Positions 1-64,000 of a DNA stretch of 64,000 bases are shown piece by piece. Under the pieces are notes generated by a model that did no database searches, was not told where the DNA came from, and saw only the letters and a list, made by a program, of their open reading frames with translations. How positions within the stretch are numbered: position 1 is the stretch's first letter; every line of letters starts with the position of its first letter. A program made the translations under genes and the position numbers. The DNA is from Psammoneis japonica. Its lineage: Eukaryota. The stretch spans positions 248,001 through 312,000 of the forward strand of contig QPGO01000052.1 in assembly GCA_008632985.1 (NCBI GenBank). The letters are read 5' to 3'.

Positions 1-3000
1 GTTTCCTTAGCCCGGGTTTCAGGTCTATCGCCACTTGCAGTGTGCTGTGTTTTCAGAAGAAGTCCATTGCGCCGAGGACGTTGGGGGCTACAGCAAATTG
101 ACGCCAGAAGACTTTTCGAAGCTTGTGGAACGCGTGGAGGAGAGCAAGGAAGAAGTCAGGCAGGAGGCAGAGGCCTTGGAGCCGGACGAGCTGGTACAAG
201 CGGCATTTCAGGGTGAAATCCGTTCGGCGCCGCCTGGCTTATCAGCAACCTTACTCCCATTCCAAGTGGAAGGAATGTCTTGGATGCACCACCAAGAAGT
301 GAAGGTTACTGAGCTCCGTTCGGGGATCCTTGCGGATGAGATGGGTAAGTGAAGTTCTCGTCGCACCGAATCTTCGACCTTTCCCTGATACTGATGAATG
401 ACGGCTTTAACGTTCCTTGTTAAGAAGGCATGGGCAAAACACTTCAGACTATCGCAACGATTCTTGATAATAGACCGCGGCTACAACATAGTAAGCCGGG
501 TGCAAAGCACCCACCGACGCCCGACCGTGATCAGCTTATCCGGGAGGCAAGCCTTTGGGATGACTCGCTTGCTGATTGGAAACATGAGATGGATATGAAC
601 AATATCCCGGCTTCACTAAGACCCAAAGCGAGAGGCAAGCAACCTGGAGGTGGCGCTCGAGCTGGGACCCTTGTAATTTGTCCTGTGATTGCCTTAAGTC
701 AGTGGAAAACGGAAATAGAGAAATTCACCGACAATGGAACGCTCAGCGTGTGTGTATATCACGGACCAAATCGGTCTTCGCAAACGCCGCGTCAGATGCT
801 AACTAAGTATGACATTGTACTTACGACTTATCAAGTTTTGGAAGCCGACTTCCGAAAGATGGTTTCTCCCAACAAGGTGAAATGCCCAAATTGCGGAAAC
901 AAGTTCAAAGTTGATAAACTTCGTGTCCATCTCAAGTACTTTTGCGGGGAAGGGGCGCAGCGCACAGAGGCGCAGGCACGGCAGCAAAGCAATCGCGACC
1001 GAATGCAGGCTCGTGCACGCGGTGGCGCTCCCGGTGGAAAGAGCAGAGGTACGAAAAAATCCTTCTCCAAGCCTCAAGCTCTGCGGGCGAAAAGTAAGAA
1101 GAAGTCTCCTGAAACCGCGTCAAAGCATTCCGTGCACGTAAAACGCAGCGCTTACTACGATTCCGAGAGCGACTTATCGGTAGAAGAAGCTCCTCCTGTC
1201 GTGACTGGTCGCCCATCTCGGTCAGCTGCAGTAAATGCATCGAAACGTATGTCATCTTCGAAGAAAGACTGGGGATTTGGTGTCAATGGAAGCGACTCTG
1301 AAGACTATAAAGACGACGATGTCTCAAGCAGCGACGAGAGCTCAGATGACGAGCTGGTCAAACCCAAGGCCAAACCCAAAATGCCGTCATCATCCAAAGA
1401 GACTTCGGAGAGCGAGAGCAGTAGTACCGATGACGAGGAAGCTGTTCAGCGAGCCAGAGAGAAGCAGAGAAAGGCAATGCTTCAGGCGCGGAAAACGAAG
1501 AAAGTTGGTATGGCAGAGGGTTCCAGAAAAGGTAGTGCGGGGACTGAACAGAAAAAAGGACAAAAGAAGAAGGCATCTACGAACGGAAAGAAGAAGAAGA
1601 AGAAGAAACGCTTCAATGATAGCAGCTCCTCTGGTATTTCCGACGAAGAGAGGGACGCGCTTGAAGGCATTGACATGGAGCGACTGGTACAAGAAGCCAT
1701 GGAGGGATCTGTGATGAGCCCTCTTCACAGCCTTTGTTGGTGGCGGGTTGTCTTAGGTGAGGAAAGATCTGCCGACTACCGTGCTTGGTTTACAACTCTC
1801 TTTTGGTAAACCCTCATTTCATCTTTGCTGGCAGACGAAGCTCATTTCATCAAGTCTCGATCAAGTCAGACTGCTGCGGCTGCATTCGCCCTTATTGGTA
1901 TCCATCGCTGGTGCCTTTCGGGCACTCCGCTCCAGAATCGCGTAGGTGAGTGGCGTCTCGTCGTTGGTCTCGGAATCCTCCAGTTGTACTTTTTTGACAA
2001 ACGTTTGTGGCGCATGTGACGCATAAAAATACTTGGCAGGAGAATTCTATTCCCTGATTCGGTTCTTACGGATCGATCCTATGGCGCACTATTTCTGCAA
2101 AGCCAAGGTACGTGTGTTTTGTTGGCTACGTCTAGAATTAGGGATCTTTCCTCATTTTATTTCCTGTTCTGCTGCATGTTTTCTTCCCAATACTTGTTGC
2201 CGACAGGGGTGCGACTGTAAAAGCCTTCACTATCGTATGCTCAACGGAAAGTGCCAGGGCTGCGGACACGGAAGCGTTCAGCACTACTCATATTTCAACA
2301 AGGTAGGGTACAACCGAGAACGCGTAAGACGTCATAAGCCTTCCGTGGTCTCACTTCGTTGTTCTTTGTTGCATTTAGCATGTTCTCAATCCAATTCAAC
2401 GTGACGGCTATTCTGGAGATGGCCGCCGCGCCATGTTCAAGCTAAAGAATGATATTCTTGATACTTGTCTTCTTCGTCGAACCAAGGAGACTAGAGCGGA
2501 AGATATGAATCTCCCGCCACGGCTAGTCACAATTCGCAGCGTCCGGCTTCATCCAGTGGAGGAAGACTTCTACAATGCTCTGTACACGCAGACGCGCAGT
2601 TCTTTTGACGACTACGTTGCTGATGGTACCCTGCTCAACAACTATGCGCATATTTTCGATTTGCTCATGCGAATGAGGCAGGCCGTTAGTCACCCATACT
2701 TAGTTGTGTATTCGAAAAAGGACAGAGTCGTGCCGTCTGCTGGGGGTGCACCCATTGCCAACGGCTCGGCCGATTGCGCCCTTTGCCACGAGCCACCGAC
2801 CGAGCGCGTAGTCAGTTCATGCTGCCAAGATGCATTTTGCAGGGGTTGTGTTCTAGAATACATGTCTACAACTCTGAACCTTCCTGGATCGGAAAACACA
2901 CCTTGTCCAAGTTGCAGAAACCCATTCTCCATCGACCTCAACCAGGTGTCGTCCAATGTGGTGGATGACAGCACTCTCTCTATTGGATCTCGCAATGGCA

Positions 3001-3716
3001 ATGCGGCAAGTAGCCCCATGCCTTCATTGAAGGAATTGCCGCACGTTGCAACTGGGTCTATTCTACGCCGCATCAATTTGGCCGAGTTTGCGACGTCGTC
3101 AAAGATCGAAGCTCTTACTGAAGAGCTTGTGAAGATGCGCCAAGACAGTCCAGGCAGCAAAGCTATCGTCTTTTCTCAGTTTGTCAATATGCTTGACTTG
3201 ATACGCTGGCGCTTGCATTCTGACCCATGCTTGTCCAGCATTGGATTGGGCGCTAGGGCGCTGCACGGTGGAATGGATGTGAAAGCTCGTGACGCCGCCC
3301 TTAAAGACTTTCGAGAGGACAACGAAGTTCGTGTGTTACTTATGTCACTCAAAGCCGGTGGTGTAGCGTTGAACTTAACTGTTGCCAATCGCATCTTTTT
3401 GATGGACCCATGGTGGGTGTTGTCATAATGCTCTTGTTTTTGGTTTGTGAACTTTGTGGATCTGATTGTGATGGTTGAATTTTTTGATTTGTATAGGTGG
3501 AACCCCGCAGCGGAGTTGCAAGCAATTGATCGTACCCACCGCCTCGGTCAGCACCGCCCAATAAAGGCCGTCCGATTCATAGCAGACAACACAGTTGAAG
3601 AGCGCATTGTCCAGTTGCAAGAGAAGAAACGACTGGTTTTTGACGGTACAGTGGGTAGGGATGCGGGTTCACTCAAGATGTTGACAGTGGATGATATGAA
3701 GTCGTTATTCTGTTAA
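1..3716 (+). CDS. RAD16: RAD16-like SNF2 helicase/ATPase with RING finger; 5' end outside window; exons approx <1-344, 428-1756, 1835-1945, 2040-2107, 2207-2302, 2379-3412, 3497-3716
   Basis: Splicing at GT..AG sites joins [74 protein letters not shown] and [21 protein letters not shown]. The HLKYFCG motif and [12 protein letters not shown] are typical of Rad16. Confidence 0.9.
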
Positions 3717-3727
3717 TATGTTATTAG

Positions 3728-5184
3728 TTAGGGTGCCGTGTTTAGGCTTTGAGAAGTTATCTTGTTGGTTTTCGGCACCGTTGCGTTCGGCACCGTTGCG
3801 TTCGGCTCGTTGCTGTCAACATTTGTCACTATCGGCGGCCTGGTCAGTGTTCCGTTGGTCAAGTTCGCTGCCAACCTGGCCACTTCCATGTCTTCTAGCA
3901 GTTGCACGTCGTCTTCTGTTGCCGATGCATTTTCATTTGACTTTCGATACAAAGCCAAGTCCTGCATTTTTCGCCGAAACAACTCCTCTTCATCATTGTT
4001 TTCTTCGATTTTTCGACTAAACCACCCCTTCGACGTCCACGAAGACGATTTCTTTTCACTCGACGTTTCCTTGACCACTGTCACACGAACTTCTTCACAA
4101 TGCCGAGCAAACCATATTCGATAAGGTAAGCCTAATCCTAAGAGGGTAAACAGCCAAAAGAGTTGAATACGAAAGAGTTTGGCTGAAGGTACCCCCTCGA
4201 CGGCTCGCACCGCCAACATTCGTGAATTGAATCCTTTTACATCAATGTTGGTGGCAAACTCGGCAAACTCATCACGCTGTCCTTGCTCGGTGACAAATTT
4301 TGCTTGTTGTGAGAAGTAGTCTTGCCGAGCCTTTGCGTTTGTTAGCACAATGCGCTTACACAAGGTTATTTTTGTGAATGGCGCTGATCGAGACGATGTC
4401 GCAACAGAACGTTTCCAGACTCCACTAGTTGTGCTATCTTGGCAGCTGGTGTACTCGTACTTGCCTTGTTCCACATTCGTAACGACCTTCTTTCTGAATG
4501 GTGGAGGCACCGTCGCTTGCATTTGGTCACCTGCATTTCGTTGCAGCAGCTGGATAGGATATAACAGAGGTAGCAACCACTTTCTTGTCTCGTAATGAAA
4601 TGATCGCACCTTCCATGATATTATCGGTGGTTGATTCCGAAGACTTTCAATGTAGTCCTCAACCTCGGTCGTACTTGAAATTGCGTTTTTCAAGTATCGC
4701 TTGGTACTGCACGTGTAAGCCTCCAATAGATACAGTCCTATCCCTATCAGAACAAACCATTTGTCGAATTGAGGAACTCTTAGAATCGTCCACTGCGCTA
4801 CAAATACAGCAAGTGACGTTGGAATTGATGGGCTGTGTCCTTCAGCTACTGGCTCATCCAATCGATTCCTTATGAACTTGCTATATACGAAAGTATCACG
4901 AGAGCCAGTACAGCAGTGAGCAGCGACGCTTTGATATGATTTAGTCCACGGCTAGTCAAGTATGGGTGCACACTTTCAGAAAGAGTGCTAGATGACCGTC
5001 CCTCCCAAATCACACGTCCTGTTTCCCGATCAATCAAGGCTGATTCACCCATTAAAGTCGCACCAATCTGCTCGACCGAGTCTTGCAACGCAGAAGCATT
5101 TGATGCCTGCATTCTCCATGAGAGGCAAACAAACCACGTCAGGATACTAACAAGGCTGTAAGGATACAGCGGTTTACTCTTCAT
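3728..5184 (-). CDS. TMEM151-like membrane protein with an apparent 1-nt frameshift near 4877 joining ORFs 4870-5184 and 3728-4861
   Basis: YLLEAYTCSTKRYL..YIESLRNQPPIISWKVRSFHYE and FWLFTLLGLGLPYRIWF resemble the TMEM151 family. Adding one base gives continuous YIAKFIRNRLDEP. Confidence 0.65.
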
Positions 5185-5676
5185 TGCGAATCGCTGTAAA
5201 TCTGAGCTTTGCAGTAATTTCTCTTGTTGAATGCGATGTGCGATCCAGTACTCTAGCTACTAGAACAATGCACAAAAATAAAACAAAGCGAGCAAGCGGC
5301 CAGCGGACAGACTCAAGACATCTGAGCAGCGCGCGCGTGCGCGAGCGCTATTTGACGACGCGGACGACGACTGACTCGACGGACTCGAAGTGCGTTCTGA
5401 CCATGACCATGCCATGACGGACCTACCGGTAGCTCAGCGCTCAGCTCTGTTCGACGATAATCTACCTCGAGTGCAAGCGCAACGGATGCCACCTTCCATC
5501 CACTATAGAGGCCAGCGATAACAACTGCACTCTCTGATCGATTAAACGAGCTTTGCCTCTGTCTCTCCCGGCTCTCGGCTTTAGGTCCGAGCATTTTCAG
5601 AAGTTTGCTCCGACCGTTCTTCAGTTTTTCATAGCCTAGAGAACTGTCTCGAACGCTTTCACCTTTATCACCCAAA

Positions 5677-6746
5677 ATGACAGCAAGCACGTGGAGATGG
5701 TTGTCTCAAGACCCGAACGCCGCATGTAAGCACCATGAGTGGTCTCATCCAATTGCGGCATGCATCATCCACTACATAATTGCTACAGTCGTTACGTTCT
5801 TGGTGCACGATTTTGTGGTGTCTATTCTTAATCACGAGTATCAAGTGCTGTGTCCTTTGGAGTTGACCGAACGACGGCACGCTGTAGCCAAGTTTCTTGG
5901 GATTTATTCTTTGTGGCTCTTGAGATGGCGATTGTGGCATGCAAAGGCTCCTCGAAATCATGTGAGTTAGTATGAAAACAATGGCGATTGCTCCAATTGA
6001 AGAATGCAGAAAACTAACTTGCAGTGTAGGTTGTCTACGAGTACATGTGGCTCTGCAACGTGACTCTTGTGTTGTCAGCATTAGGACTTTATTATGACCG
6101 GCCCATGATTGCCACAGCTCATTGTGTGGCGGTCAGCATAGACCAGGTTCTCTGGTATGTGGATCTTTTAGGATGGACACTCAGGTAAGACGTAAGACTA
6201 CGGGTAGATATGAAGTCGCTGCGTCGGTGAAAATTATCTCGATTGATCCACCTTAAAAAAAATCCCTTGTACTTTCTTCTGCATTGTAGCAAGTTCCGCA
6301 AATTCCCTATCGGCGTTGCCAAATACATTACTTGGCCTGAAACATCATGGGTGACTCGTATCACATGCACTCATCATCTGTGGACAATACCAGTACTGCT
6401 TTATGGCACTGGCGGAGGGTTGCACCTCTGGTCTTACCCGTTGAGTGTGGTTGTCGTAACTGTAAACGTCATCCTTTCTCGATGGTTGACGCCATTTGTT
6501 CTTGCGCAGAGGAATCGTCAAAACTCTTCTGCGAAATACCTCAACGTCAATCTGTCGCATGAGTTATGGAAGGACATCAAAATTGAATTGATCCAAATCA
6601 ATTATGACAACCCGCCCACATTCATTTACTTGTTCCGGTTACTTTGCAGATGGCATTTTTTCAATTTTGTCGTCTTTGTCCCGTTGCATGCAATGAGCTA
6701 CCGGATCTTTGGCCCACCAGTTTTATCTTGCTTAGAAATGGAATAA
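5677..6746 (+). CDS. Uncharacterised multi-pass membrane protein; exons 5677-5961, 6030-6184, 6289-6746
   Basis: Canonical gtgagt/gtaag donors and tag acceptors give an in-frame hydrophobic protein (YEYMWLCNVTL, IDQVLWYVD, KFPIGVAKY, THHLWTIP). Confidence 0.75.
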
Positions 6747-6969
6747 CCGTAAGGTAACTCAGATTCAGGGGCTATTGTCACAGTAGGAGATTGCATCAAC
6801 TTGTACCACGCCTATCTTTGCAGGAGGGATGCGGGCGTAGCAGTAGCAGGAAATGAGAGCTCCAAGAAACAGCATCTGTCCTCGATTGCTGCAGAGTAGA
6901 ATAGATTGTTGTAACCTCCAGGGCCCCTACCTTGAACCTGCACAATAAAAATGCGCAGGTAGATGATAG

Positions 6970-7004
6970 ATGACACAGACCATGACACAGACCATGACAC
7001 AGAC
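6970..7004. repeat. 12-bp tandem repeat (atgacacagacc) x3
   Basis: Read directly from sequence. Confidence 0.9.
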
Positions 7005-7163
7005 AACAGAACATCCGAAACACGATCTCGCATACACAACCTCTAGTAGTAGAGAGTAGAGAGTAGCTACTAGAGCTAGTTGTTGCGACAGAAGAGACAA
7101 CCGACAACAAAGCAAACCGTTCCGTCCCGCACAGTGTCATTATCAACCGCTGCAGATGATGCA

Positions 7164-7628
7164 ATGCCACTGAGTGGAATAAAGTCGTTCCATTTTGCCA
7201 GCATGGCGATCGCATTAATTGTAGTCAGACCAGAAAATTCACGATCAGCACCAGTGCTTGCCTTCGCACCTCGTTTTCTCGGATCGCACTCCCATCCCCT
7301 CGTCGGGTTGAGGACAACGTCGGACGACAGCCACAACGATAGTCCCTCAGAGCTCGAGACAGTACGAGTTCGAATATGGAGGGCATTGGCATCGGGTCAA
7401 GAAATGAGCACATCAGAGTTGGCGTCAAAGGTTGGTGTAGGTCGTAGTGATTTGAGCTCCCATTTGGTGCATGTGCGGAGGCAAGCAAGAACACTAAGAA
7501 ACAAGTCGGAGGAATGGAGAGAGCGCCGGGGGCTACAGCCAATGGATGGCCGTACTACTAGTAGAGTCCGCCTTCGTGTACGACGCGGTAGAGGACCTCG
7601 AAAGGAAATGTACTTCAGGCTTGAATGA
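7164..7628 (+). CDS. Small basic protein with a winged-HTH-like segment and possible plastid presequence
   Basis: LAFAPRF motif after a hydrophobic stretch; IWRALASGQEMSTSELASKVGVGRSDLSSHLVHV has an HTH pattern. Confidence 0.6.
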   Translation: MPLSGIKSFHFASMAIALIVVRPENSRSAPVLAFAPRFLGSHSHPLVGLRTTSDDSHNDSPSELETVRVRIWRALASGQEMSTSELASKVGVGRSDLSSHLVHVRRQARTLRNKSEEWRERRGLQPMDGRTTSRVRLRVRRGRGPRKEMYFRLE

Positions 7629-8322
7629 CGCTCATGCCGCAGTTCTGTCCAAACAATAAACAATCCAACAAGCAGAAGTTAGAGTCTGGTGCTAAGCCGG
7701 AAAACCCGCGTTGTTCAAGCACACACGTTGCGATTTCGTTGTGTTAGTCACGATGAACGAATAAAGTTGATGGGAGCTGGAGGTACTTTTTGGGTTTGCA
7801 ATTTGCGAATACTGACGCAACGCCTCAGGCCTTGTTGTTTGGTTGAACGTATTTGTGCATCACCACGAGGACCTGCTGCTATCATACTGGTTCTTGGCAG
7901 CAAGCTTTATGCCCTCACTTTATCTGATCGTTCTTTGGAAGCTTGAACAGATTCTCCATGCGCCTCCTTTGGCTATGTTTTCGTTCCGCTGACTTTCATG
8001 CAGCGGAAGGATCTTTAAAGCTTTGGCACCGTAGATACATTGAGTCTATCAGAATTGACTTTGTTCCTGCAGTTTCCTGAGTGGCTCTAGTAGCTAGGAA
8101 ATCATCTGCGCATAGAATCATCATCCAACCGCCAACTTGAGTCAGAAGGTCTTTGGCTACACTCAATTGAAACAACGTCAATTGAAGCAACGTCATGGAA
8201 TCGTGGAGCTGTACGGTGAGAGCGATGAGTGACGATTGAGCACTCCACCCGTTGACGTCATTGCCCTTGCAGCCGCCATCCTGGCTTAAAGAAACATATA
8301 GTCGATTTACTTTCGCTTGCTG

Positions 8323-8520
8323 ACTAGAGGTAGGGCCCTACCTCTGTGAGAGCTACTAGGGCCCTACCTTAGCTCATGCAGGTACTCCTAGCTAGCTACT
8401 ACTCTCTACTCTAGTAGCTACTAGCTAGCTAGCTAGAGCTAGCTATGGTACCCTCTCTAGCTACGTACTACTAGAGTAGAGTTTGTCAAGAGAGACGAAC
8501 GAACTAATACTAGTCTAACT
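8323..8520. repeat. CTAG/TAG-rich low-complexity tract with a perfect 20-bp palindrome (8326-8345)
   Basis: AGAGGTAGGG|CCCTACCTCT, a second tagggcccta, and ctagctagctag runs upstream of the 8839 gene. Confidence 0.8.
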
Positions 8521-8838
8521 GTACTCTACTGTGAGGGAAAAAATAATCTCGATGACGTGGCAAATCATTTTGGTTTTTGAACTGAGAAAACGCATATCGA
8601 AATAATCATGGGCCGATAAAGTCATAAATAGGGCGGCGTGAGAGGTGAGACACGCGGGCAAGCAAGAACGAACTCCATCCCAGATGAGCAACACGCAACA
8701 CGTCGACAGTGAGATAGATGAGCTTCCTTCTTGCAACCCTCGACGCAGCGAGAACCTCCAAAGCGTCTCATAGAAACCGAACCTTCATACAGTTATCGCG
8801 GCTCCAGGAGAACTCGTACGCGTACTGTTTGGCTGAAT

Positions 8839-9876
8839 ATGGTTGTTCACCAGCAACAAGGTTCCGACGATGAAGGAACATCGCTGTTGACGGCTAGTTC
8901 CACTCAAGAATACAGCAGTGAAGGGGTCGAAATTCCTTTGCAGTATGTAACCGGTCCCGCCACCGTGATGGTTCAATTATCTCGAAGTGCCTCCTCGATC
9001 GAAAGCTTGTCTCAGCCATCATCATACTGCGAACCGTCAAAGACTGCAGAAACGGGTTTTTCGTCTGACGAAGAAAGTGGCTCCTCTATATCGAAACGTA
9101 GCGACGACTTAATCTGCAGTACACAGCGTCTGAAGGGTTTCATAAAAAGAAACTACAAGGTTGGAATATCGTGCTTCATTTGGTATTCTTCATACATGAT
9201 TATGGCAGTGTTTGGTGGAACAGTCGCCTTCATGCACTTTCCTAGAACAAATCTGCCGTATCCACATGCGCTGCCGGACTTTGGATACGATGTCGTTCCC
9301 GAGTGGTGCCCAGGCATCCCCCATGTTCCCCACGGAAATGTACAAAGTTTGTGTCTGCTTGTATTGTACAGTATAATATGGATTGGGATATGCTGTCGAT
9401 GGACAGGTGACGGGAAGTTGATTTTACAACAACTACTCCACCTGAATTCCATTGTGTTCCTGACGAGAACCACCACGGTGTCAATGACGGGATTGCCTCA
9501 GCCAAATCCCCGTTGCACTTCGGTACAAGCCTTTCCGGTCACGTATTCCCAGGCTTGGGAGTTTGTAATTGGTCGAGGCTTCCCTCCCCATGCCTGCGGG
9601 GACCTCATTTATAGTGGGCATGTAGCATGCACTCTTGTTTGCATGACTATCTTGTACAGACATGGTTATCTTCGCGACCGGTTGGCTTTTTCTGCGGCTT
9701 GGGCTATTGCAATCCTGGGGATATTTGCTACGTTGAGTTGTCGTAGTCATTACACAGTTGACATTGTCTTGGCAGTTTACTTTGTTTTCTTCATTAAGGA
9801 GTTTTATTTTCTGAGAAGCAGAGGTGTTGTCAAAGGACCAATTGCGAAATGCATACAGTGGCTGGAGGATTGTTAG
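8839..9876 (+). CDS. Sphingomyelin/inositol-phosphorylceramide synthase family protein (PAP2_C)
   Basis: LPDFGYD, TTVSMTGLPQP, CGDLIYSGH and RSHYTVDI motifs with several TM helices. Confidence 0.88.
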   Translation: MVVHQQQGSDDEGTSLLTASSTQEYSSEGVEIPLQYVTGPATVMVQLSRSASSIESLSQPSSYCEPSKTAETGFSSDEESGSSISKRSDDLICSTQRLKGFIKRNYKVGISCFIWYSSYMIMAVFGGTVAFMHFPRTNLPYPHALPDFGYDVVPEWCPGIPHVPHGNVQSLCLLVLYSIIWIGICCRWTGDGKLILQQLLHLNSIVFLTRTTTVSMTGLPQPNPRCTSVQAFPVTYSQAWEFVIGRGFPPHACGDLIYSGHVACTLVCMTILYRHGYLRDRLAFSAAWAIAILGIFATLSCRSHYTVDIVLAVYFVFFIKEFYFLRSRGVVKGPIAKCIQWLEDC

Positions 9877-10270
9877 ACCCGTTTTTGTCAGGCCAGTTTG
9901 ATGTTGTGACTTTGGCGCGCTGCTGGCTTTGACGGACTCCAAGAAGCCCATCCGAAAAAACACTGCCAAATTGGACGCAATCTACGATACGAGTTTTTAC
10001 CAAACCAGACGATAACTAGAATGGAGAAACGACATAACTTTTAATGAATCGATGGAGTTATGAACGCCTTGCGGAAACGCGTACTTTTGAAATCCATAGG
10101 CTAAAAAATTCAACTTCTTATACTCACTTTCCTCTTCACAACCCCGGCATTGGCAGAGCGATGAAAACTAAGGTTTCATACCAAAATTATATCTTGCCTT
10201 TTGCGACAAAGAATGAGGCAGAGTAGTACTAAGTAAGTTGCCGGCTGCACTACTGTACCTCTTCTCCTAA

Positions 10271-10765
10271 TTACGCAGCACGTGCATCAGGGGAAGGGCA
10301 CTTCACTGGCAGGCTAGGTATTATCGTTGATATCTTTGTCACCATAGCTTTGTCTGGGTTGTCTTGTAGCTCCTGGCTCGATCTATGAGTACTGCTTTCG
10401 TCTTCTGAAGTGGACCTTTTAAAGCCGCTCTCATCAAGTAGCATTCGAACGCTTCTTCTAGTGTGTAGCGAATCCCTTTCTCCAAAGGGCCCCGTCTCGG
10501 TCATCCAGTCATTATGTTTGTCACAGTCACCGTCTTCTTCTGTTTGTGGATCATTGAGGTCTGCTTGCCCTGTTGCACTTCCCACAATGGAATGTCCACA
10601 TAGAGAATCACGTGTCACAGGATGGATCATCGATTCCACTTTACATCCTTTCGTTCTCCGATCTAATTCCGTGTCGAGAGAAGTTGAGCTGTTCGCTGCA
10701 TAATCGAGATGATCGTGCTCATCAGCAGGCCACAAGGAGATTTTCGATGTTGCAACCCCTTTCAT
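10271..10765 (-). CDS. Hypothetical acidic/Ser-rich protein (possibly a terminal exon)
   Basis: 164-aa ORF in normal-composition DNA; no recognisable domain. Confidence 0.35.
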   Translation of the reverse strand: MKGVATSKISLWPADEHDHLDYAANSSTSLDTELDRRTKGCKVESMIHPVTRDSLCGHSIVGSATGQADLNDPQTEEDGDCDKHNDWMTETGPFGERDSLHTRRSVRMLLDESGFKRSTSEDESSTHRSSQELQDNPDKAMVTKISTIIPSLPVKCPSPDARAA

Positions 10766-11489
10766 GTCAAAAATATCTCGAATACAGCTACACGTGTGGT
10801 AGGTGAAACCAGAAAAAGAGCACAGTATTCTGTGGCGATTGTTAAAGTGTTTGCAAGAAGTGATTGAGGGAGTAACGGTACCGTATAGGATGTTACAGAT
10901 GTCACAGCACGTCGCTCTTGGGTTGCAGTATGATGTGTGCAGTGTATGGTATGCTTTGTTTTTATTCTATCACACGTTCATCTCCAATCTACTTGTGTTG
11001 CGTGTTGCGTTGGGGGGAAATAGATCGATCGCAAAAAAGTGTGAATGACTCTACTGTATCACTGTACAGTATCATATTATTATATGTACACAGTAATGAC
11101 CAAACCCTATCTGTGACCTACATTGCATTCTGACGACCTAACAAGAGGCAGTGTCCACCGTAGAAAAAGCATATGTACTGTATTGTACCTTGATAAAAAC
11201 AATGACTTGTGAAAATTGGATGACTCCTCGTGTCAATGTCCAATGACCACCACCAGCCACCAGAGTGAAATATTGTACAGGAGATGGGAACGATGCACCC
11301 AGATCGTGACAAGAAAACGCGGACTTCGAGGCCTTCATCTCCTCGCTTCCTGATGCTTCCTGCCTCTTTCGCAACAGTGCTGTCATTGACCAGCTACGTC
11401 GGGTCGGGTGTGATTGTTTTGCAAGAATTCAACGTGTCTGCAACGCAGAGTCATCCAGTGAAGGAAAATAACAGCGATACTGGAGCAAC

Positions 11490-11874
11490 ATGGGCTTTTC
11501 TCTTTGGAATCTGTTTAAGGTATGTTGGCGTGAGTTCCTCCAGCGAGTCTTGATGATTCTGTTGTTTCATTGATACCAGCATTATACTTTCACGTGCTAT
11601 ACTCGGACGAAAGATTGCTTGCTTATCAGTGTATCCCTCTTTTACTTTATAGGCAGGTCTACTCATGACAAATTCTATTTTGATTCTTCATCGAAGACGA
11701 TTCCTAGCAAAGTACGGTTTGGATGACATCAATAACATGGGTTGTGACCCTGCCCAAAGACCGCTGCAGGTGCAAGCGATTGGCTTACTGAATGCTGTTC
11801 AATACCTCAAAGTCCCGATTATTATTGCCAATATAATTACCATTGTGTTTGAAATGATTTTGGGAGGGACTTAG
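11490..11874 (+). CDS. YOS1: Yos1/IER3IP1 ER-Golgi transport protein; exons 11490-11519, 11653-11874
   Basis: Spliced MGFSLWNLFK|AGLLMTNSILILHRRRFLAKYG...IGLLNAVQYLKVPIIIANIITIVFEMILG matches the Yos1 family pattern and size. Confidence 0.88.
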
Positions 11875-12184
11875 TCCATGAGAGATTGATTCATGGCGAT
11901 GGATTGGTGTGAATCGTCGTGTTGGAAGCCAGTTGGAAAGCCCGCTACAGTATGTGTTCTTGATCCCGACAGGGTGAAGATGCGTATAGCAGCTGGTTTG
12001 CTTAAGAGATGTTGGAAGTTTTTCAGTCCCACAAACAACTCTACGTAATTCCCGTAATACGGTAGTTTCACTCGGATTTAACTGTTGACGTTCTATGGCG
12101 TGCGATGGACACCTCGATCACTGTCTGTGAAGTGATCGACGGAATAATAGCCTTTTTCTTGACATTTTCAGTTGCTACTGTACT

Positions 12185-13117
12185 CTAAGTTTCCGCCTTA
12201 AGCCTTGCCTTAAATTCAGCAGCAGATTCTCTTTCGCTTCCTAGAGACCACATTCCCTTCTTGCTATTCTTTGCCTTCTCCATCATCTGCGTATAGGCGT
12301 CCAAACCCCGAAAACCATACACTGCTCCTCCACCCAAATAAATTTCGGCTAGTCCAGCCTTAATCATTTCTTCGTCCATGTATTTGAAAAGGGGCCAAAA
12401 ACCTTTGCGGACCTCGGCGACAGCTCGGCCATATTGATCCTTTTGTAGTAATCGAATCCTACAAGTCTTGTCGAGCAACATCGTCTGTAGGTGGTTTTTG
12501 GCTTCATCTCCAAAAGCCTGCCCCGGCTTTCCAAACTTGGCAGTTTCTGGGGTGTCAATTGTACAAATCCGAACGGCCAGTGCCGTTTCCGAAAGCTTCT
12601 CGCCTTCCTTCAGTGTCGATGAATGGAAGATGGTGGGAACGTGCAAGAACCGAAAGGTATCGCCATCACTCACTGAAAGAACTCTATCGATCATACCAAA
12701 ATAGCATAAAGTTTGGAGACATGAGCAACGGTTGTACAATGCAAAGATCCCCAATCAAGGAGGCAACATTCGGCCACATTCAACATCATTTAGTTTTTTT
12801 CTCTGTTGATTCTTCACGCGCACTCACTCGCTCACTCACCTCCCACGCAGGAACTTTGAATTTGGTCCAATATCTGAAGGGGAAATATCTGCTACGGTGG
12901 TGATGCGTCGCCAACTTGGTTGAATACGGCCTGCTTTGAACCCCAGCAAGAAAGATACCGTGACAGCTGCTCCAGCAACAGTGGCTTGCGACCACGTTAG
13001 ACTCTGAAGTTCTCGTATTTGCTCCTGAACCTTGGGTGTCACACTGATGTAGTCCTCAAGTCTGAAGGCGGTCTTGTCCTCTTCTCGCGAATGTTTCACC
13101 GACTGAAACCATCCCAT
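12185..13117 (-). CDS. Staphylococcal-nuclease-family endonuclease (LCL3-like); exons 13117-12840, 12683-12185
   Basis: VSDGDTFRFLH, VRICTIDTPE, KDQYGRAVA, AKNSKKGMW; N-terminal TM segment; spliced LRGR|VLSV. Confidence 0.88.
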
Positions 13118-13399
13118 GGTTGCCAACTTCAAACTAGAGCAATGATGCGTTGCAAGGAATAAGGATGCGAATCTGCAATCGCGCGACATCGCGCGAACGT
13201 TCGTGCATTCTCGAAGCACGACTGCCCTTTTCTTATGAGAACGGATGAGCAGATGCGATGATATGAGCGATGCGGCGATGCGATGCGACTGCGTTGCGGC
13301 GCTGTTCTCTGTTTTGAGTTCGATCTCTGCCGCGCCGCTGGTCAATGGTTGGTGGATGACATTGGTCGATGGTGGCGAATACCCCGCATATTTCATATC

Positions 13400-14581
13400 A
13401 TGATGATTTTAAATCGAAGTCATGCTCTCGTCGAGGCCGTATTCTTTGTGTTGATCACCTGGTTTGTGAATCCCGGTCTTTCTTTGTTGGCAGGTGTTAT
13501 TCCGAAAAAGGATGCTTGTTGCCGTCTCATGTCAGCTGACACAGTTGTGGAAAGAAAAGAAAATGTCGCGGATGATCGTTCCTACACGTCAATCACAATT
13601 CCAAAATTCTACCCAGGTGAGATTCCTGAAGGTTCTTATCCGTCCCCGTTGCATTGCATACACGTGCAGCGCTTCTTGACTCCGGACGAAGCCGCCACGT
13701 GTCTTGCCCTTGCGAAAGAGTATGCTTCTGCTACTGGGAGTTTCGATCAACGCGATACAACTAGACATCAGACATACTCTACTTGTGATTTTGCCGTCGA
13801 AGACTGTACTGCCTTGGAACAATACATGAGTGAGATTCACTTCCACCGACGCATATTTCAGAAACTCTCGGATGCTTACGGCGTTGATCCACAAGACATG
13901 GATTATATTGATTGTTTTTGTGCAAACTATCGAGCAAAAAGCGAGGGTACTACAGAAACAATGGACAGGTTGGAAGGTCACCGAGACGGTTCCCTTCTGT
14001 CCTACACTGTTCTGCTATCTCCGCCAGACAATTTTGAAGGTGGCGGCACTTTCTTCGACGCGCTTCGGGACGTGCCTCCTGTTTCTGAAGAAGGATCACC
14101 CCTGTATCCAAACGGAGTCGTGAGGCCATCCAATGCAGGAGATTGCGTCCTTCATTCAGGAAAGCTCTTTCATGGTGCCGACGTTGTCACCTCAGGCGAG
14201 CGAACCGTGTTGGTTGGGTTTGTGGATGTTGCCGAGTGGTGCAAGAGACCAGGGGTCATGGCGGAAGCCTGTCGTGATTTTGGTAGAATGGATTCTGCTG
14301 CATATAGGCATAGACGACAACAGAAAATGACAAATGGAGGAGAAAAAGCGGGATGGGAACCACGAAACGATCGTGTCTGGGCAAAGGGAAACAATTTCAG
14401 CGGGAGAAGCCGCCTTTCGGGTTCTGTCCCTGCATTTGATTCAGTCCTATCACGGGCTGATGCTGGTTTCCAACGCCAAAAGAAGCTCGAGTCTGAAGAT
14501 GTACTGCTGCGACGTATCTTGCTCCCAGAAGGAGAGAAACCAAATTTTGAAGCGTTTGGAGACGAAGTTATCGTACTTTAG
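13400..14581 (+). CDS. 2OG-Fe(II) dioxygenase (prolyl/lysyl-hydroxylase-like)
   Basis: HRD (HxD), FEGGGTFF, HGADVVTSGERTVLVGF; N-terminal signal-like segment. Confidence 0.85.
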   Translation: MMILNRSHALVEAVFFVLITWFVNPGLSLLAGVIPKKDACCRLMSADTVVERKENVADDRSYTSITIPKFYPGEIPEGSYPSPLHCIHVQRFLTPDEAATCLALAKEYASATGSFDQRDTTRHQTYSTCDFAVEDCTALEQYMSEIHFHRRIFQKLSDAYGVDPQDMDYIDCFCANYRAKSEGTTETMDRLEGHRDGSLLSYTVLLSPPDNFEGGGTFFDALRDVPPVSEEGSPLYPNGVVRPSNAGDCVLHSGKLFHGADVVTSGERTVLVGFVDVAEWCKRPGVMAEACRDFGRMDSAAYRHRRQQKMTNGGEKAGWEPRNDRVWAKGNNFSGRSRLSGSVPAFDSVLSRADAGFQRQKKLESEDVLLRRILLPEGEKPNFEAFGDEVIVL

Positions 14582-14718
14582 CTCTAGAGAGTTCTCTCAG
14601 GTAGTGCCTTCACTATTTCTCTAAGTTTAATTCGATGAAATATATACCAACGATGTTAACGCAATACGGCGATATGCTAGTTCACAAGAAATTCTTTGTT
14701 TTGCACAGAACAACACTC

Positions 14719-16095
14719 CTATTGCCCAAGATATGGCGGCAACGGACCAAACGAATCGACTTGCTCATCCCTATATTCGTATTCCAAGTCTTCATAGTCA
14801 TTCTCTTGGCGGACACAGGTGTTGGTGCCATCCATGGATGTGAAGAGCTCCTCCAAAAGGGATCCGTCGCTTGGCCCAACGACGTGGGCACGTTTAACGC
14901 CGTTTTCCAGCGCCCAATTACTCCAGCCTAACAACAAAAGCTTCTCTACTGTCGCCTCGTCGAGTGATTCTCGTGCTCTGTCAAAAGTCGCAAAGCCTGC
15001 GTCAAACACCTGTACATCGTGGTATTTCACCAGCGCTTTTGAACAACTCAGCGAAATATCTAACATTTTCTTCTTCGTTTTCTTGCTCCGAAGGAAAGGC
15101 GTCATTGTAGAAGAGAAGAAAATCACCTTGGAAGCACGCATACTTGCTGCAACAAATGCAGCCAAATGGTTGCTGTTTACGTTTACGAGATCGCCCAGCT
15201 GATTCGTTCCAACAGGAGTAAGAAGCACAATATCATTCTTACTAAGCGCCAGTTGTATTTTGTCCACATGACACTTCTTTGGATAGCCAGTGCTTTCGTA
15301 GTCAATTCCGTTCACGACACCAAACTTTGCGGCCGTGAAAAAGTTTCCGCTCGTCACAAACCCATCTAGCATAGGTGCATGCTGACTATTGGATCCCATA
15401 CTTGCGTGCAGTCTTAGAGACTTGTTTAGAATGCGCTCGATCTCGAACCGTACATATCCTGCCTCTTCTTGAACATTGCGAAGTAGGTCTTTGTCTGTGG
15501 GGTGAATTGAGTTGTGATATTCATGTTCTGTCGAGTATTTGAGATCACAGCTCAGTCCATGGCAATCTTGATGAAAACGCCCACCCACTACCATGACAAT
15601 TTTTAGCCCCAAAAGCCAACAAAGCGCAATGTCGTCCACGAGCCGTGAGAAGCCTGCGTCCTCAATGAATTCCCCAGGGATGTGAATAACAACCGATTCT
15701 TCTCTGTGGTCTGATATGTAGCGACCAGACTCACGTAAGAACTGGACCGACGGCAAATAATCTAGTAGAGAGGCGAAACCGCCATTCTGTCCCTCGCTGT
15801 TAGCAACGTCGTCTTCACCATCTGGCTGAACGAACTCGATCATATCTGCTTCCTCGAACAAAAGGGAGGAAGAATGAGATGCTTGCCGTGCATCATCAGC
15901 TTCGAGAAACGCCCGATCAAAAGATGATAAGTCGTTCTCGCCATTAGTGCCGGTCATCGTCATGAGATCCACATTCTTTGCGCTAAATCGAAGTCTATGT
16001 TGTCTTCCCAAGTGAGTGAAGCCAAATGCCGTGTACGTCGCCCCCACAGAAAGTACAAAAATTGACAACGCTGACATCTTTACGTTCGGGACCAT
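14719..16095 (-). CDS. ArgA/N-acetylglutamate-synthase-like protein, amino-acid-kinase domain only, probably plastid-targeted
   Basis: FLRESGRYISDHR, DIALCWLLGLKIV, EEAGYVRFEIER, SGNFFTAAKFGVVNGIDYESTG, GVKRAHVV..DGSLLEELFT..G. Start MVPNVKMSAL is followed by a signal peptide ending TAFGF. Confidence 0.8.
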   Translation of the reverse strand: MVPNVKMSALSIFVLSVGATYTAFGFTHLGRQHRLRFSAKNVDLMTMTGTNGENDLSSFDRAFLEADDARQASHSSSLLFEEADMIEFVQPDGEDDVANSEGQNGGFASLLDYLPSVQFLRESGRYISDHREESVVIHIPGEFIEDAGFSRLVDDIALCWLLGLKIVMVVGGRFHQDCHGLSCDLKYSTEHEYHNSIHPTDKDLLRNVQEEAGYVRFEIERILNKSLRLHASMGSNSQHAPMLDGFVTSGNFFTAAKFGVVNGIDYESTGYPKKCHVDKIQLALSKNDIVLLTPVGTNQLGDLVNVNSNHLAAFVAASMRASKVIFFSSTMTPFLRSKKTKKKMLDISLSCSKALVKYHDVQVFDAGFATFDRARESLDEATVEKLLLLGWSNWALENGVKRAHVVGPSDGSLLEELFTSMDGTNTCVRQENDYEDLEYEYRDEQVDSFGPLPPYLGQ

Positions 16096-17097
16096 CCTCT
16101 TACAGTCTCGCAGAGAGAAAATGATAGTGTTAAAACGGTAGTGCAAGCGTGTTTGCAAACGTTGCTGGGATTCCGCTTCTTCCTTTCGTGACGGAAATGT
16201 GAGATGCTGAGGTGCACTTGCACTTGCAATGAGAATCCCGCGCGTTTCTGCATGCAGGCAAAGCTTTCTTGGAGCGCTGTTTTCTTTCTCTGAGGGCAAA
16301 CCATGAAGAAAAGGAAGGGGGGAAGACAGGGAGAAAAGAAAGGAGAGGCAGGTCTCCCTTGGTGTGGCAGCATGTGCCATCCTCACACCTGCCAGCTTTC
16401 AGCAGCACACAAGCAGCAGCGTGAAATTTTCGAGCTCTGCTTTCTACTCAGCTCAATCTCACAAATTGCGCTGCTCTTTCTGGCAGCTGCCTGCGGGCAA
16501 GCTCAGTCACACCTGAGTGTCCTTTTAATCCACAGCCATGAAAGGGTTTGGAGCATCATTTGTGTGGAGATGAGCAGCCAGCTGCTGCAGGAGGGAGAGT
16601 GGCAAGAAGCACAAAAACAGCTTTGCTCCCGAGCCCCCCCCCCCAAATCACAAGAACCCTGGTGGTGTTGAACCCATGCCTTTTGGCTGAGAGATCACAA
16701 TGGGGAAAAGGAGCTCTCTTCTTTGCAGGCACTGACACAAAGCTGAGGCCCCATGCACAGTGTGGCCATGGCACCTCAAGGAAAGCACCTGCTTGCATTG
16801 TTGTGGATTTTCTTTTTGGGCTGCAGCAAGCTTTTGCCTGGCACACATGCTTCTCTCCTCTGGAAAGGCTTGCTGCAGCACTTCTTTTTGTCTTTTGGTT
16901 TTCTGTTTTCTCTCTTGAGCTTTCTCTCATGGATCTTGAGGCAAAAGCTTGTGGGGCAACATGCACAAGAGAACACCTGTCCCCACGCGCTGCTCTGTGA
17001 TTGTGGCACTCTTTCTTGCATGCAGCTGGCTGGGGAAAACAGAAGGAAGGGTGCAAACATCTTCTTTTGCAGTGAAGCACACAGCCACTTGCCAGCT

Positions 17098-17570
17098 CTT
17101 GGACTCTGGCCATTGTGGTGTCACAGAAGAAAGGCAAGATCTTCTCAGCTGTTGCCACACAAACATCAACAAATTGTGAGACAAACTGGTGACAAACTGA
17201 AACTTTGCAGAGCTTGGTTGAAGATTGGGCCAGTTTTGGATGACACAGCTGCACTCAACTAAGAAAAAAGCTTTCTTGGTGTGCTGCTTTGGTTCCACAT
17301 GATGTGAGCATGTGAAGCTTCTGGTTTTCCTTTGAACAATCAGTGTGTCCCCCTTTTCTTGCTTGAGACACTTGCCAGTGCTTGGACTCTGGTTGTGGCG
17401 GTTTGCAGAAAGGCAAAATCTTCTCAGCTGCTGCACAGCTAAAACTCAGAAATTGTTCAAAAAAATGGCAACAAACTGTGGCAACTGAAAGTTTGCACAG
17501 CTTGGAGAGAGGGCCAGTTTTGACCAACAAAGCCATGCTCAACTGAACAAAAAAAAGCTTTTTCTTGGCA
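17098..17570. repeat. Degenerate direct duplication of about 190 bp (17098-17282 and 17381-17570)
   Basis: Shared cttggactctgg..gaaaggcaa.atcttctcagctg..gggccagtttt..ctcaact..aaaaaagcttt..cttgg. Confidence 0.75.
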
Positions 17571-18449
17571 CTGTTGCAGAGTGTGGCTGTCACATGTGAG
17601 CATGTGTTGCTGGCCTTTTCCCACAAACAATCTTCCCCATGCACCCCCTTCCTTGCCATTGTTGACAAAAGACAGGCGGGTGAGACACAAGTTGGAGACC
17701 ACTGGGGCCATGGAGCAACAATGTTTTGTGCACAAGGAAATGGCAGCATGTGGAGTGTCCTGCCACCATGGTCATTTTGGGCTAGAAAGTGACTTGCTCC
17801 TGGCCAGCCACTTGCTCCTGGTTCCTCTGTTGCATGAGCTGACCATTTTTCATTTTGAGTCATTGGCGCCTTTTGAGTGCAAACACTTTGTTTTGGTTTT
17901 TTTGTGATCTGTGGTGCCATCAAAAGTGCCTGTGGTTGGAAGCACTGCTTGTGTGCATGGGATGGGATGGGCTCAAACTCTGCATGGCACACCAGCAAAA
18001 TGGTGCATTTTTAGAGTTTTTCATCCCCCACAAGCCAGACCAAGCAGCCATCTCTGTGGTCAAAGTTCTTGACAACAAGAAGATTCTCAATCCTCCTCTC
18101 CTTCTCTGTTCTTTCCTTTTGTGCATGCACAGTTGGCCACACTGCCCTGCACAGACAAGCACCAGCTCCAAGTGAAGCAAGACAAGTGGACAAAGATGGC
18201 TTCCATGCATCAGCAGGAGCTCCCATGAGTTCAACCCAATGTGGTGCACAAAATCTTTGCAAAGTGTGGCTGCAACCACAACATGAAACAAGACACATCT
18301 TGTGTGCCCAATCTCCCCCCCCCCCCCTCTTTGGGAAGTGGAGTTTTTGGGTTGCTTGATGCTGAGCAAGGGGTTTGGCCTAGAGACTTTCCTTTAATTT
18401 TGGATGCTTGGGCTCAGAAGCAGCTGCATTTTGGTGCCAGCATCAGTTT

Positions 18450-19820
18450 TTTGAAGGAAGTTGACACCCCATCATTGCCCTGTGCCAAATGGATGCCTCT
18501 CTCTCTCTGGACATTGATTGCCCTGCTGGCATCCCCCTTCTGCAAAGAAACAATGACCTGCACCATGCCAAGGACATTGTTGCACTGGAATTTTGCAGCT
18601 TGTCAGCTGAGCCACACCAGTCTTGCTGACCCCCAAACTTGCTGCATGGATTGCAAACACACTGCTCTGTGCCAGTTGCCATGTTGTCCTGGTGCAAAAG
18701 CTGAAAAGTGACCACAGCAAGTCCCACCTTCATGGTGAGTTGCAAACATGATTTTGACATGTCACCAACAGTTGTCAGTGTCACTTTCACTTCAACATTG
18801 TCTGTCTGTGCTCCAAAAACTGCATCACACCTGGGTGCTCCAACACAATCACTCCAAACACATGAGCTCTCAATTGGTTGGCCTTGTGTGAACAAACCAA
18901 AGGAGGAGGATGACAGTTGGAAACCATGTCACCTTGCACCATGTCAACTGCTTCATCAACATCCATGGCTCACTTCATCTGACTCCACCTGCAAATGATC
19001 ATTGTCATCATTGAGCAAAGGACAGTCCTTTTTTGCATGCCCAACCTTGTTGCATTTCCAGCACTTGATCTGCTTTTTCTCATTTTGCACAAAGCTTGTG
19101 CCCTCAGGTTTCTTGTTGGCCCCACATGTGTCCAACACCTGCAGCACCTCCTCTTCTTGGCCAAATTGGGACAATTGTCAATCTCCAGTGCAAAAACTGC
19201 TGGTGCAAGTCCTTCAAGATGTGCTGACATTCCTTTTGCACCTTCCATCCATGAGCAGCACTGCTGACAACTTGTTCCTTTCTTTCTTCCAGGTGGCATC
19301 AGCATCCTTGCTGAACCCATCTTTTTTCTTGGCAATTCTTTCAGGACAACCCTTCTGCAGCACCACCCTTCTGCTGTCTCAACAATCCTCATCTGCTGAT
19401 TGCAGCAATTTTGAAGCACCTCTCCTTTGTTCCAAGGAACAAGTGCCAGCTGCTTCCAAGCTTCAACAGCCTGAACATGCAAGCACACTCTTTTGTTTGC
19501 ACTGAACAAGATCAACTTGAGAATTTCCAAACTGGTGCCATCACGCCCAACTCATTTGTGACACTTGCAAACTCCGTCACTCCTTCAACCTTGTGATTGA
19601 TGGCCTTCATGCACTGTCCCACAACACAATCAGTGAGCACCCACATGGAAATGCGCACAGAAATCTGTGATGCTCCTGAAGCATTTGTTGAGGGACATCC
19701 ACAATCCAATCGGCATTTTTGCCTCAAATTTTGCAGCATCACTTGCTGCCAGCACCATCTGACATTCATTGACATGATTGTGACACCCACATGTGCAGCA
19801 CCCAACCTCCTCTTGTTCCA
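18450..19820 (-). mobile_element. Copia-like retrotransposon remnant (gag zinc knuckle plus RT-like fragment)
   Basis: IKCWKCNKVGHAKKDCP CCHC knuckle near 19020-19070; segment 18610-18830 is homologous to 29890-30080. Confidence 0.6.
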
Positions 19821-21369
19821 CAAGGAGAAAGAGCAATGTGTTTGCAGCAGTTGGGGTCTAAAGTGCTGTGAGATCCAAGAGAGCTTTCGTGCTCAAGCCA
19901 AAGCAGGCAAAAATGAACCTTGTGCTGGTTGATGCATGCATCTGCAACTTGGAGGCAATTTGGAAGAAAGCAGAGCAATGGAGAGATGTGGCACTGGCGA
20001 ACCTGGGAATGTCTTGATGATGCAATTGTCAAATTTGGGTCAGGCTCCTGTTGCCAAACATCATTGGACCATCAAGCAACTGTGGTCTTTTGATGGTGGC
20101 AAGAAACCCTCTGCACCACTGCCCTTGGCAAAAATGACAGCTCTGATGAAGGCAGTTGACCTTCAACTCTTTATGAAGAAGGGACTCTTCATGAAAGAGA
20201 GTTCCAACAAGCAACACTTTCACTGTCTCAGTGTCCCAATGAAATCATTGTTGACAGGAAAGACAAGGATGTCACCATGCAGTGAGCGCAAAGATGCACT
20301 TGACATGCACAGGACATTTGCAAAGCTCCAAAAAGGAGAAGCATTGCACAACAAAGAGCGTGAGCCTCCTGAATCAATGGAGTCAGATGTGATTGAAGAG
20401 AGAGAGCTCAGGATGCACAGCAGAAGCTGTCACTCCTCAAACAAAGCAACAGGATGAGTGTGCACGGGAAGTGCAAAGCTGAAGCATCTGATGCTGGCAT
20501 GGCTGAGCCTTTGTGTGATGACCATGATGTTGAAGACTTTGCTGCAGATTTTCTTGACTCAAACTCTGCTTCTCATTGTCAAGAACTTGCATCACCCAAA
20601 TGGCACACTGACAATCCAACAGCATGCAAAGATGTGTTTGGCTTTCACACTTTGGAGGAGATGAAACACAGCATCTTCTGTTTCTTTGTGATGCACCAAT
20701 TCTTGTGTTTCTGACATCCTTTTTGATGGAGATGACAGAAAACTAAAGTGCAATCCAACCAATCTGACACAACTCAAACAGCGGCTGATTGCAAAGCACT
20801 TCATGCAGCGTTGCCCAGTGCACAAGATTGCTGGGTTTGCTTTTGGCATGTCATGACATTCGTCAAAGAGATGCATTGAAAAATTGGTGGGCCAAGCATG
20901 GAGAATTTCTTTTGATTCTCTCCTTGAGCCACATGATTGCTTTGACAAGGAAGTGCCAGACAAGTTCACCAAAGTGCTGCTTGACTTGGTGGTTTTTCTT
21001 TTTGATGGAAAAAACACTCCCACAGAAACAAAACACAAAGATGATGCTGCATGTTGCACACAAGCCAGCTCCAAAATGCACTGTTTGGCACTGCAGTTTA
21101 TGAACTTTGTCACAGCATGTGCACTCTCAAATGAGCACACTTGGGTGTGCAGGGCTGGAGCAGATGAGAACAAATTTGTGTTGTTGAGTGGTGGGTGCAG
21201 AGAAGAGAAAGCACCAACAGAACAGTGGAAAGACTGTGTCGCGCATCATGCATTTCCGGCACCGCAGTGTGCTGAAACATTGGACAGCACTCAATGATTT
21301 GGAAGCAGTCAGAGATTTGCTTGATGCTTTGGTTGAATCAATTGACAGAATGGAGTCAGATGGCAAAAC

Positions 21370-21736
21370 TGCACTGTGCTCGAAGAACGAGTGTAAACGA
21401 AAGTAGAATAGTGTACGAAAAGTGGAAATTATGAGATTGGATTTTACTCTGTGATTTTTGGTTTCTCCGAATGAGTTCTCAATGGCCTAAAGCTTCTGTG
21501 CTGCTTCTACAGACAAAAGGCCTTTCGGAGAATATAATCGTGACAACAGATAGTCCGAATACGATTGCTTTTGACACATAAGATGTCAGCATCGTCTATC
21601 GATCGCATTTGCGATTTTCGACTTCCGATCAACTCTGTGTGATCGTTCTGTCCTTCGCACGCATCCACGACTGTGGCACGATTGACATGTAAATAACACA
21701 TAATCACACATATGCACACAACAGTCGCATGCTGCA
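21370..21736 (-). repeat. 3' LTR of the gypsy element (TA-converted copy)
   Basis: Ungapped alignment to 25637-26003 with 14 substitutions. Confidence 0.95.
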
Positions 21737-24700
21737 TTCGCCTCCCTAATTGCACATTAGAGTCATTTGTTAAGTGGATTATTCGACGGATGTTGACAGT
21801 GTCAACAATGTCTCCACGTTCACTGCATTGTGCCATCAGTGATGACTGTTGTCGTTTTGTGTGGGCCATGTGGGGCCGTTCCAATTTCTGAATGTCTCAT
21901 GAGAGTGACATCGTTTGTTTCTCACTTTGTGTGTGTGCATGTGTGGTGTTACGTCGAGTGTTCTCGTTGACGTTCTTTGTTGACATGAACACAAGGACCA
22001 ATTGTCCTGCAGTGTTTTTCATGATGTCGATTGTACCTGGCATTGTGCCCAGTGCTTGATGTGCGCTCTTTTAATTGTTGTGGCGTTCACTTTGCTTGTG
22101 GAGTTCATGCAGTTCTGGCTGGCTAACTTCACATGTGCCACATTGCTCTGCTGCACTTCCACGTGTCGTAAGCAATTGACGATGGTCAAGGACATTTTCT
22201 AACCATTTCGTCTTGACAATCCTGGGATGGTCATGGACTCCTTTGTGGATTTCTTCATTGCTTCAACCATCTTTCCTTTGGATTTTGATCGTCATTTGGA
22301 CGTTTCTTTTTTGACATGCCGGTGACATTTCGTCATTCCGAAGGCACTGCTTTTGTGCACTGTTCGGATGAATGTCCATTTTTGTGTTTTGTTTCTGAAT
22401 CTTTGGCACATCTCGTGTGACGTCATTTGTGTCTTGCCTTGCACATCGTACATTGCAATCGTGCGGGTGCTGTGAGATTGTCTTTTGCCAATGTGAAGCA
22501 GGCACGTGTGATGTGCACCAATCTGTCACTGATTTTTTCTTTAACCGTCCCCAAACAAGGCGATTTTTTCCTTATGACATGAGCATTTTTGATCTCGCTC
22601 GCCTCCACGAAAAGTGTTCGTATGACATGTCGCGCCCGACAATTTGGAGGAAATGTCTTTGTCCCGTTTTGTTCAGTGTCGAGAACTTTGCAATTTAACG
22701 GAAAGACATTGTCGCAGGATTTTGGTGGGACCTTTTCAGCCAACTCTTCTGTGCTGAGGTTTTCCACAGGTTCTATTTTTTTTATGGCAAGTCGGCTGAT
22801 CGCTCTTGCGACGACGTTCGCCTTGCCCTCGATGCATTTTATTTCGGGACTGGAATTCTGCATTCTAAGTCGTCAACGCATGACTCTGTCCGTTGTGTGT
22901 TGTGAACCGTGTGTGTGACAATCTGTTGGCCAAACAGTGTGTTCCGGGAATTGTTGAGTGTTTCCACTGTGGACAGAAGTTCTTTTTCCGTTGTGACTTG
23001 AACATTGCAATGCCATGTTTGACAATGACATGGTTTTTGATGTGATGCGCTCCACATTTTCGGAGACTTTTCGTTCTGTACTTGTCCTTTTGCCGTTTGA
23101 CCTTTGTTGAGGTGGATTTGGCTAGAAATGTACAGGAGATCATTGAGACTGCATGTCTTTGTGGCAGCAACATGTGTGGACAAGCTGTCGCAATTTTCTT
23201 TGCGTTTTGCTCAATGTTGCGATTGCCAGAATCGCCTCCATTTTCTTTGTAATTGGATGCACACCGTTACGTGTGGAAGTCTTGATAATTTTTTTCAAGT
23301 TAAGCAGTGAAGGACTTTTGTTTGTCAACCTTCAAAGCGACTGTTCTGGTCGTGTGAACGCCGTTTCAAGTTTTTCTTGTGCAGGTGACATTTTGAAGTT
23401 ATTTTCTGTCAGGTGTAAATGTTCATTCTTAGTCGTTCTGACAACTCCAAACCTGCCATGAGTTCACTCATGCGTTGTATGAAAATACATGGGGCTCCAT
23501 GGATTCTTGTCGGAAGTCTGCAGCACTCATTTTCCCCCACGGCATCATTCTGATGTGAGCACGACGTGTGCTTTTTGATTTTATATCGTGGTGTTCCATG
23601 ATTGAATCGTAATTTCATTTTTAAAACTTCAATCTTTCATAATTGGTTAAATTCCTTTCAAATGAATGCCTCCAAAGACTGTGACAGGAGAAGGTTCTCA
23701 CACGTCGTGGAATCGCGTCAGATTTTTTCACAGCGAGATCCATTGATTCTTTCAATTCATTTGTCCAAGGAACTTTTCAAAAGGATTTCAAACCTCTTAA
23801 GAAGGAGACTGAGTGGTTTATCTTCTTTTGGTTAAGATGTATTGCTGTAGCTGTCACTTGATTAGAATCGACGGCGTGATAATGTGAGTCGAGAACCATC
23901 GGTCTCGTTATTAACTCTATTCACCGCGTAATATTTTTCAATGTGATCGGCATTCAGCTGGAACATTTCTGTATCGAAGAGTGCATCAACATTCTTCATA
24001 GGGTAATTGCTTCATTCCCATTTGATTTCTTCAATTCCGTAGTCTAGTATGATTGCAAAACTGGACATTAAGTCGCGTCCCATGATCATATCATTCGACC
24101 TTGAAGGGTATTTGGTGTTATTGACATATACTGTTTGAATATCAGTAAGTCTTAAATTCGCGTACTGAGAACTGAATTCGGTGTTTACTATCAGTCGTAA
24201 AGAGCTCACCCTTGGTTTCCCAAGTTTTTTGGTGGCGGATATCTTGGTTCTCAACTTTGCACGATTTTGCGTAAAATCATGGGCTGACGATGTTCTTTAT
24301 CGAGAGAACACGTAGAAGCTTATTTTTTGCTTTTCTCAGAGAAGTAGTCATATAGACAGCGAGAATAGGACTCGTATAACATACTGTGATGCTTTTTCTG
24401 GGTTTCCAGACGTCCTGTAACGCGTTATACTCCTTGAGCGGTATAAATTTTTGATCGGACTCGATCGGGTCAATTTTTCTAAATTGATAGTTTTATTCGT
24501 TAAGCGTTTTAGAGTCTTAATTTTCGCTCTTATTTTTACGTTCCTTTATCGAGGAACTCGCTTTAATTGTTTTTGTGAACTGCCTAGTTCATAGTTCAGT
24601 TCAATTCCTCTTTCACAGAGGTATTTCTGCTCTCGTCACGTTCGCGTGCGATTGCCATTTAGAGCGTCGTATTTTTGGGTCTCTTTTAGAGCCACCCTTG

Positions 24701-25636
24701 CACTCTTTCGCTAATTCATTTTCAGAATAGCTTTAATCCGTGATGTAGGTATTCTTTTTTCAAAGATTGGACCTTTTATTCACTTTGGATTGTGGTGGTA
24801 CCATATAGGAGACCATTTTTGGAACCAAAATTGGAACCTTTTTGATTGTGGAATCAACTGCGCTATCAGAGCCCGAATTGATATGTTTTTTTGTCATAGA
24901 CGTCCTTGCCGACCTCTAGACGACTCAAACCTCAATCAGCTCGTAAAGGGTATGATCCAGTAGTTCAATATTTTGGACAGTAGGCTGATGCTGCCATCCT
25001 TGCGGTGCGAGTGATAGCTGATAAATCAGCGCTCGGTTTCCCGCTAGATTCGACTTAGAATCCATCTGAGGGTCGTATAGACTCTCATCGTTGACCTCTT
25101 GGGTCTATCAGAGGCTTTCTTGCTGTTGAGCGGCTCTGGTTTCTTCAGGTCGTCTCGAAAATAATTTCCCTGATTCTGAAGTGCATTTCCTCGGAGGACA
25201 TGAGTTATGAGACGCTTGAGGTACTTTCCAACGATTCCCTCTTGCTCCTTGGACTCGAGGATCATCGATTCGGTCTCAAAAAACTCTCCAATAGTCTCTC
25301 CTTGCATGGTAGACGTATTTCTCGGATCTGATCGACTCGGAACTTGCATTCTCTGCAACCATGACTTGGTGTAGATTTTTTGATAATGCGGTGTACTTGA
25401 GAGCCCTTGATCCTTGGGTGCTTGGAATAGACCGTATTAGAGCGAATCCTCTTGTTTGGTAGACGAAAAACAGCGTTCCATCTTGAGGTACTGCTCGGCT
25501 TGAGCTTCTTCCGCTCGGAAATCGATTCCAGCAGAACTGATGCGATTCGTTCCTGTTTATAGAAGAATTTGCAAAGGCACATTAGTTGAAATTTTCATTT
25601 TCCGTACTTTTTACCTTCTGTGGTGTGTATACACAA

Positions 25637-26003
25637 TGCACTATGCTCGAAGAACGAGTGTAAACGAAAGTAGAATAGTGTACGAAAAGTGGAAATTATG
25701 AGATTAGATTTTACTCTGTGATTTTTGGTTTCTCCGAATGAGTTCTCAATGGCCTAAAGCTTCTGTACTGCTTCTACAGACAAAAGGCCTTTTGGAGAAT
25801 ATAATCGTGACAACAGATAGTCCGAATACGATTGCTTTTGACACATAAGATGTCAGCATCGTCTATCGATCGTATTTGCGATTTTCGACTTCCGATCAAC
25901 TCTGTGTGATCGTTCTGTCCTTCGCACGCATCCACGACTGTGGCACGATTGACATATAAATAATATATAATCATATATATGTATATAACAGTCGCATACT
26001 GCA
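25637..26003 (-). repeat. 5' LTR of the gypsy element (TA-retaining copy)
   Basis: Ungapped alignment to 21370-21736. Confidence 0.95.
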
Positions 26004-26217
26004 AAACAGAAAATGGCACAACCAAACACACTCAAGCTGTTGAACATTCTCAAGAGTCTGGAAATGCCCCTGTCAATCACATGAGTGCAAGCAGCCAAAA
26101 AATTGAATGCTCTGAGAAATCTAAGAACAGCAACAACTCTTTGAGCACTGATTGCGAGTCTGACTGGATGGACATGACCAATGGCTGGAGTGAAAACAGC
26201 ATTGTGACAATGTCCTC

Positions 26218-26790
26218 TGCAGAATCCAGCACCAACAGTGATGGCCAGGAAGTTTCAAAGTGTGACAACATTTTTGTCAAGTGTGATGAATGGCTCATTG
26301 AAAGAGTTGGGACAGTTGTTGAAAAAGGAGAAAGCTCAAAGATGCTGGAGTTGACAAGGTTGCATTGCTTGTCAGTGAAGACCAAGCCTTGTTGAGGTTT
26401 TAAATGAAAAGGCATTGGCTTGCTCACTGCAAAATGATCCAGAGTCATTTCTTCAGCAACTTGAGCCATTTAAGAGACTCTGCAGGCTGTGCAACTCTTG
26501 GCCACTGCAGAATCCACCACCAACAAGGATGGCGTGAAAGTTTCAAAGTGTGATCCTGTTTTTGCCAAGTGCAACAAATGGTGCAATGAAAGAAATGAGG
26601 CTGTTTGAAAAAGGAGAAAAGCTCAAAGATGCCAGAGTTGACAAGGTTGTGTTGCTTGTCCATGAAGACCAAGCCTTGTCTGAGCTTTTAAATGAAAAGG
26701 CATTGGCTTGCTCACTGCAAAATGATCCAGAGTTGTTTCTTCTGCAACTCAAGCCATTTGAGAGACTTCACAGGCTCTGCAACTCAAAGG
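26218..26790. repeat. Tandem duplication of about 288 bp within the DDE pseudogene
   Basis: tgcagaatcca..aagtttcaaagtgtga..gaaaaaggagaaa..ttttaaatgaaaaggcattggcttgctcactgcaaaatgatccagagt occurs twice. Confidence 0.85.
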
Positions 26791-27288
26791 CCATCTCTGG
26801 CAAAACATGGTGAGTGCCCATTTTGAAATGAAAAAGGAGCATTGCTGGGATCTTCTTTGCTGGATGGGAAGCAAACTGACCCCACCAATCTGCAGAATGC
26901 ATGACCCTGAGTTGCCTCCAGAGGTCCACTTGTGCCTGCACAAAATCCTGCCAAACAAAGAAGAGCTCAGCAACAAAGGATCTGAGAAGACAGAGCACTG
27001 TTTTCCACATTTCCATTGAGTGTGCATGCCTCAAGTCTTGCCACCACAAACCATCAAACAACAGCATGACGAGCTTGAACTTGGAGACAAGAAGGATGTT
27101 TGCAGGGCATGGCTTCCAATGATGGTCCCTTTTTCTTGGCTTGTTGCTGTTGATGGTCTCCACAACAATGCCCCACACCATGAAAATCTTTGTGTCATCA
27201 TTCCACACATGTTGAAATGGGGTGCACATGGAAATGAGCCTTGGAGCACCACTCCAATGGCCAGGAGGGGCTGACAGGGGTCTTCCTG

Positions 27289-29196
27289 TCAATTGCTGGG
27301 ATTGAGAATTGTGCTGCGGCTCAAAAAAATTGTCAACATTTGATCTGCAATGGTTGCTTCCCATTTCCTGCTGCTGCACTTTGCCTTCTCTTGCACCATC
27401 ATCAGCTCCATCAAGAGTGGTGCTTTGTTGATTGGAGATGGGGGCATTGTTCTTTCAAAAGCATCTTTGTTGGCACAACACTGCATTTGGTGGAAAATGA
27501 AAAGTGCGCGAGAGTGTGCAAGCACACTTCTCATCTGTTGCAGCATCCACAGCACAAAAAGGGGCATGACAAAAATTGATTTGCATCAGCATCAAAGCCA
27601 ATTGCAGCATGTGGCCTTCTTGTGCCTTCTTTGCTCCCCTGATTGCAGATTTGATGACACTGCTTCTGTCTTCATGGGTGGAATGCAATGAAGTTTGAAC
27701 AGCTGCACAAAATTGCCTTCAACAAACATTTTGCAGATGCAAAGCTCTGTTGCATCAATGAGCAAACCACCACCTTGCAACAGCAGGAAACCTTGTTTGA
27801 GCTCATGTTCATTGCCTTTTTGGTGAAAATTTTCAACCAAGCTTGGCAGCATTGAATCAAGCTCTGACACACAATCACAATGACAACAGCATTTGTTGAT
27901 TGATGTGAAATGTCTCACAGCTGACTCTAATTCTGACTCATCCCCAAAAACAGGGTGTCCAAGTTGAGCAGATGCCCAACACTGCAACACAGTGGTTTGC
28001 ACACACATGGAATGGGAGCCACTTCAAAATTAAGATGTGCGTGCAATGGGAGTTCTTTTTCACAATGACAAAATTGCTCATTCTTTAATGTGTTGTAAAG
28101 AGGAGCCAAAAATTTCTTGCTCAATGGCTCGCCATTCAAAAAGGTGGGCCCTTCAAACTGCTGTGCCAATCAACAGTCTGTGATGGCATCAGGTGGCAAC
28201 TTGAAAGGGTCAAAGCCAACAGCTTTGCCCCACAAAAAAGCAGGAGAATTGCCTGTCTTTTCTTCCAATGGATTCAGTGGAACAAGATTGTGATGTTTGT
28301 CAAGGACCGGGCAGTGCAAAAATGGTGCCGCTGCCTTGTCAAAGTTCTCCACACAGCCTGCTGGGATTGCAGCCTGTCCAAAGGCTTTCTCACCAACTTG
28401 CGCTGCAGTGCCTTCAGACCAATCTGTGCTGGCAAGCCTTGGAAGGATGCTCTTGAAGATTCTTGAAAACCCTTGGTGGCTGCAGTTGTCTGAGCCAAGA
28501 AGATTGGTTGTCGCTGAAAAGCATTTGAAGTCATGCACTGCAATGGGACAATTGGCAGGCAATTGGCCCCTTTTGTGCACTTTCCATGCACCATCAAACC
28601 ACAGATCAACCTTAAAACAAAAACAACCTCAGCCCCCAGAACAACAGTGTCACCATCCTCTCCATCATGACACTGTTGATTCAACCGTCTGCCTCCATTT
28701 TGATGAGTTGTTAGTGCTTGGCCTTGCGTGCAGAGCATTCATGTTGGACTCCATTGCCAATCATCTGTTCTTTGACCAACAATGTTGGGTGAAAGGTCAG
28801 ACCAATCTCTTGCTCTTTGCAGTGATTGGCACTGGTTGACCTCGGCAATCATGTCACCAGCTTTTCTTTTCTTTGTGCAGTCATCCATCCATGCATCTGC
28901 TTTTGCCATCTTGTTGTCCTTGCCACACTCTTCATTGGATGTCTTGCCCCATCAAAAATGTGAAAAAGAGATGCCCCAGCTGAGACAAGCTTGTTGTGCA
29001 TGGATTTGGCTGTTGCCAACAAACTTTTTGGCAGATGCAGTGGCTGTGATGGGAGGCACAATGCACAGTGGCATGTTTTGTGAAGCCTCGCCAATGTGTT
29101 GATCCTGGTTCTTTTTCCACTGGCATCAGCAAATGGTGCAGACTGCAGCTTGTTGACATTGCCAACAGCTTTGACCCATGGGTTGCCAATTCCCAT
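27289..29196 (-). pseudogene. Exo1/XPG (Rad2)-family nuclease pseudogene with C-terminal SWIM-like zinc finger, convergent with the DDE gene
   Basis: MGIGNPW..GKRT.IN...RLHK, HIFDGARHPMK, QLIKMEADG, EDGDTVVLGA and LLGSDN follow the XPG-N, XPG-I and H3TH motif order; a Cys/His cluster near 27510-27570. Confidence 0.78.
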
Positions 29197-29889
29197 TGCC
29201 TGTGCATTGAGGTGTTGTGGAGTGATGTGCAGAAGTGCAGCATCAAGGCATGCAAAAACGAGCTTCAGTTGTGGATGATGTCTCTCAATTTTTTTCATGC
29301 ATCACATCTGCACCCTTGCTGCTGCTCACTGCTTCAAATGCCTTTGCTTTCTGTGTCTTGTGGATTGTGCCCCATTTCATGAGGTGATTGCATTGATTGC
29401 CCAGATTGCCTTGTCTTTCTCCAGTGTGGTTGCACCTGATGGATGTTCCAGCTCCTCTGATTTGCTCTTCTGCCTCACACACCAGTGCCTGCATCTCTGG
29501 CCTGAACACTCGTCCAACATGATGCTCATTTGCTTTCCTCTCATGGCCTCTGTGCATCTGCCATCCTCTGCCCTCTGCCTGTCATCCTGACTTGGCAATG
29601 ATGCCGCACAGTCACTCCTTCAAATCTTTTGTGCTTCCATGCTCATCAGCTGTGTCCTCACCCCGCATCAATGTTTCCCCTGGTCTGACACAACTTTGCC
29701 ACACCTTTTTTCAACAGACCCTTCACAGCTTTGTCACAGCAAGGTCCTCCAGAGACTGTCTGTTCACTTGCTTCATTGAGCCAGTTTGCTTGCCACAATC
29801 TGCTGGCATGAGCTCTGCACCTTTGGATTCTTGATGACTTTCCAGCCAGCCTTTTTAGCTTCAATGTTGATGGAATTTTGTGGCTTGCC

Positions 29890-30080
29890 AACTGATCTGT
29901 GCCAGCCTTGCTGCCCCCCAAACTCACCACCATGGATTGCAAACACTGCTCTGTGCCAATTGCAATGTCATCATGATGGTGAGTTGCAGGTGTGATTCCA
30001 CCACATGTTGCTGACAGCCACTGGCATTGCTTTCACCACTTCAATGTTGTCTGTCTGTGCTCTGAATTGCGTGTCACACC
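29890..30080 (-). repeat. Dispersed repeat homologous to 18610-18830 (probable copia RT fragment)
   Basis: Shared catggattgcaaaca..ctgctctgtgcca..atggtgagttgca..ttgtctgtctgtgctc. Confidence 0.65.
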
Positions 30081-30679
30081 CAGATTTTTCAACACTTCAT
30101 AAAAGTTGCGAATCTTCTTGTGTGCCACCAATGTGGACAACTCAGTTGGAGCTGGGCCTTTTGAAAGAGGCCATTGGCACAACCCCTCCACTGGCCAGCA
30201 GCGCATGACCTGCCTCTGTGCATGCTCCCTTTTGACCTTCCTCTCTTGGAGCAAGAGTGACGGGAGCCCTCTCTGGCCAGACTGCTGGGAAGCAACAGAG
30301 ACAGGCATGCAAAGTGTTTTGCTGTCTGAGTGCATTGAAGCCAGCATGAGAGCCTCTGGGGGATTGGTGGCTGGCTCCTCCTTCCAAAATGATGCGAGGA
30401 GCACAATCCTCTGTGTGTGCTGCTCACTCCAAGAGAGCAACGACACCAGCACTTGTTCCCCAAGCTGAGTGGCTTCGAGCTTCACCCTGTGTGCTTGGCA
30501 ACACTTTGAATCCACTCAGGAAAGTGAGCACGTGTCTTTTCCTTTGGGCTGTTCAATCCCAACTCCCAACTGCTTCAACAAGCAAACTTTATCAGCTTCT
30601 ACATGACTGAAGACAATTTTAACCTCCTCGCATTTTGTGCTTCAGCCACTTTGCGGAACGAATGCGGCACCCATAGCAC

Positions 30680-32115
30680 ATGGCACTTTTGAAACAGTCT
30701 TCAAAGCAAAGAATCGCAAAAGAATCCCCGTTCGAAGCAAAGAATCACAATAGAATCGCCGTAACCGAAACTATGGATCCACCACGACAATGGCCACAAG
30801 AAGTCATCGACGAATACGATGCGGTAAGGACTTTGGGCAAAGGCGGTTTTGCTTCTGTTGTTCTTGCTCGAAAGAAGAACCCGAAAGACGACGAGATCGA
30901 TGGAGTAGTCGCCATCAAGGTATGCATAATGAAACGAATGGAATGCTTACTGGAAAAACCAACTTACGTACAGCTATTCTTGTGGCTTACTGTCATAAGG
31001 TGGTGGCCGCCTCCACAGAAGCGGAAGCTGGGTATGCTCACCGTGAGATACGAATCCTTCAGGAACTCTCGCACCCTCGAATCATGCGCTTGGTCGACTT
31101 CTGGGAGCCCACATCTATACAAAGTGGAAGCGTGGCAGTCATGGCGTTGTCTTATGCCAAAGGACCTACACTGCAGTTTCTGTTGAAATCTGGCGCACCA
31201 ACTGTGGCGTTCGCGCGGGTTGTTCTTTCCCAATTGGTGGATGCAGTTGCATACATGCACTCTCGTGCTACATTGCATCGAGACATCAAGCCGGACAATC
31301 TGATAATTTCGGGAGCATCATCTAAGCAGAGCGAGATCTGGGATGACAGAAAAATTGAACATCATACTGACTTTGCTCGGCTAAGAAAAAAGTGGCATGT
31401 GACTCTGGTTGACTTTGGGTTTGCAAGAGCCTTGTCAAAGGACGAAGTGCAAACTGACAGTGGTTTCCGAAAATCTGTAATTGGCAAACCATCCGCATCA
31501 GCAAAGCTCAGTCACAGCGTACACTCCGATCTGAACGAAGCAATAGATATGAGCGCCCATTCTTCGATTGACTCAAGCGCACGTTCAAAAGTGCTGGATC
31601 GGTCGTATTCGCGTGTGATTGTGAGAAAGATGTCTGCACTTGGAAATCGTGACTATGCTGCGCCAGAAGTAGTCAACGGTGTCAAGAAAGAAAAAGTGGA
31701 GAAGGATGGACACACACTCTCAGCTTTTGTTTCTGACTATGGAATGGTCGCTGACGCGTTCTCTGTAGGAGCGACCATGAGATACACACTCTCGGGTGTT
31801 CCTCCAGATAAAAACATTGCAGACACAATCGCCGCCCAGAACAATCCTTTGTCAAAGGTGGGTCGATGGTTGGGAAAGAAAACTAAGAGAACAAAATCTA
31901 AGGCAATGAAGAGAGAAAAGAAATACCGTTCCATCTCCGAGTTTCCCGGCGAAGTAACGCGCTTGATCCAGGGTTTAATGCATTGGAATCCGAAAGAGAG
32001 AACGACCGTCCGTGTTGCAAGGCTGTATCCATGGATCGATGATGCTTTAGAAGACTCAAATCATTGGACTCGTCAAGAGGTGATCTATCTCGATTGCGCA
32101 TCAGACCAACGTTGA
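30680..32115 (+). CDS. Ser/Thr protein kinase; intron 30920-30999 (start at 30680 or 30773)
   Basis: LGKGGFASV, VAIK|VV, HRDIKPDN, DFG, YAAPE, DAFSVG. Confidence 0.92.
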
Positions 32116-32538
32116 GCCGCAGAACTGCTGACAGTCCGCTTCTTCATGGAGGCATAGGATATCCTGTCGGTGCATCCGCCAAAATCTTTAGCGATGAGCT
32201 GCTGTGACGTCGTTACGAAGATGATGCGGTGGATGGTGAATGTCGCATGATCAACTTAGTGGTAGGGAGGGAGCGAGTCCCTCCAGGCCAATCTTGCTAC
32301 TTCTGCCAAACTCATTTTGTAACTCGAGCGCTTTCTTATATTTTGCGGTAGCGAACCGTGGTCGCTAGACCCTACACCATAATGCGTACAACACCATGCT
32401 CTAGATTGTGGTAAATTTACTGACCTCTATGTAATAAAGTAAATAGTACAAGGTTTCATTGCAATCAAGTGACGGAGAAACCCCTAGATTTACCAAGGCT
32501 GTGCGATGCTTCTATCTCGACCAACGAATTAAAAGCGC

Positions 32539-33182
32539 TTATTTGGCACCGTCGTATGTCTTCTGCAAGTCGGTTTTCCCGGAGTAGTCATACTTGGTCT
32601 TGGCAAAAGTGTGTCCACGACCAACAGTCTTAACCCAGTCGGCTTTAGTGTCAGTTCCACGGTTAGCATACCACTTTGTGAAATCCTGGAATTTACCTGC
32701 CTTGGCGGCATTCTTTTTGTAGTTGGCGTCGGCCTTGGCAGCATCCTTGGAACGAATCTTTTCGTACTGAGCCTTGCTCAAGCCAGCCGGAACGTAGGAG
32801 TTCGATCCGAGACTTCCCTGCTTGAGCTGTTTTGAAGAAGACAACGCATAAACACAGAAGACAGCAACCAAGGAGCGGGTGAGAATAAAGATGAAAAAGA
32901 AAGATTCGCCATCTGCAGGACCGTCGACATCACAATTGGCACGTAGAAATGTACGTAGAACTTGTACTACGAGCGTATCTCTGTGCTTCAACTCACGTTT
33001 TTCTTGCCACGAGCACCGTAGTCGTTCACCTCCTTGTTGGGAGCAAAGAGATCCATGCCGAAGACACTCTCGAAGAAAGGCTTTTTCTCATTAAGTGCAG
33101 TGGAGGTGCGTCCATTGGAAGCCAACGGCGAGAAGGCGGCAGCAGTGGCCACAACAGCGAAAAGAACGGCAACAACCTTCAT
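32539..33182 (-). CDS. Small plastid-targeted protein of unknown function; exons 33182-32997, 32826-32539
   Basis: MKVVAVLFAVVATAAAFSP bipartite presequence; in-frame splice GKKN|LKQG; codon usage suggests high expression. Confidence 0.85.
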
Positions 33183-33721
33183 TTTTTTCTTTTGATGTTC
33201 GAAAATGAGCCGAGGTGAAGGACCATGTGCATGCGTTGAACGGAGATCTTGGTATTCAAACAGGTACGTTCTTTCTACGTGGGATTGGTATCATGGCTAC
33301 TTCAACGAGAAAGCGAATGGAAAAATTCTTATGTATGACTGCTGACGTACGAACCAGCTTTATTGCTCCTGTAGAAAACATACTGCAATCGAACGTAGGT
33401 GCAAGAATTTAATCTATATTATAAGCCCTGAATATATGGTTCTCATATTCTCTTTTTTTAAACGCCGTATTTATTCGGTATTTTAGCGAACGCCACGTAC
33501 GTATCTACGTAAAAATGTACGTTCAAACTACTGACAGCTCATCCTCCACACAGCCGACGCGATGCGCCGCGAGAGAACGCGGCCGATCGATAGCATGGAA
33601 CGCGTCTGTTTTGTGGTTCGTCGATGGCTGTCAGGACTATTGGCTTGTTGTGGTGGAAATACAATCCCTCGAGGCAGAATTAGGGATCATCTGTTGACTG
33701 AGTAGTTATTGAACTTAAGCG

Positions 33722-35472
33722 ATGTTAGCGCATCAGATGGTACCTCGGCAGAAGCGATTGAACTCCTGTAGCAGTTGTGTGACATCACCATGTAGAAGTA
33801 CCGATGTCGACGAAAGTCCTTTGAGAACTGCGAAGCCAAGTCGTCCATCCTCTTCGCTTCGTCAACGCAGCGTGGGAGTAGCGGGTATTTCAAGGTATTA
33901 CAGAGCTGCCGTGCTTATGGCATGCACAGTGTCTTGGGCATGTCAGGCTTTTGTCGTTCACCGCGGCAATTTCGCTTCGCAGCAGAAACGAGTCGTTCCT
34001 GGATGCCGACACGAGTCATCATCATTGTTTATGACAACAGAGACCGAGTTCCCGACGGTCTCACTGGTGGGTTTTAATAAAGAGCCTAGTCCAGGTGTTT
34101 CCATAGCTGCCGCTCCAGAAAATACAATTGTAATTCTCAGTGCAACTTCTGACGAAGAGAATGACGACGCAAAAGCCGACTCTGAAGAAAACGAGGCGAG
34201 AGTGGAGGAAGAAACTGCCCAAGAAGATACTCACGACGAAGAAACCATGAATAGACGACGAGCAGCGGCCACGTCGGCTTTATTTAGAATAAACAAGGGA
34301 GCGGCACGTAAGAGTGGTAAAAAGTTAAAAGACACCAGCGTTGGAGCAAGGCGTGTCGGGAGCGCCACAAGAACCCGAAAGCAGGGTGCCGGTTCCACCT
34401 CCCAACTCTTGGGGACAATAAGAACAGCTGCAGCAGCCGCTGCAAGTAAACAGGGGAAACAAAAGAATGCCACATCCACTGCATCCCGCGATGAACCAAA
34501 AAGAAGTAGCAAGGGATCAAGTCAAACAGTCATCCAATCAACTATCAATGAACTTTTGGAGAATCAGAATCCATCCAAGCCTACTGGTAGTCAAGATACA
34601 CCAGGAACGTCGATGAACCATGGTTCTATGGGCATACTTGGCGAGCGACAGGCAAACAAGAAGCAACCCATTCAAACTCCAGGAACCGTGCTCTTGCATG
34701 CATTGAATGAAAATGCTGAAACGACGAGAGAAGCACTGTCAATTCGAACGGCAACGCCCTTGGATGATGTTGATATTGCCAACCTACGACTTTCAGTTTT
34801 TTCGGACTTTTCCCCTGACGTCCAAAAGCAATTCTGCTATCGCTCATGTCAAGTACTAGCCAGTCGGAGGCTTCGCGGAGCAACATGCCTTGTTGCGACT
34901 GTACCGCGTGCCGACGCGAAACACTTGGAAAGACAAGACTATGTACTGGGAAGTATTGAATGTAGTATGCACGAATTCTATGGAACTAAATTGGGGCTCA
35001 GTCGACCAGAAGGGTCGATCCTTTACATCACGGAAGTAGCCGTGTCGCCTCGTGCCAGACGGCTTGGCGTTGGTACGAGACTTTTAGAGGTGCGCACCAC
35101 ACAAAACATCTATCTTGTCTCTATCTTGAAATCAATTTTCTCGCCTTGGCTCACATTTTGCTTATGAATTCTATTTGGAAAGGGAGTTGACAAATTGAGC
35201 TCTTGCGCAACATCGAAAGCCTTTATCTCCACGTTGATGTGAAGAATGTAGCTGCACTGAAAATGTACGAAAAAGCAGGATACGATGTCGTTGATAACAG
35301 GGACCCTATCTTCGCCGAGTTCACCACATCACTGAATCTGCATGACGGAGCCACCAAAGGAAGGAAGCACTTTCTTTTACAAAAGCATTTGACATCTGAT
35401 CTGACGTGGGTGCCGTTGCAGGAATCATGCTTGTATGGTGCCAGCACCCTTGGGTTTGATGTCATGGCCTAG
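33722..35472 (+). CDS. GNAT N-acetyltransferase with long N-terminal extension, possibly plastid-targeted; intron from 35090 to about 35182; alternative start 33917
   Basis: LYITEVAVSPRARRLGVGTRLL (acetyl-CoA motif), LYLHVDVKNVAALKMYEKAGY, CQAFVV signal motif. Confidence 0.85.
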
Positions 35473-38400
35473 AGCGAAGTCGCAGGATAGAGACAAGAGC
35501 GAACTAATTCTAAGGAGGTCGCTCAATGCATGCAAAGTGTCATGTTGTGCTCTGTACTCTAATGTAGTCCACTTACTCATAGCCTCTCCTCCAGGCGGCA
35601 GCGTGTGAAAAATAAGAACACCAAGCACTCCTGGCCGGGGAACTCTCACTGACAGAAGATGCAAAGCCGTAAAGTAGCTAGATGTCCCTCTCAAGATACA
35701 AGTGTGCTTAGCAGTCTCTCTCTACTAGAAGTAGTACGCTCTACAAGAGTAGAGGCCTGCTGTTGATCAGCTCGAGTATGTCCACCTTCGGACAGATGCC
35801 AAACGCTTGTGCCTCTTTACTTCACCGTCTCAACCCTCGAAACCCGCCTTTTCTTTTGTGACCGACAAGTCATTCTTTGTTGTTGCAACAATGACAGCAA
35901 CAACAAGCTGTGATGGAAGAAGACAGGCATGCCCCTCTCCACTCTTCTCACACACAGCTCTGCATCCATCATGGTGGACCATGCATCTCCCTTCTTGGGG
36001 CAGCATGTGTGGTGTGGCAGTGTTGTGTGTTGCCTGGCAGCATCTTGGCATGAGTTTGGTTTCTGCAAACTTGTGCTGCAATTAAGCCACTGTTGCTCTT
36101 TGTCTCAGGAGCTGTGCTGGCATCTGTGATGAAGAGCATGGTGACAACAAGGTCGCAGCATGGTCCGGCAAGTTGTGCAGCCCGCTGGGTGGGCACAACA
36201 GCCAGCTTAAAATGACCCACACATCCTGGTGGGGTGCAGCAATTGGCAGGTGGCAAAAGGCTGCACAGTGCTGATTTGGGAGAGAAGCCAAGTTTGGGCT
36301 CCTGTTTGGCCAAATCAAAGTGCAGTCAGTCAAACCTTGTTCGCCACAGCTCCACCATGCACTCACTTTCAGGTGTCCCTCCTGAGGGCGGTCCACCTGA
36401 GCGAAACAGCACAGCATCAAGCAGTGCTTGTTGGGCAGGTTGTGTGCTCCTTTCTTTCCTTGTTTGCATGACCTTGACATGTTTTGGCATGATTGGGGGG
36501 TTGAAGAACCCCGCCCTCTGCCATGGCAGCAGGTTGTCAATTTTGAGCAGCTGATGGTCTGCCAGTTGTGGAGAAGGGACTCACATGGCATTGGCAATGT
36601 GGCGGGCATTGTCTGGTCATGTTCCTGGCTGCCATGCTCAGGCACCATGCATGGTTCCCATGATGCACATGTGCTGCACTTGAGCAGTGACTCGCACTTG
36701 ATTTTCAGCTCATGCTGTCTGCTCTTTCCTTTTTTTTGGCCCACTCAATGTCCTGACAAACAAGAATTTTTCAATCCACAGTCTGCGCAGTGCAGGGCTC
36801 ATTTTTTTGTGACATCTCAGCAGCTCAAGGGTGACTGTGCTTGATGGCTCATGGTGGTGACAAAGCCTCTCCTCATCAACCATGGATTGGATGATGCTGA
36901 TCCCACCAAAGACATCTCACAAAAATGTTCTGCTTTCTGGCAGCACAGAAATTTCTGTTGCCACAGAAAAGCACTCCTCAAACCACTGCTGCAGTTGCAG
37001 GGTTGTTTTCAGCTGAACAAACAATGGACAAAGACAAGCATCTCTTCCACCTTCAAGAAATGTTCAAAAGAGTGTCAAGATTGTCAAGCAACATTTTGTG
37101 ACAAATGTGTGGAGAAAACATCTTCAACTTTGCTCTTTCCACTTTTCACAAGCACATGCCCCGCAAACCACTGTGGATGAATGTCCCAGCTCCACAGTGC
37201 TCTCATGCAAGAAACACATGAACAACCCCCACCCACTCTGGGTGTGTGCAACAAAGCAAAGGCCACTGCACTTGCAAAGAAAAAAGATGCACAAATCAAG
37301 TTCTTGTCACCATGTTTTGAGCCAAGAGGAACAGATGTGCAGTTGTGGTGCCTGCCAAGAATGGATGCCAGGCAGATGGAGCTTTAGATTGTTGCTTTTG
37401 TGATCATGTGTCAGTTCATTGTCTTCTGATGCAGATGTGACAAAGCTTCAAGAGATTGAACAGATGTGTGCATGTGAAGCACAGTTGGCACAGCTTCACA
37501 GAGACACAGATGCTGGGTGGAACAACATTGTGTTGAAACTGACCAAACCTGAGTGCTGCCTGTTGCATGATCAACGCTGCTCCTGTCAAAAACAGTGCAC
37601 CACAGTTTTTGACAGAGCACATGCAAAGCCTGCAACTGGGGTCCACCTGTTTTCAGTGGCAGCAGCTCTTGTTTTTCTGAGAAATTTGCAGCCAGCATGA
37701 CTGCCGCGCCATTGAAAGGGTGCCTTTTGTTGTTTGTCAGCTGCCCACCGGTGTTCATTCTGTGCACAGCTTGTCAATGATCATTTTCAATTTTTCTTCA
37801 AAAGCCACCAATTCAAGACACTGCTGTTGCTTGTGTGATGACACATCATGTGCAGCACATTTGTGTGGCACACAGATGGCAGTGTGGCAGTGGCACAAGT
37901 GTTTCTGTGCAATGCAGGTCAAGAACAAGAGAGCAAAGCTGCCTCGCAACAGAGAACCTTCTCTTGAGACACATGTCATGTTTTGTCATCTTGCACTTCA
38001 AATGTGGTTCAAATGGCAAATGCTGTGTTTGTTGCATGTGAGCTGGCAGCACTTTTTGTTGTGCATCTTGCACACAACAATGACAAATGAGGGTGCTGAT
38101 GAGCCAAGATCAGGAAGAAAGAACTGCCCCTTTAAGACAGAGCATGCTTTGTTCATCCTGCAGAACAGCAACTTAAAACTTGACCACATTGCTCTGAAAA
38201 GGGTGCAAACACACATTTTGTGAGGGTGCATCATCTCTCCAGGCATTTCTTGATGCTGTCAAGCAAGAGGAGGACATTGAGGCTGGCACTCCCAGGTGGG
38301 TCTGCTTGTCAAGTGTTGCACTGCTGGCAGCAACCAGTGGAAAATGTTCTGGGCAGGAGTTGAGAGATCTTTTTTTCCAACCAACCCACTGGCTTTGGAG

Positions 38401-38790
38401 CCATTTTAAGATGTGCTCCAGCTCTGGGTGAGACCCTGCGCTGCTGGACTTTGATGAACATTTTTTGATCATGCACTGCACACACATTTCTGTGCACATG
38501 CTTTTTCACATGCCGGGCAAATGGTGCCAACTTGAGCATTCATCGAGTTGTCTGATTGCAGATTGCATTCCATGCACTCTCTGGAGTGTTGGCATCATGC
38601 AATGTGTGCTGGTGCAATGCTGTGTCCATGGTGATGCAATGACAGGAAGACAGATGTTCACGCAAGTGCTTGCAGATTGTTGCCCCTGGCAGTCAGCAGG
38701 TCATCAGTTGTGCATTGCATCACAGTTTTAGACAACAAGCCCATTCAAGAGCTCTGTCAGAATGCCTGACTGCACACTGCAAGAACAAAC

Positions 38791-41700
38791 TGACAATGTT
38801 TGCCAGCATGTTTGGACTGATGGAGAGTTTGGTTGTTGCAGCAAAGCAAATTCACAAATTGTGAGTGGAGGAGCAATCTCCATTTGCACTGAGCATTGAA
38901 TGGATCCCCTTTCAACACTCCACAGAGGGATTCTCCTGAACATTTTGCAGTCACTTGAAATTGCAGTCAAGTCCGCAATGCCCTCATGACTGAACATCTT
39001 CTGAACATCTTCTGCCAATGTTGTCAACTTGAGCATGATGTTGTTTGTTTGACACTCCCTCTTGTTCAGGACATTGGGCAGCTGCCCTTGAAAATGAGCC
39101 AGCCAATCAGATGCCTGCAATCTGAACAGGTTTTTGGGCACTTGACACCCAGCAGACATTCAGCAAGTCCTGCAAGTGCCACCCACCCATTGCCAGAGGA
39201 TGCAATGAGAGAAGAACATCTGCACCCACCAGTTTTGCAAAACAATCAACAAGTTGCTCTTTGTGGCCAGCACCAATGGGATGGATTGACATTTCTCTCC
39301 TGGATGCACAGTCCCTAAAAAGGCAGAGTTTTGCACTCAAATGTTTGGTTCTTGGATGGTGCTTGTGGGTCTTTGCAATTTCCAGAGCACTGCTGTTGTC
39401 CTCAAACATGTGACAATGAACCATTGGCTTGCAGGCATGCACTGGGAAGCCATTGTGCTTCATTTCCTCAAGCAATTCTGCAAGTGAGAGGTGTTGCACT
39501 CCTCAATGCATTTGACAAGCCATTGTGCTCACTCTTGGTTGAACTCAAAATGCAACCTCTGTTTGAAGTTGAGATTTCCAAAGGATGAGACATCTGGCAC
39601 ATGCACAATGATGTGTCCACATCTGGACCTGGCAGCATCACAACCAGCAGCTGCCTCTTGAGGATTCTAGTTGCTGCTTGAGTTGTCATCAACATGTGCT
39701 TCTAAGTCTGTGCCCTCTTGGGGTTCAAGCACAGTGCGTTTGTCTCTTGTGTCTTTGAGACAGCATTCTGGCCATTTGAGTGCTTGACCATTTTCATTTT
39801 GGGGTCTGCCATGAAACTTGAACATTGGTGGGGGGTGCCTGCAATGTCACTCCTTGTGGCCTTTTCCAGATGATTTAGTTTGCCATTGATGGATCTGCTC
39901 AGTTGCTTTGTCTGTCAAACATTTTGGAGTTGGAGTGCCTGGATGGCAATTTTGACGATGAGGCTGGAGTGTCCTTGGACTTTGCACAGCCACCATGAAG
40001 CTTCACGTCCTTTTGCATCTGGTCAATGAGGTGTGGTTGTGCAAGATGCAAGGTGCCATCACTTTTTCTTTTGATGTTGATGCCAAGGAAGTCTTGTGCA
40101 TGTCCCTCTGCCATGATGTCCAGCTTGGTTGCCTTCAGTTCCTTGATGGATTGATTTTTTTGCCTTGACAAAGCACACACACTTGTTGACCTTGGACTGA
40201 GTGAAGCTGGGCTTCTTTGTCAACTTGTTGACCATGCATTTGTTCCATGCTCATCTGGCTTGTTTCTGCCCACACAGGCTCCCATGCAGGCACAGTTCAA
40301 AGTCTTTTGAATCACCTTGATCAATTTCAAATCTCTTTTGGAATCTGCTTGTAAATTTTGTGCTCTGTTGGAGCCTGTGGGAAGCCCCCACACATGATCC
40401 AGCAGCTGCTTGACATGCCAATTGTGCACTGCTGCCAAGGCATGTGGCACATGCATTGAGTTCTGGGGTGCAAGTGGGGCATGTGTTTTGCTGCAGTCAA
40501 TCCCTCTGAGATGGGCAATTTGTAACATGGTGTGGAGAGATTGCTGCCAGTTAAAAATCTGTCCCTCAACATCCCCTTTGGTGCAAGCACCAAGCTCAGC
40601 TGTCAGAACTTGTGCCAACTGCTCAACTGATTGGCTCTGTTGCCCTGATCTTGTGTCACCTCTGTTGCCCTGGGCACACTGGGCAGATCAAACTTGCAGG
40701 TGCTTCTGGAGATTTTGCCTGTTGATTTGGCTGCACCAGCAGCAAACCAACTGCTGCAGCATCACCACCATGCTCATCAGCTTTGGGTGGCCCCAGTGTT
40801 TTGTTGAAATTTTTAACATGGCTTGCATTGGACCTCTCCTCTTCTTTGATGCTCCCTCCAAGGGAGGCATTGCTCCCTCTTGCTGAGGAATGCTCTGCTT
40901 GTTGAAAGCTTCAGGTGTGAGTGGCATCTTGTTCTTGCCTTGGGTCGGCTCATTTGCCTCCCTTTGACTTGTGAATCTCCTGGCTTTTGTTTGCCAAATT
41001 GAACCAAATTTGTCCTTTTGATCAATTGGAAGCTGGGGTCATGCTGCACATGGAGCTGGGGACTTGTGTGTGCTGTTGCTCTTTTTGGAACTAAGGAGAT
41101 AATTTTGCCACACATCAGGCTTGTCCCCAAGCATGTTCCAACCCTTGAGCATTGCTTCCTTTTTGTGACATTGACAGTCTTGGTTTGGAGCTGGTGGCTG
41201 GTCATCCAGTGCATGCACTGGGCATCCAAATGGGATCCAGTTCATGAGATTGCTTGAGATGTCTGTTTGCATGTGTGGTTGAGTCAGAGTGTGGTGCTCA
41301 GGATTTTGGAAGCTGGGCATTTCATTGACTGCATTGTTTGCTGTTTAGATGGCACTTGGCAGCAACACTCAAGGGCCATTGTTGGTTGGCATGCATGAGC
41401 ATGCCATGGGCATGTTCCTGCAGCTCATGGATGCAGCATTCAGCAACAGCATTCATGTGGTGTGTGTTGATGCCTGCAAATGTTGGGCCTTGTCCTTGGT
41501 CCTGACATGCTTGAACCCATTGCTTTGCCTTTAATGTCCCATCATCTGCATGGCAAGCAAGGATTTTGTCTCTGCAACTTCTCACCATCAACTCAAAAGA
41601 TTTCTTGCCTTCTGATGTCTTCTCCATGCTCATTGCTGTCTTTTGCAAATGCACATGGCAGAAGTGGGAGCATTGGTCAACACATGCTGTCACATGCTTG

Positions 41701-44700
41701 CATCTCAGCTTGGTTGTGAGAAACCCTGCCATTTGGGCAAAGAATCCCAGTCTGAGTGAGGCCATTGTTTGGTCCATGGACACCACTTGTCTGGGCAAAG
41801 TGTTGACTTTTGTGGATTGCAAGCCTTTTTGTTGCAGTCTTGCCACTTGCATTCAGTTGCTTTTGCAAAAACATGCACAAGGAGCATGCAGATGTGTTGC
41901 ATTTTGCCAAATGTTCTTTTGGGGCAATTCCCTGTGCTGCCATTGCTTGCAGATTCTGGAATGAGGCATGTGTCCACATTTTTTGGTGTCTCAACAACTC
42001 TGCCAATGCATTTTCTTTCTGCCAATCTTCCTCATCTGTCATGACTTGGGGCAGACTGGTGCTGCACCTGTGCCCTTGGGTGGTCCATCTAGATTGAATT
42101 GAGTGACAACTGGAGATTGTCCTCCAACCCTGAGGTGTGCTTGTGCATCATTTGTTGCTTGGCACAGTGCAAGATGGCCTTGATCAGATTCAAGGTCCAG
42201 GTGCATGTCACCAACCAAGAAACATCGGATTCTTGTTCCTCATTGTCTTCCTCTTTATCACTCACAATGTTTGCCTTGTTTGCTTTGACAGGATCATTGT
42301 CTTTTCAGTGGCATCATGTGCTCCAAATTCGGTGCAAAAGGCTTTGAACTGTTGGCAGCCAGGAGCCAGGAGCATGGCCAAATGTTGCAACATTGGTTTC
42401 TGCACCAAGGGGAACTGCAAGTTTATTTTTCTTCTGATTCCAGCACACCAGAGTGCATTGCTTGAAATCCATGATTTTCCCTGTGCCCTCAATTGGCTCA
42501 CAGTCCTTTTGTGTCTTTGCCCAGTGTTGTGGACTTGGTGGATGGATCTCACCATCAGGCACACAGTGCAAATTTGGAATCTTAAATTGGTGAGCAGCCC
42601 CATTTTCATTGCATCATTGCCAGATCAATGTGCCCATCATGACTCCTGTCACTCTTGACCCTCCCAATCCTTTCACACAGCTTGCTTGCTTGGAACAAGC
42701 TTGCTGACAAAGTCAGTGCGGCATTGGATGCACATCAGGTGCGCTGGTTGTCCATGCCTGTGGGTCTCAAATCCACACCAAATTGAGCCACATTCTCTCA
42801 TTTGAGAGCATCATTCTGGGCCATCATGCAGATTGCCAGGATGGCCCCAGTGCTGCTGTCATGCCCATTGAATGTCTTTGGCAACATTTGCTGTTGAACT
42901 TGCTCAATGGCTCTTGGGCTTGCCTGATTCTCCCTCTTTGAGATTGCTTGGCTGTGGACAGTCAATCAACTCTTCTTCTGACATGTCAACCAGCTCAGCT
43001 CCTGTCCATTGCATGCTTGACTTGGCTTGCTGCAACAATCTTTCATGTTTCTTCCAACCCTTTGATCATGGAATGCATTGCAGAGCTGGGTTGGCATCAG
43101 GACATTTGCAAAAGAGAACAATGAGATGGAAAATGACAGCAGTCAGCAACACACAAGCTCCGGTGACAAATTTGATTGGAGCACCTTTTGCAATTGCTCC
43201 CCTCTTGACAATTCACAGACTGCGATGGAGATCCAATTGCAGGTCACAGCTGTCTGCACAAATTGCATTGGCAGCAGCAACAGCGGCACAACCACAAATG
43301 CAGTTGCTTGCCACATTGCAAACAACATCATGCAGAAAGCAAATCAATGGATTCCCCAATCAGAGTTGGGTTTGCCAACTTGCTCAACAAGTCATTCTTC
43401 ATTTGATGATTCAATCTCATCTGCAATGGCAGTGAGAGCTTCAGGCAGTTTCAGCAACTTGAGGTCCTTTGGAATCTTGGTTGTCAGTGCCTCATCTCTC
43501 TTTTTGGGAGGACATTTTGCACCTCCAAGTTTCCAAGTGAGGAAGGCTTTTTCCTTTGCAGGCCAACAGTTTGTGGATCTGCCGCGTTCCATCACATTTT
43601 CTGCCCATGTCCTTGTGACAATGACAGCACAGCTTGTCATTCCAGCATTGGGGCTCATCAAGCTGATTGTTTGTGGGTCTCTCAATTCTCCAACCAAGCA
43701 AAAGGCTTCTAACCATGAGTCTTCTGTCCTCCTTTCTTTTGACTCTTGGCATTGCCTCTTTCTTTTTAGCATCAGATTTTTTGCCACAAGATGATTTCTT
43801 GAAGGCATCAACTTTGGCTTCTAGAGCCAGAATCTTCTCCTCCTTCAGGGATGGAGTGCTCCACTCATCACTCTGCACCATCTTCTTGCACTTGTTTGCC
43901 ACAAGTTTATGAGTTTGTTGGGGTCCATGTCATTTCCTTCATCATGCTTGCAACAGATGCAATTTACAAAGGTTTTGTCGGATGCTGCAAGGTGCCCCTC
44001 AAATTAGTTCAATTTTGAGATCTTTCACAGTCTTGCTGCCATGAGACTTGAGAGCTTGCAACAGGACTCAGGAGGAGCATGCATTGATTGAATTTTGTGA
44101 TTTCACTTGATGCTGTGCCAACGTGCTTGTCAAGATTGCTGAGTTTCATTCTGATGCTTGTCACAGCTGCATTGGTGTTGAGAGGTGACTTTCTTGAAAA
44201 TTGTTGCCTTCAACAGAAGGTTTCCCAATGGACATGTCTTGTTGTTCTTGAGAATTTTACACTGTTTCCCCCAGACCAGAATTCTTGTCTTTCCTTCTTC
44301 AGAAAGTGCACTCACAGGAAGGTGACAAAGAGCATCCTTGTGTCTTGTGCTGGCCTCACCAGTTGGTTGATGCACATGTGCTTGCAGCCATTGATGGATG
44401 AGGTCCTTTTCAATTTGACCACAGTGTGTCAATGAATTGGCGGCATCAAATGTGGTGTCCATTGGATCATGAGGAATCATCAAGATCCCATTTTTTTCAT
44501 TCCAACCATTTTTGGCAGCTCTGTCTTCAAAAGTCTTGAGGAACTGAATGAGTTTCTCCTGTGAACAGTCAAAGCCATTTGGGGCATGATTTTCTTAACT
44601 GCCTTGTTGCAAATGGCTCAATGTGCCTTTTCCACAAAGTCAAGAATGCCTGTGATGGCCTGAGCAGGTGTCAGAGAAAATGTCATGATGCCCAACCACT

Positions 44701-44978
44701 GACAATGTCAGCCAGTGTGTTTCAACTGATGGAGAGTTCAGCTGCCACAGGAAGAAAAATCACAAATTGTGAGCACAGAGCAGAGCAATTTTCCACTCAC
44801 TTTGAGGAGCATTGAACGGATCACTTTCAATGCTCAATGGAGGAATTTGGAACATTTTGCAGTCCCTTCAAATTGCAGTCAATCAATTCACAGGGGCCAT
44901 TGGTCAAATGTCCACAATGTCCTCATGACCAAACATCTGCCAATGTTGCAACTTGAGCATGATGTCATTCATTTGACA
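38791..44978 (-). mobile_element. Ty1/copia (CoDi-like) LTR retrotransposon, near full length, heavily mutated; LTRs approx 38791-39054 and 44700-44978
   Basis: Diverged TG..CA LTRs, PPT (ctccctc on + at 39055), TGG-starting PBS next to the 5' LTR, integrase VSMDQ..ACHADDG..TFAGINTHHMNAVAE, RNaseH FEDNSSALEIAK..PRTKHL. No intact TSD found. Confidence 0.88.
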
Positions 44979-45049
44979 GAGAGCACAATGTTTTCAGTGT
45001 TGTCTGTTGCCACACATGGCAGCAGCTTCAAAGCTGTGTTGTTTGTGCT

Positions 45050-46990
45050 GGTTGTGCATCATTGTTGCAGCTCATTTCCACCTCACTCAGCTCTCAGCAT
45101 GGCAAATGGTGGCCCTCTTCCTCTTGAGTTGACCAACAAAGCTGTCAGATCACAGCTGTGGATGTTGATGTGAAAAAAAAGACATTGTTGGCTCACTTCA
45201 CCTCCAGGTTTTGGCAATTGTGCAAGTTGCAGCACATGCTTGTTGCCAAACCTTTCTTTTCAACAGATGAGTTGTTCCTTTTTGCTTTGCTTCATTGCTT
45301 TGTGGCCATGAAAGTGAATCTTTTCTTGGATGATGCAGTCAATTGTGCACCCAAGGCAAGAAACAAAGGACGAGTCACTGTGAGATGGAGCTGGCAAGCA
45401 AATTTTGCTCAACAGGAATCAGACAAAAATGGTGCTCTGGGGGGGGGGTTCATGACCATTGACTGTGACAGAATCCTCACACAACCATGTTTCACAAATT
45501 GCCAGTGGCCACATCAATGACAGTGTGTGGGAAACCACAGCAGCGTCACAAACAAGCATGTTGATTTGGACATGCTTGTGAAATTTCAATGTTGTGACAG
45601 CTCTTGCACATCTCCAACCATGCTCAAAATGCAACTCACTCTTGGCTTGGTGCAGTCCTGTCTTGGCACCAGCAACAAACTCTGACATGTTTGCCTTTGC
45701 CATGCATTCTGCATGCTTCAAATTTCATGTTTGCCATTGCAGCCAAGTCACAAGACAATTCTGCCATGTGACAGACAATGCAGAGTGGTTGGTGTGCATT
45801 CATCATGGCCAACAAATGCTTCAGCATGTTTCTCAAACAGCTGGCCTGCCAAAGTCTTGGTGATCAAATGATGTGGACCACCCACCCACACTCCTCCCAC
45901 AGTCTTTGGATCTTTGGCATGCTCAGTCACTCTTGTTGTGAGCAATCTCAAATGAATGATTCTTGCTGTCACCCCATGCTTTGCCCTCAGCTTCAAACAC
46001 AATCCTTGATTTGGAGTCACCAGCATCATGGTGCACTGAACAGATTCCATGTTTTGCCACTCATGAACACAGATCCTCCTGCAGCAAGATGCAATTGGTG
46101 CCGTTCCTTCCAGCAACTCAAAGTCATCTTCAAAACTCCAGCTGACAGCTGGCAGAATCAATTTTTGCCCTTTTGTTCTCTTGGTCAATGTCAATTTTGC
46201 ATCCCAAATTTATTTGAGTTCTTCTGTGTTGTCACAATCAAACAAATTCTTCATCTGCTTCATTGTTTGCTTCTTGAACACAGTGCTTTGGTCCACAAAT
46301 GAAGCAGTCATCAACCCATGTTGTTAACTGTGTGGCTGACCCATCAAAAACCACTTGAATTGCAAACAGGGACTGGCGTTGCTCTTTTTATCTTTCGCTT
46401 TTATGGAAGCTTTGTTGATTTCCCACTGGAGTGCAATGGCAGCTTGCTTCAGCCCATGTGTTGTTTGCAATGAAGATGGCACAACATCTCCTGAACGGAG
46501 TCTTTCAAATCCTTGTGACACTTCCATGTGTGCAGTTGTTGTTCATTCTCTAAAATTGGGCCATTGAAAATGCTCCACATGCATCCAACAACTGGGCCCA
46601 GTGCACATCAGTGCCAACAATGCTGCCCATGCAGTGACGTCATTTGCAGCTGGCACAATTTGTTGAGCTCCTTGCAGTGCTCTCCCTCCACTTGTGTTTT
46701 TGAACAATCTCCACAAGCATTTGTGTGAGCCCAAAATTCTCAATTTGCCTTCCATTTTATCACCCAAGTTGAGCTTGGAATTCTTGCATCCTCCGGAATG
46801 TCCTTGTGATTGCTTGGCTCCCAGATGCTGTGTGCGCTGCTGCAAACTTGTGACGCACCCTCTTCTCCAGCTGGTGCTTCACAGCACTCCCAGGCAGCGT
46901 GGAACGTTGGCTGTCTTCACAGCTTCAACATCATGTTTCATGACTTTTAATTCTGAAGTGTTCTTGAATCCACCGCCCAGTCCAGCTGCA
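45050..46990 (-). mobile_element. Second copia remnant (RT/RNaseH)
   Basis: MEVSQGFE..DVV..LQTTHGLKQAA, ASPCLQFKW and WVDDCF (about 46301-46318). Confidence 0.8.
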
Positions 46991-47269
46991 CAGCTCCAAC
47001 CAATGGCTGATCAGGCAATTCTGGCGCAAAAAAGGGCAGGTCCCGCCCCCATCCAGGCGAAGCCTGCATGGACACGCACTGTGCACTTGAACACCTGTGT
47101 CGTCGCGGCGCGCCAAAAATTTTTGCCGCGGCGGTCGACGGTCGCGCGGCACCGCCGCATCTCCTTGCTCTGCAAGCAGCAAGCAGTGACAGGTGACAGC
47201 GTGGCGGGTGTTCTCGTTGTTGTGCAGTGCTGTCTTTGTTGTGTCTACTCCCAGTTGTGTGTGTGTGCG

Positions 47270-48669
47270 ATGCCTCCAAAGAAGAAGCAGAACAGATCCC
47301 AAGCTTCCATTGACAAGCGGAACACAACAAAGCGGGAGCAGCGAAGGTTGGCAAACGAAGAAAAGGAACGAAAGGCCCTCATGGCTGAAGCGCGCACGAA
47401 GAAGAACACGGAGCGGATGAGGAAGAAACGCGCAGAAGAGAAAGCGAACGAGGGAAAGCACTCCAATGCTGGCGAGATCCCAGTGCCAGCCTCCGGTGCT
47501 GTCATGGAACCCAGTGCCGCTGCTGCTGTCGTGCCCGCTGCCGGAATGGCGGTCGTGCCCGCTGCCGGAACGGCGGTCGTGCCCGCTGATGCTGCTGTTG
47601 AACTGCCGACCGAAAACATGATTGCGGCCATTGCACCCACTCTTCCTGTGAACCATCAAACTGCCATTGCTTTGGTGGCTCAGCAGAACGAGTTTGACCG
47701 CGCAATTTACCAAGACGAAGCAGCCAGCATCAAGGACGTCGCGGAATCAGTCGCGGAGGCAGTCGCGAGTAAAGTCGTGAAAGAAGCGTTTGCTGAGATG
47801 AGGCAGAGCAAGGCTGATCTCAAGTCGTCGACTGAAAATCGTTCCAAGGAGATCATTGCGCTACTTACGCTGGCCAAATCGGCGCCGACTCCTCTCCGTC
47901 CGGCGGAGAACATTGAGGAGATTCCTCCAACTCCGGCTCCCACGGCGGTCGCCACGAATGAAAATCGTCTGAAAGACGATGAAGCGTTCATGACGCCACC
48001 CTCGCAAGGAAATGCCTCACCTGGTGGACGATGCGGAGAAAGAGGAACAAGAGGCAGTGGAAACTCCGAGGAGCAAGTAAATGAAAAGGCACATCAAACA
48101 CATGGCACACACTTTCTTTTCATCATGCAACTGACACATGTGCTTCGTGTCATTCCGACATCACAGAATCTTTTCTCTCTCGCGTTTCGGGTGCCGTCTC
48201 TCATGTTTTTACTCCTAGAAAGGAGGAGACTGATGCTCAAGGGTCTGAAAATTCTTCGGACGGTAGCAAGGAATCGGTTGATGTCCACGATTCTACCAGG
48301 GACTCCGACACAGCGGGTGACGATTTTGCCAACGATTCCGAGGTTTCTGTGGTCGAGCAAGATTTTGCCGAGGGCGCTGACTCCGAGAATGAAACTTCTG
48401 TCGAAGGTGAAGAGGCCTCTGTTGGCGAGGAGGGGTTCCTCATGGACAATTCTGATGTCAACAAATCCGACGGCTCTGATTCGGAGGATGATGAGGATGC
48501 CGACGATGGCATTGGTGTCAACAATTCCGGCGACGCCGATTCGGAGTCTTCGTCCAGTGGCACCGATTCGACGGATGGCCATTCTGTCGACAGCGTGCCG
48601 ATGACCTCCCCGGTCTGCAACAGGTTCAATCTTCGTCCTCGGCGTGCCGCCAAGAACTGCATCTCCTGA
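47270..48669 (+). pseudogene. Intron-containing low-complexity/coiled-coil protein pseudogene (frameshift near 48010, intron 48073-48166), paralog of 63449-64000
   Basis: MPPKKKQ start, VVPAAG repeats, PTLPVNHQTAIA; splicing joins ETPR|KSFLS to the acidic ORF that ends at 48669. Confidence 0.65.
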
Positions 48670-50785
48670 ATCTGTTGTATTTGTTGTCACATGGAGTGGT
48701 GATTCATTCGCAGAGAAGCATGTCGCTGCACTCATCGCAAGCAGCCCTGAAACTTCATTTTCTGTACTCACTTGGTGCCGTACTTTTTCAACTTGTCGAT
48801 GGTCCTTGCACCGTCAGCATGGTCGGTCCGCAAGTAGCAGTGTAGGGTAGAAAAAGTTTCTATTCTAGTAACCAGATTGTATCAGGGAAAAACAGTGTTG
48901 CTCACATAGGATACATTGTGATAGCACTGTGCCGGTACATTAGATTAAGATGGAATAGTTCATTCCGCGGTTTTTGTTCGGAAACCCACACGGTAAGTTG
49001 CGATGCGCTTCACAGGATGAAAAACGCTACGCTTGAATTGCTGCACAGGCTTCCACATAGATCATTCACAAAATTAAGTGTATTCCATACAGCGAACTGA
49101 ATTGACCTTACTCACTCGATACTCGCTACAGATAACGCCACATCGTCGTCCTTATCCCAGAGAAAGAAAAGCGGCGTCGATAGAGCTCTGCTTTTTCCAC
49201 TTACTCCTCATGGCAGAGAATGTGTCATTGTGGTGTAGTTGAAATAATACGCAACACTCAATGGGTCTGCAGATTTCACATGCTCTGCAGCATTTGCTTC
49301 CTCGAGAGCCAAACCCTTCCATTCTCGACTCTTGGCGAAGTTTACCAATGATGTTGGCGTCAGCAGTCACAATGCATTTACGTCAAAGTCTTTCGGGTCG
49401 GAGCATACAGACACGGTCAATGCTGAACATCCCTGCTTGCAAGTGGGAGCAAGCGCACCGATTCGAACTATCTATAAAAATCGAGTGTGGCTACAACTTT
49501 CCGACTTTCCGCTGCCTTTCAACAACAACGGACCTTCTCTGCTGCAGCACATTCTTCTTCTTACCACCGTGGAAGAGCATTATCTCCCGCCATGCTACAG
49601 GAAAATTGAACATCCAGAGCCTTGTCAAAAAAAGGCTTGCTCTTCCTTTCAATCGATTCGGTGTGCTCGGACATCGTTCTGACACCTGCATTAGTCAACC
49701 CTTGCTTACTGATTCGAGACATGTTGCGCAGAAGAGTGCAATGAGTTGGCACAGAAGTCTCTCACCATCTCAGTGCTCGACCCAACACAGAAACTCTAAA
49801 TCTGATGACGTCGGGAGGGTCGTTTAGGTCATGGTGCTGTAGACAGCGGGAAATCCAGCCCAATGATCGCTGGGCCTCCCCTGAATTGTGCCATCCGCGC
49901 CCACGGTTCCCATCTCATTTCGAAAAATGCCACACGTCTATCTTGTAACGACAACAAGCGTAGGTTGGAAGCAATCGTCAAGGGAAATAGCTTTTCACGA
50001 GCGCTCTTGTTGATGTGCCAACACTGCCCCTTCTCCCGTAAGAGGCTTTCTTGTTTCACGCCGTCATCTGACCAAGTCAACTTGCACTGTAGTCTCACTT
50101 TTGCAATGTGCACCAAGCTTGGCTGCGCAGACCCGGCGATAACAATTCGAAACATAGGACAGCAATTGCACCGTTGTTTGTTCAACTTTGCCTTGCAACA
50201 TGCCGCACACGGTGGGTCATCAACTGCATGTCCTCCAAGCGGCGATTTCCACTGGCTGGAGATTTTATCTTTTCGCTCCAGAGCAACCGACTCGTCTCTT
50301 CTTAAAAATGTGCTGTCTGCTGTCTAGCTAGAAGAATCCGTAATGGGCACTGAAGCTCCCGCATCATTTTCTTTTAAAGACCTTTGTGCGAACTGCCTCA
50401 TTTAAGACCAGATGTTTCGAATGTCGACACAAACGCTGCTCGGTGGTGGTGTGATGCGTGATTGTCGGAGGGATTGAGCTCGAATTATCGCAAAAGCACG
50501 ATCAACGTTCATTCCGCGCTTTTTCTGCTGTTTCACCAGACGCCAACTGGCCCAGCTCTGAGCAACAGTTTCTTTTGCAGCCGAACGACGAATTTGTAAG
50601 ATCGAAGAATCGGCAGGTGCGTGTGCAGTGTGTTGTCGGAGACAGCTGGCTTGAAACGAATAAGACGTCATGGTCGATTTTCGGGCTGGGGGTGATGCGA
50701 TGTGATGTGCGGCCTTGGAGCGTCCGTCAGGCGGCGTGGAGCGTCCGACCTGCCTCCGTAAAATCCGGTTGTCTTTCTGCTGAGG

Positions 50786-50826
50786 TGTGCGCATTTTGTG
50801 CGCATTCTGTGCGCATTTTGTGCGCA
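50786..50826. repeat. 11-bp tandem repeat (tgtgcgcattt) about x3.5
   Basis: Read directly from sequence. Confidence 0.85.
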
Positions 50827-51194
50827 GGCCTTGCACGCGGCATTTTGATGTGTTTCAGGACAAACCTGTTGTCATGCGTGGGACTCCTTCTTCAGCTGGA
50901 AGACAACAGTTCTTAAATGCAGACAATTTGTGACAGACACACTCATTTGTTCAGCTTGCGATCAGCAGCTGGCTGGGCTTGGCCCCGCAGCCTTGCTGCC
51001 TGGGTGGCGCAGCCAGCAGCTGTGCACTTCCCGCTGGGTGTCTTGCCTTGAAGCTCTTCACAAGCTTTTTCTTGACCAAGCTCTTCACAATGTTTCCTGG
51101 TTTTGGCGCTCATCTTCTGTGCTGCAGAGCGCGGTGCTGCCGTGCTCTTCACCTTCAGAGGGCTGCCGGACGGGCTCCAGCCCTGGGCGGGACT

Positions 51195-52660
51195 TTTTGT
51201 GACATTGGGCCCGCAGAATTCTACGTGCGAGCTCCGCATTGCAAAAATTTAATTGATGGATGCTTTCATCTTCAACATCAAATGAACGACCAAGTTTGTG
51301 GCACAAGTGTGGCCATTGCCGCTTGACGTTTTTGCAAACGCGCCTGCCCTGCCCCATTCTCAAGACATTTGCGAATGGCGCAGAAGAAAAAAATGTCAAA
51401 AGTTGTTGGACGGATCACTCAACAAGTGCACCACAAAATGACACCAAACGTGGTGCGACCCAAAAAACTCTCGATGTCACAGCTCAGCGGTGCGAGGTCC
51501 CACCTGACGTGTTCCAGCCGCGCGCGACCCAAGTCGTGCACAAAAACGACATTTGCGTGATTTTTGCACGGTCTCTGACTTGCGAACAGTTTTTCACCAC
51601 CGAAAGCACAGATTTGCTCAAATTCTAATGTTTTGCAACACTGACAAGACTCGTGTGAGTGTTGCAAAATCATTGTCATTGTGCCATCAATGTTTTTCAT
51701 TGCGACAAACGAGTCGCAACACAACGGATGATTTTCGGCGAAATCATTGCCGTCACTTGGATGTCAACTGAGTGCGTCTTTCTACAATGCTTTTCAGTGC
51801 ATTTGCTGCTTGCAAAGAAATTTCTGTGTGAAGAGTGCGGATGTGCAATCAGCGCTCAGTCTGCTGAGGAAGTTTGTGATGCACGTGTCATGAGGAACTC
51901 GACACCCAACAAAAAACTGTTCAATTCTTCACAATCATGCATGCTCTGGATGCCTGTAAAAGCCAATCCGCCTGAGCATTTTACATGAAAATGCTGCATG
52001 CACTGAGAGATGCACGATTCATGTTCAAAATCGATTGTCGTTTTGTGTGTCACCTGGGACTGGAACACGTCACCTGGAGCTGGAACGCGTCGCCGGCAGC
52101 CCTCGTGCAGTTGGGGGCTGCAGATGTGGAGACCAGCCTTGCGCTGGAGAGCAGCACAGCCAAGCTTGTGGGGCCAATGCTTTCTGTCTTTGTTCAGTCT
52201 CATGTGGCACCTCTTGCCCAAATGCCATGCTTGGTGATGTCCTCCGCCAGCGCAAATTTTTTGGCACCTGGGTTGCCAGCCAATGAAGGCCAAACGACAA
52301 CGTTTTGTGACTTTTGGCCCGCAGAATTCTACGTGCGAGCTCTGCAGTGCAAGAATCTAATCAATGGATGTTTTTGTCTTCAACATCAAATGCAACGGCC
52401 AAGTTTGTGGCACATTTGTGCCTGTCCACACTCGAAGTTTTCGGTTGTCCGCCTGCCCTGCGCCACTCTAAAGACATTTGCAAATGGTGCAGAAGAAAAA
52501 AATGTTAAAAGTTGTTGAATGGATCGCTCAACAATTGTGCTGCAAAATGATGCAAAATTCCACCAAAGTCACGTAGAAATGTGTGTGCGCGACATGCGGC
52601 GCGATTCAAAAAACCATCCACGTCACAGTTCAGCAGTGCAAGGTCCCACCCAGAGCTGGA
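51195..52660. repeat. Dispersed direct repeat of about 330 bp (51195-51520 and 52303-52660)
   Basis: Shared cccgcagaattctacgtgcgagctc..tcttcaacatcaaatg..ccaagtttgtggcaca..cgcctgccctgc..gcagaagaaaaaaatgt. Confidence 0.85.
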
Positions 52661-55357
52661 ACATGTCAAACAGCCCTCATCTGCTTTGACATGATTGCAA
52701 CTTTGTGCGCCCACCACCGCATGTGCTCCCCACAAGAATGACACTCACACAAATCCCAGAGCACTTGGTCAGAATTTTGGCATTTTTTGGGCAAGTGCAC
52801 AAAACATGTGCGCAGCCAACGGCATTTTGAGGCCTTTTTCTGACCATCTTGGCTGGTGTGAAGATCCAAGGCTGGCCCTGTCTACCCCCCCCCAGTCAAT
52901 TGTTTTGGATTGTGCCCACCCTTCTTGTCCAATGGAGTCTGTGACAGAGCTGCAAAGCAAGCACTCTTGCACACTCACAATCGCAGCAACTCTGAGCTCC
53001 CCTCTTGAGCCCACAAGGACACCACACACAAAGCAAAACACGAAGTGGCCAAACGGAAAGCAAGGACACATGAGGCAACACTCAGATTGATTTTCAGCTC
53101 TTTGCCCAAGAACAACAAGGCCAGAGCTGTCAAGAATGATGCCAAAGCAGGAGCATGGCTGTCGCGCACAACCCTTTGATGCTGAGCTGCACAGAGCTCT
53201 TGTGCAAACAGCTCTGCAGTGTTTTTGTTTGTGGTGCAGCAAGGCCTTGCCTGATCTCCTTGAGCACTGCAGTGGATGTGGGCACAAGCTCTTTGCAAAC
53301 CATGCCTTTCAATGTGGGGAGGGCATGGCTGGGTTGTTGGGCGGCATGACAAAGTGAGCGGCAACCCAAGTGGCCCAGTTGGAGAGGCTTGCAGGCTGTC
53401 CTGTGCGAATGACAAACCTGCCATTGAGAACCCTGCTGTTGGTCATGTCATCTTGGCAAGCCCAAGCAACTTGGGCAATCCATCAAGTGACAAAAGTTCC
53501 AAAGTGCCCAAGGATGGCAACTGTGGAGATGTTCCAGCATGCAGACTCTGGGGCAGAAGGGCAGACATGGTCATGGTTGTGGATGTCTGAGCTCCAGGCA
53601 TGGGTGCAGGCAAGATTGTGCCCACCCAAGGCACTGGGGCAAGCTCCAGCAGACCATGAACAAGATGAAAAGCACAAGCAATGAGAGAAAAAGTGCAAGC
53701 ACCTCAATGAGAGAAAAAGTGCAAGCACCAAGCACCTCGCGCCCCGCCTTGAGCAACGTTGCCACTTTTCTCCTGCCCTTTGCAGCACCAGGATGCCCGG
53801 CAGAGAGAGGCCAGAGAGGTGCTCTGAACAATTGCTTCAAGGATGCTTGACAAGCAACAAAAGCTGTGCTTGGAGGTGTGTGGCCACGCTGATGCAAGAA
53901 TGAGCACCGCACAATGGCAAGGGCAGCCCTGCAGCATTGCCGCTGCCCAGTGGGATCGTGCACTCCCTCATCTCAGAGCTGATGCTGGTTTGTTCCTTTG
54001 GAGCCACCAAAGGACCTTGCTTGTGCTGAGCTCCACCTGCAAAAAAATGATGCTGACCCGCTGTCCTCAGACACCATTGACAACAAGCTCCTGCAATGGC
54101 CAAAACTGCTGTGCGCCAGCATGGCGGCTGCTGTGGTGTGCCAAAGTCATCTGCTCTTGAGTGCCGCATGAACAGATGACAAAAAATGCACACAGAACCA
54201 CCCCTCACTTGTGTGGCTGAAGTTTTGCCCATTTTGAGAAGCACTTTGCAACAACTTTGTTCGAAGCATGGCATGGAAATGGTTTTTGCTCAGAGCCACT
54301 TGTGTTTCCCAGGGGGTTTCAAATCAAGTGTTTGCACCAGACATCTGATGCATGAGAAATTTTCAATGTTTGCTGGCACAGACCATGCAGATTGCATGCC
54401 AGAGATGGTCCAATGCCCACGCTGTCATGCTGAACGCCATTTTTGCAATCTGTCAAACAAGCTTGTTCACATTTTGTGTCAGCAAGAATTGTGGATTTGT
54501 GGTTGTCCAAAGTGTGCCAAAAAATTGATTGTGCAATGATTCAAGGCAGGTTGGCGCTGTTTCAATTGTCACAGGTGCTTTCACCAATTTTCCTGCTTCT
54601 TTTTTGTTTTCACAAATCTTTGTCCATTTCAGAAAAGTCAAGGGCATGGAGCATTTTTGTGGTGATCTAAGTGCAATCACGTTGCTGTGGGCAGGAGCTG
54701 CAATCCTTGCCAGCGTGCGCTGGGAATGAGTGCATGCAACCGTGTCAGCTTGTGCAGGAGACAGGTCAGCAGGTCAGCACTGTCTCTTGTGGGCTTCTGC
54801 TGAACAATGGGGAAAAAGGGGCCAAGACAGGAGATTGCAGAAAAGGTCAACCCGCTTGACCGACACTTCAACATGTTTGTGCTGCACAGCTTGCACTGGC
54901 TGCTCATCTCATTTTGTTCCCAGTTCTTGAGCTGACCAACATCAGAGTCAGCATTTTGACTTCATTGTCATGCGTCACCCACTGTGTCTGCTCAACGATG
55001 CAGCTGGAGAGTCTTCTCCTTTCTGCCATCAGATGCAGCTGCTGCTGAGCAAGAAACATCTCCTCCTCAACCGCGCAAAGAAATGCTTCAGCTTTGTGAA
55101 CCAGCTGCAATTGTGGGTGCAGCAGCAGAGGAAAGAAACTTGGATTCAGCCAATCGGAGCTTTGCGATGAAAATTTGAGCTTCGCACACAAAAACACGCA
55201 ATTGTCTCCAAATTTGCAGTGAGCAGTCTCACAGTGCACCGGACGCGCACGCAACGCTCCAAAAAATTTGCTGGGGGAGCTCTGAAGAGACACGGATTTT
55301 TGCTTTCACTGCACGCAATGATCGCAACATCGCAGCCGTGATGCAACACAACACCGC

Positions 55358-57655
55358 ATGCAACGCGCATCGAGTCAATTGTGCCTTGACAGCATGGAGC
55401 CGGTGACAGTGTCTTCATTGAAAGATGATCCAAGGAGGTGGGGAGAAAATGATGTGTGCGTTTGCAGCTGGGGTGATGCACGCCGTGAGATTCAGAAACA
55501 ATTTTGTGCTCTTGCCGTTGCTGGAGATTGTGAACCTCACGCTGGTTGGTGCAAGTGACTGCAGCTTTTGGGAGACTCAGAGAAACAGTTGAAATGGAGA
55601 GGTGCTGTGCTGTTGAACCTTGGCACATCTGAAGATTTGGTTGCCAACATGGAATCGGTCCCGGTCGCGAGACAGCATTGGACGGCCAGACAGTTGGAGT
55701 TTTTTGACAAAGGCAAGAAAGCATTCACGCCCCTCCCTGCAACAGAAATGAAGGCACTTGCTGTCACCTTTGACCAGCAGTTTGGCATTGCAAAGAAAGG
55801 AAAGAAACACTGTTTTCATTGCCCCAACGTGTCAAAGGAATCACTTCTTGCCGAGACAGCAAGGTCGCCGCGCGATTGCCACAAGGAAGCACGTGATGAG
55901 CAAGTGGCATTTGCAAAGCTTGGCAATTGTCATCAGGCTTTCAAGGAGCGCACACTTTCTGATTTCATCAATGAAAATGAAGGCTCCAACAAGGAAAATG
56001 ACAAACCAGCACTGGCAACACCAAATGCATCATTGCAGGGAAAGGATTTTGCAGTGTCAAATGAAGCTCAGGCCAAGGTGAAGTGCCTGAAGGGAAGCAA
56101 GCGGACAGCAAGCTGCAGGAAGCGCAAAGCCAGCAATCCTCCTCCTCCTTCTGAACCTTCATTTGTTGCTGATGAGGTGGAAGATTTCTTGACAAATTTT
56201 CTTGACAGCAACTCGGCGTGTTGGCACCAGCTGACGTCAAGAGAATGGCGTGCCAACAATCCCGAAGCAGCCAAGGACTTGTTTGGATTTCAGTCTCTTG
56301 ATGAGGCAAAGCGGTGCATGTCTGCATTCTTTGCTGATGTGCCTGTGCATGTTCCAACAATCAAGTTTGTTGCCAAAGAGAAGAAGCTCATGTACGACCC
56401 GCCGGATCCCACTGCGTTTGAACAGGTGCTAATTGTGAAATGCATTGTGCGCCACTGTCCAGTCGGAAAGACAACGGGACGGGTTTTTGGGGTGGTTCCG
56501 ACTGCAGCGTTGAAGCATCTGAACAAGTGGGCCCCATGTTGGGGCAAGCATGGCGAGTTTCTTTCTATCTTGCCGACACCTCCCGACCATTTTGACAAGG
56601 AGCTGCCGGATGAATTTGTTGAGCAGAATCTTGACAAAACTGCTGTGTTGCTGGATGGCAAGGACACGCCAACAGACACCATGCGGAAGGATGATGCAGC
56701 ACGTTGCAAACAAAACAGCAACAAGATGGGCTGCTCCGCATTTCATTTTGTGAATTTTGCATCAGCGCGCACATTGTCGCATGAGCACACAAGGGCGCAT
56801 GGGGCTTGAGTTGATGAGAAACGTCTTGTGGAGGTGATCGGTTCATGCCAAAAGAAGAAAGCTCCCATTCATGAGTGGAAAGACCATGCCAAAGAAAACA
56901 AGGTTCAAAAAGAGCTCAGGCACTGGATGGTGCGGGATGACTTGGTGGTGGGGAAGGAGCTGGAGGAAGCAGTGGTGGCGACAGATTCCCACAAGGCTCA
57001 GGAGACGGATGATGCAAACAACAGATGGGCCAGTTCTAGAGTTGTTGAGTTTTCAGATTTTGACTTTGGGCCCAAGAGTGATGACAGCAGCAGTGAGAGT
57101 GACCAGAGTGGCCCCAGCAACACCGACTGCAATTCGGACTCGGAAAGCATCGCAACGGCCGCCTCCTCTGCTGCAGATGATCTCAATCCGAAAGATTGTC
57201 AACACATTGTGGATCACATTGACAAGTGGTTCAATGAGCGGCTGGAAATTGTTTGCATGGATGGAAAGCTGTGCGAAGCTGGCTTGGACAAGGTCGCGCC
57301 AATGCTGAGCAAGAACTGCAACCAAATGAAGGCCATGAGCAAGAAGGCGCTGCATTTGTTGCCCCAGAACTCTCCGGAGAAATTGCTGCAGCAACTTGAG
57401 CTGTTTGAGAGACTGCACAAGTTGCATGACCAAAACACAATTAAAAGGTGCATCCTGAGCGCACACTTGGAAATGACGAAAGAGCTCCAATGGGATTTGT
57501 CATGCTGGCTTGGCAGCGAGTTGAAACCAGGAGGTCGCGTTTTGGACAACAATGGCGAGGCTCCCAGGGATGCATTTTTGCGCCTGTGCAAGATGCCACC
57601 TGATGAAGATGGTCTTGGAGACAAGGGGTTTGAGAAAACAGATGTTTGTTTTGGC
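55358..57655 (+). pseudogene. PIF/Harbinger/ISL2EU-like DDE transposase pseudogene, copy 2 (3' truncated)
   Basis: Possible THAP-like N-terminus (CVCSW..KWR..ARQHWT), HTH-like region, VLLDGKDTPT and GLGDKGFEKT; in-frame stops. Confidence 0.75.
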
Positions 57656-57858
57656 TGAAGAGCGGTCAATGAGCTCTTTGGCGGATGTGTTGGATCCGAC
57701 ATCACACACTGTGCCGCAACATCCTTGTGACAGTTCTTGTGCAGCCAAACTGAAATGTTGACCCCAAGTCTCTTTCCTTGGGCGTCACTGAAGGGAATGG
57801 AGGGTTGAGCATTGACAGGGCCAAGCGCCTTGAGCCACAGACCTCCGATGCCCATCAT
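57655..57858 (-). pseudogene. Exo1/XPG N-terminal fragment, copy 2
   Basis: MGIGGLWLKAL..GKRLGVNISVWLHK matches the XPG-N consensus MGI.GL..G..AVD...WLH. Confidence 0.78.
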
Positions 57859-59766
57859 GCGTGATGAGTTGTGTCATGGTCGCTGCGTTGCAAATCTCGT
57901 GCGAAGCAAGGAAAAAATCGGCAATTTTTTCATGTTCGTGGCCGATTGAAGGCAAAGGGAAAAAAGGAGGGGATTCCAACAGTTGAACACACACACACAA
58001 TTTGACCATCATCAGAGGCCGCAATGTGGTGTTGTTCACTTTCCTTTGGAAAAATCGGAACATTTGATTTGATGAAAGCACGGCATTGTCAGTTAAATTC
58101 AATTTCAAATGCAATGGTCAACTTGAATTTGTTGTCACCTTTTCATGTCTGCAATTGTCACCGTTTTCTTTTGAACTAAATTCGCCAAGGACTGTCAACA
58201 CATCTTTTGTTGTTGAACAATGCATTTTGTGTTGATTGATTTTTCACATGTTTGTTGAAACGTTAACTTTGACAGTGCTTTTCAACAGCTCCACCGCAGT
58301 CTTGCGTCACCACAGACAATGGCATTTCTTGCACGCCCAAGTCGGCCACGTGATCACCTGGCTCATCATTTCCACCTGCACTTGCCAGTTTTCCAGTCAA
58401 CAGCTCCCTGCCTGCCTTTTGGCGCCCACTCTACATGCGCAATTCTCTGCCCATTTCATGACAGCACACCCTCTCCCCAAAAAGCATTTGACAAGAGGGT
58501 GTGCTGTTGTGGCTCCTGCACATTCTACGTGAATCGGCGTCTGACTGTTGGCCATGGCGTCCAATGACTTTACCCCATCTCACGATGCATGGATCGTTGG
58601 GTCGATGCATCTTTCATTTGGGATCTTTTTCCAATGTTGTCATGAAGAGGTTGACACATTGGTTTGGTTTTCTGGGGGGCTTTGGTTTTGACACACGGTG
58701 CAAACGGTGACGTGCCTCGACTTGTGACTCGATTGCTGCAGTGCACGTGTGACACATGAATGGTCGACAATGTCGTGACGGCAAGTTCTCTTTGTGTTTT
58801 CTCAATTTACATCGTTTTCCTGTTCACTGAAGATCATTGTTGTTTTTTGTTGCAGCACGCAAGGTCGATTGATCGTCTCGTACGGTCGATTGTTGCATCT
58901 GTGATGTTGGTGTCTTTCTCATGGTGTTTGCACCACCACAGCATGTCCATTTGGGAGCCTCATGCTTCATCTCACTCTTTGCCCTTTGGCGCATCTATTT
59001 GCGCTGTTTGTTTGCACTCGTGACGAGCTTGGTGTGTTTTTGGATGTCTTGGTTGGCTCGCAATTGCAGCATGTCGTTTTTCGGCGACAACAATTTCTTG
59101 ACAGTGCACACCTTCAGAATGAAACGATGCGAATGAGCATCGAGGACACCTGTGGCGCTGACATTTGTCGTGCACTCGCACCACAAACCAAAGCAGCTGT
59201 GGCTGTGAGCATGTTGTGATTGTTTGAGTTTTGAACTCGTTTTGACGAAACTCGCATGCCTCGCTAGTGTTTTTTGGTGTGTCCACTTCAAAGTGCAGGC
59301 ATGTGGTCTGTGACAACCCTTTCTTCCTGCTCTGCAAAGGCATTGTCATCACCATCTAAGACATTGTGTTGCCCACGCTATTTTGGGAGATCTTGGCAGT
59401 GTGACGACTTGTCTGGGCTTTGCAATGGGTGAAATGGGGAGGTGGAGGCTTGCATGGCTGGGCTCCTCGCCTGCTCTTGCATGCGTTGATGCAGCGAACC
59501 GCTGGTGTCACTTGGTGCCAGGAAATTTGGCAGGGCGACTCAGAACTGACTGTGAAAGGTGCCCCAGTGAGCACACTGTGACATGCAACCCCAATGGATT
59601 GTTGTTGTGTGCGTTGTTCCACTCACATTTTCATTTTGCATGTCATTTTCCAGTGTGACTGTCGTTGACCGTCAAAGCTTGCAGCGGCATTTCCAGGCCC
59701 ACATTCTACATGATCAACATGCTTTGATGCTCTTTGCTCACATGGGGAAATCAGATCCTGGAGTGC

Positions 59767-61240
59767 TCAGTTCCTGGTTGGATCTAGACCAGAGATGTGT
59801 GGCTGTTCGATGAAATGTGGGATGGAGTGTGGGCACAAGCTCTGTTGCTTCTGGATGGCACGCACCACATGCGCACTGCAGAGTGTGTGTGTGCACCATT
59901 TCAAATGATGCTTGCCGATCTGCCATTCCAATGCACAGGAAAGACATTTCTCCAGCAGAAGTGGGGAGCACGGTGCCGGCAGTGCGTGAAAAGAAACACA
60001 GTGATGAAGACGGTGCCGGCCTGAGCGCAGAAGTCTAAAGAATGTGACCATCTCAAGATCCTCATGCCATCCTTTCTGTTGTGACTTGATTTGCTCTTTC
60101 ATGTCTCGATCGATTTCCTTGGATGGACATGAGGAATGGAGAGCATTGTTGATGTGCTTTGATTTGGTGAGCTTGGAGCACTTTAGATGCTCATCGTCTC
60201 GCACTCCAAAATTTGCATTGGCACCTGAATTCTTTCCCGACCTGGCGGGTGTGCAGAAGTGACACAATCCACAGGCACCTTCCTTCATGCAATGATCTCC
60301 AGTGCGCTTCTCAGACTCTGCCTTTGGTTGGAGCAACAAGGATGCAGCACCACTCCAAAACTCAATGTTTGGGAGGACATGGCCGCGGCTGACCATCATG
60401 GCCACCATCAGCGGCAGATTCTGTTCTGCCCACTGGAGTGTCCAGTGGTTGCGGCGAGTGTCACAGTTCTTGAGTTGCTGACGTTTGTGTGTCTTGAGTC
60501 GTTGCATCAGAGTCGGAACCAACTGAGCGGTTTGTTGCATTTGCTCTGGACCAAAAGACATGAAATCGTCTGCAACCTTGACCGCACTTGCTTGCCACAT
60601 CGGATTCTCACAGAGAGGATGCCCAACCTCATGGTCAGCAGGATCAACTGGAAGGACAGGAGCAGGAGCTGTGGTCTCACTGGGCAGTTCCTTTTTTCAC
60701 AAATGACAGGAAGGCGCCGAGCCTTGTAACTTGAGTGGATGAGCTCATGAACGAGTGAAGTCGGTGGGGAATGGAACCGCCTGCCGGAGTTTTTGTCATT
60801 CTCAGATTCATCCCTTGCCTCCGCCAACATGCCTTTGTTTGCACAAAACTTTGACGGCTTGTCTTTCATTGATTGGAAGAAGCGTGCATTCACAAATGAC
60901 TGCAACTGTGAAACAGCAAGTTTTGCGTGCATGTCGATCGATGCCTGTGCCACAATTGGCCCGTCTGACTCATCCACAACTTGAAGACTCTCATCGCTGC
61001 TCATCATGTCCAGCATTTTAGATTCCGCTGCCGCAGCTTCATCATGTGCTTTGTTGTGCGCTGCAATTTCACGGACAAGTTTTGCCTGCTTCTCAGCCCG
61101 CAGGCGATCCTGTCGTTCCTTCCGGGCTGCCCTTTGACCAGCAGAGTTAAGAAGTTTGGCATGCTGCATGTGATGCTGCACACCAAGGAGCCAAGCAGCC
61201 CAGCTCAGCTTTGAATGGAGCCCCAGGACAGCAGCCAACT
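59767..61240 (-). pseudogene. Degenerate coding remnant, probably TE-derived, unclassified
   Basis: Consecutive same-strand ORFs with protein-like charged helices (ARKERQDRLRAEKQAKL); no family recognised. Confidence 0.4.
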
Positions 61241-61489
61241 CTGGGTGATTTCAGCATGGTTTGCTTGTTCAAGCTGTGCTGCACTCACCCCACAATGCTC
61301 TGTGTTGTGGTGGCTTCTTGTCGCAAGCCATGGCTGAGTCAGCAGCCAGCCAGGACCCATCTTGCAAAGGCCACACACACATGTTGACCCTGTGCAAAGC
61401 TGTGTGAGGGGCCAGGTGCAGGAATTTGAAACAATGGCTTCACAGCCATTGGCCCCAAGTTGTCATTTGGTTGGGAGCCATTGCTGAGG

Positions 61490-61730
61490 GGCTGTGAAGT
61501 GTGGGGTTGCAAGCCCAGCCAGGAGCTCACACTCTGTCACAAAGTGCTGCCACAGCTGTCTTTGCATTGCAGCCAGCCAGGTGTGGTTGACCCCAAGTTG
61601 GCACTTGATTTAGAGTGACTGTCAAGGAGCTGTGAAGTGTGGGGTTGGGCAGTCCAGCCAGCTCACACTCTTTGCTGACAGCAGAAAGAGCTGTCGCAGC
61701 TGTCCTTGCATTGTGGTGCCAGCCAGGTGC
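61490..61730. repeat. Degenerate tandem repeat, period about 138 bp
   Basis: gctgtgaagtgtggggttg..ccagccag..ctcacactct..cagctgtc.ttgcattg..gccagccaggtg occurs twice. Confidence 0.75.
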
Positions 61731-62979
61731 ACACATGGCCAGAGCAGCCTTGGCACATCCCGCTGACAAAGCTGGCAAAGATGGCGACTCTTGTGGTTGA
61801 GCCACCCAGCGTGCAGGAAATCTGGGCACACTCCTGGGAAGTCAAATGGGAGGAGGGCTCAGCATTGCCACCAGTGGCCGTGCCAGGCACAAATGTCAGC
61901 TTCTCTTGAGAGAGATTTGAGCCCACACAGCCCCGAGTTGGGTGTCTTGGCTGGCAAGTTAGAAAGCATTCTTGAGCACATTTTGGGATGTGGGCAGCAC
62001 TGTCACCAAGAGAGCTGTTCTGCAGAGGAAGAGGGAAACAGGCAACAACATTTTGCAAGAACTGTTTTGTGTCAATGGCCGGGTGGGATGGGGCAGCATC
62101 TGGACTTTGACGGAGCATTTGGTGGACAAAGCTTGAGCACAGAGAGCTGTCCACTCAAGCTCCACAAGTGGCACATTTCAAAGGTGACACCAATGTGTTC
62201 ATGCATCAACATGCCTCAAGCTGCAAGTCACACAAAAAACCACCACCAACCTTTCTCAACCAACCACGATCACAGACAGAACAGGTCAAGAGGTTCGAAA
62301 CAAGAGTGATTACTTCATTGACTCTCTTCTTGTTTCATGCATTCAAGAGCTTGTTCTTGTCCTTCTCAAACGTTTGTTGTGCATTGTTGTCTCTTTTAAT
62401 TCAAGTGCAAAGAGGAGCCACTTTTCTTGTTTCTGTCTCTTGAGATGTTGTTGGTTGTTGAGTGATGCAATTTTTGTTGCTTGTCACATTTTTGGAAATG
62501 TTGGCAAACCCGATCACTGCTTGATTGTCGACCCATTTGCTGTTTTGAGTCTCCGTGGCATAAAATGCCACAATTCCAGAGCCCTCAATTGTTTCATCAA
62601 ACGCAGTGCTTTGAAACACGTCCAACATCAACTCGACTCAGTTGAAATCCCAGTTTGTGGGCGATGAAAAATCACGAATGTCAAACAAATGACTGCTTTC
62701 GACATCAAGATCCCCGAGTTCAATCCAAATGTGACGGCGCGCCTCACAGCTTGTGGCCATGACACACACAAGCATGCCTCATTGTTGTCATCGCGTGCAC
62801 TCGCATCGAAAATGCTGATGGATCAAAGTTCAGGAAAAGGATGGAGTGCAAATTCATTTGTGCACTCACCAGAGTGGCATTGGCGCAATGACACCCACGG
62901 CAGAAGCGATCAAAAATCCTTGTTCATCATTGACATTTCTGCATTGCTCAGAATTTGAAATCTGACCACCACCGTTGAG

Positions 62980-63113
62980 CATTTAGCTTTCTTTGTGTCG
63001 AAGTGGAAACGACACTTGACGATTTGCACCAACCATTTAGCTTTCTTTGTGTCGAAGTGGAAATGACACTCAACGATTTACACTAACCATTTAGCTTACT
63101 TTGGCTCGAAGTC
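62980..63113. repeat. 54-bp tandem repeat x2.5
   Basis: catttagctttctttgtgtcgaagtggaaa at 62980 and 63034, partial at 63088. Confidence 0.9.
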
Positions 63114-63448
63114 AGACAATGAGATTGGGTTATGGGCTTGTCGTTAACCAGCCACGAGCATGAAATCTTTACCAAAAATCTGATTCAGCGTTCTCCCCCA
63201 ATAAATTTTCTGGAGCGTTACATTTTTCTACGCGCGGTTCTACGGGGCGTGAGCACTCCCAACTGGGAGGTCTGTATGTGGTACGGAAGAGAGGAGTGGG
63301 GCGTGAGACTCCTCCTGCAGTGGGCCGGCGCGAAAAGAAATGGAGAATTCGGGTCGGTGGACAGACGACCCACGACTAACGGAAGTAAATAAATGAAAAC
63401 CAAAAACATCGTCGAGAGTTGTAGAGTTGTTGCATCTCGAAGCGCAAC

Positions 63449-64000
63449 ATGTCAGCTTCGGGTGCTGTCGTAGAACCAAATGCCGGTGCTGCTGTCGTGC
63501 CAGCTGCCGGAACGGTAGTCGAGCCCGCTGACGCTGCTGTTGCACCATCACCGGCCGAAAACATGTTTGCGGCCATTGTGCCCACTCTGCCGGTGAACCA
63601 TCAAACTGCCATTGCTTGGTTGGCTAAGCAGAACCAACTTGATTTCGAAATTTACCAAACCGAGCTAGCCCGCATCAAGGACCAAGCAAAGGACCAAGCA
63701 AAGGACCTCGCAAAAGAAGCGTTTGCTGAGATGAGGCAGAGCAAGGCTGATCTCAGTCGTCGACTGAAAATCGCACCAAGGAGATCATTGCGCTTCTTAC
63801 ATCCTCGAAAGGAGAAGAGGAGACGGTGCCTCACCTGGCGGACGATACGGAGGAAGAGGCACAAGAGGCAATGGAAACTCCGAGGAGTAAGTAAATGAAA
63901 AGGCACATCAAATACATGGCATATACTTCTTTTCATCATGTAACTCACATATGTATATCGTGTGTCATTCCTACATCACAGAATCTTTTCTCTCTCGCGT
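63449..64000 (+). pseudogene. Paralog of the 47270-48669 gene (apparent frameshift near 63754; intron about 63887-63981); continues beyond window
   Basis: Colinear nucleotide similarity that includes the intron; GTAAGT donor retained. Confidence 0.6.

Follow-up and report, generated by a model that had tools for sequence, protein, structure and literature searches.

To our knowledge, the repeat-directed or editing-type DNA mutators described so far (RIP, AID/APOBEC and the decay of 5-methylcytosine) all attack cytosine. Single RIP events are strand-coordinated. Adenine is the substrate of ADAR in hyperediting, of ADAT2/3, of TadA and of the engineered adenine base editors, all of which produce A-to-G changes and strongly prefer a U or T on the 5' side, and we know of no natural adenine deaminase that serves genome defence by acting on double-stranded DNA. 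Thymine is hydroxylated by JBP/TET enzymes, giving 5-hydroxymethyluracil and base J; we are aware of no mutational footprint reported for this reaction that is as extreme as the one described here. The locus studied lies within a stretch of 64,000 nucleotides from Psammoneis japonica, hereafter the window, and, as an earlier note on this DNA had maintained, its pattern is neither that of RIP nor that of 5-methylcytosine decay: TpA is reduced to 3.4/kb, compared with 42.2/kb in host DNA, tyrosine codons have turned into Cys and His codons, and GC content is unchanged or higher. A literature search found no description of such a TpA-directed process.

TA and CpG depletion in four blocks

The starting point was the claim that about 35 kb of transposon DNA in the window is nearly free of TA while flanking host genes have an ordinary TA content, and the counts agree with it. 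Four sharply bounded blocks (16140-21369, 26004-30589, 35819-48677 and 50486-63037; 35,227 bp in total) contain 120 TA, i.e., 3.4/kb, whereas the flanking host DNA, genes and intergenic sequence alike, contains 1018 in 24,139 bp (42.2/kb). At host density, about 1,490 TA would be expected in the blocks, a 12-fold loss. The loss is confined to these transposon-rich blocks. Host segments have observed/expected (o/e) ratios for TA of 0.51-0.63, and intergenic host DNA, viewed in 1-kb windows, is just as ordinary (0.46-0.98), so that TA loss is not a general trait of non-coding DNA. The borders are resolved within 50-300 bp: to the left of block A the final host TA is found at 16139 and the following one at 16445, and elsewhere TA resumes at 30590, stops at 35818 and resumes again at 48678 and 63038.

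Block A (16140-21369), the left portion of an element that a subsequent insertion has divided, is practically free of both dinucleotides, with 35 CG (o/e 0.118) and exactly 12 TA (o/e 0.033), where the earlier note had given about 12 in 5.2 kb. The same element continues in block C (26004-30589; 12 TA, 0.037; 28 CG, 0.110), which is colinear with the second of the two transposase copies treated below. Block D1 (35819-46800; 37 TA, 0.048; 50 CG, 0.083) is also depleted of both and contains a pair of direct repeats found by repeat comparison (38789-39054 and 44698-44978). Its neighbour D2 (46801-48677; GC 55%) is TA-free and CpG-normal (11 TA, 0.117; 139 CG, 0.976); a 645-aa open frame on the plus strand (46667-48601) has an unconverted paralog with ordinary TA content at 63283-64000, also on the plus strand and 250 bp outside block E. 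Within the latter, E1 (50486-52600; 16 TA, 0.123; 114 CG, 0.852) has lost TA and is nearly normal in CpG, and E2 (52601-63037; 32 TA, 0.049; 301 CG, 0.464) has in addition lost half of its CpG. In the most depleted blocks (A, C, D1 and E2) 95-97% of TA is gone.

CpG, whose depletion in the blocks had been overlooked in the earlier note, is likewise almost absent from 20.8 kb of them. Its o/e ratio is 0.08-0.12 in A, C and D1, 0.46 in E2 and 0.85-0.98 in D2 and E1. Set beside TA, these values describe an earlier stage, in which TA is lost before CpG (D2 and E1 with TA at 0.12, and a tract of a young nested element with TA at 0.27 and CpG at 0.86), and a later one (E2 with TA at 0.05; A, C and D1 with TA at 0.03-0.05). 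TA loss precedes CpG loss, and the two are separable. Deamination of 5-methylcytosine accounts for the CpG component but not for the 12-fold loss of TpA, which is also seen where CpG o/e is 0.85-0.98.

The sum of CG, TA, TG and CA is 242/kb in host DNA and 239-249/kb in the blocks, and this constant density of pyrimidine-purine steps indicates that TA and CG were turned into TG and CA. In the blocks GpC is increased and ApT decreased, matching the prediction from R-T-A to R-C-A and T-A-Y to T-G-Y changes, and block GC is the same as in the host or higher. The residual TA sites (n=118) are distributed very unevenly over their contexts (RTAY 2, RTAR 14, YTAY 32, YTAR 70) compared with the host fractions (0.31, 0.24, 0.27 and 0.18, respectively): loss favours A before a pyrimidine (T-A-Y), which is equivalent to T after a purine. 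The mutagenic motif of polymerase eta, WA to WG, comprises both TA and AA targets. AA has an o/e of 1.04-1.50 in the blocks and is thus not depleted, for which reason the pol-eta-like mechanism offered in the earlier note does not fit. TG and CA products show no strand clustering in runs tests in any region (z between -1.6 and +1.3).

Direction, timing and independence of the changes

Two copies of a Harbinger-like transposase are located on the plus strand of the window, and both are saturated with changes. Copy 1 is a remnant, the first part of which (19587-21369; tblastn E 1e-60) is separated by a nested insertion from its remainder (26009-26974); in the alignment it is colinear with 55158-57925 across the insertion site. 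Copy 2 (55559-57655) is a frame of 699 codons with 239 homologs and a single TGA, which falls at a family-conserved Arg position. This stop and the lost tyrosines of copy 2 are located exactly at CG and TA sites. In seven alignment columns Tyr is present in half or more of 99 homologs. Copy 2 lacks it in every one of them, reading C, C, H, H, H, F and A instead, and retains 101 of the 154 other consensus columns, and copy 1 is likewise devoid of Tyr at all seven. The homologs have a normal Tyr content (median 3.0%), and three metagenomic relatives have TA o/e ratios of 0.33-1.05. Polarised by these outgroup proteins, the change runs from TA to TG/CA, as had been proposed; the ancestral element was not itself TA-free, judging from the Tyr columns, the TA content of the relatives and the discordance between the copies.

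The paralog differences of TA versus TG or CA described earlier are indeed present within the window. In the comparison of copy 1 with copy 2, TG/CA sites are discordant in 85 and concordant in 230 cases, and columns 85 and 344 carry opposite products in the two copies. The discordant sites show no strand clustering (43 runs, 43.4 expected). The discordance test is not a clean one: double transitions of the types GT/AC (22/86) and GC/AT (38/152) are as common as TG/CA (85/315), which we attribute to their overlap with YR steps; YY and RR controls (10-16%) are the only ones clearly below the TG/CA discordance. On the basis of this sequence comparison, the two copies appear to have been converted independently. 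Where copy 2 retains CG (89 sites), copy 1 has TG in 26 cases, CA in 28, CG in 3 and other dinucleotides in 32.

The young LTR element nested between blocks A and C (21370-26003, plus strand) is flanked by AAAC at both ends; Pfam found no pol domain in it. Its LTRs (21370-21736 and 25637-26003, 367 bp each) are identical at 353 positions and differ by 14 transitions and no transversions. All but one of these differences have TA in one LTR and TG or CA in the other, the exception being at a CpG; the 31 TA of the right LTR correspond to 18 TA, 5 TG and 8 CA in the left. With the LTRs of this single insertion differing at 13 TA sites, the changes are later than integration and arose in the DNA itself. 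LTR differences alone are not polarisable without an outgroup, and their direction is taken from the location in a TA-poor tract and from the shared context rule, which is obeyed by 12 of the 13 conversions (site list read by hand). The partly converted tract extends from 21690 to 23800 (TA o/e 0.27, CpG o/e 0.86) and takes in the final 50 bp of the left LTR; of the 13 TA that the right LTR has there, 9 are converted in the left. The other half of the element (23801-26003; TA 0.75, CpG 1.16) directly adjoins block C and yet is unconverted. As this half and the paralog at 63283-64000 are both untouched, neither 'every repeat' nor 'all DNA beside a converted block' describes the targeting rule.

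The greater part of the block DNA contains no recognisable transposon domain. Among 417 block ORFs of at least 55 aa (143 + 150 + 124), Pfam identified a single gag-type zinc knuckle remnant (zf-CCHC, E 2.5e-5; 18959-19177, minus strand) and, beyond that, weak KDZ-type matches only, and six read-through frames of D1 contained no Pfam domain. With one convincing match in 417 ORFs, converted copies escape standard protein profiles. The blocks contain 895 TGA triplets, equivalent to roughly one stop per 39 codons in each frame. The class labels given earlier fared differently: 'copia' and 'gypsy' are not confirmed by the Pfam matches, and 'Harbinger-like' is retained as a lead. Pfam did not match the copy 2 ORF (55559-57655) or 11 homologs, but an Atlas feature search with homolog P0016 returned nearest clusters with DDE_Tnp_4 in every case (scores 0.93-0.94; 192-208 shared features), which as a match of features rather than an alignment provides a lead to a PIF/Harbinger DDE transposase identity of copy 2.

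Artefact, by-product or dedicated process

A pattern of this kind could arise during sequencing if native long reads over CpG and TpA sites with modified bases were called wrongly, giving transitions that survived polishing, the true sequence being TA and CG. Base modifications are reported to cause nanopore errors that are specific to one strand and show a bias towards A-to-G and G-to-A (PMC11610603; bioRxiv 10.64898/2026.01.14.699587), and the changes seen here are all transitions at two palindromic dinucleotides, down to the stop and lost tyrosines of copy 2. On the other hand, public run X1, which is possibly the source sample of the assembly itself, contains 0.82 of the 31-mers sampled from 14500-24499 (52% of which is block A), a share exceeding the ceilings of 0.36 for reads with TA and CG and 0.66 for strictly strand-specific miscalls. 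The shares of X1, X2 and X3 scale like uniform shotgun coverage, with 0.16 observed for X2 and 0.144 predicted by the uniform-coverage model. This k-mer test is indirect and assumes that contigs retain words seen at least twice, which we take to be the way the contig index was built. Neighbouring sites furthermore have TG and CA in random order, where a consensus following the majority strand would alternate only over kilobases; about 94% of the RTAR and YTAY sites, which are susceptible on one strand only, are converted and not half of them; and the host genes are long and unbroken, which speaks for an accurate assembly. We regard an artefact as very unlikely; if the signal were one after all, it would reveal a dense, previously unknown TpA base modification in silent chromatin.

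The same genuine signature could also be a passive by-product of replication or repair in silent chromatin, such as error-prone synthesis of repair patches where deamination of 5-methylcytosine has left T:G mismatches, or a local repair bias, with no dedicated defence system behind it. TA-free domains overlap with domains of CpG decay, which are presumably methylated, or sit no more than about 2 kb from them, and changes that occur site by site without strand clustering are what a diffuse process predicts. A by-product of deamination should, however, lag behind CpG decay, whereas between the LTRs there are 13 changes at TA and one at CpG, and stretches with a CpG o/e of 0.85-0.98 have already lost their TA; nor do the undiminished AA content, unlike the polymerase eta motif, and the unconverted right half of the young element next to block C fit such an origin, which we regard as rather unlikely. 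A-to-I editing of transposon transcripts by ADAR- or ADAT-like enzymes, fixed through reverse transcription and integration, would yield A-to-G products with the 5' U favoured by known adenosine deaminases. This explanation is contradicted by the LTR pair with its post-integration changes, by strands affected equally and without bias or clustering, and by the saturation of a DNA transposon family that has no RNA intermediate; the TA-free state, moreover, spans entire nested blocks plus flanks and not single elements. We consider it extremely improbable. Dinucleotide avoidance occurs in viruses and phages, but nothing specific points to intrinsically TA-poor lineages or to selection against TA and CG (e.g., nuclease or insertion-target avoidance) at this locus: family-conserved Tyr codons are destroyed, relatives elsewhere are normal in TA, the copies were converted independently and the sequences are pseudogenes. 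Such an origin is hardly credible.

It is thus probable, in our judgement, that a real process at the DNA level converts TpA to TpG or CpA after insertion in transposon-rich, probably heterochromatic domains. This process would consist of an A-to-G transition on either strand, with the strand random per site, and would act site by site, favouring T-A-Y and sparing AA, CA and GA. It would outpace ordinary decay of methylated CpG, which would follow in the same domains, and its outcome would be irreversible inactivation, with Tyr codons turned into Cys or His codons, TAA and TAG gone and TA-containing signals erased. The driver may be an enzyme; candidates are a deaminase of adenine in DNA and the mutagenic modification of either base of TpA, e.g., an oxidised thymine that mispairs with G, and the pattern suggests an aim at repeats or silent chromatin and a RIP-like role in genome defence. 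More tentatively, and with clear doubt, we propose that an enzyme system guided by homology or chromatin, either a thymine-modifying mutator or a natural DNA adenine deaminase, edits genomic double-stranded DNA at TpA and permanently disables new repeats within a few generations, before cytosine methylation; RIP would then have its first A:T-to-G:C counterpart, in a non-fungal organism.

Comparison with RIP and other known systems

If TpA erasure by A:T-to-G:C transitions in transposon domains is a cellular process, it would add a new chemistry to genome defence. Such a process would account for the neutralisation of transposons in this lineage, where methods of transposon search would have to change, and could lead to a natural enzyme with adenine or thymine of double-stranded DNA as its substrate, of relevance to base editing.

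One of the closest parallels is RIP of Neurospora and other ascomycetes, which likewise hypermutates transposons and repeats permanently by transitions, in near-saturated tracts that have sharp limits and some spread into flanks, is followed or accompanied by cytosine methylation and destroys coding capacity. However, RIP is fungal, acts premeiotically, depends on cytosine methyltransferase homologues of the RID/DIM-2 type, changes C to T mainly at CpA, creates TpA and lowers GC, whereas here A:T becomes G:C and TpA is destroyed, with no sign of the strand coordination of a single RIP event. With regard to the duplicate targeting of RIP, both Harbinger-like copies are hit, D2 is hit but its paralog at 63283-64000 is not, and the young LTR element is half hit. 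The decay of CpG through 5-methylcytosine resembles the present process in that a symmetric palindromic dinucleotide becomes TG or CA, site by site and on a random strand, in silenced repeats, but it cannot remove TpA, and TA loss is faster here and extends to DNA with intact CpG. Adenosine deaminases share the A-to-G outcome and the strong 5' U or T preference; the substrate of the natural ones is RNA, and a 5' A is accepted by ADAR as well, whereas here genomic DNA is changed after insertion on both strands, AA is spared and a 3' pyrimidine is preferred. Thymine hydroxylation by JBP/TET enzymes has in common with this locus a modification for which some protists show enrichment at TpA and a link to repeats or silent DNA, and oxidised thymine can mispair with G and thereby lead to T-to-C changes.

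Two kinds of DNA across the window

In 1-kb and 200-bp windows, two kinds of DNA are distinguishable along the whole stretch. Host segments (1-16139, 30590-35818, 48678-50485 and 63038-64000) contain long open frames in which Pfam recognises ordinary domains (SNF2/RING helicase, TMEM151, PAP2_C, amino-acid kinase, protein kinase and GNAT) and show observed/expected ratios (o/e) of 0.51-0.63 for TA and 0.89-0.99 for CpG. The other kind is transposon-rich DNA, arranged in the four blocks A (16140-21369), C (26004-30589), D (D1, 35819-46800; D2, 46801-48677) and E (E1, 50486-52600; E2, 52601-63037), in which 120 TA dinucleotides occur in 35,227 bp (3.4/kb), compared with 1018 in host segments totalling 24,139 bp (42.2/kb). 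An earlier note, made from the sequence alone, had counted about 12 TA in 5.2 kb of block A and had described the flanking host genes as ordinary in this respect; 12 is also our count for 16140-21369, and the second statement extends to host intergenic windows, which are likewise normal.

The block borders are sharp. At the left of block A, the final host TA is at 16139 and the next at 16445. Further along, TA restarts at 30590, stops at 35818, and restarts at 48678 and 63038. At two edges (16140-16280 and 35819-35863), the TA-free zone extends approximately 45-140 bp beyond the CpG-poor zone. As the TA-free zone ends at the presumed start of the amino-acid kinase gene (16140), the promoter region of this gene lies within the altered DNA. 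Elsewhere in the host DNA, an SNF2-family helicase with a RING finger (a Rad5/Rad16-like domain set) is spread over two open frames, 424-1809 and 2379-3428 (+), and the gap of about 570 bp between them could represent an intron or a break in the frame. The 64-kb window contains no tRNA and no Rfam family, and an exact-pattern scan of metagenomes with a host 30-mer adjoining block A returned 0 matches. For a host protein, the closest match reached 59% identity, and the Atlas assigned no taxon.

CpG follows a different course. It is nearly gone in A, C and D1 (o/e 0.08-0.12), a feature absent from the earlier note, halved in E2 (0.46) and near normal in D2 and E1 (0.85-0.98). Together with a tract of a young LTR element (21690-23800), in which TA is partly lost and CpG kept, the blocks can be arranged in stages: TA lost with CpG kept (D2, E1), TA lost with CpG half lost (E2) and both lost (A, C, D1). 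TA loss outpaces CpG decay and separates from it. The CpG loss in A, C and D1, seen also at 54 of 89 sites where one of two paralogous copies keeps CG and the other has TG or CA, is presumably the mark left by CpG methylation over a long period. The sum of pyrimidine-purine dinucleotides is steady (242/kb in host DNA, 239-249/kb in the blocks); per kb, CG falls from 54 in host DNA to 5 in A, C and D1 combined and TA from 42 to 3, with TG plus CA rising from 146 to 230. In addition, GpC is up and ApT is down in the blocks, matching the prediction for R-T-A to R-C-A and T-A-Y to T-G-Y changes. It follows that TA and CG became TG/CA via transitions and were not lost by another route.

Transposon remnants and the direction of change

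The window was compared with itself in purine/pyrimidine coding, which is blind to transitions. Parts of blocks A (19587-21369) and C (26009-26974) proved to be one old element, colinear with 55158-57925 in block E. An LTR element of 4.6 kb (21370-26003), whose LTRs measure 367 bp and which has AAAC at both flanks, interrupts it. Alignment of the A/C copy (copy 1) with the E copy (copy 2, with the open frame 55559-57655 (+)) comprises 2525 columns, namely 1495 identities, 663 transitions and 367 transversions. The protein encoded by the shared part has 239 homologs in a library of 1.84 billion proteins (best E 4e-69, to a protein of 866 aa). The earlier label 'Harbinger-like' can be kept as a lead: no Pfam domain was found in this transposase-like family, and the lead comes only from a language-model search in which the nearest ESM-Atlas clusters all carry DDE_Tnp_4. 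The family looks like an unannotated branch of the PIF/Harbinger superfamily. In its alignment (55559-57655 (+) with homologs P0016-P0165), a conserved Cys-rich N-terminus and the motifs DGKD and DKGFE are visible.

The labels 'copia' and 'gypsy' could not be confirmed. Apart from a gag-type zinc knuckle (18959-19177, minus strand), Pfam detected no transposon domain, and specifically no reverse transcriptase (RT), RNase H, integrase or DDE match, in 417 ORFs (143 + 150 + 124) or in six read-through frames of D1. Strings on the minus strand of 39253-39783, read by eye, resemble the RT/RNase H motifs of copia elements, His or Cys standing in place of Tyr, and we treat them only as a lead. The RNase H-like strings adjoin the left member of a direct repeat pair (38789-39054 / 44698-44978); the two members of this pair are separated by 5.9 kb and may represent LTRs left by an old retroelement. 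Other internal direct repeats in the blocks are 26217-26497 / 26505-26785 and 51073-51449 / 52157-52558. Word-indexed homolog searches with 55559-56806 and with the minus-strand read-through of 39121-40800 gave no match.

The direction of change, given in the earlier note as TA to TG or CA, is borne out by outgroup proteins. In an alignment of 99 homologs of at least 250 aa, seven columns have Tyr in at least half of the sequences; at these, copy 2 has Cys twice, His three times, Phe and Ala once each and no Tyr, compared with 101 of 154 other consensus columns that it keeps. At ten consensus-Arg columns, copy 2 has R five times, a TGA stop once, and one each of C, H, Q and S. Copy 1 keeps no Tyr either, and columns 85 and 344 came out in opposite ways, with C in one copy and H in the other. 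The homologs have an ordinary Tyr content (median 3.0%), and three metagenomic relatives, compared in a small-alignment search, have a TA o/e of 0.33-1.05. The absence of Tyr, the opposite products and the relatives with TA together indicate that the ancestor contained TA, which disposes of a TA-free ancestral element, and that the copies were converted independently. At the nucleotide level, the copies disagree at 85 dinucleotides, one having TG where the other has CA, and agree at 230. This comparison carries a caveat: among controls, double transitions at GT/AC (22/86) and GC/AT (38/152) are as frequent as at TG/CA, which we attribute to overlap with pyrimidine-purine steps, and clearly lower values are confined to YY and RR (10-16%). 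The 89 sites with CG in copy 2 are TG (26), CA (28), CG (3) or something else (32) in copy 1.

Timing, site preference and reach of TpA conversion

LTRs of a single insertion are identical upon landing. Those of the element at 21370-26003 now show 14 differences over 367 positions, every one a transition: where the right LTR has 31 TA, the left has 18 TA, 5 TG and 8 CA, and the fourteenth difference is CpG/TpG. The changes must therefore have arisen in the chromosome after integration. The arrival of the element in previously converted DNA makes it a natural time marker. Nine of the 13 LTR conversions fall within the final 50 bp of the left LTR and run on into the internal tract 21690-23800 (2.1 kb; TA o/e 0.27, CpG 0.86); in the remaining half of the element, TA o/e is 0.75. 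Neither gag nor pol was detected in the element, which is probably non-autonomous. Editing of RNA before integration was considered and rejected, given that LTRs of one insertion differ at TA sites and that strand coordination is lacking.

TpA is the sole target, as AA is not depleted in the blocks (o/e 1.04-1.50); mutagenesis of the polymerase-eta type at WA, one of the mechanisms offered earlier, does not fit. The 118 surviving TA comprise 2 RTAY, 14 RTAR, 32 YTAY and 70 YTAR, the respective host shares being 31%, 24%, 27% and 18%, and survival by trinucleotide is 13/271 (equivalent) for TAT, 22/301 for TAC, 25/248 for TAG and 60/198 for TAA. A rule by which conversion affects an A followed by Y, or a T preceded by R, is obeyed by 12 of the 13 LTR conversions in a site list read by eye. 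In each block, and likewise at the 85 sites of discordance, TG and CA succeed each other in random order (z -1.6 to +1.3; 43 runs at the latter versus 43.4 expected), and strand-coordinated clusters, the sign of a processive single-strand deaminase, were sought in all blocks and not found. The excess of TG over CA in the young tract (239 vs 139) was discarded as a sign of strand bias, since the unconverted half of the element (23801-26003) shows the same (132 vs 95).

Conversion is saturated in the two Harbinger-like copies, yet it has left untouched the right half of the young element and also 63283-64000, which lies 250 bp outside block E and is paralogous to the TA-free stretch 46667-48601, where CpG is normal. 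The latter is an open frame of 645 codons on the plus strand; it includes a segment rich in Lys and Arg, and Pfam finds no domain in it. All evidence on conversion comes from one 64-kb window, and in it a post-insertion, domain-restricted, site-by-site TpA to TpG/CpA process with a T-A-Y preference is shown, which is independent of CpG decay and faster.

Possible sequencing error, candidate mechanisms and relation to known systems

In nanopore sequencing, base modifications can lead to transitions being miscalled on one strand (PMC11610603; bioRxiv 10.64898/2026.01.14.699587), and the TA loss could accordingly be a base-calling artefact. We consider this very unlikely on indirect grounds. From 14500-24499 (52% block A, 21% partly converted tract), 1062 31-mers were sampled, and a share of 0.82 is present in the public run X1 (141 million letters), which may be the source sample, compared with 0.16 in X2 (30 million) and 0.00 in X3 (1 million); no RNA dataset was among the runs listed. 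The X1 share exceeds the ceiling of 0.36 expected if reads had TA/CG at converted sites and also that of 0.66 if every read were all-TG or all-CA. When coverage is modelled as uniform and Poisson-distributed and the model is fitted to X1, on the assumption that the index keeps only words occurring at least twice, 0.144 is predicted for X2, against 0.16 observed. An erroneous strand-majority consensus is further argued against by neighboring sites that switch between TG and CA at random and by sites susceptible on one strand only, which are still about 94% converted.

With conversion taken as real, three of its features would be difficult to obtain by spontaneous chemistry: it selects TA over AA, it comes close to saturation and it proceeds faster than 5mC deamination. 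We therefore infer an enzymatic origin. The process would be aimed at repeats or silent chromatin and would lead to permanent inactivation, as RIP does. Candidate chemistries are adenine deamination in DNA and a mutagenic mark on the T of TpA, such as oxidised thymine, which can pair with G. Full-text literature searches, in the parts of the texts they made available, yielded no description of repeat-directed TpA to TpG/CpA mutation. Ordinary CpG decay runs alongside the TpA loss without explaining it. As in RIP, the transition mutagenesis is associated with repeats, occurs in tracts and reaches saturation, and decay of the methylation type comes after it; however, the defining chemistry of RIP does not apply, as RIP creates TpA and the process described here removes it.

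Follow-up and report, generated by a model that had tools for sequence, protein, structure and literature searches.

The window, by which we mean the whole 64-kb stretch of Psammoneis japonica DNA analysed here, contains large blocks in which nearly all TA steps are gone and are replaced by TG or CA. This raises the question of what kind of process removes TA steps from chromosomal DNA, and by which rule a few of them are spared. The block borders were sharp, with TA-normal genes adjoining, and the block contents included an LTR-like element, short repeats and a gene paralogue (Table 1). At the left edge of the block at 16145-21369, the last TA before the TA-free zone was a GTAG at 16139, with CGs continuing to ~16500, and within this block the 500-nt bins held 0-3 TA and 0-6 CG each. 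No Pfam match above the cut-off was obtained for 118 open frames of the blocks, and none above the curated cut-off for 51 frames of the element (≥45 aa, within 21600-25800). A 416-aa frame had no homologue at E≤0.001, and none of the window's 13 long gene frames contained a deaminase domain. These searches of the frames gave no homology support for the blocks as mobile-element DNA.

Table 1. Features of the 64-kb window that enter the analysis.
Feature	Position	Strand	Remarks
Saturated block with the starting finding	16145..21369	.	TA and CG almost absent, TG/CA about doubled
LTR-like direct repeat, partly converted copy	21370..21736	.	367 nt, TG...CA ends
Converted tract within the LTR-flanked element	21688..23600	.	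TA lost, CG untouched
Unconverted part of the same LTR-flanked element	23700..25636	.	gene-like TA/AT and (CA+TG)/(AC+GT)
LTR-like direct repeat, unconverted copy, TA kept	25637..26003	.	367 nt
Saturated block, continuing 16145-21369 past the inserted element	26004..30520	.	12 TA left
Saturated block	35900..46900	.	37 TA left
TA-erased, CG-retaining stretch; contains the paralogue of 63440-64000	46900..48500	.	11 TA left
TA-erased stretch, CG partly retained	50500..62900	.	46 TA left
TA-normal paralogue, the reference for 47480-48250	63440..64000	.	alignment

The dinucleotide composition of the blocks was examined to see which steps had been lost and which gained. In the saturated blocks, 20.7 kb in total, depletion was restricted to TA (observed/expected, o/e, 0.04) and CG (0.10), and a clear rise to TG (1.83) and CA (1.88); GC was slightly up (1.34 in the saturated blocks vs 1.08). 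Losses of the AA, GA or CA type were not seen in the blocks. The two strands were affected about equally (TG 2453, CA 2262), with no local excess of either product. The CpG decay to TG/CA in the same blocks is a slower, separable process, and is probably the ordinary loss of methylated C. In the stretch at 46900-48500, TA o/e was 0.05-0.18 and CG o/e 0.9-1.16, and CG o/e was 0.59 when the two TA-only stretches (46900-48500 and 50500-62900) were pooled.

The direction and timing of the changes could be read from the pair of LTR-like repeats. The copies at 21370-21736 and 25637-26003 both had TG...CA ends, aligned without gaps and, as a pair, were flanked by AAAC, a possible 4-nt target duplication. 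They differed at 14 positions, all of them transitions. At 13 of these the 25637 copy carried TA and the 21370 copy TG (5 sites) or CA (8 sites), and this direction was uniform; the fourteenth, CG in the 21370 copy and TG in the other, was a CpG transition. A T preceded the mutated A in all 13 of the A/G or T/C differences, each of which fell in a TA. Given that LTR copies are identical at integration, the 13 TA-type differences post-date the insertion. Our recount also agreed with the original prediction that TAY, or RTA on the complementary strand, accounts for 12 of the 13; the remaining one was a TTAG>TTGG change at 21439. Expressed per opportunity over the 31 inferred ancestral TA sites, 12/43 TAY and 1/19 TAR adenines had changed (Fisher p=0.05), which makes the TAY bias marginal when the LTR count is taken alone.

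The LTR changes were clustered, with 9/13 within 21688-21736, and the conversions in the element formed a tract of ~1.9 kb with one edge inside the LTR. In 250-nt bins, the converted tract had TA counts of 1-8 and most bins past 23870 had 13-20, and CG stayed at ~10 per bin throughout the element. The TA/AT index was 0.27 in the converted tract, 0.71 in the other element half and 0.69 in gene DNA, and the corresponding values of (CA+TG)/(AC+GT) were 1.37, 1.13 and 1.22. With its gene-like indices, the unconverted half is therefore neither RIP-like nor TA-erased.

These observations bear on two explanations other than an enzyme acting on adenine in DNA. RNA-level A-to-I editing of element transcripts by an ADAR- or ADAT-type enzyme, fixed via reverse transcription, would suit a retroelement-like repeat pair among the targets, but is very improbable: the 13 LTR changes arose after integration, the strands are almost equally affected, and the targets extend to a gene paralogue and to long stretches without retroelement features. 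The reported +1 preference of ADAR, with G or A enriched (PMC10027721), is also opposite to that of the blocks, as described below. The second explanation concerns error-prone patch synthesis at WA by a polymerase-eta-like enzyme that is recruited to heterochromatin and places G opposite T. The somatic-hypermutation literature describes polymerase eta as a source of A>G changes at WA, and a conversion tract of this length with an edge inside the LTR would be in keeping with patch synthesis. WA also covers AA, yet AA was not lowered in the saturated blocks (o/e 1.25 vs 1.14 in gene DNA), 0/14 LTR differences lay at ApA, 14/14 were transitions and the restriction to TA was near absolute. The comparison with polymerase eta that had been suggested thus led to a signature that does not fit, and we consider this explanation improbable.

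Surviving TA steps are the sites that an otherwise thorough process has left behind, and their contexts can provide insight into its preferences. The block at 16145-21369 retained exactly 12 TAs (CTAC, TTAA, CTAA, CTAA, CTAG, TTAG, CTAG, TTAA, CTAA, TTAT, CTAA and TTAT), of which 9 were YTAR, 3 YTAY and none RTAN, as against 181 YTAR among the 1006 TAs in gene DNA (Fisher p=3e-5, binomial p=2.6e-5). The gene DNA, 24 kb of the same window, held in addition 271 YTAY, 258 RTAR and 296 RTAY; the survivor and product tests took this DNA or the one unconverted element half as baseline, and neither represents the true ancestors of the blocks. The 61 TAs of the saturated blocks comprised 44 YTAR, 12 YTAY, 5 RTAR and no RTAY, a distribution different from that of gene DNA at p=1e-18. 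The YTAR excess was present in all three saturated blocks separately, with 10/12 in 26004-30520 and 25 YTAR, 9 YTAY, 3 RTAR and 0 RTAY among the 37 TAs of 35900-46900. The claim that the survivors are mostly YTAR was therefore borne out, and survival within the window was far from uniform across tetramer contexts.

In the TA-only blocks, 57 TAs were distributed as 25 YTAR, 20 YTAY, 10 RTAR and 2 RTAY (p=1.5e-5). The stretch at 50500-62900 contributed 23, 14, 7 and 2 of these, respectively, and 46900-48500, with YTAR at 2/11, presented no excess. TCTAC recurred among the survivors here, making up 9/17 YTAC, and TACG accounted for 9/29 surviving TACN against 127/601 in gene DNA, which indicates no preferential loss of TACG. 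Over the saturated and TA-only blocks together, survivors of the YTAY and RTAR classes numbered 32 and 15 (p=0.03), a strand asymmetry that we cannot account for.

The survivors might be thought to say nothing about the mutator, if they were TAs that arose later or were brought in as target-site duplications (TTAA, TA). TTAA is the target duplication of some DNA transposons, and was the commonest survivor in the saturated blocks (19/61). Transitions from the TG and CA of the blocks would be predicted to yield 24% YTAR, but 44/61 (72%) was observed (p=1.7e-15), and an identical rule emerges from the products and from the polarised events, neither of which involves survivors. We therefore regard a later origin of the surviving TAs as hardly credible.

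The rates of loss were modelled on the assumption that each strand contributes independently. An additive per-strand Poisson model fitted better than one rate for all contexts (likelihood-ratio p from 2e-11 down to 1.5e-26), and the fitted k by 3' base in the saturated blocks, in ranges that cover both baselines (gene DNA or unconverted element half), was 0.24-0.69 for A, 1.1-1.2 for G, 2.5-2.9 for T and 2.9-3.2 for C. The order of rates by +1 base is thus C, T > G > A. An A at +2 was enriched among survivors, at 0.52-0.54 against a baseline of 0.27 (p=8e-5 and 8e-4), and is therefore protective. In the TA-only blocks TAC was slower than TAT (k 1.2-1.35 vs 3.0-3.5); this slowness, together with the recurrent survival of TCTAC, is unexplained by a pure 3'-base rule.

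The products of the process pointed in the same direction. After subtraction of half of the lost CG, the saturated blocks had gained 16.5 products per kb through the TAY adenine (YTGY+RCAR; 95% bootstrap interval 12.4-20.5) and -1.6 per kb through the TAR adenine (YCAY+RTGR; -6.0 to 2.6). The TA-only blocks gave 16.5 per kb (11.1-21.8) and 1.1 per kb (-2.8 to 5.2) for the two routes. Tetramers with one TAY and one TAR adenine were accordingly resolved almost solely via the TAY adenine, YTAY and RTAR sites becoming YTGY and RCAR rather than YCAY and RTGR.

Events whose direction is fixed by alignment were obtained from the LTR pair and the paralogue pair. Together they comprised 20/64 changed TAY adenines against 1/30 changed TAR adenines (p=0.003), or 21/64 against 3/30 when ambiguous events were added (p=0.02). 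Sites in the repeat pairs with a single TAY adenine were changed at that adenine in 4/4 cases. Between the paralogue at 47480-48250 and its TA-normal counterpart, 8/8 clean TA transitions were at TAY adenines, and conversion was found in one copy only. The comparison of the converted and unconverted element halves displayed a trend (0.27 < 0.40 < 0.59) that was not significant (p=0.26), and RTAY survival in the element, at 0.28, was above the prediction from the saturated-block rates.

Survivors, products and polarised events are three separate lines, and they agree on the 3'-pyrimidine preference that had been proposed. The preference for Y over R stands, and the rule is finer than that wording, with the graded order at +1 and the protective A at +2. 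An earlier hit on TAY is what the difference in rates implies, but the early-stage data that would display it directly, namely the LTR count and the element trend, are weak.

We are highly confident that a context-biased mutational process converting TA to TG or CA has acted on these blocks. In the proposed mechanism, it acts on chromosomal DNA after insertion and is limited to multi-kilobase blocks, changing A to G at 5'-TA-3' on each strand independently, such that a TA ends as TG or CA. The bases 3' of the adenine set the rate, which is fast before C or T, ~2-3 times lower before G and ~4-10 times lower before A, with an A at +2 causing further slowing. Because the per-adenine rate depends on the following bases, RTAY is lost earliest, YTAY and RTAR are lost via their single TAY adenine, and YTAR persists in saturated DNA, chiefly as TTAA, CTAA/TTAG and TAAA/TAGA-type sites. 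Beyond the signature, polarity, post-insertion action and context rule demonstrated above, we infer a deaminase that turns A into hypoxanthine, read as G, is aimed at silenced repeat DNA, and has a pocket that recognises a T at -1 and favours C or T at +1. Our best guess for the agent, at about even odds, is a DNA adenine deaminase, and we give the explanation as a whole, process and deaminase together, a probability of roughly 0.6.

Two further explanations share much of this evidence. A lesion-maker might strike all TpA alike, with hypoxanthine:T or the derived mismatch being repaired better before purines, so that only TAY is fixed. Base-excision enzymes are dependent on sequence context, and all of the context results are compatible with such repair, as the data record fixed mutations and not lesions. 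An approximately tenfold effect that adds up strand by strand and extends to +2 is more typical of substrate recognition, and we consider selective repair unlikely. Slightly less likely still is that the modified base is the T of 5'-RTA-3', for example by an oxidation that makes it mispair with G, giving T>C and, on the opposite strand, A>G in TAY. RTA and TAY are one site on two strands, which double-stranded outcomes cannot separate. No system that modifies thymine to this effect is known to us, and adenine deamination yields the observed transition directly; it is also what the authors of a study on Bigelowiella natans propose (Mettrop et al., bioRxiv 10.64898/2026.01.13.699255). It is reasonable to read the context bias as an enzyme fingerprint, and this reading stays an inference because a T-directed enzyme reading RTA, or context-dependent repair, would give the same pattern.

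Returning to the deaminase, a bolder and tentative reading is that of a dedicated, chromatin-directed natural 'adenine base editor', which would recognise 5'-T-A-Y-(not A) where silenced DNA exposes single strands, and clear mobile and duplicated DNA of its TpA. This enzyme family would then be shared by two or more distant lineages of algae, stramenopile and rhizarian, and the +1/+2 rule would be the fingerprint of its substrate pocket. If a dedicated deaminase is indeed at work, this rule could pick the enzyme among candidate deaminases.

So far, a single preprint, from 2026, has described motif-specific A>G writing into chromosomal DNA by a natural process. The quantitative rule described here (a preceding T, a +1 order of C, T > G > A, protection by A at +2, and independent strands) is a testable fingerprint, which can be held against the 231 mutations that arose de novo in Bigelowiella (bioRxiv 10.64898/2026.01.13.699255) and against the in vitro preferences of candidate deaminases, and could aid the search for a natural A-to-G DNA editor. 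The process also has consequences for dating and annotation. LTR-divergence dating is invalid in such genomes; 13/14 differences between the LTR-like repeats are hypermutation. In the blocks TGA/TCA made up 0.9 of the stop trinucleotides, TAA and TAG having been erased, and this leaves long frames open in all six frames and will mislead gene callers.

The context rule speaks against the signatures of RIP, ADAR, fungal ADAT2/3 and polymerase eta. RIP changes C to T mostly at CpA, creates TpA, thereby raising TpA/ApT and lowering (CpA+TpG)/(ApC+GpT), and hits both copies of a duplication. The present process resembles it in that transitions accumulate densely and destroy repeated or mobile DNA in blocks adjoining intact genes, but it runs in the opposite direction: TpA is destroyed, one of two paralogous copies is affected, and both indices of the converted tract depart from the RIP pattern. 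For the RIP of ascomycete fungi, PMC7296669 also gives C>T.

ADAR hyper-editing resembles the blocks in its clustered A>G changes. ADAR acts on dsRNA and its reported preference is a depletion of G at -1 with G or A enriched at +1 (PMC10027721), whereas here T is required at -1, a purine at +1 is unfavourable and the changes post-date integration; an ADAR-type signature was thus not found. ADAT2/ADAT3 strongly favour U at -1 (PMC10027721), which agrees with the T at -1 in the blocks, but fungal mRNA editing is reported to have A and G enriched at +1 (PMC10027721), and these are the slow contexts here.

The resemblance to TadA that was originally suggested is partial. As with TadA and adenine base editors, A is turned into a base read as G, and natural TadA sites have U before and C after the A, with UACG at 15/15 E. 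coli mRNA sites (PMC10027721). The obligatory T at -1 and C among the fastest +1 contexts uphold this part of the likeness. Unlike with bacterial TadA, TAT is as fast as TAC and TACG is not preferentially lost, so the UACG motif is not reproduced; the natural substrate of TadA is moreover an RNA hairpin loop, and here DNA is changed. The evolved TadA7.10/8e enzymes are reported to act on dA whatever its context, with G at -1 slightly disfavoured (PMC10085711).

The closest known system is that of Bigelowiella natans, in whose mutation-accumulation lines the integrated DNA of giant viruses and virophages was hypermutated de novo from TpA to TpG/CpA at a rate ~1000 times background, for which an ADAT2 homologue is proposed as the agent (bioRxiv 10.64898/2026.01.13.699255). 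The same preprint cites amphioxus and Trypanosoma ADAT2 homologues as reported to be active on DNA and connects reverse-transcriptase and DDE domains with coding sequences low in TpA, and its main text describes no +1/+2 context rule. The two lineages differ, erasure is near complete here (TA o/e 0.04 vs a Rho of 0.45 there), and TA loss is here accompanied by CpG loss. In both systems the changes are almost only A>G/T>C at TpA, giving TpG or CpA. The changes in Bigelowiella are confined to particular foreign or silent regions, to which the blocks here may correspond, and the long-term trace there is likewise TpA depletion with CpA+TpG enrichment (bioRxiv 10.64898/2026.01.13.699255). The core signature of the Psammoneis blocks is therefore a match to that of the Bigelowiella preprint.

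A TpA-specific process changing A:T to G:C has rewritten the blocks of this window; it acted after insertion, was limited to the blocks, operated on both strands and followed, on each strand, a rule set by the base 3' of the adenine. The gene frames were long, nearly intron-free and eukaryotic (SNF2 helicase, TMEM151-like, PAP2, amino-acid kinase and protein kinase), and the multi-kilobase blocks of extreme dinucleotide make-up were intergenic. In a protein-atlas comparison, the second-ranked cluster was mostly Bacillariophyta and the first- and third-ranked were Streptophyta, which agrees only weakly with a diatom. All counts were derived from this one 64-kb window. Each 500-nt bin over 16.5-21, 26-30.5 and 36-46.5 kb held 0-5 TA and 0-7 CG, with TG and CA approximately doubled, compared to 8-43 TA and 13-39 CG in the bins covering genes. 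When all 16 dinucleotides were checked in the saturated blocks, in which TA and CG are nearly gone, only TA (o/e 0.04) and CG (0.10) had decreased, and only TG (1.83) and CA (1.88) had clearly increased. No depletion of AA was seen in this count, and GC was slightly raised (1.34 vs 1.08), as is expected with the conversion of GTA and TAC. In the TA-only stretches, the TA o/e was 0.07 while CG was largely kept (o/e 0.59), demonstrating that the loss of TA and the loss of CG are separable and that TA loss is the faster of the two. At the left block edge, the sequence was TA-free from ~16140 and 17 CGs remained up to ~16494; TA erasure therefore extends ~350 nt beyond CG erasure. The erasure at this edge also enters the 5' end of the amino-acid kinase domain frame. 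Tandem duplications were observed within the saturated blocks, and weak similarities between blocks point to repeat families that the blocks have in common.

Features discussed in the text, with positions numbered along the window
Feature	Position	Strand	Description
Saturated blocks	16145-21369, 26004-30520, 35900-46900		20.7 kb in all
TA-only stretches	46900-48500, 50500-62900		
LTR-like direct repeats	21370-21736 and 25637-26003		367 nt each, TG...CA ends
Conversion tract	21688-23600		~1.9 kb; left edge inside repeat, right edge mid-element; CG untouched
Tandem duplication	17083-17568		Period ~280 nt, 71% identity
Tandem duplication	26211-26785		Period 288 nt, 84% identity
Inter-block similarities	21004-21234/56654-56884; 18586-18684/29871-29968; 38789-39054/44698-44978		67-80% identity
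Paralogous gene pair	47480-48250 and 63440-64000		TA-erased and TA-normal, respectively; ~84% identity
Amino-acid kinase domain frame	14719-16386	minus	
416-aa frame	55559-56806		
416-aa and 282-aa frames	55559-57655		

The erasure of TAA and TAG left TGA/TCA as the dominant stop trinucleotides (~0.9 in the three saturated blocks and the 50500-62900 stretch; 0.5 in gene DNA, the 24.0-kb TA-normal baseline of the window). Frames of 100-400 aa were open in all six frames of the blocks. When the 118 block frames with a length of 110 aa or more were compared with Pfam, nothing exceeded a curated cut-off; the sub-threshold matches to CxC1 (E=8.7e-4), DUF2477 and DUF6830 were all weak and were discounted, as the change of TAY to TGY renders the frames cysteine-rich. 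The 416-aa and 282-aa frames were without a Pfam match and may not be genes. The former, the one of the two used as a query, had no homologue at E<=0.001 in a search covering proteins of 228-728 aa. From the repeats and the inserted element, rather than from protein homology, we infer that the blocks consist of mobile-element DNA.

The direction of the change was read from the LTR pair, whose flanking AAAC (4 nt) is a possible target duplication. The two copies differed at 14 positions, by transitions only. At 13 of these, the right copy had TA where the left one had TG (five times) or CA (eight times); the 14th presented CG (21526) in the TA-converted copy and TG (25793) in the unconverted copy, and this CpG change therefore occurred in the copy spared by the TA process. 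The element interior adjoining the TA-poor copy (~21690-23600) had a TA/AT ratio of 0.27, and the rest of the element gave 0.71, with a (CA+TG)/(AC+GT) ratio of 1.13 (0.69 and 1.22, respectively, in gene DNA). As all 13 differences run in one direction and the unconverted half is gene-like, TA is the normal state and the change is from TA to TG or CA, a direction opposite to that of fungal RIP. Both repeat copies of an LTR element are identical at insertion, and the TA changes were therefore made later, in the chromosome. The element also sits within a saturated block and is itself only partly converted, with CG untouched, which illustrates that the process continued after insertion. Within the left copy, 9/13 TA sites were converted in 21688-21736 and 4/18 in 21370-21687. 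The last 49 nt of this copy showed seven consecutive T>C changes, with A>G changes on either side. No long one-strand tracts were seen when TG and CA were counted per 250 nt, and their counts were not overdispersed (chi2/df 1.09 in the blocks, 1.46 in gene DNA). Judged from its ends, the element is a putative LTR retrotransposon; the 51 frames examined in it, each 45 aa or longer and located within 21600-25800, had no Pfam match above the cut-off, with only DUF1823 below it, and a metagenome scan with a 21-nt LTR word returned 0 matches.

The TAs that survived revealed the context rule. The block at 16145-21369 retained 12 TAs, of which nine were TTAA, CTAA, CTAG or TTAG, as originally counted; the other three were one CTAC and two TTAT, and a purine preceded the T in 0/12. 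Across the saturated blocks, the 61 survivors comprised 44 YTAR, 12 YTAY, 5 RTAR and 0 RTAY, compared to 181, 271, 258 and 296 among the 1006 TAs of gene DNA (Fisher p=1e-18), and the YTAR excess was present in each block (9/12, 10/12 and 25/37). A skew was also observed in the 57 TAs of the TA-only stretches (25 YTAR, 20 YTAY, 10 RTAR and 2 RTAY; p=1.5e-5), where the YTAR excess was due wholly to 50500-62900 (23/46), with 2/11 in 46900-48500. Survival relative to gene DNA was 0.51 for TTAA, 0.35 for CTAA, 0.23 for TTAG, 0.16 for TTAT, 0.10 for CTAG and 0 for the four RTAY tetramers. The possibility that survivors are new TAs, formed by transitions of block TG and CA, was rejected, as this predicts 24% YTAR (p=1.7e-15). 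CG survivors showed only a weak spread by flank (0.8-1.9 per kb, against baselines of 13-15), and the context rule is therefore specific to TA.

The rates were then described by a model in which the 3' base of each strand's adenine fixes the decay rate k of that adenine, and the rates of both strands are summed. A uniform rate fitted far worse than this model (likelihood-ratio p from 2e-11 to 1.5e-26). The values of k in the saturated blocks were 0.24-0.69 for A, 1.1-1.2 for G, 2.5-2.9 for T and 2.9-3.2 for C, and those in the TA-only stretches were 0.5-0.9 for A, 0.8-0.9 for G, 1.2-1.35 for C and 3.0-3.5 for T; the baselines, gene DNA or the unconverted element half, are stand-ins rather than the true ancestors of the blocks. 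An A at +2 was found in 0.52-0.54 of survivor contexts vs 0.27 in the baseline (p=8e-5, 8e-4), with TAAA and TAGA the most over-represented, and the rule therefore extends one base further. Context-dependent repair of a context-blind lesion is a serious alternative, for which an identical footprint is expected.

Survival alone does not distinguish an effect of the base after the A from one of the base preceding the T on that strand; the two were separated by a product test that is independent of survivors. YTAY and RTAR each carry one TAY adenine, followed by a pyrimidine on its own strand, and one TAR adenine, followed by a purine; a rule set by the 3' base yields YTGY and RCAR, and its rival yields YCAY and RTGR. 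The saturated blocks gained 29.3 per kb of YTGY+RCAR over gene DNA and 11.2 of YCAY+RTGR. After subtraction of half of the CG lost in the same flanks, the TA-derived gain (95% bootstrap intervals) was 16.5 per kb (12.4-20.5) at the TAY adenine and -1.6 (-6.0 to 2.6) at the TAR adenine; the TA-only stretches gave 16.5 (11.1-21.8) and 1.1 (-2.8 to 5.2). The unconverted element half was without product bias (26.4 vs 30.4 per kb). An enzyme directed at T and reading RTA is another serious alternative, since it would be expected to leave an identical footprint.

Polarised events pointed to the same 3'-base rule. In the LTR pair, the TAY context was seen for 12/13 changes, as originally counted, the exception being TTAG at 21439, which corresponds to 12/43 TAY and 1/19 TAR adenines changed (p=0.05). 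The paralogous gene pair, with the TA-normal copy as reference, provided 16 further TA sites: three were kept, eight had one clean transition, three involved transversions, one combined a T>C with an altered flank and one was a double change. All of the clean transitions (8/8) were at TAY adenines. When both pairs were pooled, 20/64 TAY vs 1/30 TAR adenines were changed (p=0.003), or 21/64 vs 3/30 with ambiguous events included (p=0.02), and sites with a single TAY adenine were changed through that adenine in 4/4 cases (one-sided p=0.06). A rate set by the base before the T (-2, same strand), which predicts YTAY>YCAY, was contradicted by the product test and by the 4/4 informative direct events. 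As only one paralogue copy was TA-erased, being duplicated is apparently not sufficient to trigger the process, in contrast to RIP.

The survivors, the 3'-base rates, the +2 effect, the products and the polarised events together support and refine the 3'-pyrimidine preference of the original prediction. Its further claim that TAY is changed first gained weak support: the LTR test was marginal and its events clustered, and the ratio of converted to unconverted element-half TA density followed the expected order (RTAY 0.27, mixed classes 0.40, YTAR 0.59) without significance (p=0.26). RTAY survival in the converted half exceeded the prediction from saturated-block rates, and TAC was apparently slower than TAT in the TA-only stretches. 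TCTAC was a recurrent survivor there (9/17 YTAC vs 21/135 in gene DNA), two of the nine lying in copies of one repeat, and over all blocks YTAY survivors outnumbered RTAR (32 vs 15; p=0.03); the 3'-base rule explains neither.

The candidate mechanism is deamination of adenine in DNA, giving hypoxanthine that would then be read as G. The signature of polymerase eta is a WA motif, and this alternative is disfavoured, as AA was untouched. In accumulation lines of Bigelowiella natans, 230/231 mutations in two integrated viral regions were A>G or T>C, all at TpA, and DNA adenine deamination was proposed, with an ADAT2 homologue as candidate; as described in the preprint, the core signature is the same as in this window (bioRxiv 10.64898/2026.01.13.699255). 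The words 'context', 'trinucleotide' and 'flanking' are absent from the main text of that preprint (bioRxiv 10.64898/2026.01.13.699255), which was the only report of a TpA-erasing process, in diatoms or elsewhere, found in a literature search lying mostly outside subscription journals. This window adds a polarised repeat pair, a product test that attributes the rule to the base following the A, rates for each 3' base, the +2 effect, and explicit tests in which the rule is set against the signatures of TadA, ADAR, polymerase eta and RIP.

The proposed likeness to TadA-type deaminases held in part. Bacterial TadA and fungal ADAT2/3 editing are described as having T (U) at -1, and the bacterial TadA motif UACG has C at +1, both as observed here, while fungal editing and ADAR are enriched for A/G at +1, the opposite of the present rule (PMC10027721). 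Evolved TadA editors are described as almost context-free (PMC10085711). The T at -1 and the C at +1 therefore argue for the likeness; against it, TAT was lost as fast as TAC and TACG was not preferentially lost, accounting for 9/29 of the surviving TACN vs 127/601 in gene DNA.

Follow-up and report, generated by a model that had tools for sequence, protein, structure and literature searches.

The 64,000-nucleotide stretch of Psammoneis japonica DNA analyzed here (the window) probably contains two dead copies, one of them with an internal deletion, of a two-gene DNA transposon that is bounded by terminal inverted repeats (TIRs) and encodes a divergent DDE transposase together with an EXO1-like nuclease. 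Under this reading, which we consider likely as a whole, the intact element is predicted to measure ~4.7–5 kb, to carry two convergent genes and to move by cut-and-paste. The association of the two genes is supported by what is seen in the window, where the pair forms one TIR-bounded unit that is present twice in differing flanks. Both copies are dead. Sequence comparison confirms the two genes as real at the coordinates given below, where they are recognizable only through intact relatives. In copy 1 they meet tail to tail, as the earlier note had described, with the nuclease frame open to 27292, the transposase stop codon ending at 27305 and XPG-type motifs at the expected places.

The transposase gene and its affinity

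The transposase gene of copy 1 lies on the forward strand in two parts. The 5′ part (19828..21250), located by tblastn with residues 47–545 of the relative P0002 and residues 2–108 of a second relative, P0003, covers the N-terminal region with an HTH-like stretch and is decayed by stops and frameshifts. It includes the first catalytic Asp motif, FLFDGKN (20995–21015), and SSKMH (21067–21081). The 3′ part (26391..27305; P0003 residues 214–414 and P0002 residues 703–844) contains a 287-bp tandem duplication (26211–26497 / 26499–26785) and ends in the C-terminus ...GLPVNCWD with a stop codon at 27303–27305. At finer scale, tblastn places P0002 residues 47–545 at 19828–21234 and residues 703–844 at 26789–27223, and the last residue of P0003 is reached at 27302. 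A 4.6-kb LTR retrotransposon (21370..26003, no strand assigned) interrupts the gene and has TG..CA ends, an AAAC flank on each side and LTRs at 21370–21736 and 25637–26003, which share 96.2% identity over 367 bp and 100% in purine/pyrimidine letters. Its ORFs yielded no Pfam domain. The retrotransposon came in later and is foreign to the element.

In copy 2, the transposase (55331..57655, forward strand) aligns with P0002 residues 17–774 (tblastn, E 3.6e-123), is interrupted by one in-frame TGA and retains the motifs LLDGKD (56648–56665) and GDKGFE (57617–57634). The gene is cut off just past this second catalytic Asp motif and so lacks its final ~100 residues, among them the catalytic Glu region. 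Facing it on the reverse strand is a nuclease remnant (57665..57855; tblastn P0011 residues 1–80) that begins MGIGGLW... and whose frame, beyond ~57665, is the antisense of GDKGFEKTDV. The earlier note had reported that the gene arrangement recurs at 55.4–57.9 kb; this holds for most of the transposase, whereas only about the first 63 codons of the nuclease remain.

A read-through of copy 2 (55559–57655, the TGA rendered as X) matched four proteins at E≤0.01 (best 3.1e-98), and a profile search returned 14 proteins at E≤1, the weakest at E 2.4e-20. The profile matches include a cluster holding a 694-aa transcript from the diatom Ditylum brightwellii, which is the nearest named relative. Judged from these sequences, the transposase belongs to a rare, highly divergent family of ~860–880-aa proteins. 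Their common layout is an HTH-like stretch, a first Asp in DGKD, SSKMH, an insert, a second Asp in GDKGF and a Glu in RYxxEV. The spacing between the two Asp motifs, ~295 residues, is unusually long, and the Glu follows ~49 residues past the second Asp.

This layout resembles that of IS5/Harbinger (DDE_Tnp_4) enzymes, and several individually weak signals converge in suggesting membership in the PHIS (Harbinger/ISL2EU) superfamily, to which the earlier note had assigned the element. When two halves of the catalytic region were compared by hhalign with eight bacterial DDE_Tnp_4 ORFs, the matches reached P 0.001 and 0.0011 at probabilities of only ~21%. They were colinear and kept D1, the YSGK-type motif and D2 in register; the HTH-like region aligned with the HTH portion of the bacterial DDE_Tnp_4 template. 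Controls in which the template was reversed or replaced by an unrelated one, or in which 20 shuffles were run for each half, gave P≥0.055, with no shuffle reaching 0.001. HTH_Tnp_4 was the only Pfam family matched by more than one of the 16 family members; it was found at the expected position in four of them (best E 5.9e-4 and 19.8 bits, below the 27-bit cut-off). Among the ESM-Atlas matches listed, all 30 neighbors fell in DDE_Tnp_4 sets (scores 0.92–0.93). An AlphaFold2 model of the P0003 catalytic region, built from a 16-row alignment, was too poor for use (pTM 0.26), and its mean pLDDT of 44.9 leaves the fold unconfirmed.

It is conceivable, although in our judgment unlikely, that the element is indeed a two-gene transposon whose transposase represents a separate, undescribed DDE lineage outside PHIS and only remotely like IS5. 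Such a placement would fit the failure of all 16 members to reach the Pfam threshold for DDE_Tnp_4 (PF13359; best E 0.082, in a single member), the lack of a precomputed Pfam domain in any of the 14 profile matches and the 295-residue insert between the Asp motifs. Also in keeping with it are the lack of a Myb/SANT or YqaJ partner and of a THAP domain (none at E≤1 in P0002–P0005 or at E≤5 in the 16 members), as well as hhalign probabilities that stay near 21% despite P ~0.001. However, two independent halves of the protein are colinear with DDE_Tnp_4, catalytic motifs in register, where the controls fail, and both the position of the HTH_Tnp_4 matches and the uniformity of the listed ESM-Atlas neighbors point the same way. 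We treat PHIS membership as suggested by these signals, not as established, with the DDE_Tnp_4 threshold itself reached by none of the members.

The nuclease gene and the bounds of the element

The second gene, on the reverse strand of copy 1 (27292..29196), was delineated by a P0009 search, Pfam annotation of the matches and colinear tblastn of the relative P0011. Its identification as an EXO1-like nuclease of the Rad2/XPG family, in line with the Exo1/XPG assignment of the earlier note, is supported through these relatives. A piece of the gene (28612–29196, reverse strand, four stops rendered as X) matched 23 proteins at E≤0.001 (best 7e-19). All 23 carry XPG_N and/or XPG_I and none carries YqaJ; Myb/SANT had no match in Pfam scans of the window ORFs or of the nuclease relatives. 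The 652-aa P0011 is colinear with copy 1 over residues 1–601 (29196 to 27501; summed E 1.5e-46) and extends to residue 641 at 27388, an alignment that spans XPG_N, XPG_I and the GSD motif. Along this stretch copy 1 reads MGIGNPW (29176–29196), IFDGARHPMK (28930–28959), GEDGD (28649–28663), LLGSD (28488–28502) and CCGCC (27540–27554).

The best PDB match of P0011 is human EXO1 (3QEA/3QE9/5UZV; P0011 residues 10–323, E 1.6e-11), with Rad2, XPG and FEN1 ranking lower. The two proteins have in common FDG, EA(D/E)xQ, TED(S/G)D, G(C/S)DY and a helix ending ...PLN. Identity is nevertheless low, and P0011, unlike EXO1, adds a ~330-residue C-terminal domain with GNEHN and CCGC...CSH; the gene, moreover, lies within a mobile element, and the window copy has lost some of its active-site residues. 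An intact nuclease of this group has ~650–670 aa and comprises XPG_N, XPG_I, an H3TH-like GSDY motif and a C-terminal CCGC-x7-CxH zinc-knuckle-like motif. This last pattern is kept in all three sequences that reach the region (P0011, P0029 and the window). It had been described as SWIM-like in the earlier note, and while the Cys/His pattern stands, neither P0011 nor P0047 gave a Pfam match to SWIM (PF04434) at E≤10. ESM-Atlas provides a weak lead toward SWIM (score 0.77, with SWIM in 12–15% of cluster members).

P0011 keeps the acidic active-site motifs GIDISVW, VFDG, FEAEWQ, TEDGD and GSDY. In copy 1, an active-site Asp has been lost (RINTLARLHK, versus GIDISVWLHK in the relative), EAE has become KAK (KAKH followed by a stop), and the gene has at least six in-frame stops and at least two frameshifts. 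These losses belong to a wider pattern of decay: almost all TpA and CpG dinucleotides have turned into TpG or CpA in every repeat block of the window, whereas host genes in the window retain normal TpA and CpG. Because of this conversion, several catalytic residues have been lost and Tyr codons have almost vanished, with 2 Tyr among 1975 window-side residues versus 62 among 1985 in aligned relatives; at aligned Tyr positions, 26 of 57 read His or Cys in the window. We found no description of a TpA/CpG to TpG/CpA conversion of this type in the literature searched. Strand-coordinated hypermutation, which would leave runs of TG or CA, was considered and rejected, as runs tests gave z values from −1.7 to +1.4 in nine of nine regions. 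A search of sequencing runs returned one DNA run with 0.76 of the sampled words, from which the assembly may itself have been made and which hence is not independent support; no RNA run was listed.

The bounds of the element are best seen in copy 2, which extends over 55283–57932 and combines ~90-bp inverted ends with an internal deletion. The left TIR (55283..55374, forward strand) aligns to 57932–57844, and the right TIR (57844..57932, reverse strand) includes the nuclease start codon at 57853–57855. Of the 93 columns in their alignment, 50 are identical and 31 show transitions, for a score of 75; the null, 29 random pairs of hypermutated DNA, ranged from 31 to 49. The inverted ends of copy 1 score 41, which lies within this null, and were discarded as evidence. 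Relative to copy 1, copy 2 has lost ~2 kb internally, a deletion that joins the cut-short end of the transposase straight to the nuclease remnant. Similarity between the copies is limited to the element. The earlier note's view that the arrangement behaves as a unit is thus borne out by TIR-bounded copy 2 and by two occurrences with different flanks. No target-site duplication (TWA or AT) can be read at the copies, because TpA has been erased from the blocks and the exact termini are uncertain.

These observations bear on a second alternative, that the nuclease is a paralogue of host EXO1, or a captured host fragment, that happens to lie beside a transposase, its second occurrence being due to segmental duplication. 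The EXO1-like character of the nuclease would be expected in that case, and only two copies were seen (within the window), one of them with ends that are not demonstrable. We nonetheless regard this explanation as very improbable. A segmental duplication does not sit well with flanks that are no more similar between the copies than the null, nor a host gene with a start codon spanned by the right TIR of copy 2. The nuclease is also hypermutated like the repeats, unlike the host genes in the window, and its relatives stand apart as a group sharing a C-terminal domain that EXO1 lacks.

Direct searches of the window met with no success. Pfam scans found neither DDE_Tnp_4 nor XPG in 111 ORFs of ≥55 aa at 19–30 kb (E≤0.01), in 93 ORFs of ≥75 aa at 50–63.5 kb or in 11 selected ORFs (E≤10). 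Similarly, phmmer with two raw N-terminal pieces of the nuclease returned no nuclease from the PDB, and a word-indexed search with its 115-aa N-terminus gave no match among 115 candidates. The profile comparison proposed in the earlier note therefore came out empty on raw ORFs, and it is among the relatives of the nuclease that the XPG domains appear. There is practically no chance that the domains were read into mutated repeat DNA from stray motifs, with no true gene pair behind them: the empty Pfam and PDB searches with raw ORFs might suggest so, but the reading is already refuted by strong matches to intact relatives (E 3e-98, 7e-19 and, summed, 1.5e-46), 23 of 23 with XPG domains, and by near full-length colinear coverage of both genes.

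Beyond the window, the transposase profile found no relatives among 98 pattern matches in metagenome contigs, and the nuclease profile found two contigs of 1.8 kb, each with the nuclease gene alone. Neither profile found relatives in viral contigs. Among the relatives of the two genes on record, for which the lists are incomplete, no common contig was recognized.

Known systems and a possible role for the nuclease

The closest points of comparison are two groups of PHIS elements, as characterized in the portion of Han et al. (2015; PMC4482050) drawn on here. There, ISL2EU is reported from animals only and has a second gene for YqaJ (lambda-exonuclease-like), a THAP domain, an AT target-site duplication, GG termini and TIRs of 6–259 bp. 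As far as that description extends, the element in the window likewise appears to be a two-gene cut-and-paste transposon (~4.8 kb), with TIRs within the reported range and a second gene for a 5′–3′ nuclease beside that for an IS5-like DDE transposase, which has an HTH-like stretch. It differs in that this second gene is of the Rad2/XPG (EXO1-like) type, no THAP was detected, DDE_Tnp_4 stays below the Pfam threshold and the host is not an animal. PIF/Harbinger elements, in the same portion of the source, have a Myb/SANT second ORF and a 3-bp TWA target-site duplication. Set against these features, two ORFs, TIRs, a DDE transposase with an HTH-like stretch and the motif order DG(T/K), (Y)S.K.H, DKG(Y/F), R..E are shared; the partner, in contrast, is a nuclease rather than Myb/SANT, and the transposase has about double the length and contains the 295-residue insert.

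The earlier note had gone further and proposed that the lineage replaced YqaJ, which implies descent from ISL2EU. That step is not established, as no THAP was found and the target-site duplication is unreadable. Its suggestion that the pairing of transposase and EXO1-type nuclease may be undescribed still stands, in that no describing paper was found in the literature searched; an entry for such a pair may exist in Repbase or among the tables that supplement PMC4482050.

An intact transposase would be expected to bind the ~90-bp inverted ends, make the 3′-OH cuts and carry out strand transfer, and the nuclease would process the 5′ strand. Two modes of action can be envisaged for the latter. 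One, analogous to that of TnsA in Tn7, would be cleavage of the non-transferred strand or of a flap; the other would be resection of the donor gap in preparation for homologous repair. In Tn7, a DDE transposase, TnsB, works with a separate nuclease, TnsA, which cuts the 5′ strand and has a restriction-enzyme-like fold. The likeness would be one of function only, as there is no sequence relation. In ISL2EU, the unrelated 5′–3′ exonuclease YqaJ presumably does an equivalent job. The presence of YqaJ in animals and of an EXO1-like enzyme here, in an equivalent slot beside IS5-like transposases, points to a requirement for 5′-strand processing. The existence of intact relatives, including a diatom transcript, makes such biochemistry feasible.

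We speculate, tentatively and with more doubt than confidence, that the relics represent an undescribed, ancient IS5/Harbinger-related lineage spread across distant algae, in which a self-encoded EXO1-like flap nuclease would serve as an obligatory second catalytic subunit, with YqaJ as its non-orthologous replacement. The comparison bears on the role of the second gene in Harbinger-type transposons. The window itself shows how such transposons are destroyed in this genome, and the lineage, if the proposal is true, would be a eukaryotic parallel to the way in which TnsA and TnsB divide the work.

Two copies of a transposase–nuclease element

The window is eukaryotic DNA in which ordinary host genes alternate with blocks lacking any Pfam-recognizable open reading frame (ORF). 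The host genes include, at 0.4-16.4 kb, an SNF2 helicase, TMEM151, PAP2, SNase, and an amino-acid kinase; a protein kinase and GNAT lie at 30.7-35.2 kb. Using tblastn, we mapped a plus-strand transposase gene to 19828-21250 and 26391-27302 (copy 1) and a second to 55331-57652 (copy 2). The start at 19828 proposed in an earlier note on this DNA is the exact onset of transposase homology. That note also described a convergent second gene, and indeed the frames of copy 1 lie tail to tail, with the transposase stop at 27305 and a minus-strand nuclease frame open to 27292.

Within the copy 1 transposase gene lies a 4.6-kb LTR retrotransposon (21370-26003), the 367-bp LTRs of which (21370-21736 and 25637-26003) have TG..CA ends and are flanked on both sides by AAAC; its ORFs of at least 55 aa contain no Pfam domain. 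The 3′ part of the gene carries a 287-bp tandem duplication (26211-26497 and 26499-26785), its units being 84% identical at the base level and 94% identical as purine/pyrimidine letters. Copy 1 is flanked by direct repeats (18586-18846 and 29871-30095; 80% identical in bases, 93% in purine/pyrimidine letters), and copy 1 may itself lie within an older LTR-type element. A match to zf-CCHC, a Gag-type zinc knuckle, was detected just inside the left flanking repeat (18959-19177, minus strand; E 2.5e-5).

Since the differences left by hypermutation are all transitions, we recoded the window as purines and pyrimidines and aligned it against itself. In this alphabet the copies match at ~80% (19824-21241 plus 26353-26994 against 55440-57642) and are weakly alike over the nuclease start (score 52); outside the matched stretches, this alignment found nothing above null. 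Terminal inverted repeats bound copy 2 at 55283-55374 and 57932-57844. Their alignment spans 93 columns, of which 50 are identities and 31 transitions, and scores 75; 29 randomly chosen pairs of hypermutated sequence scored 31-49. The nuclease start codon sits inside the right repeat. For copy 1, no inverted ends were demonstrable. Copy 2 is a deletion derivative, in which the transposase ends right after GDKGF and ~63 nuclease codons are left; the arrangement described in the note recurs only in part at this second site. Within this window, the gene pair behaves as one unit, bounded by inverted repeats and present at two unrelated sites.

Identity of the two enzymes

Direct searches of the decayed ORFs yielded no Pfam match to DDE_Tnp_4 or XPG among 111 ORFs at 19-30 kb, among 93 at 50-63.5 kb, or, at E≤10, among 11 selected ORFs, and the raw nuclease N termini matched no nuclease in the PDB. 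At face value this speaks against both domains named in the earlier note; searches with read-through frames attribute it to decay, and for the nuclease, support comes from XPG_N and XPG_I in its relatives. Beginning with the ATG at 29196, we translated the minus-strand frame with X in place of four stops and scored it against 1.84 billion representative proteins. This retrieved 23 proteins at E≤0.001 (four at E≤1e-10), every one of which contains XPG_N and/or XPG_I. An intact 652-aa relative, P0011, is colinear with minus-strand positions 29196 to 27388, where the homology is spread over three frames (summed E ~1.5e-46) and interrupted by six in-frame stops. The nearest solved structure to P0011 is human EXO1 (E 1.6e-11), ahead of Rad2, XPG, and FEN1, and the label EXO1-like is therefore correct, in agreement with the proposed Exo1/XPG-family assignment. 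Acidic active-site residues are retained in P0011, and at least two active-site positions are lost in the window copy. The C-terminal half of P0011 matches no Pfam family; it is conserved as far as the motif ...PFSCCGCYDGRGLCSH..., which in the window reads CPFLCCGCCNR*EVCLH. The SWIM-like tail suggested in the note is a candidate assignment based on this Cys/His pattern.

The long copy 2 transposase frame (55559-57655, one TGA read as X) has four protein matches at E≤0.01 (best E 3.1e-98). A profile built from three intact catalytic regions matched 14 proteins at a cut-off of E≤1, none of them weaker than E 2.4e-20, and one cluster of relatives includes a 694-aa transcript from the diatom Ditylum brightwellii. 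Shared family motifs are DGKD, SSKMH, GDKGF, and RYxxEV, with catalytic residues at D469, D764, and E813 in P0002, an intact relative.

Pfam does not support membership in PHIS (the superfamily of PIF/Harbinger, ISL2EU, and Spy): among 16 family members, four match HTH_Tnp_4, all below cut-off, and one matches DDE_Tnp_4 (E 0.082). As hhalign templates we also used eight DDE_Tnp_4 ORFs, all uninterrupted, taken from two bacterial genomes. The HTH-D1-SSKMH half (P 0.001) and the D2-E half (P 0.0011) matched colinearly with catalytic motifs in register. No control fell below P 0.055, whether the template was reversed, unrelated, or column-shuffled (20 shuffles for each half). The 30 ESM-Atlas neighbors listed for the catalytic region are uniformly DDE_Tnp_4 clusters (scores 0.92-0.93, 175-178 shared features); the AlphaFold model was of too poor quality for use. 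We read the transposase as a distant IS5/Harbinger-like enzyme that likely belongs to PHIS. The observation in the earlier note is confirmed, and its interpretation is supported in part.

Dinucleotide-specific hypermutation

All repeat blocks (16400-21300, 26004-30100, 36000-47000, and 51000-63000) have lost nearly all TpA and most CpG. TpA observed/expected is 0.00-0.13, TG and CA are approximately doubled, and CpG ranges over 0.00-0.22 in all blocks but the last and over 0.20-0.86 at 51-63 kb; host-gene stretches show TpA of 0.46-0.98 and CpG of 0.70-1.24. Copies 1 and 2 sit within two of the TpA-depleted blocks. The changes are site-specific transitions of TA or CG to TG or CA. The two LTRs of the retrotransposon differ at 14 of 367 positions, 13 of them with TA in the right LTR and TG or CA in the left, the remaining one with TG in the right and CG in the left. 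The left 2.3 kb of this element is TpA-poor with normal CpG, and its right half is untouched. TpA is also scarce at 21.4-23.7 kb and at 47-52 kb, where CpG is ~0.9-1.0; TpA loss can precede CpG loss.

Aligned pyrimidine-purine steps of the two copies comprise 79 TG/TG and 64 CA/CA pairs, 46 of CG against TG or CA, five of TA against TG, and 52 double transitions (TG against CA), the last as predicted if ancestral TA or CG resolved independently into either product. Tyrosine accounts for two of 1975 aligned residues on the window side and 62 of 1985 in relatives, and His or Cys occupies 26 of 57 aligned Tyr positions. A runs test found no runs in the choice of TG or CA and hence no sign of strand-processive events. 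The pattern may be an assembly or base-calling artefact; a public DNA run contains 0.76 of sampled 31-letter words, and this run may be the assembly's own source. As for a TpA/CpG to TpG/CpA mutational process, we found no description in the literature searched.

Direct repeat pairs inside hypermutated blocks (51183-51507 and 52290-52653; 38789-39054 and 44698-44978; 17086-17270 and 17369-17554) share 83-97% identity, visible mainly in purine/pyrimidine letters. The start of an intact protein kinase gene (30790-32115) adjoins one block, and 30001-32000 is intermediate in TpA (0.29-0.42) and CpG (0.54-0.92), which may reflect the process spilling into a host gene. A 645-aa plus-strand frame with no Pfam family (46667-48601) has TpA of 0.10-0.11 up to 48 kb and 0.37 beyond, with normal CpG, and part of it (47521-48185) is repeated at 63463-64000 (87-96% identity in purine/pyrimidine letters). 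This frame may not be a gene, since loss of TAA and TAG lets long frames arise easily.

A possible role in 5′ processing

Gene content, gene order, inverted ends, and decay are established for this element, and the literature searched yielded no description of a transposase paired with an EXO1-like nuclease. We propose that the DDE enzyme would cut and join 3′ ends and that the EXO1-like enzyme would handle the 5′ strand, either by cleaving the non-transferred strand or a flap or by resecting the donor gap. In ISL2EU, an unrelated YqaJ 5′-3′ exonuclease occupies the slot taken here by the EXO1-like nuclease (PMC4482050). For this reason, the most economical reading is that 5′ processing is required, one toward which we lean slightly if the unit is real. 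The element survives in the window as two dead relics of a novel version of an already known type of transposon, intact and expressed relatives of which occur elsewhere.

Follow-up and report, generated by a model that had tools for sequence, protein, structure and literature searches.

The window, i.e., the whole 64-kb stretch of DNA analysed here, contained the genes SNF2, TMEM151, PAP2, AA_kinase and Pkinase, which together with ordinary spacers had a rho(TA) of 0.63, and four blocks nearly free of TA. These blocks covered ~32 kb, about half of the window; their rho(TA) was 0.04-0.06, their rho(TG) and rho(CA) were 1.7-1.9, and TA was present at 59 per 19,766 bases (0.0030). They lay between TA-normal genes, and the pattern was coherent over the 64 kb and respected gene boundaries. 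A retrotransposon-like element was flanked on the left (16500..21369, TpA/ApT of 0.04) and on the right (26004..30000) by DNA nearly without TA and CG. The rho(CG) of 1-kb windows at 17-21 kb and 26-30 kb was 0-0.17 and their rho(TA) was 0.01-0.07, in agreement with the first-pass annotation, which had described the surroundings as TA-free. CG was best retained at GCGC, CCGC and CCGG, and its loss was slower in a G+C-rich context. The right flank held a 288-bp tandem repeat at 26211-26785, the copies of which differed as TG vs CA at 8 of 52 shared TG/CA positions; these doublets indicate that TG/CA is a derived state in this genome. When stop-free ORFs of at least 90 aa from the blocks were searched with Pfam, only sub-threshold matches were obtained, in 3 of 109 and 1 of 65 ORFs (CxC1 of KDZ transposases, DUF2477, DUF6830 and DUF6697), which leaves a foreign origin of the blocks putative. 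The closest database match to the NAGS-like protein of the window was 59% identical, so the source is probably not the sequenced B. natans strain; NAGS-like clusters of plants and diatoms in the Protein Atlas were uninformative as to lineage.

The element was bounded by two LTRs, both with TG..CA ends. The left copy (21370..21736, minus strand) is the 3' LTR of the element; the right copy (25637..26003, minus strand) is the 5' LTR. The terminal inverted repeat of the LTRs matched at 9 of 10 positions with the right-LTR letters and at 7 of 10 with the left-LTR letters. The same four bases, AAAC, lay directly outside the left LTR (21366..21369) and past the right LTR (26004..26007), as expected for a target-site duplication, which is 4-6 bp long in elements of this type; the duplication would read AAAAC if the LTR were one base shorter. 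This duplication was short and A-rich, and it was given modest weight. The minus-strand orientation was assigned because a polypurine-tract-like run of 11 purines, AGGGAGGCGAA in minus-strand letters (21737..21747), abuts the left LTR on that strand, directly upstream of the 3' LTR. No comparable purine run was read on the plus strand beside the right LTR, and no recognisable TGG-type primer-binding site was seen there by eye.

The interior was badly decayed. A frame-1 pol remnant on the minus strand (22902..24104) ran from protease to RNase H with in-frame stops and was colinear with the Ty3/gypsy-type polyprotein P0017, which carries the domains RVT_1, RT_RNaseH, Integrase_H2C2 and rve. In pairwise BLASTP, the match to P0017 had an E value of 2e-10 (query 67-467 to P0017 47-535; 112 of 499 positions identical, 22%). 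The best-conserved stretch was an RNase H relic (22887..23030, minus strand), with an RT_RNaseH E value of 0.048, below the Pfam cut-off, and 46% identity to P0017 over 35 residues. A phmmer search of the element's pol against 1.84 billion representatives returned three weak matches, P0017 among them. No Pfam family rose above its cut-off in 21 minus-strand ORFs and three read-through frames, and an integrase part was not recognisable by Pfam, phmmer or alignment to P0017. Protein look-ups with the read-through interior (1221 aa) and with the LTR's own 75-aa ORF gave no matches. The gag and protease side of the interior (23796..25636, minus strand) had a normal TA content and contained 21 in-frame stops. 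By these sequence features, the element is probably a decayed Ty3/gypsy-type LTR retrotransposon of 4.6 kb on the minus strand, which would no longer be functional.

When the two LTRs were aligned (21370-21736 vs 25637-26003), 353 of 367 columns were identical and no gaps were needed. The 14 differences (columns 7, 70, 131, 157, 237, 320, 328, 330, 338, 340, 346, 348, 350 and 362) were all transitions, with 0 transversions and 0 indels, and at every one of them the left LTR had G or C where the right LTR had A or T. Thirteen of these columns fell on a TA of the right LTR, which read TG at 5 and CA at 8 in the left LTR, so that the two strands carried 5 and 8 of the changes; the remaining one, position 157, was CG in the left LTR and TG in the right. 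The gap-free alignment thus bore out the count of five TG, eight CA and one CG/TG difference previously made by hand. The right LTR had 31 TA and the left LTR 18, each of which was a TA in the right LTR too. TA dinucleotides account for 62 of the 367 bases, and the probability of at least 13 of 14 differences falling on them by chance was 1e-9; the asymmetry of 13/31 vs 0/31 TA between the LTRs was significant (one-sided Fisher p of 2.5e-5). GC rose from 0.384 in the right LTR to 0.422 in the left. If TA is ancestral, the twin serves as an internal control: one LTR would have lost 42% of its TA sites and the other none, against a background divergence of 1 site in 367.

The differences were clustered along the LTR. 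Nine of 14 lay inside 43 bp (permutation p of 0.0002 over all positions, and 0.011 when 13 of the 31 TA sites were drawn at random); the last 48 bp of the left LTR, which adjoin a TA-depleted part of the interior, held nine TA changes vs only four in the other 319 bp. A two-change-point fit placed that depleted domain at 21785..23795 (minus strand; likelihood ratio of 65), with 1.64 TA per 100 bp inside vs 6.21 outside. About three quarters of the TA were gone from these 2 kb, which roughly cover the pol relic from RT through RNase H to integrase. TG+CA amounted to 19.2 per 100 bp in the domain vs 12.5 outside, and CG to 4.1 vs 4.9. The ~90 bp between the LTR cluster and the fitted domain still contained 8 TA. 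Strand bias differed between the two: the changes in the LTR cluster were mostly T-to-C on the plus strand, whereas in the domain the TG excess on that strand was larger than the CA excess. Both points count against hypermutation in place. A spread of the depletion from the TA-free flanks was considered and rejected, as the outer part of the left LTR, beside the flank, keeps most of its TA.

The encoded residues in frame 1 changed between the two parts of the interior: from the TA-normal part to the domain, Tyr fell from 4.2 to 0.6%, Cys rose from 0.3 to 3.5% and His from 1.3 to 5.5%. The domain once encoded pol, a protein that needs tyrosine, and these shifts favour a loss of TA there. In the best-aligned RNase H stretch, the element had ACA, ACA and CAC where P0017 has Ile, Ile and Tyr. 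This stretch alone was used, and site-by-site polarisation of the interior with P0016-P0018 was dropped, these proteins being too distant (22-31% identity). Decay of the interior is seen on either side of the domain edge, and identity to the nearest pol is only 22%; part of the TA depletion of the domain could therefore predate the insertion.

The loss of TA followed a sequence context. Residual TA had the form YTAR in 67 of 102 cases in depleted blocks vs 164 of 897 in normal DNA (Fisher, 1.6e-22), and retention in the blocks was 0.20 for TAA, 0.09 for TAG, 0.028 for TAC and 0.020 for TAT. In the LTR, TA was lost at 10/14 RTAY, 1/10 RTAR, 1/5 YTAY and 1/2 YTAR sites, the change at position 70, in YTAR context, being an exception that counts against the reading below. 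The site classes differing in the LTR were those erased in the TA-free blocks. Twelve of 13 LTR changes fit TAY on the edited strand; taken alone, the LTR gave only a marginal result (12/13 vs 43/62 possible targets, with a binomial estimate of ~0.06). Across the data set, the site classes indicate that the preferred target is the A in 5'-TAY-3', which is new.

We consider it probable that the left LTR and the pol domain underwent TpA hypermutation in situ, within a limited domain. The differences, their restriction to TA, the domain, the context bias and the end state without TA and CG in the same window are observations. We infer that TA was the ancestral state, a direction favoured by five indirect lines of evidence, that the change occurred in place, and by what chemistry TA was lost. 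A retrotransposon, already non-functional, would have inserted into DNA from which TA and CG had previously been removed. A mutation process limited to certain regions would then have worked on the chromosomal copy and turned A to G within TpA, preferably in 5'-TAY-3' and on either strand, converting TA to TG or CA. The process would have stripped about three quarters of the TA from the 2-kb RT, RNase H and integrase domain and removed 8 of 12 inner-end TA and 5 of 19 outer TA from the left LTR. At a distance of 4.3 kb, the right LTR would have kept all of its TA; its one change, the CG/TG difference, would be a CpG transition of the ordinary kind. As to chemistry, an ADAT/TadA-like enzyme directed against foreign DNA may have deaminated adenine in the DNA, a mechanism already put forward for Bigelowiella natans. 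The first-pass annotation had already read the LTR pair as regional TA loss to TG or CA on both strands of the left copy; this is the best-supported reading, with a direction that is deduced, and it matches a process demonstrated by experiment in another protist (bioRxiv 10.64898/2026.01.13.699255). Its explanation of the 13:0 asymmetry stood in part: the asymmetry is regional, mostly reflecting the edge of the 2-kb depleted domain, and a burst would look the same as a steady regional rate in one sequence, as would conversion from an older, decayed copy.

The annotation had also taken the direction to be fixed by the TA-free surroundings. This did not stand, because one C-to-T process in the right LTR fits all 14 differences. 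Such a RIP-like process would have acted at CpA (13 sites) and CpG (1 site), leaving the ancestral letters in the left LTR; it accounts for G/C on the left vs A/T on the right at 14 of 14 columns, 13 of them in the CpA/TpG context preferred by fungal RIP, and with one process in one LTR it needs fewer assumptions on the number of processes. We nevertheless regard it as very unlikely. Usual RIP thresholds are a TpA/ApT of at least 0.89 and a (CpA+TpG)/(ApC+GpT) of at most 1.03. The values were 0.78 and 1.09 in the right LTR and 0.75 and 1.11 in the TA-normal interior, without TA enrichment and near the gene baseline (0.69-0.71 and 1.20-1.22), which both regions match on the two indices; it was the left LTR and the domain that deviated, towards the TA-free state. 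Further, RIP normally strikes both duplicates, and here the count was 14:0; the flank adjoining the right LTR had no TA for 118 bp, though CA and TG were plentiful; a Tyr content of 0.6% is incompatible with a functional ancestor of pol; and the agreement of the LTR site classes with those erased in the TA-free blocks also speaks against a RIP-like origin. Comparison with other copies of the family gave no help on direction or donors: none was found in the 64-kb window, even with a purine/pyrimidine alphabet that ignores transitions, and two metagenome scans, one for an exact LTR stretch of 30 bases and one for a pattern left degenerate wherever a pyrimidine precedes a purine, returned 0 matches each. 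Gene conversion or recombination with an older, TA-depleted family copy, over a tract that starts within the left LTR and runs to about 23800, is unlikely but deserves more weight. The depleted domain has two fairly sharp edges, and 9 of 14 LTR differences in 43 bp resemble a tract boundary. The matching target-site duplication excludes a crossover between two elements and still leaves room for conversion. However, four further TA changes were scattered through the remainder of the left LTR while the right LTR had none, the putative tract carried no non-TA difference within the LTR, and the donor was absent from the window in either alphabet; none of these points is decisive. Under conversion, the TA loss would be real and have the same direction, and the asymmetry would reflect two ages and not unequal mutation in place.

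If the cDNA were edited at adenine while reverse transcription was under way, ahead of integration and in the manner of APOBEC3, the changes would collect in the 3' part and the 3' LTR, which stay single-stranded longest. Within the interior, the depletion does occupy the 3' half as far as the polypurine tract, and of the two LTRs it reaches the 3' one only; this 3'-biased depletion resembles the editing gradient of retroviral minus-strand DNA. But editing of that kind predicts a single strand, whereas the LTR changes were split 8 vs 5 and the domain had an excess of both TG and CA; moreover, the surrounding TA-free blocks and the chromosomal hypermutation reported in the B. natans preprint need no reverse transcription. 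We hold this route to be highly improbable. Equally little credence can be given to an artefact, in which assembly mixed repeat copies or the consensus has wrong calls for modified bases at TA and CG. The assembly may itself derive from run X1, the sole run containing the stretch, which would then lend it no independent support; two further runs of the same sample contained next to no words of the stretch. However, the Logan contigs of run X1 contained 0.65 of the sampled 31-letter words from 20400-27000, which is not expected of noisy reads; the pattern is coherent over the window, respects gene boundaries and has a context rule; and the preprint on B. natans reports the same signature from Illumina data.

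In-situ TpA hypermutation of the left LTR and the pol domain is thus the reading that we carry forward, and by analogy it is probably a further case of a very recently described process. To date, a single preprint on a single organism has reported targeted A-to-G editing of foreign DNA within chromosomes. The window offers an independent natural record in a retrotransposon, with the untouched twin LTR as a new kind of internal control. Also new is the order of events that the sequence indicates, in which CpG loss comes after TA loss and the end state is kilobases of DNA almost without TA or CG. The third-base rule, TAY, presumably narrows the enzyme search to TadA/ADAT-like deaminases. Because gag, protease and most of both LTRs were spared, the process may be aimed at the conserved part of pol. 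It is possible, and we suggest it only tentatively, that a eukaryote other than the sequenced Bigelowiella strain has a chromosomal adenine-editing defence that acts at 5'-TAY-3', is directed at pol by homology or RNA, is followed by slower CpG loss and ends in a TA/CG-free state. There are practical consequences as well. LTR-divergence dating fails in such genomes, as had been suspected, because TA loss is regional (a divergence of 3.8% overall vs 0.27% once TA sites are set aside). In TA-free DNA, TGA is the sole stop codon left, so gene finders will report long spurious ORFs there, and decayed elements in such genomes escape similarity searches.

Several known systems leave comparable marks. 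Like fungal RIP, a genome defence, the process riddles repeats or transposons with transitions in one dinucleotide context, and leaves in-frame stops without frameshifts and a dinucleotide signature. However, RIP acts by C-to-T change at CpA, which creates TA and lowers GC, and it affects both duplicates, whereas here TA was destroyed, GC went up and one twin was untouched; the right LTR and the TA-normal interior lay outside the RIP range of the indices. APOBEC3 and ADAR also produce clustered transitions in retroelement copies, and there the deaminase is a restriction factor. Their edits are strand-specific and made on cDNA or RNA before integration, RNA edits being copied to both LTRs; by contrast, both strands were affected here and one twin differs from the other. 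CpG decay by deamination of 5-methylcytosine resembles the present case in turning CG into TG or CA, with independent copies showing TG vs CA; by itself it explains only the CG half of the signature and 1 of the 14 LTR differences.

The closest likeness is to B. natans, as described in the preprint by Mettrop et al., dated 2026-04-14 (bioRxiv 10.64898/2026.01.13.699255), in which giant-virus and virophage insertions are the targets. De novo A-to-G and T-to-C changes, all on TpA, arose in only some of its mutation-accumulation lines and only within two integrated viral regions, where the rate was ~1000 times that of the background (bioRxiv 10.64898/2026.01.13.699255). The long-term signature given there consists of TpA-depleted clusters enriched in CpA+TpG; low-TpA 'CDS', with a TpA frequency of 0.0018, were enriched in reverse transcriptase and DDE domains (bioRxiv 10.64898/2026.01.13.699255). 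An ADAT2-like A-deaminase is the proposed agent, and the Discussion of the preprint states that ADARs favour U before the edited A (bioRxiv 10.64898/2026.01.13.699255). The main text of the preprint makes no mention of LTRs, CpG or third-base context, the words 'trinucleotide' and 'context' having 0 occurrences in it. Set against that text, the TA-free blocks here are also CG-free and take up about half of the window. The direction of change was observed in the B. natans mutation-accumulation lines, whereas here it is inferred. As in the parts of B. natans described, 13 of 14 LTR differences were A-to-G or T-to-C if TA is ancestral, with 13 of 13 on TpA, and TA depletion inside the retroelement formed a bounded domain (21785-23795), with the genes TA-normal. 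Unlike the viral targets reported for B. natans, the target here is an LTR retrotransposon, in which the twin LTR serves as a control.

The long terminal repeats of the element, 21370-21736 (left) and 25637-26003 (right), aligned without gaps over 367 columns. Fourteen columns differed, at LTR positions 7, 70, 131, 157, 237, 320, 328, 330, 338, 340, 346, 348, 350 and 362; all were transitions, with G or C always in the left LTR and A or T always in the right. At 13 of them TA in the right LTR faced TG (5 columns) or CA (8 columns) in the left, and at position 157 CG in the left faced TG in the right. These counts reproduced those of the first-pass annotation, which had described a gapless pair lacking transversions and indels, with 13 TA differences and a single CG/TG difference. 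The right LTR contained 31 TA and the left 18, all of the latter common to both; TA was absent from 13/31 sites in the left LTR versus 0/31 in the right (one-sided Fisher p 2.5e-5). The probability that at least 13 of 14 random differences would fall on TA bases was 1e-9. Divergence was 14/367 overall, fell to 1/367 once TA sites were excluded, and was 0 at positions outside pyrimidine-purine steps; LTR dating of this element is unusable, bearing out the annotation's warning that it would mislead.

The LTRs started with TG and ended with CA, and identical AAAC lay on both flanks. On the minus strand a purine run adjoined the left LTR, indicating that the element lies on that strand with the right LTR at its 5' end. 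No family at or above cut-off was found in a Pfam scan of the interior, and a word-based protein search of it gave no match. Three weak matches to the interior were obtained with phmmer among 1.84 billion representatives (E 2.4e-6, 1.9e-4 and 2.8e-4), one of them a polyprotein, P0017, with RVT_1, RT_RNaseH, Integrase_H2C2 and rve. Colinearity of minus-strand frame 1 with P0017 extended from the protease motif as far as RNase H (112/499 identical, pairwise E 2e-10). Frame 1 contained 42 stops, and the remaining frames 67 and 60. Together, the LTR ends, purine run, colinearity and stop count point to a Ty3/gypsy-type retrotransposon whose coding part is already badly decayed. Most of this decay is probably older than the insertion, as in a non-autonomous lineage, since the LTRs are identical outside pyrimidine-purine steps.

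When TA density along the element was fitted with two change points, a domain at 21785-23795 had 1.64 TA per 100 bp versus 6.21 in the rest of the element (likelihood ratio 65). TG and CA were raised correspondingly inside it, and CG was nearly unaltered. By alignment to P0017, the domain starts between protease and reverse transcriptase and reaches the end of pol. Nine of the 14 LTR differences fell inside 43 bp where the left LTR meets the interior, about 55-95 bp away from the domain edge given by the fit (p 0.0002 over all positions; p 0.011 when 13 of the 31 TA sites were drawn at random). Four further differences were found in the outer 319 bp of the left LTR and none in the right LTR. 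The left LTR kept most of the TA in its outer part, which adjoins the TA-free flank, ruling out that depletion had spread inward from that flank. The twin asymmetry noticed in the first pass was counted correctly; it is better read as a probable record of where a 2-kb hypermutated domain covering pol ends than as a contrast of two whole LTRs. The conserved pol region was possibly aimed at by the process.

The window contained two kinds of DNA, gene DNA (rho(TA) about 0.63, rho(CG) about 0.96) and blocks nearly without TA. Four such blocks, at about 16.5-21.4 kb (16500-21369), 26.0-30.0 kb (26004-30000), 36.0-46.9 kb (36000-46900) and 51-63 kb (51000-63000), made up about half of the window; their rho(TA) was 0.04-0.06, and rho(TG) and rho(CA) reached 1.7-1.9, near twice expectation. 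The first three were also almost free of CG (rho(CG) 0.08). The element lies within one depleted block. Block edges reached gene boundaries, for example at 16.4 kb beside an AA_kinase ORF and at 30.7 kb beside a kinase ORF. Short ordinary intergenic spacers in the first 16 kb were TA-normal, showing that depletion is not general to non-coding DNA. Pfam matches were obtained in 7 of the 15 large ORFs scanned (SNF2, Helicase_C, TMEM151, PAP2, AA_kinase, Pkinase and GNAT). Genes in the window were long uninterrupted ORFs; an SNF2-type helicase extended over two ORFs 570 bp apart (424-1809 and 2379-3428), reflecting an intron or a frameshift, and the best database match of an NAGS-like protein was 59% identical. 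Among block ORFs no Pfam match rose above cut-off, and sub-threshold matches occurred in 3/109 and 1/65 ORFs. Plus-strand matches of this kind were to CxC1 of KDZ transposases (16294-16668, E 8.7e-4), DUF6830 (37017-37400, E 7.2e-3) and DUF6697 (55752-56078, E 1.6e-4); they may be DNA-transposon relics, or chance products of the Cys-rich translations of TG-rich DNA. Long ORFs of 282-645 aa with 0-0.3% tyrosine were present in TA-free DNA at 46667-48601, 55559-56806, 56810-57655 and 59770-60696, and none of the four matched a Pfam family. Gene finders would call false genes in such DNA because TAA and TAG are gone, leaving TGA as the sole stop.

Residual TA was strongly biased in context. YTAR accounted for 67 of 102 TA in the depleted blocks versus 164 of 897 in normal DNA (Fisher 1.6e-22). 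Retention relative to normal DNA, with both strands counted, was 0.20 for TAA, 0.09 for TAG, 0.028 for TAC and 0.020 for TAT; ATAT and ATAC/GTAT were wholly lost, and 46% of TTAA was kept. Since YTAR alone offers TAY on neither strand, the sequence pattern indicates that the A in 5'-TAY-3' would be the preferred target. Of the 13 changes between the LTRs, 12 fitted TAY on the changed strand: sites were lost at 10/14 RTAY, 1/10 RTAR (to CA, as predicted), 1/5 YTAY (to TG, as predicted) and 1/2 YTAR. Bacterial TadA edits A within a U-A-C loop, which is a lead only.

Indirect lines indicated that TA is very probably ancestral and was lost. No further copies of the LTR family were found in the 64-kb window, even with transitions ignored, and neither metagenome scans for the LTR nor a look-up of its own ORF gave a match. 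For TpA/ApT and (CpA+TpG)/(ApC+GpT), values in the right LTR and in the interior with normal TA (23796-25636) agreed with the gene baseline, and in the left LTR and the domain both indices were shifted toward the TA-free blocks. The TA site classes that differed between the LTRs were those erased in the blocks, which was counted in favor of TA loss. Frame-1 tyrosine dropped from 4.2% in the TA-normal part to 0.6% in the domain, supporting loss because pol, from which the domain is derived, requires tyrosine; cysteine went from 0.3 to 3.5% and histidine from 1.3 to 5.5%. Along the RNase H stretch with the best alignment, Ile, Ile and Tyr of P0017 faced ACA, ACA and CAC in the element. The LTR termini formed an inverted repeat at 9/10 positions with right-LTR letters and 7/10 with left-LTR letters. 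Of the 52 TG/CA positions shared by the two copies of a 288-bp tandem repeat in a depleted block (26211-26785), 8 had TG in one copy and CA in the other, and TG/CA doublets made up 16 of 27 transitions between the copies; such doublets arise when one TA or CG common to both copies resolves separately in each, showing that TG/CA is derived in this genome. A duplicated segment (47484-48185 and 63450-64000) had one copy in TA-depleted and the other in normal DNA. Between 47984-48185 and 63781-64000, eight sites were TA in the normal-DNA copy and CA or TG in the depleted one, none were the reverse, and seven shared CG were intact. At one of the eight, a TAA of the normal-DNA copy corresponded to CAA in the depleted one, whose ORF continues there.

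C-to-T mutation of RIP type acting on the right LTR would account for all 14 LTR differences at once, but it fails the composition tests, requires a pol ancestor nearly without tyrosine and would have left the adjoining CA/TG-rich flank unaffected, making it very unlikely. Conversion from an older decayed copy would yield an identical picture and is the less improbable alternative, though still unlikely. Editing of the cDNA before integration matches the 3' bias; however, both strands were used, and we give this route hardly any credence. An assembly or base-calling artefact is similarly improbable, given that the pattern was coherent and that 0.65 of the exact words were present in a sequencing run (X1).

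In each of the 22 one-kb windows where rho(CG) fell below 0.3, rho(TA) was at most 0.10. Ten others (47, 51-52, 55-60 and 62 kb) combined rho(TA) below 0.15 with rho(CG) of at least 0.5, and no CG-poor window that kept TA occurred among the one-kb windows of the 64 kb. TA was thus lost first and CG afterwards in the same regions. CG was retained best when flanked by G or C and least in TCGA, ACGT and ACGA/TCGT. This loss fits ordinary 5-methylcytosine decay; alternatively, it could be a second activity of the putative TA-editing enzyme, an ADAT2 being described, in the title of one paper, as deaminating both C and A in DNA (PMC10354150).

Among the literature matches listed for TpA-specific A-to-G hypermutation, only Mettrop et al. 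(bioRxiv 10.64898/2026.01.13.699255) stood out. According to that preprint, 231 of 302 nuclear point mutations in Bigelowiella natans mutation-accumulation lines fell in two integrated viral regions, and all but one of them (230/231) were A-to-G or T-to-C changes, each on TpA. Mutation in these regions ran at about 1000 times the background rate, in some lines only, and an ADAT2-like protein was proposed as the agent, so that the existence, direction and regional and episodic character of the process are established experimentally in that species. The observation of the first-pass annotation was confirmed in P. japonica, and its interpretation is largely right, short of proof. The main text of the preprint treats the dinucleotide only, without LTRs or CpG. 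The type of process is already known (2026); the present analysis adds the TAY target, the order in which TA and later CG were lost, and a possible aiming at conserved pol.

Follow-up and report, generated by a model that had tools for sequence, protein, structure and literature searches.

Part of a gypsy retrotransposon in the diatom Psammoneis japonica has lost most of its TA dinucleotides and kept most of its CG, while the rest of the same element is TA-rich. The locus raises the question of what process removes TA ahead of CG, when it acted relative to insertion, and why its effect ends within one element. The window analysed is a 64,000-nucleotide stretch (assembly GCA_008632985.1, contig QPGO01000052.1, positions 248,001–312,000, forward strand), and all coordinates below are positions within it.

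Structure of the gypsy element

The element lies in leftwards orientation between a 367 bp 3′ LTR (21370–21736; TG...CA) and a 5′ LTR (25637–26003), flanked by a 4-bp target-site duplication read directly from the sequence (21366–21369 and 26004–26007). It is inserted in an older, frameshifted DDE-like transposon that has lost both TA and CG, the left (20026–21234) and right (26391–27004) parts of which are rightwards-oriented and collinear. The TG...CA ends, the 4-bp duplication, a purine tract before the 3′ LTR and the order protease, reverse transcriptase (RT), RNase H and integrase are all shared with Ty3/gypsy retrotransposons, from which this element differs in being only 4.6 kb long, internally deleted and frameshifted; it is thus non-autonomous or dead.

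No intact gag-pol is present in the element, and stops, frameshifts and deletions occur throughout. Broken leftwards pol remnants (21780–23600), identified by tblastn and by a profile match to intact metagenome pol, comprise RT (about 23537–23134), RNase H (about 23120–22760) and an integrase zinc finger and C-terminus (about 22680–21780). The protease region (about 24176–23979) lies in the TA-keeping part (23840–25636; leftwards; TA observed/expected [o/e] about 0.7, CG about 1.1), which presumably also holds gag and a leader, the former named from its position only. The domain order is that of collinear tblastn matches to the pol of one metagenome locus (L007), in which protease-RT-RNase H-integrase is assigned by Pfam. 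RT_RNaseH is the only non-chance Pfam match of the broken pol itself (E 0.048). Fragments of the broken pol gave no match in protein searches and a single chance match, with nothing else, in PDB, and Atlas searches on gypsy and transposon pieces gave leads only. The interior carries many frameshifts and the LTRs none. Sampled words of 21000–26400 are present at a share of 0.58 in one public DNA run and next to absent from two others, a measure of word share rather than of aligned reads.

The TA-erased patch (21606–23838) takes in the RT, RNase H and integrase regions together with the inner margin of the 3′ LTR. Counted at non-TAA/TTA sites, TA remains at 11 of 238 sites within it versus 8/26 leftward and 84/196 rightward, and overall survival inside is 0.27 for TA and 0.78 for CG. 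A sequence-only reading of the locus had described 21.7–23.5 kb as TA-poor with CG kept, and the values agree (21737–23560: TA o/e 0.24, CG o/e 0.84); its boundary at 23.5–23.6 kb has to be moved to near 23.8 kb (support 23569–23833). The segment 23561–25636 has a TA o/e of 0.66 and a CG o/e of 1.11, and host-gene DNA in the window 0.61–0.63 and 0.96–0.98. With the interior split at 23798, TA accounts for 37/512 versus 110/411 YR steps (Fisher p 6e-16) and CG for 84/512 versus 87/411 (p 0.07).

Direction and timing of the TA changes

The direction of change can be read from conserved tyrosines in pol. Of the Cys residues proposed earlier to replace Tyr, that in EIKCIEGK (22836) falls in a column that is Tyr in 15/19 relatives, and the first one in ECCRLP (23525) in a column that is Tyr in 19/19; the second Cys of ECCRLP is not in a Tyr column. 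Under strict alignment five of the six conserved-Tyr columns in the patch are Cys (3) or His (2), and under a looser one 7/12 are Cys/His, none Tyr and five other. The profile was built from 22 intact, partly related pol proteins (13 of 35 metagenome loci with pol frames <500 aa were left out), which have Cys/His at only 6/551 conserved-Tyr columns, although several belong to one family and the 551 columns are not independent. The earlier claim that the right half keeps Tyr is borne out only weakly (0/4 conserved-Tyr columns Cys/His, but only 1/4 Tyr). The Tyr to Cys/His changes, together with a near-host TA o/e in the right half, show that TA was lost. At two conserved Arg columns the patch has TGA which, with the CG difference between the halves (p 0.07), means that some CG decay is present as well.

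The LTRs of a retroelement are copies of one template at insertion, so differences between the gypsy LTRs arose later. There are 14, all transitions and without gaps. TA steps are changed at 13/31 (8 to CA, 5 to TG) versus 1/21 CG (p 0.004) and 0/164 other A/T sites. By adenine, TpA is changed at 13/49 and CpA, ApA and GpA at 0/162 (ApA and GpA 0/115). All 13 TA changes are in the 3′ LTR, in which 0/21 CG are changed; the 5′ LTR still has TA at each of these 13 positions and bears the single CG-to-TG change. Both strands are affected, as seen in the 8 CA and 5 TG within a single LTR and in the occurrence of both Tyr to Cys and Tyr to His. The loss is post-insertion and TpA-specific, and it acts on both strands, in bounded regions and ahead of CG loss, with a pyrimidine favored after the A. 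The LTRs would look 3.8% diverged without any ordinary substitution between them. In such genomes LTR-divergence dating and transposable element annotation break down, and stop codons and tyrosines disappear from dead elements.

TA and CG loss across the window

TA loss is confined to mobile DNA (repeats o/e 0.03–0.24 versus host genes 0.61–0.63), with some spill into gene flanks. The three further blocks described as TA-poor with CG kept have that composition: 47.0–48.2 kb (TA o/e 0.11, CG o/e 1.03), 50.4–52.6 kb (0.13, 0.87) and 55.2–57.7 kb (0.03, 0.59). The region taken to be older, 38.8–46.9 kb, is depleted of both (0.05 and 0.07), and survival in the old repeat block at 38800–46834 is 0.09 for TA and 0.06 for CG. 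Edge zones in which TA is lost and CG kept are located at 46835–48765, 50409–52623 (survival TA 0.16, CG 0.97) and 16142–16498 (1 TA and 13 CG in 77 YR steps), the last upstream of a presumed N-acetylglutamate-synthase-like gene start. In the first, 48013–48185 can be compared with a TA-keeping paralogue at 63827–64000: 8/9 TA are now CA or TG and 5/6 CG are kept, TpA adenines are changed at 8/10 versus 1/71 others, and the changes divide 8 versus 0 between the partners.

When 159 windows of 400 bp over the whole stretch were classed by their TA and CG state, the counts were 31 / 57 / 71 / 0, in which 31 windows had lost TA and kept CG and none showed the reverse. TA thus either goes first or reaches further. 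Two separable processes converging on TG/CA, with TA loss ahead, are supported. The additional claim that TA loss is the faster stands insofar as TA is ahead; earlier in time and wider in space are not separated, nor are age and position, since TA fronts are also the wider ones.

TA fronts extend 0.35–2.2 kb past CG fronts at four of the six outer block edges (TA/CG fronts at 16.14/16.50, 48.77/46.84, 50.41/52.62 and 62.98/62.60 kb) and coincide with them at 30.6 and 35.8 kb. These offsets favor the strongest alternative, in which the TA mutator simply has a wider territory and the TA-poor, CG-rich blocks are unmethylated. Against it, the gypsy element lies deep in a block that has lost CG on both sides, and yet the LTR that lost 13 TA has no CG change. 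A second rightwards DDE-like transposon copy (55559–57655; 699 codons in a single frame, interrupted by one stop; labelled DDE_Tnp_4 by an Atlas lead at 0.87) is also TA-free (TA o/e 0.03) with CG partly kept (0.59); CG is lost as well only in the frameshifted copy, so that in this one pair the less decayed copy is the CG-keeping one. Sixteen CG of the 56-kb copy are CA/TG in the 20.5-kb copy and one is the opposite. A purely spatial offset is a real possibility, though it ranks below the order in time; the two are compatible and not mutually exclusive.

Edges of the patch and its origin

The earlier reading saw a gradient of TA loss, spreading from one side. Model fits reject a continuous gradient: the AIC is 398 for a bounded island, 410 for a step and 437 for a gradient (island ahead by 12 and 39), and for the boundary near 23.8 kb a step is better than a logistic ramp by an AIC difference of 20, neither half showing a significant trend (p 0.21 and 0.14). 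The edges are supported at 21575–21658 and 23731–23848. The left edge lies inside the left LTR, which excludes run-in from the flank, and the outer 314 nt of this LTR, adjoining the old block, lost 4/18 TA while the inner 53 nt lost 9/13 (p 0.013). Spreading from the flank is rejected on both counts; the right LTR also adjoins an old block, yet has retained TA wherever the two LTRs differ at a TA step (13 sites).

A chimera of two elements had been named as another source of the pattern. Two separate insertions are unlikely because the target duplication matches and the flanks are collinear. A narrower form, in which gene conversion or recombination brought the patch in from an already TA-erased family copy, would leave the mutator real and make the edges recombination points. 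It fits edges that are sharp on both sides, the flat level within, and an interior more decayed than the LTRs. However, the 53 nt of LTR in the patch differ from the sister LTR at TA sites only, four further TA changes lie in the outer LTR beyond the patch, and the matching duplication and collinear flanks speak against a crossover linking two loci. TA-first mutation would still be required to produce a donor that had lost 73% of its TA while retaining most CG. Conversion is thus an unlikely origin, and the patch was probably mutated in place.

The affected base and its context

TpA and CpG are both self-complementary YR steps, and a single dual-specificity deaminase could act fast on the A of TpA and slowly on the C of CpG, in which case CG loss would not be passive. 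Old blocks reach a CG o/e of 0.07–0.11 in the same territories, and ADAT2 enzymes editing both A and C in DNA are cited in 10.64898/2026.01.13.699255. The fronts of the two losses are up to 2.2 kb apart, though, A:T>G:C accounts for 230 of the 231 new mutations that arose in hot regions of Bigelowiella natans (same source), and diatom transposable elements are reported to be CG-methylated (PMC9998398). One enzyme for both losses is accordingly improbable. CG kept by way of TA to CG double changes was also considered and rejected (one case versus 24 single changes in the four pairs compared within the window), as was decay of 6mA, for which ApT is the context (AT o/e 0.88 over the window).

The same self-complementarity means that sequence alone cannot tell which base was affected, and a lesion on thymine would produce T to C in TpA, given that oxidised T such as 5-formyluracil pairs with G. 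The context leans towards adenine. Over the four pairs, edited A by 3′ base is TAA 0/20, TAG 3/13, TAC 8/22 and TAT 13/39 (TAY versus TAR, p 0.007), and a preference for TAY is in keeping with the tRNA loop in which TadA/ADAT enzymes act. A thymine lesion has little likelihood. For one engineered variant, a slight preference for AG/AT over AA is all that has been reported.

Changes may also be coordinated by strand. Neighbors within 30 nt are on the same strand in 38/52 cases versus 26.9 expected in the pooled data (p 0.0005; four distance limits tested); in the window pairs the p value at the 30-nt limit is 0.025, and it is 0.08 by order alone. The clustering is driven by the metagenome pair L002/L003, is absent in L010/L028 and is not visible in old blocks, so strand-coordinated bursts are no more than hinted at.

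Relatives in metagenome assemblies

Gypsy copies in unrelated metagenome assemblies carry a milder form of the signature. Conserved Tyr is Cys/His at 9/15 columns in L010, 6/11 in L029 and 6/14 in L002 (of which L022 is a near-duplicate, with 1 difference / 2888). Polarised TpA-to-G changes number 19/70 versus 11/312 at other NpA in L010, and 15/46 versus 18/183 in L002. The polarised excess of TA over CG is weak in this family (34/116 versus 4/34; p 0.044), and in the unpolarised comparison of L003 with L010 CG is changed about as often (11/25) as TA (25/57). Tyr erosion is seen in only 4 or 5 of the 35 loci, and TA o/e falls below 0.48 in none.

The recurrence of the signature in independent assemblies indicates that more than an assembly artefact is involved. 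Consensus sequences of repeats easily become mosaic, and assembly or polishing could have joined mutated with unmutated copies or haplotypes to give the patch, with interior frameshifts arising as read errors; such a mosaic is very improbable, with no indel between the LTRs, the same TpA signature elsewhere, and real TA-erased copies still required. Scarcely any weight remains for error-prone synthesis of the patch by polymerase eta (reported in PMC4686820 to change A to C/G within WA motifs; largely refuted by ApA 0/59 and the lack of transversions in the LTR pair), for RIP-like C to T on the other half (which likewise pairs TA with CA/TG; rejected because TA is lost, TG/CA gained and conserved Tyr codons destroyed), or for RNA/cDNA editing in retrotransposition (RNA editors favor UA, according to 10.64898/2026.01.13.699255, but both strands are affected, in one LTR only, and non-LTR DNA and a gene upstream region show the same loss).

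Proposed mechanism

A TpA-specific A-to-G mutator of chromosomal repeats, followed by slower CG loss, is the probable explanation. A host process would turn TpA of resident repeat DNA into TG or CA (A:T to G:C) on either strand, acting in bounded kilobase patches and nearly saturating each before other change. The chemistry has roughly even chances of being deamination of adenine, carried out by a TadA/ADAT-like enzyme while the DNA is transiently single-stranded. Choice of the patch by homology or small RNA can be put forward only tentatively, because the patch matches the conserved part of pol and not distance from old DNA; small RNAs are reported to map to methylated diatom transposable elements (PMC4247016).

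CG loss would be a second, slower process that catches up in old blocks, and is likely to be deamination of 5mC made by DNMT5, since diatom methylation is known. CG methylation in diatoms is described as located on transposable elements and DNMT5-dependent (PMC9998398); its decay accounts for CG to TG/CA in transposable element islands and cannot give TA to TG/CA. The mutation-accumulation spectrum of Phaeodactylum tricornutum is reported as GC-to-AT biased (PMC6604790).

More speculatively, diatoms and microbial eukaryotes of the metagenomes may possess a native DNA adenine editor, guided by homology or small RNA, that opens kilobase patches over the conserved pol of new retrotransposons and saturates TAY in short same-strand bursts, before CG methylation decay and independently of it; such a mirror image of RIP, shared by stramenopiles and Rhizaria, is a doubtful proposition as a whole. 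The geometry of an element caught half-way, the order in which TA and CG are lost and the TAY context nevertheless narrow down where a natural DNA adenine editor should be sought.

Comparison with known systems

RIP in ascomycete fungi converts CpA to TpA through C to T change in repeats and spills into flanks. The loss described here is likewise a context-specific transition hypermutation of chromosomal repeats with spill into flanks, and runs in the opposite direction, TpA being made there and erased here. RIP mutates both repeat partners; here one partner only is mutated, in two repeat pairs.

Within the literature searched, a mutator that turns A to G specifically at TpA in chromosomal DNA has been described once before, from a rhizarian alga. 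A search for TpA hypermutation in diatoms, with subscription papers outside its scope, returned only this 2026 preprint (Mettrop et al., 10.64898/2026.01.13.699255), the main text of which contains no mention of diatom, CpG or LTR. It describes de novo TpA-only A:T>G:C hypermutation of integrated giant-virus and virophage DNA in B. natans, at a rate about 1000-fold above background in some lines only, and proposes an adenine deaminase, with an ADAT2-like candidate that is unproven. In that system and the present one TpA is the sole step at which A:T>G:C transitions occur, both strands are affected, with TpG and CpA as products, and the changes are restricted to bounded regions of foreign or mobile DNA. 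The host here is a diatom (a stramenopile) and the targets are retrotransposons and DNA transposons; the patch is shorter than a single element, and CG loss is nested. TA o/e is 0.45 in the B. natans virus region versus near-complete loss here (0.03–0.05), and rates were measured in B. natans, whereas the diatom process is known from its end states alone.

Organization of the locus and its host DNA

The gypsy LTR retrotransposon is on the minus strand and is bounded by LTRs of 367 bp each (21370–21736, the 3′ LTR, and 25637–26003, the 5′ LTR) with TG...CA ends and a 4-bp duplication on either side. Its flanks both match, collinearly, a single other repeat copy at 55.4–57.7 kb, showing that a single insertion event into an older transposon produced it. 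Internally the element carries a broken minus-strand pol; direct protein searches with the interior pol pieces gave no match, and the gypsy designation made from sequence alone is instead borne out by a match, in the same domain order (protease, RT, RNase H, integrase), to the pol of L007, one of 35 metagenome gypsy loci obtained by motif scan. Frameshifts, stops and deletions are numerous throughout the interior (21737–25636), including the TA-rich half, whereas the LTRs have no indel or ordinary substitution, and this may reflect read errors or membership in a non-autonomous family. Beside the 5′ LTR (25617–25636) a 12-bp palindrome is present but no obvious tRNA primer site, and self-priming as in Tf1 is possible.

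The gene at 14.7–16.1 kb has named relatives from Phaeodactylum, Attheya, Fistulifera and other diatoms, so the window is diatom DNA. Its gene-rich stretches have observed/expected (o/e) ratios of 0.61–0.63 for TA and 0.96–0.98 for CG, and its repeat blocks have TA at 0.01–0.07 with TG and CA at 1.6–2.0. Amid the host genes, TA is locally in excess at 8001–8500 (o/e 1.25; AG/CT also high), and at 16142–16498 TA is lost and CG kept, a state that ends ~50 nt upstream of the presumed start codon of an N-acetylglutamate-synthase-like gene. The repeats include a DDE_Tnp_4-like transposase frame (55559–57655; 699 codons, one stop; a high-confidence Atlas lead), a 288-bp tandem duplication within the old transposon (26211–26785) whose copies are distinguished in part by reciprocal TG/CA swaps, and two copies of a GC-rich coding repeat with short Ala/Val/Pro tandem units (46900–48800 and 63000–64000), one of which has lost TA and the other kept it. 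The erased blocks have long open frames in all six frames, arising from loss of TAA and TAG.

TA steps were lost after insertion

The composition figures of the sequence-only reading for the TA-poor and TA-rich parts of the element hold, as do both of its Cys-for-Tyr replacements. With the element split at 23798, TA accounts for 37/512 pyrimidine-purine (YR) steps on the left and 110/411 on the right (p 6e-16), and CG for 84/512 and 87/411 (p 0.07). Under strict alignment, five of six conserved-Tyr columns in the TA-poor part read Cys or His, compared with 6/551 in 22 intact relatives that are partly of one family, and TA loss is thus the direction of change.

The LTR pair differs at 14 sites, every one a transition, with no gaps. 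Thirteen of 31 TA steps are changed in the left LTR (8 to CA, 5 to TG), a single CG step of 21 is changed (TG in the right LTR), and none of the other 164 A/T positions differ. Because the two LTRs of a retroelement are identical at insertion, these changes arose post-insertion, in chromosomal DNA and on both strands. A second pair of sequences (48013–48185 and 63827–64000) has TA changed at 8/9 steps and CG kept at 5/6.

The loss forms a bounded patch

A gradient within the element had been proposed, with TA loss spreading from one side, and neither is supported. A single step near 23798 is favored over a logistic ramp by 20 AIC units, and no significant trend is present within either half. 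In the left LTR the outer 314 nt, adjacent to an old block, have lost less TA (4/18) than the inner 53 nt (9/13; p 0.013). When the slow TAA/TTA sites are excluded, an island at ~21.6–23.84 kb is the best model (AIC 398, vs 410 for a step and 437 for a ramp), with 11/238 sites still TA inside, 8/26 to its left and 84/196 to its right; TA rises slightly toward the right edge, but not significantly (p 0.15). This edge is close to the RT start, so the patch roughly spans RT, RNase H and integrase plus the inner edge of the LTR, and in this single case it appears to coincide with pol's conserved portion.

TA loss and CG loss are nested

Among 159 windows of 400 bp, both dinucleotides are kept in 71, TA alone is lost in 31, both are lost in 57, and CG alone in none. 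TA and CG survive at 0.27 and 0.78, respectively, in the patch, and at 0.06–0.09 and 0.06–0.12 in the old blocks. A DDE-like transposon is present in two copies that lack TA. CG is kept in the copy whose frame is continuous, and 16 CG positions of this copy read CA or TG in the frameshifted one; this single pair favors earlier loss of TA. However, TA fronts extend 0.35–2.2 kb past CG fronts at 4/6 outer block edges, so position rather than time may account for part of the offset. The earlier proposal of two separable processes, with TA loss ahead of CG loss, is supported, whether the lead is in time or in reach. Retention of CG through TA turning into CG is ruled out (1 double change vs 24 single). 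Surviving CG in old blocks (16499–21369, 26004–30450, 35900–46900) avoids A/T flanks (TCGA 1/96 vs 114/1168 in genes), and CG loss is thus also context-dependent.

Sequence context and metagenome loci

TAA/TTA is overrepresented among surviving TA, making up 27/37 in the patch and 55/60 in the old blocks, compared with 45/109 in the TA-keeping right half. Assigned by edited strand, TA is changed at 0/20 TAA, 3/13 TAG, 8/22 TAC and 13/39 TAT sites (TAY vs TAR, p 0.007), and two metagenome pairs show the same preference (48/173 vs 30/186; p 0.01). There is only a hint of same-strand bursts.

Depletion as strong as in the window element is absent from all 35 metagenome loci (minimum TA o/e 0.48), and most pairs lack a TpA excess. 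However, L010, L002 (of which L022 is a duplicate), L029 and L003, gypsy copies from eukaryote metagenome assemblies, show a milder form of the signature. Conserved Tyr is replaced by Cys or His at 9/15 positions in L010, 6/11 in L029, 6/14 in L002 and 4/24 in L003, with most other conserved residues intact, and adenine changes polarised with two outgroups are in excess at TpA in L010 (19/70 vs 11/312 at other NpA adenines) and L002 (15/46 vs 18/183). The lead of TA over CG in these loci is weak when polarised (p 0.044), and in unpolarised counts the two change about equally often. Locus L019 (whole, 1292 bp) is in the opposite state (CG o/e 0.09, TA 0.69), so in another genome CG can be lost while TA is kept. 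L005, an intact element (whole, 5333 bp), has a patchy distribution of CG, at ~0.3 of YR steps in one 1.2-kb stretch and 0.02–0.13 elsewhere.

Putative mechanism

The changes are most simply explained by a TpA-specific A-to-G mutator that would act on repeat DNA in kilobase patches, with methylated CG then decaying more slowly. The most probable chemistry is deamination of adenine by a TadA/ADAT-like enzyme, although a thymine lesion at TpA would give an identical sequence pattern. The patch edges themselves may have been set by gene conversion from a copy that had already been erased, or by an assembly mosaic, but a mutator is still required under either. RNA or cDNA editing is rejected because only one of the LTRs is changed, the changes are on both strands, and non-LTR DNA carries them too. 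Polymerase eta, described as changing A to C/G at WA (PMC4686820), is rejected for the TpA changes by 0/59 ApA changed and no transversions, and RIP by its wrong direction and by pairs hit on one side only.

Relation to known systems

Diatom transposable elements are described as carrying CG methylation by DNMT5 (PMC9998398) and small-RNA coverage (PMC4247016), and the P. tricornutum mutation spectrum as having a GC-to-AT bias (PMC6604790). The literature searched, with subscription journals outside its scope, yielded no diatom report of TpA hypermutation. In Bigelowiella natans, TpA-only A:T>G:C hypermutation was measured in integrated viral DNA at ~1000-fold over background, and an ADAT2-like enzyme is proposed (Mettrop et al., bioRxiv 10.64898/2026.01.13.699255); diatoms, CpG and LTRs are absent from the main text of this preprint. 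TA erasure in Psammoneis japonica probably works like the Bigelowiella process, all three sequence-level features of which are present in the window, a likeness at the level of sequence end states. To this the element locus adds a bounded patch within one young element, the window adds the nesting of TA loss with CG loss, and the metagenome loci extend traces of the signature to unrelated assemblies.
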